Origin: Geobacter metallireducens GS-15
GTDB taxonomy: Bacteria; Desulfobacterota; Desulfuromonadia; Geobacterales; Geobacteraceae
Length of the DNA stretch: 32,000 nt
NCBI RefSeq assembly: GCF_000012925.1
Contig: NC_007517.1
Span: forward strand, 1,890,001-1,922,000
Reading direction: 5' to 3'
Shown here: in pieces, positions 1 through 32,000 of the stretch
Layout of the letters: each line of letters opens with the position of its first letter
How positions within the stretch are numbered: position 1 is the stretch's first letter
The notes under the pieces: model-generated
Seen by the model: only the letters and a program-made list of their open reading frames with translations
Told to the model about the DNA's origin: nothing
Database searches by the model: none
Made by a program: the position numbers and the translations under genes

Positions 1-278
1 AGTCCCAGGAGGAGGGGCGTTCGCCTTCCCCACCGGTCGGCCATCGGGCCGTAAAACAGCTGCCCGGCGGCCGAACCGAAGAGGAAGGCGGAGATGGAGA
101 GCTGCACCATACCGAGCGGCGCGGCGAGATCCCGGGCGATCTGCGGGAAGGCGGGGAGGTACATGTCGATGGACATGGAACTGAAGGCAGTCAGCGCCCC
201 GAGGATCAGGACCAGCCGTGCCAGTTGGCGTCGGGTCATGTCTGCTGGTTGGATAGCCGGCGCAGCGGTCATTTCCAT
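1..278 (-). CDS. MFS drug-efflux transporter, Bcr/CflA family (5' part only; gene continues past the left edge)
   Basis: Not in the ORF track because it runs off the window. Reverse-complement translation from the ATG at 278-276 gives MEMTAAPAIQPADMTRRQLARLVLILGALTAFSSMSIDMYLPAFPQIARDLAAPLGMVQLSISAFLFGSAAGQLFYGPMADRWGRRTPLLLG. This matches the conserved TM1-TM2 region and the GxLxDRxGRR-type motif A of Bcr/CflA MFS transporters. AAAGGA Shine-Dalgarno lies about 6 nt upstream. Alternative in-frame ATGs at 272 and 239. Confidence 0.7.
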   Translation of the reverse strand, partial: MEMTAAPAIQPADMTRRQLARLVLILGALTAFSSMSIDMYLPAFPQIARDLAAPLGMVQLSISAFLFGSAAGQLFYGPMADRWGRRTPLLLG

Positions 279-398
279 TATAAATCCTTTCTCCAAGCTC
301 AAAACAGTTTCCTAGTTGATCATGGCGTGAGTATGAAGGGGTGTTTCGATGCGTTGGTAGCTTTATTCATTAGATGAAGATACCAATGGATTAAATAT

Positions 399-407
399 AA
401 ATAAAAT
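399..407. repeat. Target-site duplication, left copy (AAATAAAAT)
   Basis: Identical 9-mer AAATAAAAT directly abuts both ends of the IS (399-407 and 1722-1730). Confidence 0.8.
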
Positions 408-1721
408 TACTACTGTCCGGTAAACTTTGATTGTACAGCTGTAACTTGTTGAACTTTATTGCTCTTTGGCACAATTGTTCTTTTTTCGACATGAATTCGT
501 TCTGGGTGTAGCCTTCCTCCCTTTACAGGAGGGGAGCAATGCACACCGGTCCGACCGTTTTCAAACAACTTCTGCAGTTTCTGCCCCGGTACGAATTCAA
601 TCTCTGCGTTCGCCGACACCGTGGCGAGTATCGGGAGAAGAAGTTCTCGACCTATGACCAGTTCCTCTGCCTGGCTTATGCCCAGATGGCTGGCCGTGAG
701 AGCTTGCGGGATATCGAGACCTGCCTGAACTCCCACCAGGAGAAGCTGTACCACATCGGCTTTCGTGGTGATGTCTCCCGCACGACCCTTGCCGACGCGA
801 ACGAGCGCAGGGACTGGCGTATCTTCCAAGACTTCGGTCATGTACTGATCGGCATAGCTCAGCAGCTGTACCAGGCTGATGCCATCGCCGTTGAGCTTAC
901 GCAACCGCTCTACGCCTTTGACTCGACCACTATCGACCTGTGCCTTACGCTGTTCCCATGGGCCGAGTTCCGCAAAACCAAGGCGGCGGTCAAGATGCAT
1001 ACGCTCATTGATCTGCGTGGTCCCATTCCAACCTGGGTCACTATTACCACTGGCAAGGTCCACGATGTCAGGATGCTGGACCATCTGCCGGTTGCAAAGG
1101 ATGCCATTTACACGATGGACAGAGGGTATGTCGATTTTGCCCGGCTCCACTCCATCCACAAGCAGGGAGCATTCTTCGTAGTTCGGGCAAAGGACAACCT
1201 GAAATGCCAGCGGTTATATTCCCATCCGAAGGACAAGGAATCAGGTGTACGGGCAGACCAGATTATCACCCTGGTGACGCAGAAGTCGAAAAAGGGGTAT
1301 CCGGAGAAACTGCGCCGGGTCAGCTATGTTGACAAAGAACGGAACAAGCGACTCGTATTTCTCACGAACAACTTCGAGATTCCGGCAGCGACGGTGGCTG
1401 CGATTTACAAGCAGCGCTGGCAGGTGGAGCTGTTTTTCAAATGGATCAAACAGCACCTGCGGATCAAGTCGTTCATCGGAACGTCAGTCAATGCCGTGAA
1501 GAGCCAGATATGGGTTGCCTTGTGCATCTATCTGCTGGTGGCGATCACGAAAAAGAAGTTGGGGGTTCCGTGTTCGCTCTACACTTTTCTACAGATTCTG
1601 GAGGTCAACTTGTTCGAGAAAAAGCCCATTTCATCGCTGGTTGCGGAGGCTCTCAAGCGAAATGCTGATTATCCTGAGCGCAACCAACTGAACTTATTCA
1701 ACTATTAACCGGACAGTAGTG
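408..1721 (+). mobile_element. IS4-family insertion sequence, apparently intact (1314 bp)
   Basis: Terminal inverted repeats: left 408-424 TACTACTGTCCGGTAAA against the reverse complement of 1705-1721, CACTACTGTCCGGTTAA (15/17 match, 13-nt perfect core ACTACTGTCCGGT). Single full-length transposase ORF whose stop codon lies inside the right IR. Flanked by a perfect 9-bp direct repeat. Confidence 0.85.
539..1708 (+). CDS. IS4-family DDE transposase
   Basis: 389-aa ORF. N-terminus FKQLLQFLPRYEFNLCVRRHRGEYREKKFSTYDQFLCLAYAQMAGRESLRDIE is typical of the DUF4372-type N-domain of IS4 transposases. DDE-region motifs YTMDRGYVDF and VFLTNN are present. Perfect IS4 Y(2)R(3)E(6)K signature in YKQRWQVELFFKWIK. 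Confidence 0.9.
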   Translation: MHTGPTVFKQLLQFLPRYEFNLCVRRHRGEYREKKFSTYDQFLCLAYAQMAGRESLRDIETCLNSHQEKLYHIGFRGDVSRTTLADANERRDWRIFQDFGHVLIGIAQQLYQADAIAVELTQPLYAFDSTTIDLCLTLFPWAEFRKTKAAVKMHTLIDLRGPIPTWVTITTGKVHDVRMLDHLPVAKDAIYTMDRGYVDFARLHSIHKQGAFFVVRAKDNLKCQRLYSHPKDKESGVRADQIITLVTQKSKKGYPEKLRRVSYVDKERNKRLVFLTNNFEIPAATVAAIYKQRWQVELFFKWIKQHLRIKSFIGTSVNAVKSQIWVALCIYLLVAITKKKLGVPCSLYTFLQILEVNLFEKKPISSLVAEALKRNADYPERNQLNLFNY

Positions 1722-1730
1722 AAATAAAAT
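1722..1730. repeat. Target-site duplication, right copy (AAATAAAAT)
   Basis: See the left copy at 399-407; perfect 9/9 identity immediately outside the right IR. Confidence 0.8.
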
Positions 1731-1763
1731 ATATAATATTTATGTTCGCCATAATTAGTTTTT

Positions 1764-2663
1764 ATGGAAAGGGTTCATGTGGATATCCGCCAGTTGCAAT
1801 TTTTTGCCGAGATCGTCAGATACGGCAGCTTCACCAAGGCTGCGGAACGGTTGCACGTAGCCCAGCCGGCAGTGAGCATGGCTATGAAGAAGTTGGAAGA
1901 GGAACTTGACCTCATACTCTTCAACCGTCAGGAGAGGAGAATTTCCCTGACCGCCGAGGGAGAGATCTTTCTGCGGCATGCGGAGAAGATACTGGATGAG
2001 GTGAAGTCGGCGGAGACGGAAATGGAGGAACTGCGGGGGCTTGCCAAAGGCGAGGTGCGGGTGGGAATCCCTCCGATGATGAGTGCATATTTCTTCCCGG
2101 AGATCATCCGTGACTTCTCCAACAGCTACCCCGATTTGCACCTTACGGTGTCGGGTGAGGGAGCTTCAAAAATCCAGAAGATGATCATTGACGGGGAACT
2201 GGACATGGGGGTCGTTGCCGGCGCGAGCTTCCCCGAAACGCTTGAGGTGAGAAGGTTCCTGCGGGAAGAGGTGATCGTTTGCGTCCCCAGGAGCCACCCC
2301 CTGGCGTCAAGGGGGAGCCTGACGCTGCACGAGTTCGCCAGGCATCCGTTGATCTTCTACCGGGAAGGGTACTATTTGAGGGAACTCATCCTTGACGTTC
2401 TGAGGGGGGCAGGCCTCAGTCCAACCATCAGATTTGAAACAAATCTCTACACTCTGGTCAAGTCGCTGGTCCAGAAGGGTATGGGTATTTCGGTCTTTTT
2501 GAGGATGGTGGTTGCTGAAGATGACGATCTTACGGCAATATCCCTGGATCCACCGCTGTTCCTCGATCTTCTGATCGCCTGGAAAAAGCATGGATATCTC
2601 TCCCGGGCAAACCGCGCGTTTGCCGATTACCTCCTTGAGAAGGGATCAAGCGCAGCACTGTAG
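1764..2663 (+). CDS. LysR-family transcriptional regulator
   Basis: N-terminal HTH DIRQLQFFAEIVRYGSFTKAAERLHVAQPAVSMAMKKLEEEL followed by a LysR substrate-binding domain. The true start may be the in-frame GTG at 1779 (giving MDIRQLQFF), which has a GGAAAGGG Shine-Dalgarno 5-6 nt upstream. Confidence 0.9.
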   Translation: MERVHVDIRQLQFFAEIVRYGSFTKAAERLHVAQPAVSMAMKKLEEELDLILFNRQERRISLTAEGEIFLRHAEKILDEVKSAETEMEELRGLAKGEVRVGIPPMMSAYFFPEIIRDFSNSYPDLHLTVSGEGASKIQKMIIDGELDMGVVAGASFPETLEVRRFLREEVIVCVPRSHPLASRGSLTLHEFARHPLIFYREGYYLRELILDVLRGAGLSPTIRFETNLYTLVKSLVQKGMGISVFLRMVVAEDDDLTAISLDPPLFLDLLIAWKKHGYLSRANRAFADYLLEKGSSAAL

Positions 2664-2812
2664 CAACCTGGACGACGTGACCGCCTCCTGCGCCGGCGGG
2701 TCGGTGATCCTTATGCCCGGGTGGTTACCTACTACCGTCCTGGCAGCTACAGGGGGAGCATTGATTCCTTCACGCTGTCTCATTAGGGTAGGCCGCGCCA
2801 AGGCCCCGGCTC

Positions 2813-2842
2813 TTGACTTCACCACTGTAAAATTGATATTTT
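2813..2842 (+). promoter_or_regulatory. Candidate sigma70-type promoter of the lipid operon
   Basis: TTGACT (2813-2818), 18-nt spacer, then TGaTATTTT extended -10 (TATTTT at 2837-2842). About 40 bp upstream of the first operon gene, in the only sizeable intergenic gap. Sequence-pattern call only. Confidence 0.4.
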
Positions 2843-2882
2843 CGGAAACTTGATGATTTAGGTGAGGGGAACAAACCAGAGA

Positions 2883-3704
2883 ATGAATAATGCTCTAACC
2901 ATTGACGTGGAGGAATGGTTTCACGTCTGTGGTGTTGCAGGATACGGTTACGGAACTCACCCGTCGCACGTCCTGCGGAATGTTGACAGGCTGCTCGAGT
3001 GTTTCGCGGCGGTGGACGTTACGGCCACCTTCTTCGTACTCGGTTCGGTAGCCGAAGCATTGCCGTCGCTGGTCCCGGCAATAGCAGCGGCCGGCCACGA
3101 GGTTGCATCGCACGGTTTCTCCCATACGCTGATTACAGCGTTGTCGCCGGCCGCATTTCGCGACGAATTGCGCCGAACCAATGATATTCTCTCGATTCAG
3201 TCGGGCAAGCGGCCCATCGGGTTTCGTGCCCCCCAGTGGTCTCTTTCGCGTACGGTGACACCGTGGGCATTCGAGATCCTGCATGATGAGGGATTCCGCT
3301 ACGATTCCAGTTGCAACCCGCTCCCTTTTGTGGGGGATCGGTCCGGTTCCCGCGTTCCCTACAAAATCGGGATGGCTGGGAAAAGTCTCTGGGAGATTCC
3401 CCCGATGGTAACGCCGTCGATGCTGGGAAACCTCCCGACCGGCGGGGGATGGGGATTCAGGTTCTTTCCGCCGCGGATGATCGAGCGGACTGTACAGCGC
3501 CTCAATGAAGAGGGACAATCGGCTGTTTTCTATCTTCATCCCCGGGAGATTGACCCCAGTGGTCCGCGTCTTCCATTGTCGCTCTTTCGACAGTTTGTGG
3601 CCTATGGCCCACGGACTGACGCATTGCAGCGGCTGGTCCCGCTTATGAAGCGGTTTCGTTTTACTTCTCTGGGCAATCTGGTGGATCAGTGGGAATCTGC
3701 GTAG
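2883..3704 (+). CDS. Polysaccharide deacetylase family protein (carbohydrate esterase 4-like)
   Basis: N-terminus MNNALTIDVEEWFHV plus HEVASHGFSH and RAPQWS motifs are typical of the NodB/polysaccharide-deacetylase fold. The ORF track starts at GTG 2862. I prefer ATG 2883, which follows a GAGGGGA Shine-Dalgarno and gives the usual N-terminus for this family. Confidence 0.8.
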   Translation: MNNALTIDVEEWFHVCGVAGYGYGTHPSHVLRNVDRLLECFAAVDVTATFFVLGSVAEALPSLVPAIAAAGHEVASHGFSHTLITALSPAAFRDELRRTNDILSIQSGKRPIGFRAPQWSLSRTVTPWAFEILHDEGFRYDSSCNPLPFVGDRSGSRVPYKIGMAGKSLWEIPPMVTPSMLGNLPTGGGWGFRFFPPRMIERTVQRLNEEGQSAVFYLHPREIDPSGPRLPLSLFRQFVAYGPRTDALQRLVPLMKRFRFTSLGNLVDQWESA

Positions 3705-4351
3705 TTATACCGGCATTCAATGCCGCTTTGACAATTGAAGCAGTTGTTCGGGAGACTCTGGAACAGGGATTGCCCCTCGTGGTCGTCGATGACGGCTCCG
3801 AGGACGGCACGGCAGACTGCGTCAGGGGACTGCCGGTGAACCTGGTCAGCCACGGGAGAAATCGCGGCAAAGGGGCAGCCCTGAAGACAGGCTTCGCATG
3901 GGCGTTGGAATACGGTTTTTCCGGCGTGATCACCCTGGATTCGGATGGACAGCACGACCCTACGGCCATCACACTTCTGGCGGAAACGGCCAAGAACGAC
4001 GGTTGGGATATCCTCGTGGCCTCCCGCTTCGCCCAGTTCAACCAGATGGCAGGGCTGCGGCGCCACTGGAACCGGTTCGGCGCCTGGTGCATGAAGAAGC
4101 GGACCGGCTTTCAGATCGACGACAGTCAGTCGGGCTTTCGCTATTACTCGGCCCGTCTCCTGCGGATGGTGTCTCTCGGGAAAGACGGCTACGATCTGGA
4201 GATGGAAATCCTGATGAAGGCCTGGCAGGCCGGTTGCACCATCGGCTCGGTGCCAGTGCCGGCCCGGGTGGCGGACGGCCGGGCCACCAGCCATTTCCGG
4301 CCGGTGCGCGACACCTGGAACATTTGCATGACATTTCTTCGGTATATGTAG
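3689..4351 (+). CDS. Family 2 glycosyltransferase (small, ApeJ-like position)
   Basis: GICVVIPAFNAALTIEAVV...VVVDDGSEDGT...GRNRGKGAALKTGF...LDSDGQHDP are classical GT2 (GT-A, DxD) motifs. GTG start overlaps the deacetylase stop by 16 nt. Confidence 0.85.
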   Translation: MGICVVIPAFNAALTIEAVVRETLEQGLPLVVVDDGSEDGTADCVRGLPVNLVSHGRNRGKGAALKTGFAWALEYGFSGVITLDSDGQHDPTAITLLAETAKNDGWDILVASRFAQFNQMAGLRRHWNRFGAWCMKKRTGFQIDDSQSGFRYYSARLLRMVSLGKDGYDLEMEILMKAWQAGCTIGSVPVPARVADGRATSHFRPVRDTWNICMTFLRYM

Positions 4352-4363
4352 GGAACTCTAGCC

Positions 4364-5746
4364 ATGCTGCAAAGCCTTAAAAACTATTCAACGGAAAAGA
4401 TCGTTTCGCTCCTCCTGTCTCTGGCCACCAACTCGTCCAACGAGACCCTGGCTCGGATGACCCACCTGATGGAGCTGATCCCGAAAAAAGACTACTACCG
4501 GGAGCGGATCCGGTGGATCAGGCAGCTCATCCGGGAAAACCATCCGAGCATCGAGTTTCCCCGCCGGATCCTCCGCGACCTCCACCCCAACCAGCGCGAC
4601 AAGTGGATCACCAACCTGGCGGTGAACCACCTCCTGATAGGGACCAACAAGCGGAAGGCCTGGGCCGACCGGGAAGGGTACTATCCCCCTTCCACGGTAG
4701 TCATCAGCCCCACCATGAAATGCAACCTCTCCTGCTACGGCTGTTATGCCGGCGATTACGGCAAGGGGCTGGAACTCTCACTGGAGGAGGTGGACTCGGT
4801 CCTGACCCAGATGAAGGAGATGGGGGTCTACTTCGCGGTCATCTCCGGCGGTGAGCCGTTTTTCATGCCGAATATCTTCGAGATCTTCCGCAAGCATTCC
4901 GACATGGCGTTCCTGGTCTTTACCCACGGCGGGCTCATCGACGAGGCCATGGTTGAGCGGCTGATCGAGGTGGGGAACGTCATGCCCGCCTTTTCCCTGG
5001 AGGGGTATGAGCCGGAAACCGACGAGCGGCGCGGTCCCGGTCACTTCCGCAAGGTCATGGGGGCCATGGATCTTTTGCGGAACGCGGGGCTCTCCTTCTG
5101 CGGCTCCTTCACCCAGACCAGCAGGAACACCCCGGTCATCACCGACGGAAGCTTCATCGACATGCTCCTGGAGAAGGGGGTATTCGCCCTCTGGCTCTTC
5201 ACCTACGTGCCGGTGGGGCGAGATCCGAACCTGGAACTGATGGCCACGCCCGAGCAGCGGGACCTTCTTCGGACGAGGGTCGCCGAGTTCCGCGCCACCA
5301 AGCCGATGCTCTTCATCGATTTCTGGAACGACGGCCCCATCATCAGCGGCTGCATCGCCGGAGGACGGAAATACTTCCACATCAACGCCAACGGCGACAT
5401 CGAGCCGTGCGTTTTCTGTCACTTTGCCGTGGACAACATCCGCCGTACCTCTCTCAAGGATGCGCTCCGGTCGCCGCTCTTCCAGAAGATCCGCCAGCAG
5501 CAGGGGGAGCATGAGAATCTCCTCCGTCCCTGCATGCTGATCGACCACCCCGAGGTGGGACGGGAACTCTTCAACTCCGAAGGGGTCTATCCGACCCATG
5601 AGGGCGCTGCCGAGATATTTACCGGCCTTGCCGGGCAGGTGGATGCCTACGCTACGGAGTATGCCGGGATCGCCGATCCCGCATGGGAGCGGGAATTCGT
5701 CGATACCGGCCGCGCTGAAAAGAAAGTGAAGAACCGTAAGCGGTGA
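4364..5746 (+). CDS. Radical SAM enzyme with C-terminal SPASM/twitch-like Cys motif (not B12 type)
   Basis: CX3CX2C cluster motif in TMKCNLSCYGCYA. SAM-binding ISGGEPF. C-terminal GCIAGGRKYFHINANGDIEPCVFCHF resembles auxiliary-cluster (SPASM/twitch) motifs. About 100-aa N-terminal extension of unknown function. Confidence 0.8.
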   Translation: MLQSLKNYSTEKIVSLLLSLATNSSNETLARMTHLMELIPKKDYYRERIRWIRQLIRENHPSIEFPRRILRDLHPNQRDKWITNLAVNHLLIGTNKRKAWADREGYYPPSTVVISPTMKCNLSCYGCYAGDYGKGLELSLEEVDSVLTQMKEMGVYFAVISGGEPFFMPNIFEIFRKHSDMAFLVFTHGGLIDEAMVERLIEVGNVMPAFSLEGYEPETDERRGPGHFRKVMGAMDLLRNAGLSFCGSFTQTSRNTPVITDGSFIDMLLEKGVFALWLFTYVPVGRDPNLELMATPEQRDLLRTRVAEFRATKPMLFIDFWNDGPIISGCIAGGRKYFHINANGDIEPCVFCHFAVDNIRRTSLKDALRSPLFQKIRQQQGEHENLLRPCMLIDHPEVGRELFNSEGVYPTHEGAAEIFTGLAGQVDAYATEYAGIADPAWEREFVDTGRAEKKVKNRKR

Positions 5747-6636
5747 CCTATTACAACAGTATCAACCTGTTCCTGATCAACCTGTTCACCCGCCTCGTGC
5801 CGCGGTGGCTTTTCCCCCCCTTTGCCTTTGTCACCGCCGGGATTGTCTACTTCCTTGCGGGCACCCAGCGGCGTGGCACCCGGGAAAACCTTCGGGTGGT
5901 GACCGGCCGCCGCCATGTGGAGGGGCTGCTGATCAGCACCTTCTACAAGTATGCCCGCAATTGGGCCGACGTGATGCTGATGATGCGCCTCACGGGGGAG
6001 CGCCTCTTTTCCCTGATCGGCCGACGCAGCATGAGTACCCCCCTGGATGAGGCCCTGGCGGCGGGCACCGGCGCCATTCTCGTCTCGCCCCACTTCGGGA
6101 ACTGGGAGCTCGGTGGGCTGGGGCTGGCCGATCTGGGGTACAAGATCAACGTCCTCACCTTCCGGGAACCGGACGAGAAGGTGAATGAACTGCGGGAGCG
6201 GGTTCGGGGGGAGCGGGGGATAGGGTTCATCTACGTGGACCGCCACGACACCTCGCCGCTGGCCATCATCGAGGCGGTCAACGCCCTGCGCCGCAACGAG
6301 GTCGTGGCGCTGCTGGGGGACCGGGACGGCTCCTCCCACACGATGTCCGTCGAATTTTTTGGCCGCCCCGCCAATATTCCCCTGGGGGCCGCCTATCTCT
6401 CCCTGGCCAGCGGGGCACCGGTCATCCCGGTCTTCGTCCCCCTTGAAGGGGGGAGGTACGCCACCATCATGGAGGAGCCGATCCATTTCCGGAGCGGGCA
6501 CAGGGACCACGGTATCGTGATCCGGGAGGGGGTCGAACGGCTCATTCGGCTCTTCGAAAAATACATCCGGGTCTATCCCGACCAGTGGTATAATTTTTTC
6601 CCTTACTGGGACCAATCATCGCACACAAAAGGATAA
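5743..6636 (+). CDS. LpxL/HtrB-type (lipid A biosynthesis / lysophospholipid) acyltransferase, ApeD-like
   Basis: N-terminal membrane anchor. HFGNWELGG (the HX4D/E acyltransferase motif as found in LpxL/LpxM). Typical size of 297 aa. GTGA overlap with the upstream gene. Confidence 0.8.
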   Translation: MTYYNSINLFLINLFTRLVPRWLFPPFAFVTAGIVYFLAGTQRRGTRENLRVVTGRRHVEGLLISTFYKYARNWADVMLMMRLTGERLFSLIGRRSMSTPLDEALAAGTGAILVSPHFGNWELGGLGLADLGYKINVLTFREPDEKVNELRERVRGERGIGFIYVDRHDTSPLAIIEAVNALRRNEVVALLGDRDGSSHTMSVEFFGRPANIPLGAAYLSLASGAPVIPVFVPLEGGRYATIMEEPIHFRSGHRDHGIVIREGVERLIRLFEKYIRVYPDQWYNFFPYWDQSSHTKG

Positions 6637-6639
6637 GGC

Positions 6640-6897
6640 ATGGCAGACCAACTGATTGAAGAAGTTAAACAACTCATCATAGACGCCCTCCGGATTGAGG
6701 GTATGACTCCCGCCGAGATCGATACCGATGCGCCGCTCTTTGGCGAGGGGTTGGGACTTGACTCCATTGATGCCCTCCAACTGGTGGTGGCCATGGAGAA
6801 GCAGTACGGCGTCGTTGTTCCCGATGCTGCCACCGGGACCAAGGTCTTTCAGTCGGTCCGTACCGTGGCCGACTTTGTCGCGGAAAACCGTAAATGA
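6640..6897 (+). CDS. Acyl carrier protein
   Basis: 85 aa. Phosphopantetheine attachment motif GLGLDSIDALQLV. Good Shine-Dalgarno (AAAGGATAAGG) upstream. Confidence 0.9.
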   Translation: MADQLIEEVKQLIIDALRIEGMTPAEIDTDAPLFGEGLGLDSIDALQLVVAMEKQYGVVVPDAATGTKVFQSVRTVADFVAENRK

Positions 6898-8180
6898 AGC
6901 TCCTCTTCGTCTCTCCCGGATGGCCGCGGGGGAGGCTCTGGGGGGAGCTGGGCTTCAAGTTTCCTTCCCTTTCCCTTGCCGCGCTGGCGGCCGTCACCCC
7001 CGAATCGTGGGACGTGGCCCTTTGCGACGAGAATATCGAGCCGCTCGATCTGAATTCCGACGCCGATCTCGTGGCAATTACCGCCATGACTCCCCAGGCA
7101 CCCCAGGCCTACCGGATCGCTGCCGCGTTCCGCGCCCGGGGGAAGCGGGTGGTCATGGGGGGCTTCCACGCCAGCAACCTGCCGGAAGAGGCGCTCCAGC
7201 ACGTGGATGCCGTGGTGGTGGGAGAGGGTGAGGTGGTCTGGCCCCAACTCCTGGCCGACCTTGAGCGGGGCGAGCTGCAGCGCATCTACCGGGCCGCAAC
7301 CGCACTCGCCATGGAAGCGATTCCCGTGGCCCGTCGTGAGCTATTCCAGGGGAAGCGGTACCTCTTCACCAATACCCTCCAGACCACCCGGGGCTGTCCC
7401 TTTGATTGTGAATTCTGCTCCGTTACCGCCTTTTACGGCCGTAGGTACCGCAAGCGGCCGGTGGATAACGTTCTGGCCGAGCTGGAACTCCTCCGCCGCC
7501 GGAACTCCTTCGCCTTTTTCGTGGATGACAACCTGGTGGCCGACCGCACCTACGCCCTCTCCCTCTTTGCCGGCATGAAGGGGATGGGGTTCAAGTGGCT
7601 TTCCCACGCCCCCATCGATTTCGCCCACGACCGGGAGTTCCTGCGGGCCGCCGGCGAGGCCGGCTGCGTCGGGATGTTCGTCGGCTTCGAGTCCCTGAAC
7701 CAGGACGCCCTTGCCGCCATGGGGAAGGTGACCAACACGGCCCGTTCCTACCTGGAGGATGCCCAAGCCTTCCGTGACAACGGCATCGGCATTCTCGGCT
7801 CGTTCGTCCTCGGCTGCGACAACGACACTCCCGCCGTCTTCGAGGGGCTCCTCCGCTTCTGCGAGGAGGCGCGGCTAGAGGCGGCGATTTTCCCGATTCT
7901 TACCCCCTATCCCGGCACCGAGGTCCGACGGCGGCTTGAGGCGGAAGGCCGGATCATCTCCAGCGACTGGCAGGACTACGACATGGAGCACGTCACTTTC
8001 CTCCCGCGTGGGATGTCCGTTGACGAGCTTCAGCAGGGGTATGACTGGCTGAACCGTTCCTTTTACTCCTTACCATCCATGTACCGGAGAATCTTCAAGG
8101 CCCACCGCTCGGTCCAGGTATTCGCCCCCATGAATTTCGGATTCCGCAGCGCTATCCGCCGGAAGGGGAGGGTCGCGTGA
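6894..8180 (+). CDS. B12-binding-domain radical SAM enzyme (class B), paralog A
   Basis: N-terminal Rossmann-like B12-binding region (LVAITAMTPQAPQAYRIAAAFRARGKRVVMGGFHAS). Cluster motif TTRGCPFDCEFCSV. C-terminal SDWQDYDMEHVTF region like DUF4070-type tails. Clearly paralogous to the ORF at 17479-18783. Confidence 0.85.
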   Translation: MKLLFVSPGWPRGRLWGELGFKFPSLSLAALAAVTPESWDVALCDENIEPLDLNSDADLVAITAMTPQAPQAYRIAAAFRARGKRVVMGGFHASNLPEEALQHVDAVVVGEGEVVWPQLLADLERGELQRIYRAATALAMEAIPVARRELFQGKRYLFTNTLQTTRGCPFDCEFCSVTAFYGRRYRKRPVDNVLAELELLRRRNSFAFFVDDNLVADRTYALSLFAGMKGMGFKWLSHAPIDFAHDREFLRAAGEAGCVGMFVGFESLNQDALAAMGKVTNTARSYLEDAQAFRDNGIGILGSFVLGCDNDTPAVFEGLLRFCEEARLEAAIFPILTPYPGTEVRRRLEAEGRIISSDWQDYDMEHVTFLPRGMSVDELQQGYDWLNRSFYSLPSMYRRIFKAHRSVQVFAPMNFGFRSAIRRKGRVA

Positions 8181-9019
8181 TCTGCTTCATGTTTCCCGGC
8201 CAACCCCTGACCTTTGAAACAACGGTTCCCGACGATCCCGATTTCCGGCAGGCAACGGCACTGACCCTGGACCGGACTGGCCTTGACCTGGCTGACTCTG
8301 CCTTGCTCGGTGAGGGACTGACGGAGCATGTACGGCTTCAGGTCTACGGCGTAGCGATGAGCCTTTACCGCTGCCGGCGGTTGCGTCGTGAAGGGACGGT
8401 TCCCGCAATCATCGCCGAGCACAGCATGGGGATCTATCCGGCCATGGCCGCATGCGGAGCCCTTGACGACGGGGATGCCCTGGAATTGACGTGCCGCATC
8501 GGGGCCTGCATCGCTGCCATGGGGACACGGAGGTCCTACGCCCTCGGCTGCGTCACGGGACTCACCGCTGCCCCGCTCATGGCCGTGGCCGAAAACAACG
8601 GCGTCTTTCTGGCAAACTACAACACATCGCGCCATTTCCTCCTCTCCGGCGAACGGCGGAATGTGGAGGATGCCGTGGCCGAAGCGTTGAACAACGGCGC
8701 GTTTACGGCTCGAAGCTTCCCCTGCGATGCGCCGCTTCATTCGCCTCTTATGGAGGAGGTGGCCGGCGAGCTGCGGGAGGTTATCGGTGACTACCGTTTC
8801 CGGGAACCGGTGCTTCCGCTCATGAGCCACATTGACCAGGATTATCTTTCTGCTGCCGACCTGCCGGAGTTTCTGGTGCGGGAACTCTCGCTCCCCGTTT
8901 ACTGGGAGCGGACTTTCCAGGCGCTCTCCGATGCCGGTGTGAGCCGTTTCGTGGAGGTTGGCGTCGGCGATTCCCTGAAAAAGTACAACCGCTGGATTGC
9001 CAGCGAAGGGGGCAGGTGA
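8177..9019 (+). CDS. FabD-like acyltransferase (malonyl-CoA:ACP transacylase family)
   Basis: FMFPGQP start. Nucleophile elbow EHSMGIY (canonical form is GHSLGE; the Ser is retained). Downstream PLHSPLM matches the FabD AFHSPLM His motif. Confidence 0.75.
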   Translation: MICFMFPGQPLTFETTVPDDPDFRQATALTLDRTGLDLADSALLGEGLTEHVRLQVYGVAMSLYRCRRLRREGTVPAIIAEHSMGIYPAMAACGALDDGDALELTCRIGACIAAMGTRRSYALGCVTGLTAAPLMAVAENNGVFLANYNTSRHFLLSGERRNVEDAVAEALNNGAFTARSFPCDAPLHSPLMEEVAGELREVIGDYRFREPVLPLMSHIDQDYLSAADLPEFLVRELSLPVYWERTFQALSDAGVSRFVEVGVGDSLKKYNRWIASEGGR

Positions 9020-9447
9020 GGGGCGTGAGACACCATGAGACTCAGATAAAGGTGCGCTTCAACGAGATTGACGCCTACCGGGTCGCCTGGCACGGACACT
9101 ATGTTGCCTGGATGGAGGTGGGGCGCAGCGTGCTGGCTGAGCAGTTCGGCCTCGACGTGGAGAGCCTTGCCGCCGCCGGCTTTCTTGGGCCGGTGGTGAA
9201 TCTGGAGCTCAAGTACCTGCAGCCGGCCCTGCTCGGCGAAATGCTTACCGTCAGGACTTCCCTGGCGCGGGGTGAGGCGGCGACCCTGGAATTCCGCTGC
9301 ACCATCATCGGCAGTGACGGCAAGGTTCGCGCCCGGGGAAAGACCGTCCATGTCCTCACCGACCTTGACGGGGTGCTTCAGTACCAACTCCCGCAGGTCA
9401 TCGGCGAGCGGGTGGAGCGGATGCTCGCCTGGCAGGGGGGGCCATGA
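9016..9447 (+). CDS. Hot-dog fold acyl-CoA/acyl-ACP thioesterase (4HBT/YbgC family, ApeK-like)
   Basis: 143 aa. KVRFNEIDAYRVAWHGHYVAWME is the typical N-terminal catalytic-Asp region of 4HBT-type thioesterases. Confidence 0.8.
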   Translation: MRGVRHHETQIKVRFNEIDAYRVAWHGHYVAWMEVGRSVLAEQFGLDVESLAAAGFLGPVVNLELKYLQPALLGEMLTVRTSLARGEAATLEFRCTIIGSDGKVRARGKTVHVLTDLDGVLQYQLPQVIGERVERMLAWQGGP

Positions 9448-10847
9448 ACGTCCTGCTGGTTTCCGTCAACCGGGAACATGCCCCGTACCCGGTATTCCCC
9501 CTGGGGCTCGCCTGCCTGGCCGGGCCGCTCCGGGCCGCCGGCCACCGGCTGTCGGTCCTCGACCTCTGTTTCGCCGCCGATCCGGAAGAGGCCACCCGCC
9601 AAGCCCTGGCGGAGTTCAGCCCCGACGTGGTGGTGCTGTCGCTGCGCAATATCGACAACGTCACCTATCCGGGCTCCCGTTCGTACCTCTCTGGGGTCCG
9701 GGATGTGGTGGCCATCTGCCGGGAGAGGGCGGCGGTCGTCGTTGGCGGCTCCGGCTTTTCCCTGATGCCGCGGGAGGTCCTTGCTTATCTGGGAGCCGAT
9801 TACGGGGTGGTCGGTGAGGGAGAGGATGTCCTCCCCCGTCTCCTGGCGCGTATCGCCGCAGGCGAAGGGGGTGACGGGCTTCCCGGAGTTGTCGCACGGG
9901 AGAACGCTGGTTTTCTCCCTCCCCACCCGGTGCAGGCCATCGGCACACCGTTGCGCGGGTTGTTCCAGGTGGAGCGATACCACCGGGAGGGGGGGATGGC
10001 CAACATCCAGACCAAACGGGGATGCCCCTTCTCGTGCATCTACTGCACGTATCCCCTCCTGGAGGGGGAGCGGATGCGGCTTCGCCCGGTTGCCGACATC
10101 ATCGCCGAGATTGGGGATCTGGTGGACGTCCACGGGGTCAGCTACCTCTATTTCGTCGACGACATCTTCAACTATCCACTGGAGTTCGCCCTGGAGCTCT
10201 GCCGCGCCATGTCGGCGGCCCGGCTGCCGGTGGCCTGGTCGGCCTTCATCAATCCCGATTTTCTCCCGCCGCAGCTTCTGGACGCCATGCTGGCCGCCGG
10301 ATGCGACGCTCTCGAATTCGGTACCGATTCCGGTTCCCCGGTCATGCTCAGGAACCTGCGCAAGTCCTTCGGCATCGAGAAGGTTCGGGAGGCGTCCCGA
10401 CTCTGCCGGGAGGCCGGCGTCGATTTCGCCCACTACATCCTGTTCGGCGGGCCTGGGGAGACGCCGGCAACCATTGCCGAGAGTTTCGCCCTTATGGACG
10501 AAGTGGCTCCCACGGCGGTAATCGCCATGACCGGCATCAGGATATTCCCGGGGACGGCAATCTACCGACAGGCGCTGGCCGATGGTCTCATCACTCCGGA
10601 AACCGATCTCCTACGACCCGCGTTCTACATTGCCCCGACCATTGCCGACACTCTTTGCGAACTGGTGCGGGAGGAGGCGCTCAAACGGACCAACTGGGTC
10701 GTCCCGGGGTTGGAAATCACCGCCAACGATGCGATGCTGGAGGCGCTCCGGCACTTTGCCGGTCCCGGTCCCCTCTGGAAAATGCTCAAGCTTCTTGGCC
10801 GCCGCAGGGGATCTGTTCCTTCCCCTTGGAGCCACTCGCCCTCCTGA
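9444..10847 (+). CDS. B12-binding-domain radical SAM enzyme (class B), paralog B
   Basis: N-terminal B12-like domain (NVLLVSVNREHAPYPVFPLGLACLAGPLRAAGHRLSVLD...VVVLSLRN). Cluster motif TKRGCPFSCIYCTY. ATGA overlap with the thioesterase. Confidence 0.85.
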   Translation: MNVLLVSVNREHAPYPVFPLGLACLAGPLRAAGHRLSVLDLCFAADPEEATRQALAEFSPDVVVLSLRNIDNVTYPGSRSYLSGVRDVVAICRERAAVVVGGSGFSLMPREVLAYLGADYGVVGEGEDVLPRLLARIAAGEGGDGLPGVVARENAGFLPPHPVQAIGTPLRGLFQVERYHREGGMANIQTKRGCPFSCIYCTYPLLEGERMRLRPVADIIAEIGDLVDVHGVSYLYFVDDIFNYPLEFALELCRAMSAARLPVAWSAFINPDFLPPQLLDAMLAAGCDALEFGTDSGSPVMLRNLRKSFGIEKVREASRLCREAGVDFAHYILFGGPGETPATIAESFALMDEVAPTAVIAMTGIRIFPGTAIYRQALADGLITPETDLLRPAFYIAPTIADTLCELVREEALKRTNWVVPGLEITANDAMLEALRHFAGPGPLWKMLKLLGRRRGSVPSPWSHSPS

Positions 10848-10930
10848 TGCTGTACCCCTTCATTCTGGACTTTTCAGCCTGTGACCAGTAAAATACATCC
10901 TTTCACAAAGTCTTTATGCATGGAGCCAGC

Positions 10931-11668
10931 ATGGAATTCGCAGGTAATACCATTGTCGTGACCGGTGGTACCCGGGGTATCGGTCGGGCCATTGCCCTCC
11001 GTTTCGCCCGGGAAGGGGCCAGGGTGTTCGCGGCCTATCTCCGGAACGAGAACGCGGCCCGGGAAGTCGCGGCTGAAGCGGCCGGCCTCTCCGGCGAGAT
11101 AGTGACCCTGCAGGCCGACGTCAGTACCCAGGAAGGTGCCCAGGGGCTCATCGAAACGGCTGCCGCCTCGGGAACGATCGATATACTGATCAATAATGCC
11201 GGCATTATCCGCGACGGTTACCTGGCGATGATGGCGGACGACGACTGGGACGCCGTCATTCGCGGCAACCTCTACCCCCTTTTCCATTGCTGCAAGTGGG
11301 GGATACGGAAGATGATGGCCAACCGTCGCGGTGCCATCGTGAACGTCTCCTCCATCTCGGGCATTGCCGGCACCGCCGGCCAGACCAACTACGCCGCCAG
11401 CAAGGGAGGGATCATCAGCTTCACCAAGGCCCTCGCCCGGGAGACCGGTCCCATGGGAATCCGGGTGAATGCTGTCGTCCCCGGCCTGATCGAAACGGAA
11501 ATGATCGCGGGAATGAAGCGCGACATGGTCGACAGAATCGTCGCGGGGGCGGCGCTGGGGCGTCTCGGCACCACCTGCGAGGTGGCCGATGCGGTGGCGT
11601 TTCTGGCATCGGATCGGGCCACCTATATCACTGGCCAGAGCCTGGTGGTTGATGGAGGGATCCTGTGA
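10931..11668 (+). CDS. 3-oxoacyl-ACP reductase (SDR, FabG/ApeQ-like)
   Basis: TGGTRGIGRAIA cofactor motif, NNAG, and the S...YxxxK triad (NYAASKGG). The ORF track starts at 10916. ATG 10931 has a GGAG Shine-Dalgarno 5 nt upstream. Confidence 0.9.
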   Translation: MEFAGNTIVVTGGTRGIGRAIALRFAREGARVFAAYLRNENAAREVAAEAAGLSGEIVTLQADVSTQEGAQGLIETAAASGTIDILINNAGIIRDGYLAMMADDDWDAVIRGNLYPLFHCCKWGIRKMMANRRGAIVNVSSISGIAGTAGQTNYAASKGGIISFTKALARETGPMGIRVNAVVPGLIETEMIAGMKRDMVDRIVAGAALGRLGTTCEVADAVAFLASDRATYITGQSLVVDGGIL

Positions 11669-12870
11669 GCGCCGGCGTTGTCGCCATAACCGGACTCGGC
11701 ATCTTCTGTGGCGCAGGGAAGGATATCCCTTCCTTCACCGATGCCCTTATGAACGGGAAGAGCGGGGTCGCCCCTCTGGACCTCTTCGATGTCTCTGATT
11801 TCCCCTCCAAAATTGGCGTCCAGGTGAAGGAATACGATCCCCTTGACCACTTCGACCGGAAAGCTGTCTCCCGGCTCTCCCGGGCGGATCAGTTCGGCGT
11901 GATCGCCGCCGGCGAGGCCCTCCGGGCCAGCGGCATCGGCAAGCACTGCTCCCCCTATGACATGGGGGTCGTGGTGGGGGGAGGCGCAGCCGGGATGTTC
12001 CAGTCGGAGCAGTGGCTCAAGGAGCGCATTGCTGGCCGCAAGGGGCGGCCGAGTCTGCTCCGGGGTCTCCTTCCCGACAAGGCCTCCACGGTCATCGCCG
12101 AAACCTTCGGGCTTGCCGGCTACCAGGGGACCATAACCACCGCTTGCTCGTCGTCGGCCACCGCCATCGGCTGGGGGGCCGACCTGGTATCCTCCGGTCG
12201 CCTCAAGGCCGTGGTCTGCGGGGGGACGGACACTCTCTCCCTCCTCACCTTTGCGGGCTTCAACTCCCTGCGGGTCGTGGATCCCGAGCCCTGCTCCCCC
12301 TTCAGCCTTGGTCGCCAGGGGATTTCCCTCGGTGAAGGTGCGGCCTTCATGGTACTGGAGGACGCGGATGCCGCCCGGCAGCGCGGCGCAACGGTCTATG
12401 GCCACGTGCGAGGGTACGCGGCAGCCGGGGAAGCCTACCATATGACCGCCCCGGAGCCGTCGGGAACGGCGGCGGCCCGGGTGATGACCGAGGCCATGCG
12501 GATCGCGGGGATCGATGCTGGCGCGGTGGGGTGGGTCAATGCCCACGGCACCGGAACGCCGTTGAACGATGCGGTCGAATCGAAGGCGATGAAGCTGGTC
12601 TTCGGCGAGGGGGTCGCCAACGTCCCACTCGTCTCCACCAAAGCGCTTACCGGTCACTGCCTGGGTGCCGCCGGGGCCGTCGAAGGGGTGGCGACTGTCA
12701 TCGCCCTGAACGAGGGGATCATCCCTCAGACGTTGCACTTCCGGGGACGCGACCCCGAATGCGACCTGGATTACTGCCACGACGGCCCACGCGCCAGCGG
12801 GGCAACCGTCGCGCTCTCCAACTCGTTTGCCTTTGGCGGCAACATCACCACCCTGGTGTTATCCCGATGA
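11665..12870 (+). CDS. Beta-ketoacyl-ACP synthase (KS, FabF/ApeO-like) with complete Cys-His-His triad
   Basis: Active-site TTACSSSATAIG, AHGTGTPLND, KALTGHCLGAAG. GTGA overlap upstream and ATGA overlap downstream. Confidence 0.9.
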   Translation: MSAGVVAITGLGIFCGAGKDIPSFTDALMNGKSGVAPLDLFDVSDFPSKIGVQVKEYDPLDHFDRKAVSRLSRADQFGVIAAGEALRASGIGKHCSPYDMGVVVGGGAAGMFQSEQWLKERIAGRKGRPSLLRGLLPDKASTVIAETFGLAGYQGTITTACSSSATAIGWGADLVSSGRLKAVVCGGTDTLSLLTFAGFNSLRVVDPEPCSPFSLGRQGISLGEGAAFMVLEDADAARQRGATVYGHVRGYAAAGEAYHMTAPEPSGTAAARVMTEAMRIAGIDAGAVGWVNAHGTGTPLNDAVESKAMKLVFGEGVANVPLVSTKALTGHCLGAAGAVEGVATVIALNEGIIPQTLHFRGRDPECDLDYCHDGPRASGATVALSNSFAFGGNITTLVLSR

Positions 12871-13907
12871 AACCTGTGACCCATGACATAGTCGTCACCG
12901 GCCTCGCTGCCATCTCTGCGGCCGGGGTTGGCCTCGAAACCCTTGCCGCTGCGATCAGCGACGGACAGAGCCGCCTCCGTCCCGTTCCGGAAGACCTTGC
13001 CGGTGGAGGGCACCTGTGGGGGCCCGCGGACGGATTTCGCGCCGCCGACTTCATGCCCCCCCTCAAGGCACGGAAGTTTGACCGCTGCAGCCTGATGGCC
13101 GTGGCTGCCGCCGGCATGGCGCTGCGGGACGCCGTCCTCGACCTGAAGGGAGTCGATCCGACGCGGGTCGGCATCGTTTTGGGGTGCGGGTTCGGCGGCA
13201 TTGCCAACTCGGTCGAGTTCCTCAGCGGCTACTTCACCGGGGGGGTAGATGGCCTTTCACCGATGCTCTTTCCCAACACGGTGGCGAATGCCGCTGCCAG
13301 TAATGCCTCCATCGAGCATGGCATCCAGGGGCCCAATGTCACCTTTGTCCAGCGTTTCTGTTCGGCGGAGACAGCCCTGACGATGGGGTGCCGTTTCCTG
13401 GAAGAGGGGCGGGCGGACGTGATCATTGCCGGTGGTGTCGACGAGTTGAATGCCATGATGATCAGGGGATTCGACGCGATGAAGCAGCTTGGGAGCTACG
13501 CAGGGGGATTCGGCGAAGGGTGCGGCCTGCTGGTTCTGGAACGTCGGGACCATGCCGAGCGACGCAGGGCGCCGGTACGGGGGAGGATTGCCGGTATCCG
13601 GTCGGTGGGGCTCATCCTTCCCGGTGCCGAGGACGAGGGGGTCGCCCGACTTCTTCCCGAGAACCTCTCCCAGTACCGCATTTCCGTCTCCGGCACCGCT
13701 GACCTTTCTCCCCGGTTGATGGAACGGTTACCCGGTGCGCCTCAGCTCCAACTGCATCGTCTGACCGGCCGGTCGCTGGCTATGGGTGGGCTTGCCCTTG
13801 CGGCCCTGCTCCTTACGCTTCGGGAGGGGGAACAGGGCCTGCATCTGGCTGCTTCGCCGGAAGGCCCCTTCGTTGCCATCGAGATCAGCGGAGGCGCTCC
13901 TGTTTAA
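12867..13907 (+). CDS. KS-like partner subunit (chain-length-factor/ApeC-like), His-His lost
   Basis: Start taken at the ATG in the ATGA overlap (MKPVTHDIVVTGLAAISAAG). The ORF-track start at 12531 is an in-frame read-through of the KS 3' end. Thiolase-fold N-half with QRFCSAETAL (Cys kept). The positions aligned to AHGTGT and TGHCLG read SVSGTA and TGRSLA. Confidence 0.8.
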   Translation: MKPVTHDIVVTGLAAISAAGVGLETLAAAISDGQSRLRPVPEDLAGGGHLWGPADGFRAADFMPPLKARKFDRCSLMAVAAAGMALRDAVLDLKGVDPTRVGIVLGCGFGGIANSVEFLSGYFTGGVDGLSPMLFPNTVANAAASNASIEHGIQGPNVTFVQRFCSAETALTMGCRFLEEGRADVIIAGGVDELNAMMIRGFDAMKQLGSYAGGFGEGCGLLVLERRDHAERRRAPVRGRIAGIRSVGLILPGAEDEGVARLLPENLSQYRISVSGTADLSPRLMERLPGAPQLQLHRLTGRSLAMGGLALAALLLTLREGEQGLHLAASPEGPFVAIEISGGAPV

Positions 13908-14286
13908 TCCCAACCCCGAAGCATATCTCCCCCACCGCCGTCCTTTTCTCCTTCTCGACCGCATCGTGGCGCTCCAACCGGGCGAGACGGCCACGGCCGC
14001 CATCTCCGTGACCGGCGGCACGAGGCACTTCCCGGACGTGCTCCTTATCGAGGCGATGGCCCAGCTGGGGGGGATCGCCGCCGGACATGAGGAGGGGGAG
14101 GGGGGATTCCTGGCGGCTATCGATCGGGCCACGTTCATCGGTTCCGCCTCAGCCGGCGATCTGCTGGAGGTGACAGTCAGGGTGATCAAGTCCTTCGGTC
14201 GTCTCCACCTGCTGGAAGGGGAGGTTTCCGTTGAGGGGCGGGTGCTGGCCACGGCCGGCTTTACCCTCGGCATGGGGAGGATTTAG
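13873..14286 (+). CDS. Hot-dog 3-hydroxyacyl-ACP dehydratase (FabZ/FabA/ApeI-like)
   Basis: LPHRRPFLLLDRIV...GGTRHFPDVLLIEAMAQLGGIAAG is the FabZ-type His motif region. The start is uncertain. TTG 13873 has GGAAGG 8 nt upstream and gives about 137 aa. The ORF-track GTG 13786 would overlap the upstream gene by 122 nt. Confidence 0.75.
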   Translation: MPSRSAEALLFNPNPEAYLPHRRPFLLLDRIVALQPGETATAAISVTGGTRHFPDVLLIEAMAQLGGIAAGHEEGEGGFLAAIDRATFIGSASAGDLLEVTVRVIKSFGRLHLLEGEVSVEGRVLATAGFTLGMGRI

Positions 14287-14907
14287 ATGCGAAAAGTGAT
14301 ATCCACGGTAATGACGCTGACGCTGCTCCTCGTTCTGGCATGGGGGGGGAGTGCCGCGGCCCGGCAGATCGCGCCGGTGGAAGGGCTTGAGACGCTCCGC
14401 CGGAGTTTTGCCGGCATCACCGACTTTTCCGCCGACATCGTGCAGGAAAAACAGATCTCTCTCCTCAAGCGCAAAATGGTCAGCACCGGTACGGTCCGTT
14501 TCCGGAAACCGTCCCTCTTCTTCATGGAGCTCAACCCGCCCCGGGCAAGCAGACTCCTCCTGAACGACACGCAAATCACCCTTTATTTCCCACGGGAGAA
14601 GAGCACCAGCCAGATGGCGCTTCCTCCCGAACAGAGCCTGCAGCATTGGTTCACGTTCCTGGCGCGGCCGGTGACCAGCCTTCCGGACGGAGTCGATGTC
14701 AGGGCCGATCAGCAGGGTGACGCCCTTACCATAACCGTGATCCCCCGTAGCGGCGGGCAGGTGCGTGAGTTTGCCGTGACGCTGCTGACTGACGGAACCA
14801 TCAGGAAGCTGGTCATCAGCGAAAAGAACGGCGACCGGACTCTCATCACTTTCAGCCGGGTGCGCAAAAACTCCGGGCTGACGGATAAAGATTTTCGTAT
14901 AAATTAA
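14287..14907 (+). CDS. LolA-like outer-membrane lipoprotein carrier protein (ApeL-like), secreted
   Basis: Signal peptide MRKVISTVMTLTLLLVLAWGGSAAA. LolA-type pattern F.A..TDFSADIVQEK......K.MVSTGTVRFRKPSLFFMEL. The start abuts the previous stop codon. Confidence 0.75.
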   Translation: MRKVISTVMTLTLLLVLAWGGSAAARQIAPVEGLETLRRSFAGITDFSADIVQEKQISLLKRKMVSTGTVRFRKPSLFFMELNPPRASRLLLNDTQITLYFPREKSTSQMALPPEQSLQHWFTFLARPVTSLPDGVDVRADQQGDALTITVIPRSGGQVREFAVTLLTDGTIRKLVISEKNGDRTLITFSRVRKNSGLTDKDFRIN

Positions 14908-14938
14908 CCCCCCCTTCCTTCCAGGAGTCTCCCCACCC

Positions 14939-17482
14939 ATGCTGAACAGAGTAACCGGCGCGACCCAGTCCGCCATCAAACGCCACCTGTCCTGGATTTT
15001 CAGGGTAACCAGCACGCGGCCCGTGATGGTTTTTGCCGCGTTTGTTTTTTTTGTCGCTCTTTCAGTCGTCTCGATTCTTACCACTCGTTTCGAGGCCGAT
15101 GTCTTCAAACTCTTTCCGGCGCGCCAAGGGGCACTCCGTCTCTTCCTCGATTCCCTCCAGTGGACCGGTAGTGCCAACGAGGCCTATTTCCTGCTCGAAG
15201 GGGAGAAGGAGCGCCTCGTCCCGGAGGCCGAGGCGTTTGCCGGCCGACTGAAGGAGCTTCGGGTCGACGGGGCACCGGCCTTCCGCCGGGTCATCTACCG
15301 GATCTACGACCCGTCGGAGGCCAGGGCCTTTGCGGACTTCATCGGATATGCCGTGGTGCACCCCGGTTCTTTCCTCGAACCGGCGGATGTGCCGGCTTAC
15401 CTGGGGCGCCTGGCGCCGAAGGCCATGGACGAGGCCCTCCTCCGGACGGGAACGGAGCTGGCCAGCCAGGCCGGAGCCGGTCTGCGGGACCTGGTCGTGG
15501 CCGACCCCCTGGCCCTGCGGGATCTCGTAACTCCTCGGCTGAAACGGGGAAGCCAGGCTCTCGATCTGGACCCGAACTCCCCCTATTTCCTCTCCCGGGA
15601 CGGCCGAGTGCTGATCATCATTGCCGAGCCTGCCCGTCCGGTGCAGGACATGGTCTTTGCCCGGAAGCTGGCCAAGGGGATCAACCAGGCCAGGGAAGGG
15701 GCGCGGGTCCGGATATCCTGCGCCGGGGCCCACCTGTCGGCGGTCATCGACGAGGCGGCCATGAAGGGGGACATCCTCTCCTGCATCCTCTCGTCCCTTG
15801 TGGTGGTCCTGCTGCTTTTCTTCGCCACCTATCGGCGGGTGCTGCCGACGCTCCTTCTGCCAGTCATCATCGGGGGGGGCGTGGTGTTGGCCTTGGGGGT
15901 GGCCGGCGCCTTCCTTCCGTCGATCCATATCATCTCCTTCGCTTTCATGGCGCTCATCATCGGCCTCGGCACCGACTATTCGGTCCACCTCTATGACCGT
16001 TATCACATGGAGCGCTGCGCCGGGCTGACGCCGGAAGAGGCCCTGCGGCTCGCCGTCACCGACACGGGACACGGCATCTTCACCGCCGCCACAACTACTG
16101 CCATGCCGTTTCTCACCCTGGCCATCACCGACGTGCGGGCACTCTCTGAACTGGGTATCCTGGTGGGACTCGGGGTGCTCTTTTCCCTCTATACGACCTT
16201 GTTCCTCCTGCCGCCTCTGCTTCTCTTCATGGAGCGCCTGTCGCCCCGTTTTGTCTACCGGCCGCTTCCCGGCTTCGGCCTGGCCGCACTCTGGCGGGGT
16301 AGCCGTCGCCGGGGCCGGCTGGTGAAAGTGGTGTCGATTCTCGCCGTGGCGGCTTTCTGCATCATGGCCTGCTATACCACCTTCGAGGGGGAGCTGAAGA
16401 ACCTCCAGCCGCGTCATTCCGAGGCGTTCCTCACCCAGGAGAAGATCGAGCGGCACCTGAGCCTGAGTCCGAAACAGATGCTGGTGGCGGTGGAGGGTAA
16501 AGACCTTGGCGATGTGCTGGCACGGGGGGCGCGGGTTGATCTCCTTGTGGAGCGTTACCGTCAACGGGGAGAGCTGGCGGCTTTCTCCAGTCTGGGCCAG
16601 CTGGTTAACGACGACACGGCGCGTGCCGAGGTTTCACGTCAGATCGACCAGGGCCTTGCGGGGAGGGATCCGGGCAGGGCGCTCAAGGATGCTTTGGAGC
16701 GGCAAGGGTTTGCGGTGGAACCGTTTGAAGGGACCATCGCCGGCCTTGTCTCCCTCCGGGGAAATGGGTCCTCATTGTCAACCGAAGCAATTACCCGGCT
16801 TGCCGCATCGCCGCTCAAGGGGGCCGTGGACCGGCACCTGATCAGAGATGCTGCCGGTTACCACCTGCTGGTCCACCTTTTCTACAAAGGGGCTGAATTT
16901 CCCCAGGATGCCTTCCTGAAAGAACTGTCGGCCATCGACCCGTCGGCCCGTGCCACCAGCGTCGATCTGGTGAGTCGTCAGCTGGCTGCCGACGTGAAGC
17001 AGAGTTTTCTCTGGGGATTTGTCATTGGCGGGGCACTGGTGATCTTTCTCCTCCTCTCCCATTTCTCCTCGATGCTGGGACTATTTGCCTCTTTCTATCC
17101 AGTTTTCGCAGGCATTGCCGCCATGCTCGGCATCATGGCCGTCAGTGGCATGGGAATCAATTTCATGAACGCCATGGTCCTGGTGACGATTCTTGGCATG
17201 GGGAACGACTACGGAATGCACATAGCCCACCGAGTGGAGGGGAAGGACGAGCCGGAGCGGGAGTTCGTGCAGGCCGGCCGGGCGGTGCTCCTGTCGGCCC
17301 TCACCACCATCGCCGGCTTCGGCTCCCTGGCCTTTGCCGACTACGGAGCCCTTGCCTCCATCGGCTGGGCCACCAACTACGGTGTCGGGGCCACCATGAT
17401 TTTTGCGCTCGTGTCGCTTCCCGCGTTTCTCGTGGCGGGACGGCGGCGATCTCCGGCCCCTGGCAGGGAGATACGCCCATGA
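14939..17482 (+). CDS. MMPL/RND-superfamily membrane exporter (ApeM-like)
   Basis: 847 aa. Two repeats of a multi-TM bundle, each with an MMPL-type GxGxDY motif (GLGTDYSVHLYDRY and GMGNDYGMHIAHRV), separated by large soluble loops. Confidence 0.85.
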   Translation: MLNRVTGATQSAIKRHLSWIFRVTSTRPVMVFAAFVFFVALSVVSILTTRFEADVFKLFPARQGALRLFLDSLQWTGSANEAYFLLEGEKERLVPEAEAFAGRLKELRVDGAPAFRRVIYRIYDPSEARAFADFIGYAVVHPGSFLEPADVPAYLGRLAPKAMDEALLRTGTELASQAGAGLRDLVVADPLALRDLVTPRLKRGSQALDLDPNSPYFLSRDGRVLIIIAEPARPVQDMVFARKLAKGINQAREGARVRISCAGAHLSAVIDEAAMKGDILSCILSSLVVVLLLFFATYRRVLPTLLLPVIIGGGVVLALGVAGAFLPSIHIISFAFMALIIGLGTDYSVHLYDRYHMERCAGLTPEEALRLAVTDTGHGIFTAATTTAMPFLTLAITDVRALSELGILVGLGVLFSLYTTLFLLPPLLLFMERLSPRFVYRPLPGFGLAALWRGSRRRGRLVKVVSILAVAAFCIMACYTTFEGELKNLQPRHSEAFLTQEKIERHLSLSPKQMLVAVEGKDLGDVLARGARVDLLVERYRQRGELAAFSSLGQLVNDDTARAEVSRQIDQGLAGRDPGRALKDALERQGFAVEPFEGTIAGLVSLRGNGSSLSTEAITRLAASPLKGAVDRHLIRDAAGYHLLVHLFYKGAEFPQDAFLKELSAIDPSARATSVDLVSRQLAADVKQSFLWGFVIGGALVIFLLLSHFSSMLGLFASFYPVFAGIAAMLGIMAVSGMGINFMNAMVLVTILGMGNDYGMHIAHRVEGKDEPEREFVQAGRAVLLSALTTIAGFGSLAFADYGALASIGWATNYGVGATMIFALVSLPAFLVAGRRRSPAPGREIRP

Positions 17483-18783
17483 AGTCCCGTCCCCGCCTCC
17501 TCTTGGTATATCCCGCCACCCACAAACTCGGGTGGGTGCGGCGGTTCCAGCTTCCCTCCCTCTCCCTGAAACAGGTGGCTGCGGTAACCCCGCCGGAGTG
17601 GGAGGTTGTCATGGCCGACGAGGTCCATGAGGATGTTCCCTTCGGTGAAAAGTTCGACCTGGTGGGGATCACTGCCATGACCCACCAGGCGGTCCGGGCC
17701 TACGAGATTGCCGACCGGTTCCGGGCGCAGGGGGTGCCGGTGGTGCTGGGGGGAATCCATCCCACCGTGCTTCCTGAGGAGGCCCAGGCCCATGCCGATG
17801 CGGTCCTTATCGGGGAGGCCGAACCGGTCTGGGCAAAGCTTCTGGACGATTTTCTGGCGGGACGTCTGGCTCCCCTCTACCGGGCACCGATACCTACCGA
17901 CGATCGCCTCGTGATCCCCTGGTCCCGGCGCGACATCCTGGCCGGCCGGCAGTACCTGACCACCCAGACGGTACAGGCTAGCCGGGGATGTCCCTATGAC
18001 TGTCCCTTCTGCACCGTTACCCCGTACTTCGGCCGCACCTTCCGCTACCGAAATCCCGACGACGTCCTGGCCGAGCTCCGCTCCTTCGAGGGTAAGCTGA
18101 TGGTGTTCGTGGACGACAACATTCTGGGGGACCCGGTCCGGGCCAAGCCGATCCTGGAGGGGATGGCGGGGATGAATCTCCGCTGGGGAGGGCAGGCGAA
18201 CCTCCGCTTTGCCGAAGACCCGGAACTGGTCAAGCTGGTGGCCCGTTCCGGCTGTATCGGGATCTTTGTCGGCATCGAGTCGGTGACCGGTCCCCATGCG
18301 AATCACGCCAAGACCGGAAACGGCTCGTCGCAGATCGACCTGGTAAAGCGGGTCAGGGATGCCGGAATCGTGCTGGAGGCCTCCATGATCTTCGGGTTCG
18401 ACGACCACGACGAGGGAATCTTCGAGCGGACGGTCCGTTTCCTGGAGGAGTGCGCCCCCAGCATCCCCACCTTCAACGTCTTGACCCCTTACCCCGGCAC
18501 GTCGCTTTTCAAACAGTTCGACCGGGAGGGGCGGTTGCTCCACAAGGACTGGAGCCGCTACGACCATGGACAGGTGGTCTTCCGGCCCAAGCAGATGACT
18601 CCGGAGCGGCTCTACCGCGGCTGGCAGGAGGCCCGGTGGGAGGCCTACCGCCTCCCCGCCATCGCCTCGCGGGTGATGAAAGGGAAGGGGAAGCTGGTCA
18701 ACCTGGCCTACAATTTCCTCCGGCGCGGAGGGATCGAACGGCCGGACCGAATCGTCCACATACGCGAGGTTGCTGAACCATGA
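17479..18783 (+). CDS. B12-binding-domain radical SAM enzyme (class B), paralog C (closest to paralog A)
   Basis: LVGITAMTHQAVRAYEIADRFRAQGVPVVLGGIHPT B12-like domain. Cluster motif ASRGCPYDCPFCTV. Collinear similarity to the 6894-8180 product along the whole length. Confidence 0.85.
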   Translation: MKSRPRLLLVYPATHKLGWVRRFQLPSLSLKQVAAVTPPEWEVVMADEVHEDVPFGEKFDLVGITAMTHQAVRAYEIADRFRAQGVPVVLGGIHPTVLPEEAQAHADAVLIGEAEPVWAKLLDDFLAGRLAPLYRAPIPTDDRLVIPWSRRDILAGRQYLTTQTVQASRGCPYDCPFCTVTPYFGRTFRYRNPDDVLAELRSFEGKLMVFVDDNILGDPVRAKPILEGMAGMNLRWGGQANLRFAEDPELVKLVARSGCIGIFVGIESVTGPHANHAKTGNGSSQIDLVKRVRDAGIVLEASMIFGFDDHDEGIFERTVRFLEECAPSIPTFNVLTPYPGTSLFKQFDREGRLLHKDWSRYDHGQVVFRPKQMTPERLYRGWQEARWEAYRLPAIASRVMKGKGKLVNLAYNFLRRGGIERPDRIVHIREVAEP

Positions 18784-20189
18784 ATATCCTGCTTCTTCGC
18801 CCCCATCCAGGGAGTGATGCCTTTGGCCTCGGCCCCTTCTTCCGGGTCGAGCCGCTGGGTCTTGAATACCTGGGGGCCGCCCTGCTTGCTCGGGGGCACG
18901 CTGTCACCATCGCCGACCTCCGTTTTCGCCCCGGCGCCTCCACCTGGGTCCGCCGCAGCCAGCCGCGGTTAGTGGGGATCACCTGTCTCCATGCCCTGGA
19001 ATATGACCGGATCATTGCCACGGCCCGCGAGGTGCGGCGGGTTTCGCCGGACGCCTTCATCCTTGTCGGCGGCCATGCCGCGGCGGCGTTCCCCGATCCG
19101 CTCAAAGACAATGTCATCGATGCCATCTGCCTGGACGACGGCGAGGAGATCATCACCGCCCTCGCGGAGGCTCTGGAAACGGGACGGCCTCTGACCGACA
19201 TCCCGGCCCTGCTGTTCAGGACAGGGGACGGCTGGGTGGAAACTCCCCCTCTATCCGATCAGACCTGCCTCGACCTGGTCCCGCTCCCGGCGCGGCACCT
19301 CGTGGACCGGCACCGCAACAACTACCACTGTCTCCTCTTTAAGCCGGTCTGGCTCATCGAGACCGCCCGGGGGTGCCCCCACCGCTGCTCCTTCTGCTCC
19401 GTCTGGCAGCTCTATGGCCGGTCGGTGCGCGAGCGGAGCATCGCCACGGTGGTGGAGGACTTCGCCACTGCCGGTGATTCCATCTTCGTGGCCGACGACC
19501 TCTTCTGGTACAACCGGGAACGGAGCATCGAGCTTGCCGAGGCGCTGAAAAAGCGGGGAGTCCACAAGCGCTGGATCCTCGTTCAGACCCGCACCGACCT
19601 CATATGCCGGAGCGCCGACATCATGGCGGCCTGGCGTCCCCTGGCCAAGGACTTCGACATCTTCCTGGGGCTTGAGGCGGCCAGTGACAAGGGCCTTTCC
19701 GGTCTCGACAAGGACGCGGGGCTTGCGGAGAGCATCGAAGGGGTCAGGATCGCCCGGGAACTCAAGTACGGCATCAACGGCAACTTCCTCGTGGGCCACG
19801 ACTGGGGCGAGGAAGAATTCCGCGAACTCTGGGACTTCGTGGCCCAGTACGGCCTGCAGCGGGCCGGCTTCACCATCCATACCCCGCTGCCGGGGACCGA
19901 CCACTACCGCGAGATGAAACCGCGGATCCCCGACCAGCCCTGGTCCAACTTCGACATGCACCATCTCCTCTGGGAGCCGCGCATCGGCGCGAAGCGGTTC
20001 TTCGAGCTTTACGCCGAAACCTGGCGCCGCTCGATCCTCAATACCTCCGGCGAGAAGAGTATCGTCGACTGGATGCGTCAGGTCCGACCGAGCCAGATTC
20101 CGTACATTGCCCGGGTGCTCTGGCGCACCCAGCGGATGATGAAGCCTGCGGCCTATTTGAAGGAGTATGAGGCGACGCGGCCAAGGTAG
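18780..20189 (+). CDS. B12-binding-domain radical SAM enzyme (class B), paralog D
   Basis: N-terminal B12-like domain (LVGITCLHALEYDRIIATAREV...ILVGGHAAA). Cluster motif TARGCPHRCSFCSV. Last gene of the operon. Confidence 0.85.
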   Translation: MNILLLRPHPGSDAFGLGPFFRVEPLGLEYLGAALLARGHAVTIADLRFRPGASTWVRRSQPRLVGITCLHALEYDRIIATAREVRRVSPDAFILVGGHAAAAFPDPLKDNVIDAICLDDGEEIITALAEALETGRPLTDIPALLFRTGDGWVETPPLSDQTCLDLVPLPARHLVDRHRNNYHCLLFKPVWLIETARGCPHRCSFCSVWQLYGRSVRERSIATVVEDFATAGDSIFVADDLFWYNRERSIELAEALKKRGVHKRWILVQTRTDLICRSADIMAAWRPLAKDFDIFLGLEAASDKGLSGLDKDAGLAESIEGVRIARELKYGINGNFLVGHDWGEEEFRELWDFVAQYGLQRAGFTIHTPLPGTDHYREMKPRIPDQPWSNFDMHHLLWEPRIGAKRFFELYAETWRRSILNTSGEKSIVDWMRQVRPSQIPYIARVLWRTQRMMKPAAYLKEYEATRPR

Positions 20190-20217
20190 AAGGGAACGGT
20201 AAGGGCGGGATGACATG

Positions 20218-20254
20218 AAAAAGGAGGAGGTGCTCAAGGCATCTCCCCCTTTTT
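20218..20254. terminator. Probable intrinsic terminator (bidirectional: A-tract, hairpin, T-tract)
   Basis: AAAAA-GGAGGAGGT...ATCTCCCCC-TTTTT. About 9-bp stem with one mismatch and one G-U pair, and a 9-nt loop. Lies between the convergent operon end (20189) and the lipoprotein gene end (20359). Confidence 0.5.
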
Positions 20255-20358
20255 GTGTTCAGTGCAGGTGGTTGTCAATACAGCTTTTCAACGAAGTTCG
20301 CCAGGTTTTCACCGATGCTCATGGCCTGAGCGGGGAAGGCTGTTGAAGCCTGCTCCCA

Positions 20359-20961
20359 TTATTGAACCTTCCTGCCTTTGTATTCTGTAAATTCCTTATG
20401 GTACCCCTCGGTAATTTCTCGCTCATAGTCTGTGACCGCTTCTTTGTATTCGTGATCAGACAAGTCTTCATACGGGTCTGTTGGATCAAGTTCATAGAAC
20501 GTACAGCCATCATTGCCGATTTCAGAAGCCAAATGCTCTGCAGTAACAGGAGTCAGAGTGACACGCGCAACCCACCATCCCATGCGAGGTGTTTGCTGTA
20601 CATAGTATACGGTGTCCGGTTCGAATTGTATCTTACCGGTTTCAAGACTTTCCGTCCTTGTAATGAGATATTGTAAACCCGGTTCAATGTCGGTCTTAAT
20701 AAAGCAACCTTTCCCTTTCGTTACCCCAATAAATTTTTTATCAAGGTGAGTGAAAAAGTTGACAGCACCACCAAAACTAGTCGTTCTGGCTATCACAAGT
20801 GCGGCCTTGCCAGTCTTTGGTTTTACAGTCATGATGTCCAGCGGTTCTTCCTTCTTAACCATATGAGATGGTCCACAAGCAGCTAACATCATCATCAGTG
20901 GAAGAAGCAATAACAATCTTTTTAAGTTACGGCCCAACAAAATTGAGTGAGTACTAGTCAT
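20359..20961 (-). CDS. Lipoprotein, DUF2846-like
   Basis: Signal peptide with lipobox LLLLPLMMMLAAC. AGGAGG Shine-Dalgarno. Body pattern GKAALVIARTTSFGGAVNFFTHLDKKFIGVTKGKGCFIKTDIEPGLQYL resembles DUF2846 family proteins, from memory. Visibly AT-rich relative to neighbouring genes. Confidence 0.65.
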   Translation of the reverse strand: MTSTHSILLGRNLKRLLLLLPLMMMLAACGPSHMVKKEEPLDIMTVKPKTGKAALVIARTTSFGGAVNFFTHLDKKFIGVTKGKGCFIKTDIEPGLQYLITRTESLETGKIQFEPDTVYYVQQTPRMGWWVARVTLTPVTAEHLASEIGNDGCTFYELDPTDPYEDLSDHEYKEAVTDYEREITEGYHKEFTEYKGRKVQ

Positions 20962-21103
20962 GACATCCTCCTGTTCGTTACGTTGTTAGATGACAAGCTG
21001 CTGGAACAAACCAAACAATGATCTATACCGAAAAGTGTCGTTTAATTAATATGATTTGTAGCACCTATGTGTCAAGTGGTTAGTTGGGGTTAATTTCAAA
21101 GAA

Positions 21104-21154
21104 CACGACAGCCCCACTAAAAACTTGCTGGAGTTGAGCGGTTAGTTGAGGTTC
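21104..21154. repeat. Non-coding duplicate of the 3' end of the PagL-like gene (copy 1)
   Basis: A 23-nt perfect match, AAACTTGCTGGAGTTGAGCGGTT (21121-21143 = 23028-23050). Flanking similarity: CACGACAGCCCCACTAA against CACGACACACCCACCAG. A further shared GCACCTAT at 21061-21068 and 22992-22999. No intact ORF covers this copy. Confidence 0.75.
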
Positions 21155-21205
21155 TCTTCTTCTTGATTTGTTATATTTAATTATATCATTATATCCATAA
21201 ACAAC

Positions 21206-21234
21206 TTGATTCCGTTACCGATGTTTGCTACCTT
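21206..21234 (+). promoter_or_regulatory. Candidate sigma70-type promoter for the riboswitch-cytochrome transcript
   Basis: TTGATT (21206-21211), 17-nt spacer, TACCTT (21229-21234), about 35 nt upstream of the aptamer. Pattern only; other AT-rich candidates exist nearby. Confidence 0.3.
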
Positions 21235-21269
21235 CCGCCCACCGAAAAAAAACTCACGATGCATTTGTG

Positions 21270-21346
21270 ATAGACGACAATACTAAACCATCCGCGAGGA
21301 TGGGGCGGAAAACCCACAGGGTCTCCCTGAGACAGCCGGGTTGCCG
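21270..21346 (+). promoter_or_regulatory. GEMM-I cyclic-dinucleotide riboswitch aptamer (A at the Vc2-G20-equivalent position suggests the GEMM-Ib / 3',3'-cGAMP subclass)
   Basis: - Aligns to the remembered V. cholerae Vc2 aptamer.
- ACUAAACC, then hairpin CCAUCC-GCGA-GGAUGG (GNRA loop, 21288-21303).
- GGCGGAAAACC against Vc2 GACGCAAAGCC.
- Short hairpin CAGGG-UCU-CCCUG (21317-21329).
- AGCCGGGUUGCC against Vc2 AGCGGGGUUACC.
- Possible P1: GACGAC (21273-21278) with GUUGCC (21340-21345).
- Located in the 5' leader of a multihaem cytochrome gene, as is common in Geobacter. Confidence 0.7.
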
Positions 21347-21383
21347 AAATATCAATTGATATATATGGCAACCCGGCTGTTTT
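21333..21383 (+). terminator. Intrinsic terminator forming the riboswitch expression platform
   Basis: A perfect 13-bp stem: CAGCCGGGTTGCC (21333-21345) pairs with GGCAACCCGGCTG (21367-21379), followed by TTTT (21380-21383). The loop contains the palindrome ATATCAATTGATAT. The 5' arm is the conserved 3' strand of the aptamer, so aptamer and terminator are mutually exclusive. Confidence 0.8.
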
Positions 21384-21406
21384 ATTACCATCAGGGAGGT
21401 AGAAGT

Positions 21407-22870
21407 ATGCAAAAGAAAAAGATTTTGGTTGTAAGTCTCGTGGTCTGCGCAGTTGTAACTCTTGTATTCTTGTCGCTACCTAAAAAAGGTGTGACCGCCA
21501 CAAACACCGGCTGGAAAGTAATGGTCAGCAATGATCTCGGTATTCATTGCACCTGTCCGGATTCATCTCTCATCTCAATACTTCCACCAGCCAACACACT
21601 TCGGGCACAGGTTTTCAACGGTTCAGAAATAGTTACTGATCCTGCCAAGATCAGGGTCGAGTATTCGGTGCCATTTGCTGACCAGTTGATGACGGACCCC
21701 CAGTATCTGACCTACCTCGACAACGCCAACAAGATGTATCCGACCCAGGAAGGCTGGGCCAAGGTGAGCCGGACAAATCCGGTTTCCATAGTCGGCACTC
21801 CCCTGAAATCGGGCAAATTTGTCTCCAAGCCCGAACACAATATGTGGGTGGCTGAACTTATTCCGGTTTTCCCTCCGAAACAGCCAGCAGGAGGTGAAGG
21901 AACGTTCAAGGATGCCTTTGGCGATATCCGCCAGGCATTCCCCAAAGTAACCGTTACGGTAAAGGACGCGGTGACCGGCGCAGTGCTCGCCCAGAATACC
22001 AACACAACAACTCCTGTGGCCTTTGCCAACTGCTGCACCTGCCACAGGGAGATTTACAAGGATAAGTTTGGACAGTATCCGGCGAATCCGCTCGACAGTT
22101 TCCGTCAGACCATGCTCGCGCCCCATGATCTCAAGCACAACACAGACCTACTGAAACTTACCCAAGCCGGGATTCCGGTGCGGTGCAGCCGTTGTCACAT
22201 GGATCCCGCTGTCGGTGGAAAAACTCCCGGATATCCGCTGAGCCTTTACCCGGCGGCAGCGGGGCTCAGACTTCCGATCCCCGCCAAGACGATGACCCTG
22301 AGTATGGCGCTCCACCAGGGACACAATCTGAAAAACGAATTCCACACCCGCTATGCAGCGCTAGGGTTCAAGGAATCCTGCGAAGCCTGTCATCCCGGCA
22401 AGGAAACAGTGGGGTGCATGCGTGGCCTCCACGTGAATATGACAACCGCAAGTGGCAAGAAGCTTGATTTCAACTGCTCGGATTGTCACGGAGATCTCAA
22501 TATGCGGTTTGCAACCGGGCAACTCCTGGACCCTTGGTCGTACCGGACATTGCCGAGGTGTTCCAACTGCCACAAGAGCAACATTGGGGAGTGGACCAAC
22601 GCGCAGATCGAGAAGTACGGAAAGATCCAGTTCGGCGGCGCGTACCTGAATAGCCGCGGGCACGCGGACAACAAGATCCTGTGTACTTCGTGTCACGGGT
22701 CACCCCATGCTGAGATTCCTTCCAAGATTTCCTGGGAAAACATATTTTATTCGACCTTCAATGGCGGCAAAGCAGCACCTCTCGGGAAGTGCTACGGTTG
22801 TCACACCGACGCTGGTTACAGCGGATGGGGCAGACCTCCCCATGGCATGTCCGATAACCTTGCTCCTTAA
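21407..22870 (+). CDS. Heptahaem c-type cytochrome, secreted or membrane-anchored
   Basis: Seven CXXCH motifs (CCTCH, CSRCH, CEACH, CSDCH, CSNCH, CTSCH, CYGCH), all in the C-terminal ~270 aa. N-terminal signal/anchor MQKKKILVVSLVVCAVVTLVFLS. GGGAGG Shine-Dalgarno 7 nt before ATG 21407. The ORF-track start (TTG 21341) would translate through the terminator and is rejected. Confidence 0.9.
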   Translation: MQKKKILVVSLVVCAVVTLVFLSLPKKGVTATNTGWKVMVSNDLGIHCTCPDSSLISILPPANTLRAQVFNGSEIVTDPAKIRVEYSVPFADQLMTDPQYLTYLDNANKMYPTQEGWAKVSRTNPVSIVGTPLKSGKFVSKPEHNMWVAELIPVFPPKQPAGGEGTFKDAFGDIRQAFPKVTVTVKDAVTGAVLAQNTNTTTPVAFANCCTCHREIYKDKFGQYPANPLDSFRQTMLAPHDLKHNTDLLKLTQAGIPVRCSRCHMDPAVGGKTPGYPLSLYPAAAGLRLPIPAKTMTLSMALHQGHNLKNEFHTRYAALGFKESCEACHPGKETVGCMRGLHVNMTTASGKKLDFNCSDCHGDLNMRFATGQLLDPWSYRTLPRCSNCHKSNIGEWTNAQIEKYGKIQFGGAYLNSRGHADNKILCTSCHGSPHAEIPSKISWENIFYSTFNGGKAAPLGKCYGCHTDAGYSGWGRPPHGMSDNLAP

Positions 22871-22906
22871 TAGTTCTAACTCGTGACGCAAGACTAAGTA
22901 CTAAAA

Positions 22907-22948
22907 CTGAAAAAGCATGAGTTCCATCAGGAATTCATGCTTTTTCAG
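22907..22948. terminator. Long hairpin between convergent genes (bidirectional terminator candidate)
   Basis: CTGAAAAAGCATGA (22907-22920) and TCATGCTTTTTCAG (22935-22948) are perfect 14-nt inverted repeats, with further pairing inside the loop (GAGTTCC/GGAATTC). Followed by TTT. Lies between the cytochrome stop (22870) and the PagL-like stop (23001). Confidence 0.6.
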
Positions 22949-23000
22949 TTTAGAACCCAACCGATTGCTCGATCACTGTTCACATTTTCCTGCACCTATT

Positions 23001-23603
23001 TCAGAAAAACCACGACACACCCACCAGAAACTTGCTGGAGTTGAGCGGTTCGTTGGGCTCGGCGGTGCCGGCGTTGGAGACGTGGTGGTAGCGGTATTCC
23101 CCCATGATGGCCGTATCCTTCCCGATGAGATACTGGATGCCGGTTCCCCCCTGGTAGGAGAAGTCGAGCCGTGTCCCCATGGTGGGGAGACCCAGGTCCA
23201 CGAAGAGTACCCCGCCGCCGGCAAAGACGTAGGGGTACAGTTTCTCGTCCGCCAGTCCGGTGAATTTCCAGCTCCCGAGAAGGTAGCCGCCGGTCATGAT
23301 CCGGTCCCGCTGATCGACCGCCAGATGGATGGGGAGTTCCACCAACAGTTCGTGACGTCCTTGGTACCATGACCCTTTTCCCACCTCGTCCGACAGGAAC
23401 CAGCCGAAGCGTCCGATGGCATCTGCGGTCTGCACCTGGGTGCGGGTTGCGCCGAAGCCCCGGTGGGTTATGCCGTAGCCGGCAAGGAAGGCCCATTCGT
23501 GGCCGGCGGTGGCGACAGATGGCGATTCGGCGGCGCTGCAGGGGGAGGTGGCAAGAAGAGAGCCCGAGACCAGGAATGCTACCAGACAGGGATAAGGCTT
23601 CAT
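23001..23603 (-). CDS. PagL-like outer-membrane lipid A deacylase / acyloxyacyl hydrolase family beta-barrel
   Basis: Signal peptide MKPYPCLVAFLVSGSLLATSPCSAA. Alternating beta-strand pattern ending in an aromatic C-terminus (VGVSWFF). YRYHHVSNAGTAEPNEPLN matches the His-x-Ser-Asn catalytic motif region of PagL-type lipid A 3-O-deacylases. Confidence 0.7.
   Translation of the reverse strand: MKPYPCLVAFLVSGSLLATSPCSAAESPSVATAGHEWAFLAGYGITHRGFGATRTQVQTADAIGRFGWFLSDEVGKGSWYQGRHELLVELPIHLAVDQRDRIMTGGYLLGSWKFTGLADEKLYPYVFAGGGVLFVDLGLPTMGTRLDFSYQGGTGIQYLIGKDTAIMGEYRYHHVSNAGTAEPNEPLNSSKFLVGVSWFF
23011..23060. repeat. Copy 2 of the duplicated segment (functional 3' end of the PagL-like gene)
   Basis: See 21104-21154. 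This copy encodes EPNEPLNSSKFLVGVSW of the PagL-like protein. Confidence 0.75.
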
Positions 23604-23655
23604 GCCCTGACTCCTTTGACGATTCGCGCTTGAGTATCCGTAAGGATCACAGCAG

Positions 23656-25074
23656 TCACCACTTCTGCTTCAGTTCAAAGGCCAGGATCTCCGGAAGGTG
23701 CCGCAGGAAGGTAGCCACGCTGTGGGGCGACTTCCAGAGCATCTTCGTGTAGCCCCAATGGATGCGGCTCCGGCGGTAGAAGCGGCTGATGAATTCGTTG
23801 TAGAGCCCTTCCAGTTGTTCACGGGTCATGCCGTGGGGGACAAAGACGAAGTTGAGGCAGTTCATCAGCGGCCAGTTCTCGTCGAATTCCCCCTGTTCGC
23901 GGATGGTGGCGTAGAGCGGCGCACCGGGGAAGGGGGTGAACTTGGTGACGTTGATTTCGTCCAGGGGGAGTGCCAAGGCGTAGTCGATGGTCCGGCGGAT
24001 GGATTCTTCGGTCTCTCCCGGCAGCCCCACCATGAAGAGCCCCTTGACCCGCATCCCCGTGTCCCTCACCAACTGCAGTTTCCGCTGTACCTCGTCCAGG
24101 CCGTAGAACTTGCGGTGCTTCTTGATTACCTCCGGATCCCCCGACTCGATGCCGAAATTGACCTGCCAGCAGCCGGAGCGTTTGAGGAGCCGCAGCAGTT
24201 CCGCGTCCACATGCTCCAGGCGGGCGATGCAGTTGTAGGTCACCGGTAGCCGTTCCCGTTCCTTCAGTTCGCAGAAACGGGCTACCCGGGCGCGGTCGGT
24301 GGTGAAGAGGTCGTCATAGAAAAAGACGTGGCGGATCCCGTAGTCGCGGTTCAACATTTTCAGGTGCTCGACGATGTACTCCGGCGAGTTGAAGCGGAAT
24401 CCCCGGGAGAAGACCGAGCGGTCGCAGTAGGAGCACTGGTAGGGGCAGCCCCGGCTGGAGATGATGCTGGTGTTCGGCGCCTTCGGATAGCTGAAGAGGG
24501 GAAGGATGTAGCGTTTGGGGAACTGGGGAAGACGGTGGTAGGCCGGGAAGGGGAGGTCGTCAAGGTTGGCGATATGCTCGCGGAGGGCACTGATGACTCC
24601 CTTGCCGTTCTCCCGGTAGCCGACGCCGGGTATGCCGCTTCCACCGTGGTCCAGGTTGGTCACCAGTTCGAAAAAAGTCTGTTCCCCTTCGCCGATCACC
24701 AGGTAGTCGATGGCCGGGAAGGTGTCCAGCAGCCCAACGCCTACGGAGCAGGCATGGGCGCCGCCGAAGACCGTCGTGATGCCGGGGGCCTTTTCCTTGA
24801 TCCTTTCGGCAATGGAGTAGCCTTCAAGGAATGACGACGTGGTGCAGGAAAAGCCCACCACATCCGGGCGGCGGCGGATTACCTCGGCCACCAGGGTTTC
24901 AGCCGGCATCGGCGTGGCATAGCAGTCGATGACTTCGGTGCCGATTCCCCGGGCCTCAAGAAAGGCGGCTATGCTGAGCAACCCCAGGGGGGGCATGAGA
25001 TTGAAGATGGTGGTTATATCGGTTCCGGTCCCCAGCCAGTTGCTGCCGAAGGGATGGATGAAGAGGACCTTCAC
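23656..25074 (-). CDS. B12-binding-domain radical SAM enzyme (class B), paralog E
   Basis: N-terminal B12-like domain (VVGFSCTTSSFLEGYSIAERIKEKAPGITTVFGGAHAC). Cluster motif SSRGCPYQCSYCDRS. Sits 52 bp upstream of, and co-directional with, the PagL-like gene. Confidence 0.85.
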   Translation of the reverse strand: MKVLFIHPFGSNWLGTGTDITTIFNLMPPLGLLSIAAFLEARGIGTEVIDCYATPMPAETLVAEVIRRRPDVVGFSCTTSSFLEGYSIAERIKEKAPGITTVFGGAHACSVGVGLLDTFPAIDYLVIGEGEQTFFELVTNLDHGGSGIPGVGYRENGKGVISALREHIANLDDLPFPAYHRLPQFPKRYILPLFSYPKAPNTSIISSRGCPYQCSYCDRSVFSRGFRFNSPEYIVEHLKMLNRDYGIRHVFFYDDLFTTDRARVARFCELKERERLPVTYNCIARLEHVDAELLRLLKRSGCWQVNFGIESGDPEVIKKHRKFYGLDEVQRKLQLVRDTGMRVKGLFMVGLPGETEESIRRTIDYALALPLDEINVTKFTPFPGAPLYATIREQGEFDENWPLMNCLNFVFVPHGMTREQLEGLYNEFISRFYRRSRIHWGYTKMLWKSPHSVATFLRHLPEILAFELKQKW

Positions 25075-25318
25075 GTGAATCGCCTCGTTGCCGTAATGAA
25101 TTGCGGCGCTATGCTAGTCGGTTTGATGGAAGAAAGCAAATGCTATCGCTGTCGCCGAACGGTCATCACCTCGACTCTATCGAAGCCAACAGTTTGACTC
25201 CAGATACTTATAGCAAACCTACAAGATTTCTGTCCGTTGTTGGTGTTTAACGGCAACCGGCATCATTTATCCGGAGTGGAACGGTTGGGCACAGTAATAG
25301 CATCATCGAAAGAACCCT

Positions 25319-26293
25319 ATGAAAATCCTCTATATTGACGACAAAGCGGAAATCCGCACGCTATTGGGACGCTACCTTAAGTCATGGGGGTATGACGCCC
25401 TCGGTGCGCCCAATGGCGAGTCCGGGTGGAATCTTATCCAGGAGCATCGCCCCAGCATTGTGATCACCGACTGGATCATGCCCGACCTGGAGGGCCCGGC
25501 CCTCTGCCGGCGCATCAGGGGAGCCGGGTTTCCGGAATACACCTACATCATCATGCTGACCGCCAGGAGAGATGATGTGGTGGTCGGCATGGAGGCCGGG
25601 GCCGACGATTTCATCGGGAAGCCTTTCAATAAGGAAGAGCTCAAGGTGCGCATCAAGGCGGCCGAGAGGATCGTGACCCTGGAGCGGGAACTGGCGCTCA
25701 CCAACCTGGGGCTTCAGGAAAAGAACCGCCGGCTGGAGGAGTCGGAAGAACAGCTCCGGCAGATGGCCCATTTTGACAAACTGACTGGGCTGCCGAACCG
25801 CCTGCTGTTTTTTGAGCGCCTGGAGCGTGCCGTTGTGGAATCCAAACGAAGCGAGAGCAATTTCGGGCTCCTGTTTGTGGACCTTGACGCGTTCAAGGCG
25901 GTAAATGACAACCATGGCCACAAGACCGGGGACGAACTTTTGGTCATGGCGGGGCAGCGCATGGACGGCTGTGTCAGGGCATCCGACACCGTGGCCCGCA
26001 TGGGGGGTGACGAATTTTGCATTATCGTACGCGGGGTGAAGTCTTTTGACGGTCCGGTGACCGTGGCCGAGAAGATCATTTCAGCCCTGTCACGCCCCTT
26101 CGATATTTCCGGCATCACCTGCCGGATCGGGGCTTCGGTGGGGATCAGCGTCTATCCCCATGACGGAGATTCCGTGGAACTTCTCATGACCCATGCCGAC
26201 AACGCCATGTACGAAGCGAAGAGGGGGGGCAAGAACTCCTGGCGGCGATGGAAGCCGGATTCTCCCGATACTGATGAAGGTGTTCTTCTATGA
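25319..26293 (+). CDS. Response regulator with GGDEF output (diguanylate cyclase, PleD/WspR-like)
   Basis: REC domain (MKILYIDDK...IVITDWIMPDLEG...KPF). Coiled-coil linker. GGDEF domain with NDNHGHKTGD, GGDEF at 26003-26017, and an RxxD I-site (RASD) exactly 5 residues upstream of GGDEF. Confidence 0.9.
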   Translation: MKILYIDDKAEIRTLLGRYLKSWGYDALGAPNGESGWNLIQEHRPSIVITDWIMPDLEGPALCRRIRGAGFPEYTYIIMLTARRDDVVVGMEAGADDFIGKPFNKEELKVRIKAAERIVTLERELALTNLGLQEKNRRLEESEEQLRQMAHFDKLTGLPNRLLFFERLERAVVESKRSESNFGLLFVDLDAFKAVNDNHGHKTGDELLVMAGQRMDGCVRASDTVARMGGDEFCIIVRGVKSFDGPVTVAEKIISALSRPFDISGITCRIGASVGISVYPHDGDSVELLMTHADNAMYEAKRGGKNSWRRWKPDSPDTDEGVLL

Positions 26294-29200
26294 ATAGGCG
26301 CGAACTGATGGCCGGCGTCCTCCTGGGGAGCGCCGGCTTTCTCGTCAACTGGTTCAAACTGTCACTGTTCTTCAACGTGGACTTTCTGTTCGGCTCCGTG
26401 TTCAGCATGTTCGCCCTGCTGCGGTTCGGACCGGCCACCGGTCTGCTGGCAGCGGTGATTGCCGCAGGGTGCACCTGGCTGCAGTGGCACCACCCCTGGG
26501 CCATCGTCATTTTCGGCTGCGAGGCCCTCTGTGCCGGTTGGCTGAGAAACCGCAAACGCATGGACCTGATGCTCGGCGACATCATCTACTGGTTCAGCGG
26601 CGGCCTCGTGCTGGTCTGGCTGTTCTATCACCAGGTCATGGGGTTCAATGCCGGCGCCACTCTGTTGGTCGCCCTGAAGCAGGGGATGAACGGCATCATC
26701 AACACCCTGATTGCCGAGGCTCTCTTTCTGCTGAGTTGGCGGTTGCGGGGCGGCACCGAACTTCCTTCACTGCGTAAATGGCTGGGAGTCATCCTGGAGG
26801 GAGTGGTGTTGGTGCCGGCGTTCGTTTTCGCCTTTCTCGATACAAGCTGGTATTTCCGCCAGCAGATGACGCGCCTGCAGGAGAGTACCGCCCGTACCGC
26901 TGAAGTGGGCAACCTTACGATTTCAAGCTGGCTGGACGAAGAGCAGCACAAGCTGGGCATGCTTGTCAAACTGGTCGGTGACCCTGATCACAACCCGTCC
27001 CAGGAGATGCAGCGGCTCCTTGAAAGATACCATGCCGCCCATGGCAGCGACACCTACCGGCTGGGGGTCATGGATCGCAACCATGTCACTCGCGCCTTCT
27101 CGCCCCGCGTTGACGAAAAGGGCGTTTCCACCATCGGGGTATGGCTGGGTGACCGCCCTTACATAGCAGAGCTGAATGACCCGTCGCACCCGATAGTTTT
27201 CGATGCCTTCATGGGCAAGATTGGCGTACCCGGCCCCCGTCTCATTATGCTGGCCCCTTGCATGGTGGGAGGGGAATACAGGGGGGCTGTTTTCAGCGTG
27301 GTATCTCTCGGTCATCCTGCTGCACTGCTGAAGGGGATTGTCGGCAAACGGGATGTCAACCTGACGCTGCTGGACAGACATCGCCGGGTTGTTGCCTCTA
27401 CCGACAGCGGCAAGAAGTTTCTGGAGCAGTTTGCGCTGCCTAAGGGGGGGCAGCTGCATTCGGTCGGTAGTAATGTGAGCCAATGGGTTCCCGATCCGCA
27501 ACCGGGGGGCGGCCCCATGAAACGCTGGAATCGTTCGTTCTACATGACCGAGATTGCGCTGGAGCCGAAATCAGGCTTCCGACTGGTGGTGCAATCCTCG
27601 CTGGCACCGTCACTCAAGGAGATCAACAACCGCGCATCTATCCTGCTGGGGGTTCTGGCAATACTGACACTGGTGGTGGTTGGCCTGTCCCGGTATTTCA
27701 GCAGGCGATTGCTGGCGCCCTTTGCCATGCTGGGAAAGGTTACCAGTCAGCTTCCGGTCAGGATTGCACAGGGGGAGCAGATATCCTGGCGCCCCGCGGA
27801 GGTCAGGGAGGAGCAGGAGCTTCAGGATAACTTCCGGCTGATGGAAAATGCCCTGCAGAATAGCTTCTCCGAACTGACTGCAATCAATGAGGAACTTGAG
27901 CACCGGGTCACGGAACGGACCGCCGAACTGCGGATTGCCAAGGAGGCGGCTGAAAACAGCGAATTACAGCTCCGCAGCATAACCAATTCTGCCCACGATG
28001 CGATTCTGATGATGGACCACCAGGGTTCCATTTCCTACTGGAATCCCGCCGCCGAGCAGATTCTGGGGTACAGCGCGGCAGAGGCTCTCGGCAAGAACCT
28101 CCACGACCTTCTGACCCCTGAGCGCTATCTGGCCGACCACCTTACGGCATTCTCCGAGTTCCAACAGACCGGCTCCGGCAATGCCGTGGGCAAAACCCTT
28201 GAGCTCTTCGCCCGGCGCAAGGATGGTCAGGAAATCGAGGTTGCCCTGTCGCTGTCCGCGGTTTTCCTCAATGGGGCATGGAATGCCGTGGGGTTGCTCC
28301 GGGACATCACCGAACAGAAACGGATCAATGCATCCCTGCGGATGCTTTCCGCCGCCGTGGAGCACAGCCCGGTGTCCATCATCATTACCGACCGGGACGG
28401 ACGCATAGAGTATGTCAACCCCAAGTCCTGCCAGATGACCGGCTACGCCTTTGAAGAACTGCGGGGCCAGAACCCGCGCATCATGAAAGGTCCGACCCAC
28501 CCGCCAGAGTTCTATAAAAACCTGTGGGAGACCATACTTTCAGGACGGGAGTGGTACGGAGAATTCCATAATCGCCGCAAGGACGGCAGTCTTGTGTGGG
28601 TTATGGCATCCATTTCGCCCATCTACGACGAAAAGGGGGAAATCACCCATTTTGTGGGGGTTCGTGAGGAAATCGAAAAGCAGAAAAAACTCCAGGAAGA
28701 GCTTGCCAATATCGCACAACTGGAGAAAGTCGCGCGGGACCGGGCCGAACAGGCGAACAGGGCAAAGAGCGAGTTTCTGGCCGGCATGAGCCATGAGATC
28801 AGAACGCCCCTCAATGCAATCATCGGCATGAGTGACCTTCTGGCGGAAACCCGTCTTGACGGCGAACAATCAGGGTATCTGTCGGTTGTCCATTCAGCGG
28901 GCGAAACCTTGCAGGGACTGATTAACGACATCCTTGACCTGTCGAAGATCGAAGCCGGCATGCTGCAGCTGGATTCTGTACCCTTCAGTCTTCGGGACTG
29001 CATCCGGCAACTGACGGACATCACGTCGGTGAAAGCGTCCTCAAAGGGGGTAACGTATTCCTTCTCCGTGAAATCCGCTGTCCCGGACTGGCTCATGGGA
29101 GATTCGCTGCGGTTGCGGCAGGTGCTGATCAACCTGGTGGGGAATGCCGTGAAATTCACCGACAGCGGCGGGAGTGTACTTCTGGAGGTTGAGCCGGTCC

Positions 29201-30231
29201 AACAGTCCGATGCCGAAGTACTGATCAGGTTTTCCGTGGCCGACACCGGCATCGGCATAGCGCCGGAAAAGCTGGACACCATCTTCGAGAGTTTCAGCCA
29301 GGCGGATTCATCAACCACCCGGCGCTACGGCGGGACAGGGCTGGGGCTAGCCATCTCCCGTCACCTTGCGGGGATGATGGGAGGTGAAATCGGTGTGGAG
29401 AGCACCGTTGGGAAGGGGAGCTGCTTCCGCTTCACAGTACCTTTCGCCATCTCGCGCAGAACAGAAGAGCCGCTTCCGAAAGAACAACTTCCCGGAGACA
29501 AGCTCGGCAGACCGCTCTCCATTCTGGTGGTGGACGACAATCTGGCGAACCGCACCGTGCTGACGGCCTATTTCCGGCGTACCGAGCATACGGTAGAGTG
29601 TGCGGTAAATGGCGAAGAAGCCCTTGCAAAGATCAAGGGGGGTGGATATGACGTGGTTTTCATGGATATGGAGATGCCGGTCATGGATGGCTATACGGCA
29701 GTGCGCCTGGTGCGTGAATGGGAGCGGGAGACGGGCCGGGCGCCGCTGCCGGTGATCGCGCTCACTGCCAATGCGCTCAAGGAAGATCAGTTAAGGAGCC
29801 TTGATGCCGGCTGTACCGCGCACCTGACCAAACCGATCAAAAAGGACAAGCTGCTGGAAATCGTCGGAGAATACCAGCAACGACCACGGACCAACGGGAA
29901 GCAGGGAACGAACATGGATCGCGACAATGTGCCGGATAAAATAGTGGTCGTCTGCGATCCGGACCTTGAAGACATCATCCCGGCCTATCTGGAGGGGAGA
30001 AAGACAGAAGGCTCTGTCATCCGTGAACTTGCGGTCAATGGTCAGTTCGACGAAGTGCGGACCATCGCCCACGGCTTGAAGGGTTCCGGCGGCTGTTACG
30101 GTTTTTCGAGGATAACGGAAATCGGGCGGGATATGGAACTGGCGGCGAATGACGGCAATCTCGTCGAGGTGTTGAAACAGCTCGATACCCTCGAGGCGTA
30201 CCTGCAGGCAATTGAAGTCCGCTACGAATAA
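26290..30231 (+). CDS. Hybrid sensor histidine kinase (multi-TM N-domain, extracytoplasmic sensor domain, 2x PAS, HisKA, HATPase, REC, Hpt)
   Basis: 1313 aa. About 5-6 N-terminal TM helices, a large loop, then a TM segment (ILLGVLAILTLVVVGL). Two PAS-like repeats (ILMMDHQGSISYWNPAAEQILGY and IIITDRDGRIEYVNPKSCQMTGY). H-box SHEIRTPLNAI (His codon 28792-28794). G-boxes DTGIGI and GGTGLGLAI. REC (ILVVDDN...VFMDMEMPVMDG...KP). C-terminal Hpt (AHGLKGSGGCYGF). ATGA overlap with the GGDEF regulator gene. Confidence 0.9.
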   Translation: MNRRELMAGVLLGSAGFLVNWFKLSLFFNVDFLFGSVFSMFALLRFGPATGLLAAVIAAGCTWLQWHHPWAIVIFGCEALCAGWLRNRKRMDLMLGDIIYWFSGGLVLVWLFYHQVMGFNAGATLLVALKQGMNGIINTLIAEALFLLSWRLRGGTELPSLRKWLGVILEGVVLVPAFVFAFLDTSWYFRQQMTRLQESTARTAEVGNLTISSWLDEEQHKLGMLVKLVGDPDHNPSQEMQRLLERYHAAHGSDTYRLGVMDRNHVTRAFSPRVDEKGVSTIGVWLGDRPYIAELNDPSHPIVFDAFMGKIGVPGPRLIMLAPCMVGGEYRGAVFSVVSLGHPAALLKGIVGKRDVNLTLLDRHRRVVASTDSGKKFLEQFALPKGGQLHSVGSNVSQWVPDPQPGGGPMKRWNRSFYMTEIALEPKSGFRLVVQSSLAPSLKEINNRASILLGVLAILTLVVVGLSRYFSRRLLAPFAMLGKVTSQLPVRIAQGEQISWRPAEVREEQELQDNFRLMENALQNSFSELTAINEELEHRVTERTAELRIAKEAAENSELQLRSITNSAHDAILMMDHQGSISYWNPAAEQILGYSAAEALGKNLHDLLTPERYLADHLTAFSEFQQTGSGNAVGKTLELFARRKDGQEIEVALSLSAVFLNGAWNAVGLLRDITEQKRINASLRMLSAAVEHSPVSIIITDRDGRIEYVNPKSCQMTGYAFEELRGQNPRIMKGPTHPPEFYKNLWETILSGREWYGEFHNRRKDGSLVWVMASISPIYDEKGEITHFVGVREEIEKQKKLQEELANIAQLEKVARDRAEQANRAKSEFLAGMSHEIRTPLNAIIGMSDLLAETRLDGEQSGYLSVVHSAGETLQGLINDILDLSKIEAGMLQLDSVPFSLRDCIRQLTDITSVKASSKGVTYSFSVKSAVPDWLMGDSLRLRQVLINLVGNAVKFTDSGGSVLLEVEPVQQSDAEVLIRFSVADTGIGIAPEKLDTIFESFSQADSSTTRRYGGTGLGLAISRHLAGMMGGEIGVESTVGKGSCFRFTVPFAISRRTEEPLPKEQLPGDKLGRPLSILVVDDNLANRTVLTAYFRRTEHTVECAVNGEEALAKIKGGGYDVVFMDMEMPVMDGYTAVRLVREWERETGRAPLPVIALTANALKEDQLRSLDAGCTAHLTKPIKKDKLLEIVGEYQQRPRTNGKQGTNMDRDNVPDKIVVVCDPDLEDIIPAYLEGRKTEGSVIRELAVNGQFDEVRTIAHGLKGSGGCYGFSRITEIGRDMELAANDGNLVEVLKQLDTLEAYLQAIEVRYE

Positions 30232-30255
30232 TCGGAACACGTCATGTTCCGCCGC

Positions 30256-30300
30256 AAAAAAACGCGGCTCCCGGCTGATTCGGGGGCCGCGTTTTTTTTT
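30256..30300. terminator. Bidirectional intrinsic terminator
   Basis: A7 tract, 12-bp stem (ACGCGGC-T-CCCG / CGGG-G-GCCGCGT), 7-nt loop, T9 tract. Lies between the convergent kinase gene and the CoA-transferase gene. Confidence 0.85.
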
Positions 30301-30314
30301 GCCCAATCCGGCAT

Positions 30315-31136
30315 CTATCCTTTTGTCACCTTCGGAATGAAGATCTGCTCAGGATCAAGAACATCGTGGATGAAGTGCAATTCTTCACGGGTCGGGGGAA
30401 GCGTTTCGCCGCTGACCCGGGAGATGTCCAGGTCGAAGTGGCACATCTCCGTTATTTCTTGCGGCGTTTTGCCGGGGTGGCAGGTGTCCAGGTAGATGCG
30501 GCCGGTCTCCCCGTCGAACCGGAAGACGCCGGCGGTGCTGATGACCGCGGACGGACCGCCGCGGTAGGCGGCGCCGTAGAGCTCCCGGCGATGGACGAAG
30601 TCGCCCTCCGGCCATTTTTTCACCCGCCAGCCGGGGCTCGTGATGTAGCTGACGTTGGGGGTGAAGCGGCGCTTCTCGTGGACCATGATGAAGACGGTCC
30701 GTTTGGCGAAGGAGTTGATGTCGGGGTTGCCGCCGCTGCCGGTGAGGCGCAGTTCTGGGTTGAGGTAGTCGCCGATGCAGGTGGTGTTCACGTTGCCGTA
30801 TTCGTCCACCTCGGCGCCGCCGAGGAAACCCAGGTCCACGTAGCCCCGCTGGGCGATGCTGAAGGCATCGTAGAGCCCCGAGGCCCGGGAGGCTCCCATC
30901 TCGCACCGGGCGTCGCCGACGGAGGTGGGAATGGCCGGCGGGCGGCCGTCGAGGGTGCCAGCCTCAAAGATGAGCTTCAGGTTCGGGGCGTGGGTCTTCT
31001 GGGCCAGCATGATCGCCACCATGGGGAGGCCGGTGCCGGCGAAGACGATTTCGTTGTCCTGCACCTCGCGGGACGCCGCGCAGCACAGCAGGTCGGCCAG
31101 GCCGTATTCTTCCGGATTCGCATACTCTCTGCCCAT
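30315..31136 (-). CDS. Family I CoA-transferase, subunit B (glutaconate/3-oxoacid CoA-transferase beta-like)
   Basis: 273 aa. LLCCAASREVQDNEIVFAGTGLPMVAIMLAQKTHAPNLKLIFEAGTL and TGSGGNPD are typical of beta subunits of heteromeric class I CoA-transferases. The start lies 1 nt after the stop of the upstream subunit. Confidence 0.8.
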   Translation of the reverse strand: MGREYANPEEYGLADLLCCAASREVQDNEIVFAGTGLPMVAIMLAQKTHAPNLKLIFEAGTLDGRPPAIPTSVGDARCEMGASRASGLYDAFSIAQRGYVDLGFLGGAEVDEYGNVNTTCIGDYLNPELRLTGSGGNPDINSFAKRTVFIMVHEKRRFTPNVSYITSPGWRVKKWPEGDFVHRRELYGAAYRGGPSAVISTAGVFRFDGETGRIYLDTCHPGKTPQEITEMCHFDLDISRVSGETLPPTREELHFIHDVLDPEQIFIPKVTKG

Positions 31137-31137
31137 A

Positions 31138-32000
31138 TTATTGCCCCCTCTTCACGCCGGTGGAGTAGTTGAGCGCGGTGTTCGCCTTCAGGGTCAGCAT
31201 CCGCGGCCAGCCGAGCTTCTCCAGGTAGCCCAAGTGGTCGAGCCCCATGATCCACTCCTTGGCGAAGTCATCGAATCCTTCCTGGGTGCGGGTCCGTCCG
31301 TAGAAGTCCTTGAGGAAAGCACCGTCCACGTCGTAGCGGCCGAACATGCCTGTGGGGTGGGCGCCATAGGGACACTCCACGATGTAGTCCACCTCGAAGC
31401 TGGTGATGGTGTTGCGGTCGGCCTCCCGGCGCAGGTACTCCTCGGGGACGATCTCTTCGGCCATAACGATGGTGATGTCCGCGGTGCGGGCCGCCTCGGG
31501 GTCGGAGTAGTACTGGCCGTTGACCCGCACCGTCCCTTCCTCACCCACCTGCTGGACGCACATGATGGCGATGTCCGCCTTTGCCGCCGGTACCAGCACC
31601 TGGGGGCCCGCGCCGTAGAAGGGGTCGTCGGTGAAGAGGTACTTGTGCTTGGGGATCCGCTTCCCGTCACGTTTGCCGGCCCGGCCGAGCATGTCGTACT
31701 CAGGGTTGTGGATGTCCGTGCCGAGGGATGTCTGAGTGACGGCGTAAGGAGCGCCGGCGGCACCGGCAGCGAAGCGGAACATCATCTCCGCATGGCTGTA
31801 ATCCTCAACGATGATCTCCTTATTCCCCACCTTGCGGGAGAGGTTGGCGCCGTACTTGCCGTAGAGTTCATGCCCCACCCAGCACGACTCCCAGATGTCG
31901 ACGCACCCGGCTCCCACGAGGAATTCGGTGTGTGGGCCGCCATTCACTTCGATGAGGTGGAGTCCCCGTCTCTGCTGGCGGATCAGCTCGAAAACGATGG
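31138..32000 (-). CDS. Family I CoA-transferase, subunit A (3' part; gene continues past the right edge)
   Basis: The reading frame stays open upstream of the ORF-track start (…IVFELIRQQRRGLHLIEVNGGPHTEFLVGAG…), so the real start is outside the window. Sequence is typical of the alpha subunits that pair with the downstream beta subunit. Confidence 0.8.
   Translation of the reverse strand, partial: IVFELIRQQRRGLHLIEVNGGPHTEFLVGAGCVDIWESCWVGHELYGKYGANLSRKVGNKEIIVEDYSHAEMMFRFAAGAAGAPYAVTQTSLGTDIHNPEYDMLGRAGKRDGKRIPKHKYLFTDDPFYGAGPQVLVPAAKADIAIMCVQQVGEEGTVRVNGQYYSDPEAARTADITIVMAEEIVPEEYLRREADRNTITSFEVDYIVECPYGAHPTGMFGRYDVDGAFLKDFYGRTRTQEGFDDFAKEWIMGLDHLGYLEKLGWPRMLTLKANTALNYSTGVKRGQ

What the first reader, a model, noticed from the sequence alone, without database searches (positions are those of the whole stretch)
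2862..20189. 17-gene operon: aryl-polyene-like type II FAS/PKS plus outer-membrane lipid export, interleaved with five radical SAM enzymes and lacking any aryl-starter module
**Seen in the sequence**
- 17 co-directional ORFs with gaps of 70 bp or less and many start/stop overlaps.
- Motif-level calls in order: deacetylase, GT2, SPASM-type rSAM, LpxL-type acyltransferase, ACP, B12-rSAM, FabD-like AT, hot-dog thioesterase, B12-rSAM, SDR ketoreductase, KS, CLF-like KS partner, hot-dog dehydratase, LolA-like carrier, MMPL exporter, B12-rSAM, B12-rSAM.

**Established knowledge**
- Aryl polyene (Ape) clusters share the KS/CLF, ACP, KR, DH, TE, LpxL-like acyltransferase, GT, LolA-like and MMPL architecture.
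- They also carry an aryl-starter module (acyl-ACP ligase, ammonia lyase, methyltransferase). As far as I know they do not carry cobalamin radical SAM enzymes.
- Class-B radical SAM enzymes methylate unactivated carbons or perform cyclisations and ring contractions (for example BchE, OxsB, archaeal GDGT ring synthases).
- FAS-type genes plus several radical SAM genes is the gene logic proposed for anammox ladderane lipids. That proposal has not been biochemically established.

**Inference**
- The operon builds an ACP-tethered acyl or polyenoyl chain that is radically methylated, cyclised or cross-linked.
- The chain is then transferred to a glyco- or lyso-lipid anchor and exported to the outer membrane.
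- I know of no characterised product for this gene combination.
Basis: partly seen in the sequence, partly recalled or inferred. Interest (0 to 1): 0.92.

Follow-up and report, generated by a model that had tools for sequence, protein, structure and literature searches.

The report
Orphan radical-SAM lipid operon in Geobacter
This is a real 17-gene operon of Geobacter metallireducens that most likely builds an unusual fatty-acid-like chain, tailors it with five radical SAM enzymes, attaches it to a sugar-lipid and exports it to the outer membrane; its product is unknown, but the cluster type has been noted before as a relative of the anammox "ladderane" gene clusters.

Summary
There are 17 co-directional genes at 2862-20189, with no gap above 68 nt and 11 overlaps. 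Pfam reproduces every domain call. The window is Geobacter metallireducens GS-15.

- **Conservation.** The operon is conserved gene for gene in G. hydrogenophilus. Its core is conserved across about 35 Geobacteraceae genomes.
- **Link to anammox clusters.** Gene 9 passes the curated cut-off of NCBIfam TIGR04072 (rSAM_ladder_B12). So do the cobalamin radical SAM genes in the anammox loci. Rattray et al. (2009) already noted similar clusters in Geobacter.
- **Link to aryl polyene (APE) clusters.** Compared with the E. coli CFT073 APE cluster, the ACP is ApeE-type. The GT2 and the "LpxL-type" acyltransferase are the two halves of ApeJ. There is no aryl-starter module, no ApeD and no enoyl reductase.
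- **Best reading (inferred).** A non-aryl, probably unsaturated chain is made on a dedicated ACP. It is esterified to a hexosamine-bearing lipid and exported by a LolA-like protein plus an MMPL transporter.
- **Radical SAM set.** Three enzymes are core and two are accessory. Their chemistry cannot be assigned from sequence.

The result is a hybrid variant of two known cluster kinds. No paper in the searchable library characterises it.

The parts
1764..2663 (+). LysR-family regulator directly upstream and co-directional. It is a possible regulator of the operon, not shown to be one.
   Evidence: Pfam finds HTH_1 and LysR_substrate. The protein is 94% identical in G. hydrogenophilus and also lies upstream of the operon there.
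2813..2842 (+). Sigma-70-like promoter match just upstream of gene 1.
   Evidence: TTGACT, spacer of 16-18 nt, then GATATT or TATTTT. This is a consensus match only.
2862..3704 (+). g1: polysaccharide deacetylase, NodB fold plus DUF3473. The start may be ATG 2883.
   Evidence: Pfam scores 113.8 and 67.3 bits. TIGR03006 scores 217 bits, below its cut-off of 276. Identity to the deacetylase of the anammox locus L062 is 36%.
3689..4351 (+). g2: GT2 glycosyltransferase of the polyprenyl-phosphate or lipid-phosphate sugar type. It is the counterpart of the N-terminal half of ApeJ.
   Evidence: Pfam Glycos_transf_2 scores 82.7 bits. The best NCBIfam hits are PpgS and AglJ, both below cut-off. Residues 4-218 align with ApeJ 8-229 at 29% identity, E = 2e-20.
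4364..5746 (+). g3: radical SAM/SPASM enzyme with an N-terminal extension of about 100 aa. It is a core member and the most conserved gene of the cluster.
   Evidence: Pfam finds Radical_SAM and SPASM. CNLSCYGC lies at residue 120. Identity across Geobacteraceae is 73-97%. The nearest families are NirJ2, AhbD and BlsE, all far below cut-off.
5743..6636 (+). g4: membrane acyltransferase of the lipid A / lysophospholipid acyltransferase superfamily. It is the counterpart of the C-terminal half of ApeJ.
   Evidence: Pfam Lip_A_acyltrans scores 94 bits. The best NCBIfam hit is the PIM acyltransferase family at 107 bits, cut-off 209. LpxL/LpxP (TIGR02207) scores 30 bits against 298. Residues 11-290 align with ApeJ 264-550, E = 2e-16, and there is no hit to ApeD. 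An HFGNWE motif is present.
6640..6897 (+). g5: dedicated acyl carrier protein of the ApeE type.
   Evidence: NF006617 scores 77.9 bits, above its cut-off of 70. Identity is 49% to E. coli ApeE and 36% to ApeF. The LDSID serine motif is present.
6894..8180 (+). g6 (B12a): cobalamin-domain radical SAM enzyme with DUF4070. It is a core member and forms a conserved pair with g9.
   Evidence: Pfam. Identity to its paralogue g16 is 40%. It is adjacent to the g9 orthologue in Syntrophales, and stands with it as a bare pair in Acidobacteriota at 67-70% identity. The best NCBIfam hits are HpnJ, HpnR and BchE at about 90 bits, far below cut-offs.
8177..9019 (+). g7: FabD/MdcH-like malonyl-CoA:ACP transacylase.
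   Evidence: Pfam Acyl_transf_1. MdcH scores 124 bits and FabD 103 bits, both below cut-off. An EHSMG serine motif is present.
9016..9447 (+). g8: hot-dog (4HBT, YbgC-type) thioesterase, the ApeK counterpart.
   Evidence: Pfam 4HBT_2 and 4HBT. Identity to ApeK is 29%, E = 5e-15.
9444..10847 (+). g9 (B12b): cobalamin radical SAM enzyme of family TIGR04072 (rSAM_ladder_B12). It is the signature gene shared with the anammox candidate ladderane clusters.
   Evidence: TIGR04072 scores 396.5 bits, above its cut-off of 360. The exact protein is ABB31924, named "lipid biosynthesis B12-binding/radical SAM protein". The anammox genes score 418-428 bits and are 43-46% identical. The closest solved structure is TsrM 6wte.
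10916..11668 (+). g10: FabG-type 3-ketoacyl-ACP reductase.
   Evidence: NCBIfam TIGR01830 scores 268 bits. NF009466 scores 222.8 bits against a cut-off of 222. Identity to ApeQ is 38%.
11665..12870 (+). g11: active FabF-type ketosynthase with the Cys-His-His triad.
   Evidence: Pfam finds both KS domains. The alignment to FabF shows TACSSS, NAHGTGTP and TGHCLGAAG. Identity to ApeO is 36%.
12867..13907 (+). g12: ketosynthase-like partner (chain-length-factor-like). Both catalytic histidines are lost and a cysteine is retained.
   Evidence: Only the KS N-terminal domain is detected. In a MAFFT alignment of 41 homologues, His1 is replaced by Ser (SGT) and His2 by Arg (TGRSL). The cysteine of QRFCSAE aligns with the KS catalytic cysteine.
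13873..14286 (+). g13: FabZ/ApeP-like hot-dog dehydratase. The start is uncertain (13873 TTG, 13900 CTG or 13786 GTG).
   Evidence: Pfam FabA scores 33 bits and NCBIfam FabZ 69 bits, below the cut-off of 113. The HFP and IEAMAQ catalytic motifs are present. The G. hydrogenophilus orthologue has a weak ApeP-like Pfam hit. Candidate starts are listed.
14287..14907 (+). g14: periplasmic LolA-like lipid carrier.
   Evidence: Pfam LolA scores 68 bits. The flexirubin LolA2 family scores 54.7 bits, below cut-off. The N-terminus looks like a signal peptide.
14939..17482 (+). g15: MMPL/RND (HpnN-like, HAE3) lipid exporter.
   Evidence: Pfam MMPL scores 108 bits over two stretches. HpnN scores 184 bits against a cut-off of 752. 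Identity to ApeM is 23%.
17479..18783 (+). g16 (B12c): cobalamin-domain radical SAM enzyme with DUF4070, a paralogue of g6. It is an accessory member.
   Evidence: Pfam. Identity to g6 is 40%. Its position varies between Geobacteraceae genomes and it is absent from several.
18780..20189 (+). g17 (B12d): cobalamin-domain radical SAM enzyme. Its nearest characterised family is HpnR (hopanoid C-3 methylase). It is an accessory member.
   Evidence: HpnR scores 227 bits, E = 3e-67, below its cut-off of 650. Copies of 72-76% identity occur in only some relatives (L006, L029, L034, L061) and at a different position.
20226..20256 (+). Intrinsic-terminator-like hairpin plus T-run, 37 nt after the g17 stop codon.
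   Evidence: 9-pair stem at 20226-20246, followed by CCCTTTTTGT.

Best explanation
This is an orphan biosynthetic operon of Geobacter metallireducens GS-15, widespread in Geobacteraceae, for a tailored outer-membrane glycolipid.

**Shown (domain or family level)**
- A self-contained type II FAS/PKS line is present:
  - a malonyl transferase (g7);
  - an ApeE-type ACP (g5);
  - an active ketosynthase (g11) with a histidine-less partner (g12);
  - a ketoreductase (g10), a dehydratase (g13) and a hot-dog thioesterase (g8).
- There is no enoyl reductase and no aryl-starter enzyme.
- g2 (GT2) and g4 (acyltransferase) are the split equivalents of the two halves of ApeJ.
- g1 is a DUF3473 sugar deacetylase.
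- g14 and g15 are a LolA-like carrier and an MMPL/RND pump.
- Five radical SAM enzymes with intact clusters are interleaved with these genes.

**Inferred, by analogy with the solved aryl-polyene lipid pathway**
1. The KS pair starts from malonyl-ACP and builds a non-aryl 3-hydroxy or conjugated-unsaturated chain on g5.
2. g2 puts a HexNAc(-phosphate) on a membrane lipid.
3. g1 deacetylates that sugar.
4. g4 transfers the ACP-bound chain to it.
5. The LolA-like protein and the pump carry the product to the outer membrane.

**The radical SAM enzymes**
- They tailor the chain, the sugar, or both.
- The SPASM enzyme (g3), B12a (g6) and the TIGR04072 enzyme (g9) are core members.
- B12c (g16) and B12d (g17) are accessory, species-variable tailoring enzymes.
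- The most likely reactions are cobalamin-dependent C-methylations.
- Radical C-C ring formation, or sugar ring contraction of the HpnJ/Cds type, are the alternatives.
For: **Domains and motifs**
- The ACP passes the cut-off of the ApeE-type family NF006617. It is 49% identical to E. coli ApeE.
- g2 aligns with ApeJ residues 8-229 and g4 with ApeJ residues 264-550.
- g8, g10, g11, g13 and g15 match ApeK, ApeQ, ApeO, ApeP and ApeM.

**The analogy used**
- The APE lipid structure and proposed pathway come from bioRxiv 10.1101/2020.12.19.423268.
- That lipid has a glycerol-phosphate-GalNAc backbone.
- It carries a non-aryl conjugated 26:5-3-OH acyl chain made by the same machinery.
- ApeJ is proposed to add GalNAc and then acylate it from ApeE.
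- ApeL, ApeN and ApeM are proposed to export it.

**Conservation as a unit**
- G. hydrogenophilus has the identical 17-gene order at 90-97% amino-acid identity.
- The core order is kept in about 35 Geobacteraceae/Desulfuromonadales loci.
- 69 of 80 loci that hold a g9 relative also hold FAS-type genes. Four of the other 11 are short contigs.

**Core versus accessory radical SAM genes**
- g3, g6 and g9 are present in nearly all complete Geobacteraceae loci. g3 and g6 are among the best-conserved genes of the cluster.
- g16 and g17 move or disappear between species.

**Nearest characterised relatives**
- For g9 these are BzaD (204 bits) and TsrM (144 bits; PDB 6wte at 138 bits).
- For g17 it is the methylase HpnR.
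- Precedent for GT2 + deacetylase + cobalamin radical SAM + RND pump acting on a lipid head group is HpnI/K/J with HpnN (PMC13459092).
Against: - No product is known. The literature searches found no lipid or pigment attributed to this cluster.
- A housekeeping enoyl reductase could act in trans and give a saturated chain.
- No radical SAM protein reaches the cut-off of a characterised family, so every reaction assignment is by weak analogy.
- In seven Acidobacteriota loci the g6/g9 pair stands alone without FAS, ACP or sugar genes. This pair therefore does not strictly need the dedicated line.
- g14 has no BLAST similarity to ApeL.
- The LolB-like lipoprotein gene found in most relatives is missing from this window.
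- g12 does not match ApeC, and it keeps a cysteine, unlike classical chain-length factors.
- Identities to the Ape proteins are low (23-49%).
Confidence: 0.6

Rival explanations
1. The conserved cobalamin pair (g6 + g9), possibly with g16 and g17, acts as mid-chain or terminal C-methylases of otherwise ordinary saturated acyl chains. The enoyl reductase would be supplied in trans. The product would be a methyl-branched fatty acyl lipid rather than a polyene. This is a variant of the main model with different chemistry.
For: - The g6/g9 pair occurs alone, far from any FAS gene, in seven Acidobacteriota loci. This fits a common acyl substrate.
- The nearest characterised relatives of g9 and g17 are methylases: BzaD, TsrM and HpnR.
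- From memory only, not checked here: mid-chain methyl fatty acids such as 10-methyl-16:0 are reported from Desulfobacter, Geobacter and anammox bacteria. That taxon set resembles the distribution of TIGR04072.
Against: - The operon has its own KS/partner, KR and DH but no enoyl reductase. Together with an ApeE-type ACP, that is the hallmark of the polyene-forming APE lines.
- An export system and a sugar module would be unnecessary for bulk phospholipid acyl chains.
- The taxon correlation was not tested.
Confidence: 0.15
2. Some or all of the radical SAM enzymes remodel the sugar head group rather than the acyl chain. An example is ring contraction of the deacetylated hexosamine to a cyclitol, as proposed for HpnJ and Cds.
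For: - The triad GT2 + deacetylase + cobalamin radical SAM, with an HpnN-like pump, parallels HpnI/HpnK/HpnJ/HpnN. Cds is a second precedent.
- The best NCBIfam hit of g6 is HpnJ, and that of g15 is HpnN.
- g3 lies between the two ApeJ-half genes.
- g3 relatives lie next to the deacetylase gene in Desulfobacterales loci L069, L074 and L082.
- The nearest relatives of g3 include the sugar decarboxylase BlsE.
Against: - The scores are far below family cut-offs: HpnJ 94 against 578, HpnN 184 against 752.
- g9 is usually next to KS/partner or ACP genes, not sugar genes.
- The Acidobacteriota g6/g9 pair has no GT2 or deacetylase nearby.
Confidence: 0.2
3. The operon makes ladderane (concatenated cyclobutane) lipids, as proposed for the homologous anammox clusters.
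For: - g9 belongs to the same curated family as the anammox enzymes.
- The anammox locus L062 shares nine gene families with this operon: deacetylase, KS, KS partner, SPASM radical SAM, TIGR04072, ACP, DH, MMPL and GT2.
Against: - Ladderanes are described as strictly associated with anammox Planctomycetota (PMC9902471).
- They were not found in D. psychrophila, which carries a syntenic cluster (PMC2649909).
- The Geobacter operon lacks the amine-oxidase/phytoene-desaturase-like gene, the SAM methyltransferases and the AMP ligase of the anammox locus.
- The g9 family is very large: 1605 clusters at 50% identity with E <= 1e-30. It spans many anaerobes not known to make ladderanes.
- Even in anammox bacteria no experiment links these genes to ladderanes.
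Confidence: 0.03
4. The operon modifies lipopolysaccharide. The acyltransferase would add an unusual secondary acyl chain to lipid A. The GT2 plus deacetylase would act as an ArnC/ArnD-like aminosugar module.
For: - g4 is in the Pfam lipid A acyltransferase family.
- g2 has weak similarity to the undecaprenyl-phosphate Ara4FN transferase family, and g1 has the NodB deacetylase fold.
Against: - g4 scores 30 bits against the LpxL/LpxP cut-off of 298. It aligns instead with the sugar-acylating half of ApeJ and with the PIM acyltransferase family.
- LolA-like plus MMPL export is the pattern of the APE and hopanoid lipid systems.
- From established knowledge, not tested here: LPS is exported by the Lpt pathway.
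Confidence: 0.07

Closest known systems
Aryl polyene (APE/APEL) gene cluster, apeA-R of E. coli CFT073 and Xenorhabdus doucetiae
   Same: - Both have a type II KS with a non-catalytic partner.
- The ACP is ApeE-type: 49% identity, and it passes NF006617.
- Both have a KR, a FabZ-like DH, a hot-dog thioesterase and no enoyl reductase.
- ApeJ's GT2 and acyltransferase functions are present here as two genes.
- Both have a LolA-like protein plus an MMPL/RND exporter.
- Most Geobacteraceae relatives also carry a LolB-like lipoprotein gene, like ApeN.

   Different: - There is no aryl-starter module (ApeH ligase, ApeB methyltransferase).
- There is no ApeD, no second ACP, no second KS or DH, and no ApeG or ApeA.
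- The operon adds a malonyl transferase, a DUF3473 deacetylase and five radical SAM enzymes.
- The KS partner does not match ApeC and keeps a cysteine.
- Identities are only 23-49%.

Anammox candidate ladderane cluster of the Kuste3352-3335 type, and related clusters in D. psychrophila (antiSMASH "ladderane" class)
   Same: - Both have a TIGR04072 cobalamin radical SAM enzyme: 43-46% identity, and all pass the cut-off.
- Both have a SPASM radical SAM enzyme.
- Both have a KS with a dead partner, a dedicated ACP and a FabZ-like DH.
- Both have a DUF3473 deacetylase, a GT2 and an MMPL transporter.
- Both are uncharacterised.

   Different: - The anammox locus has an amine-oxidase/phytoene-desaturase-like gene, two SAM methyltransferases, an AMP ligase and extra KS copies.
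- It lacks the ApeJ-type acyltransferase, LolA, the malonyl transferase, the thioesterase and the three further cobalamin radical SAM genes.
- The SPASM proteins are only 25% identical.
- Geobacter is not known to make ladderanes.
Hopanoid side-chain and export genes: HpnI (GT2), HpnK (deacetylase), HpnJ (cobalamin radical SAM), HpnR/HpnP (radical SAM methylases) and HpnN (RND)
   Same: - The logic is the same: a sugar is added to a lipid, deacetylated and remodelled by a radical SAM enzyme.
- The hydrocarbon part is methylated by class B radical SAM enzymes, and an RND pump exports the lipid to the outer membrane.
- g17, g6 and g15 have HpnR, HpnJ and HpnN as their best-scoring characterised families.

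   Different: - All scores are far below the family cut-offs: 227 against 650, 94 against 578, and 184 against 752.
- The lipid here is made by a FAS/PKS line, not from squalene.
- No hopanoid genes lie in the window.

Membership tests
Aryl polyene (APE) biosynthetic gene cluster | Aryl-starter module: an ApeH-type adenylating enzyme or ammonia lyase, plus the ApeB methyltransferase | tested here: not met
   None of the 17 proteins has an AMP-binding, lyase or methyltransferase domain. There is no BLASTP hit to ApeH or ApeB of E. coli CFT073.
Aryl polyene (APE) biosynthetic gene cluster | Type II KS (ApeO/ApeR) with the chain-length-factor partner ApeC | tested here: inconclusive
   g11 is 36% identical to ApeO and 29% to ApeR. 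g12 is a KS-like partner without the two histidines, but it has no detectable similarity to ApeC and keeps a cysteine.
Aryl polyene (APE) biosynthetic gene cluster | ApeE-type acyl carrier protein | tested here: met
   NF006617 scores 77.9 bits against a cut-off of 70. Identity to ApeE is 49% over 78 aa. RefSeq gives ApeE the product name of NF006617.
Aryl polyene (APE) biosynthetic gene cluster | ApeJ glycosyltransferase/acyltransferase | tested here: met
   The function is present as two genes. g2 aligns with ApeJ 8-229 (E = 2e-20) and g4 with ApeJ 264-550 (E = 2e-16).
Aryl polyene (APE) biosynthetic gene cluster | ApeD lysophospholipid acyltransferase and a second ACP (ApeF) for the conjugated fatty acyl chain | tested here: not met
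   No protein of the operon hits ApeD. There is only one ACP gene.
Aryl polyene (APE) biosynthetic gene cluster | LolA-like, LolB-like (DUF3261) and MMPL export set | tested here: inconclusive
   LolA and MMPL domains are present. g15 is 23% identical to ApeM, but g14 has no BLAST similarity to ApeL. The LolB-like gene is absent from the window though present in most relatives.
TIGR04072 (rSAM_ladder_B12, lipid biosynthesis B12-binding/radical SAM protein) | Score above NCBI's curated cut-off of 360 bits over the full length | tested here: met
   g9 scores 396.5 bits over model positions 1-441 of 443. The anammox, Desulfobacteraceae, Syntrophobacterales and Acidobacteriota relatives score 374-428 bits. 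NCBI already gives g9 this name.
Anammox candidate ladderane cluster (Kuste3352-3335 type) | TIGR04072 radical SAM plus SPASM radical SAM, with KS/dead partner, ACP, FabZ-like DH, DUF3473 deacetylase, GT2 and MMPL | tested here: met
   All nine families are found in both the window and L062/L076. Identities to the window proteins are 22-46%. Orthology of the SPASM proteins is doubtful at 25% identity.
Anammox candidate ladderane cluster (Kuste3352-3335 type) | Amine-oxidase/phytoene-desaturase-like gene, SAM methyltransferases and a phenylacetyl-CoA-ligase-like gene | tested here: not met
   These are present in L062 and in the Kuste gene list. They are absent from the 17 genes.
Anammox candidate ladderane cluster (Kuste3352-3335 type) | The organism produces ladderane lipids | not testable with these tools
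   This needs lipid analysis of G. metallireducens. The literature describes ladderanes as confined to anammox bacteria.
antiSMASH rule classes "ladderane" and "arylpolyene" | The cluster is detected by the antiSMASH rule set | not tested
HpnR / HpnJ / HpnN (hopanoid methylase, ring-contraction enzyme, transporter) | Score above the curated equivalog cut-offs | tested here: not met
   g17 scores 227 bits against HpnR (cut-off 650). g6 scores 94 bits against HpnJ (cut-off 578). g15 scores 184 bits against HpnN (cut-off 752).
LpxL/LpxM lipid A late acyltransferases | Score above the TIGR02207 or TIGR02208 cut-offs | tested here: not met
   g4 scores 30.4 bits (cut-off 297.8) and 25.7 bits (cut-off 336).

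The most novel reading that the evidence does not exclude
The operon makes a previously undescribed class of outer-membrane glycolipid. Its polyketide-like acyl chain, its hexosamine head group, or both, would carry modifications installed by radical SAM enzymes: multiple C-methyl groups, or carbocycles. The TIGR04072 enzyme, shared with the anammox clusters, would perform a general reaction on ACP-bound or lipid-bound acyl chains that is not specific to ladderanes. G. metallireducens, which is fast-growing and (from memory) genetically tractable, would then be the organism in which the function of the "ladderane" radical SAM family can first be determined.
Probability: 0.4. Interest if true: 0.8.

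Novelty: new variant of a known kind. Interest (0 to 1): 0.6.

Why it matters
**State of the field**
- Nothing links the anammox clusters to ladderanes experimentally.

**What this operon offers**
- It places the same signature enzyme family (TIGR04072) in a cultivable organism. From memory, G. metallireducens is also genetically tractable.
- The enzyme sits next to a complete, compact FAS-type line and an APE-type anchoring and export module.
- Solving the product would assign a function to a family with more than 1600 sequence clusters at 50% identity.
- It would show whether that function is ladderane-specific.
- It would probably reveal a new outer-membrane lipid of Geobacteraceae. Their cell surface matters for extracellular electron transfer.

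**A correction to current claims**
- A 2026 preprint describes its anammox cluster as unique to ladderane producers.
- Relatives of an anammox candidate ladderane locus (the Kuste3352-3335 type; the preprint's own cluster, KustE3603-3608, was not compared here) are widespread in Desulfobacterota. Parts also occur in Acidobacteriota.

Tried and rejected
**Literature and family searches that gave nothing**
- A search for a characterised product or a paper on this Geobacter cluster found nothing specific. Terms included Geobacter with radical SAM, aryl polyene, ladderane, antiSMASH, TIGR04072 and lipidomics.
- I asked whether any radical SAM gene is an orthologue of a characterised enzyme. None reaches a curated cut-off except g9, whose family is itself uncharacterised.
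- I asked whether the membrane-spanning lipid synthase (Mss) might relate to the DUF4070 enzymes. The Mss paper mentions no B12 or DUF4070 feature, so I dropped the idea.

**Technical dead ends**
- The first locus search, with a 50-sequence alignment, failed because no stretch was conserved enough. It worked with 12 sequences.
- My first reading of the Acidobacteriota flanks used + strand ORFs that were spurious in high-GC DNA. I corrected this by cross-locus conservation.
- Rfam found no riboswitch or RNA element in or before the operon. In particular there is no cobalamin riboswitch.

**Ideas rejected on the evidence**
- A RiPP function for the SPASM enzyme: no precursor-like gene is present, and linkage to FAS genes is conserved across orders.
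- Horizontal acquisition suggested by the GC contrast: the operon has 63% GC against 60% for the window. The low-GC flanks are an IS element and an intergenic/cytochrome region.
- A LolB-like gene elsewhere in the window: none was found.

Full report
**1.

The region 2862-20189 contains 17 genes on the + strand. Gaps between consecutive genes range from -16 to 68 nt, and 11 of the 16 junctions are overlaps.

- g1: NodB-type deacetylase with DUF3473
- g2: GT2
- g3: Radical_SAM + SPASM
- g4: lipid A-family acyltransferase
- g5: ACP
- g6: B12-binding + Radical_SAM + DUF4070
- g7: FabD-like acyltransferase
- g8: 4HBT thioesterase
- g9: B12-binding + Radical_SAM
- g10: SDR ketoreductase
- g11: complete ketosynthase
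- g12: ketosynthase-like protein in which only the N-terminal domain is recognised
- g13: FabZ-like dehydratase
- g14: LolA
- g15: MMPL
- g16, g17: two more B12-binding radical SAM proteins

All five radical SAM proteins keep the CxxxCxxC motif.

A promoter-like site lies at 2813-2842. A hairpin with a T-run lies at 20226-20246. These two sites bracket the block. Rfam finds no RNA element inside or before it.

**2. Source organism.**

Exact look-up identifies the window as Geobacter metallireducens GS-15.
- g3 is ABB31918, g9 is ABB31924 and g17 is ABB31932. This numbering fits 17 consecutive accession numbers.
- NCBI already names g9 "lipid biosynthesis B12-binding/radical SAM protein".

**3. 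The operon is conserved as a unit.**

G. hydrogenophilus has the same 17 genes in the same order at 90-97% amino-acid identity. Nucleotide synteny runs from 2764 to 20180 at 92% and ends there.

The flanks differ between the two species:
- The IS4 transposase at 539-1708 is an insertion specific to this genome.
- Two genes that separate the LysR gene from the operon in G. hydrogenophilus are missing here.

I scanned one genome per species with an alignment of g9 relatives. This returned 80 loci. I annotated them by ORF calling and BLASTP against the 17 proteins.

About 35 Geobacteraceae/Desulfuromonadales loci keep the following core order:
- deacetylase, GT2, SPASM, acyltransferase, ACP, B12a, AT, TE, B12b (g9), KR, KS, KS partner, DH, LolA, MMPL.

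Three further points come from these loci:
- In most of them a lipoprotein gene of about 230 aa lies between LolA and MMPL. It carries a lipobox, and in L002 it has the Pfam LolB domain. That gene is absent from the window and from G. hydrogenophilus.
- B12c (g16) and B12d (g17) are not fixed. They lie after MMPL here and in L032, after B12a in L006, L034 and L061, and upstream of the deacetylase in L017, L023 and L027. They are missing from several loci.
- SPASM, B12a and B12b are therefore core genes. B12c and B12d behave like accessory tailoring genes.

**4. Relation to the anammox clusters.**

g9 scores 396.5 bits on NCBIfam TIGR04072 (rSAM_ladder_B12), above the cut-off of 360. Relatives also pass the cut-off:
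- a Brocadiaceae genome (428 bits) and Candidatus Jettenia (418 bits);
- Desulfobacteraceae (400 bits), Syntrophobacterales (393 bits) and Thermoanaerobaculia (374 bits).

The gene order of the Brocadiaceae locus L062 is as follows:
- unknown, DUF3473 deacetylase, KS, KS partner, methyltransferase, KS, short KS, AMP ligase, SPASM radical SAM, TIGR04072 radical SAM, ACP, DH, methyltransferase, MMPL, amine oxidase, GT2.

This order matches the content of the Kuste3352-3335 operon as listed by Javidpour et al. (PMC4790861) and discussed by Rattray et al. (PMC2649909). I matched it by gene content and order, not by direct comparison with Kuste sequences.

Nine of the Geobacter gene families are therefore shared with this anammox cluster, at 22-46% identity.

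Prior reports bear on novelty:
[quoted passage not shown] They found no ladderanes in D. psychrophila.
- antiSMASH "ladderane" clusters of unknown function have since been reported in Desulfobacterota and eight other phyla (PMC9902471).
- No experiment links any of these genes to ladderanes.

The family is very large. There are 1605 clusters at 50% identity with E <= 1e-30.

**5. Relation to aryl polyene clusters, tested directly.**

I fetched the E. coli CFT073 ape cluster and compared its 18 proteins with the 17 window proteins.

Matches found:
- The ACP g5 is 49% identical to ApeE and 36% to ApeF. It also passes the NCBIfam model NF006617, whose product name RefSeq gives to ApeE.
- g10 matches ApeQ at 38%, g11 matches ApeO at 36%, g8 matches ApeK at 29%, g13 matches ApeP at 27% and g15 matches ApeM at 23%.
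- g2 aligns with residues 8-229 of ApeJ, and g4 aligns with residues 264-550 of ApeJ. The two genes are the split halves of this bifunctional glycosyl/acyltransferase.

Matches not found:
- g4 has no similarity to ApeD.
- Nothing matches ApeH (ligase), ApeB (methyltransferase), ApeC, ApeG, ApeN or ApeA.
- g14 has no BLAST similarity to ApeL.

The operon is thus APE-like in its chain-building, anchoring and export logic.

**6. What the APE precedent implies.**

The full APE product has been solved in X. doucetiae (bioRxiv 10.1101/2020.12.19.423268).
- The lipid has a glycerol-phosphate-GalNAc backbone that carries a saturated acyl chain.
- It also carries a non-aryl conjugated 26:5-3-OH acyl chain made by the same KS machinery on the second ACP.
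- The aryl polyene is esterified to C6 of GalNAc.
- ApeJ is proposed to add the GalNAc and then to acylate it from ApeE. ApeL, ApeN and ApeM are proposed to carry the lipid to the outer membrane.

Two inferences follow for the Geobacter operon:
- A cluster without an aryl module can still make a conjugated, non-aryl chain.
- g2 plus g4 most likely add a HexNAc-type sugar to a membrane lipid and esterify the g5-bound chain to it.

g1 has no Ape counterpart. It would deacetylate the sugar.

**7. The chain-building enzymes.**

- g11 has the Cys-His-His triad.
- g12 has lost both histidines. In an alignment of 41 homologues they are replaced by Ser and Arg.
- g12 keeps a cysteine aligned with the catalytic cysteine. 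This cysteine is conserved in Geobacteraceae and Syntrophales but lost in Desulfobacterales and anammox.
- This differs from the classical Gln-type chain-length factor and remains unexplained.
- A 2026 preprint shows that the analogous anammox pair (amxFabF2 with amxFabFmut) is a KS/CLF-like heterodimer that decarboxylates malonyl-ACP to start synthesis. This is the best available model for g11/g12.
- g7 has the acyltransferase serine motif. g13 has the FabZ His/Glu motifs. g10 is FabG-like.
- No enoyl reductase is encoded. A 3-hydroxy or conjugated-unsaturated chain is therefore the default expectation, unless a housekeeping reductase acts in trans.

**8. The radical SAM enzymes.**

- B12a and B12c are paralogues at 40% identity. 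The other pairs are 22-30% identical.
- After its own family, g9 is closest to BzaD (204 bits) and TsrM (144 bits; PDB 6wte at 138 bits).
- From memory, BzaD and TsrM methylate aromatic sp2 carbons.
- Also from memory, TsrM has a glutamate that blocks canonical SAM binding. In the alignment it appears to align with a hydrophobic residue in g9. If so, g9 probably does ordinary radical chemistry. I did not verify the TsrM residue number.
- g17 is closest to the hopanoid C-3 methylase HpnR (227 bits against a cut-off of 650).
- g6 and g16 hit HpnJ, BchE and HpnR weakly, at 83-94 bits.
- g3 hits the radical decarboxylases NirJ2, AhbD and BlsE, and SkfB, all far below cut-offs.

None of the five is an orthologue of a characterised enzyme. 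Methylation is the most economical guess for the cobalamin enzymes, and their variable number fits it. Ring-forming or ring-contracting chemistry cannot be excluded.

The hopanoid head-group route is a close logical precedent for radical SAM action on the sugar. It runs HpnI (GT2), HpnK (deacetylase), HpnJ (cobalamin radical SAM) and HpnN (RND pump) (PMC13459092). Calditol synthase is another.

Gene adjacency gives a weak hint:
- SPASM relatives lie next to the deacetylase or GT2 gene in Geobacteraceae and in several Desulfobacterales loci.
- g9 relatives lie next to KS/partner, ACP or KR genes.

**9. An observation that cuts across the simple model.**

In seven Holophagales/Thermoanaerobaculia loci the B12a homologue (67-70% identity) and the g9 homologue (55-57% identity) form a bare adjacent pair. 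Their neighbours are an esterase, an iron alcohol dehydrogenase, an aldehyde:ferredoxin oxidoreductase and a SelD fusion. There are no FAS, ACP or sugar genes nearby.

In Syntrophales the two genes are also adjacent, but inside a FAS-type cluster.

B12a and g9 therefore look like a functional pair that can act on a substrate made elsewhere. This keeps alive the rival idea that they modify ordinary acyl chains, for example by mid-chain methylation.

**10. Verdict.**

- The feature is real, and the architectural reading is correct.
- It is best described as a hybrid of two known cluster kinds, neither with this product characterised. It is APE-type in its ACP, ApeJ-like anchoring and export. It is "ladderane"-type in its TIGR04072 and SPASM radical SAM pair, deacetylase and GT2.
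- It fails defining features of both kinds.
- Its existence in Geobacter was noted in one sentence in 2009, and its signature enzyme has a curated family name.
- The product and all five radical SAM reactions remain unknown. I found no paper that addresses them.
- The host is cultivable and, from memory, genetically tractable, which makes the open question of what the "ladderane" radical SAM family does directly testable.

Noticed in passing
window 408-1721 (ORF 539-1708, +): An IS4-family DDE transposase (DUF4372 + DDE_Tnp_1) is inserted here relative to G. hydrogenophilus. Window 1-407 and 1722-2648 are contiguous in that genome. The S49 peptidase and DUF2721 genes that lie between LysR and the operon in G. 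hydrogenophilus are missing here.
   Followed up: partly
window 21272-21348 (+): A c-di-GMP-I (GEMM-I) riboswitch aptamer scores 43.3 bits against a gathering score of 35. It lies directly before a multihaem c-type cytochrome ORF (21341-22870; Cytochrome_C7 and MtrC/MtrF-like domains).
   Followed up: no
window 23656-25074 (-): A sixth radical SAM gene (B12-binding + Radical_SAM, 472 aa) lies 3.5 kb downstream on the opposite strand. No NCBIfam model is above cut-off; the best hits are about 180 bits to a P-methyltransferase family, ApyD, BchE and HpnJ. It is 27% identical to g9. It is not part of the conserved operon.
   Followed up: partly
window 25319-30231 (+): A response regulator with a GGDEF diguanylate cyclase domain (25319-26293) overlaps the start of a 1313-aa PAS hybrid histidine kinase with an Hpt domain (26290-30231).
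   Followed up: no
L038-L040, L042, L044, L047, L050 (Holophagales/Thermoanaerobaculia): Homologues of g6 (67-70% identity) and g9 (55-57% identity; 374 bits on TIGR04072 for L039, the only one scored) occur as a bare two-gene pair with no lipid-synthesis genes nearby. This identity is higher than between Geobacter and Syntrophales, which suggests transfer of the pair between phyla.
   Followed up: partly
L002, L008, L010, L053 (about 15700-19900 in L002): A 4.2-kb insertion lies between LolA and MMPL in one Geobacteraceae subgroup. In L002 it carries a 1163-aa alpha-amylase-domain protein followed by a LolB-domain lipoprotein.
   Followed up: no
window 14907-14939; compare L004 16054-16794, L030 6927-7634, L006 19730-20455: Most Geobacteraceae clusters have a lipoprotein gene of about 230 aa with a lipobox (LolB-like) between LolA and MMPL. 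G. metallireducens and G. hydrogenophilus have only a 31-nt gap there. No homologue is present anywhere in the window.
   Followed up: yes
window 12867-13907 (g12): The KS partner keeps a cysteine aligned with the catalytic cysteine (QRFCSAE, conserved in Geobacteraceae and Syntrophales). Both catalytic histidines are replaced. This is unlike Gln-type chain-length factors and unlike the anammox and Desulfobacterales partners.
   Followed up: partly
L003, L009, L011, L028, L041: In several Geobacteraceae genomes the cluster is split after the g9 orthologue. In L003, DUF4197 and type VI secretion genes follow it. The KR-KS-partner-DH-LolA-MMPL half must therefore lie elsewhere or be absent.
   Followed up: no
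window 30315-31947 (-): Two adjacent CoA-transferase subunit genes (Pfam CoA_trans) lie at the end of the window.
   Followed up: no
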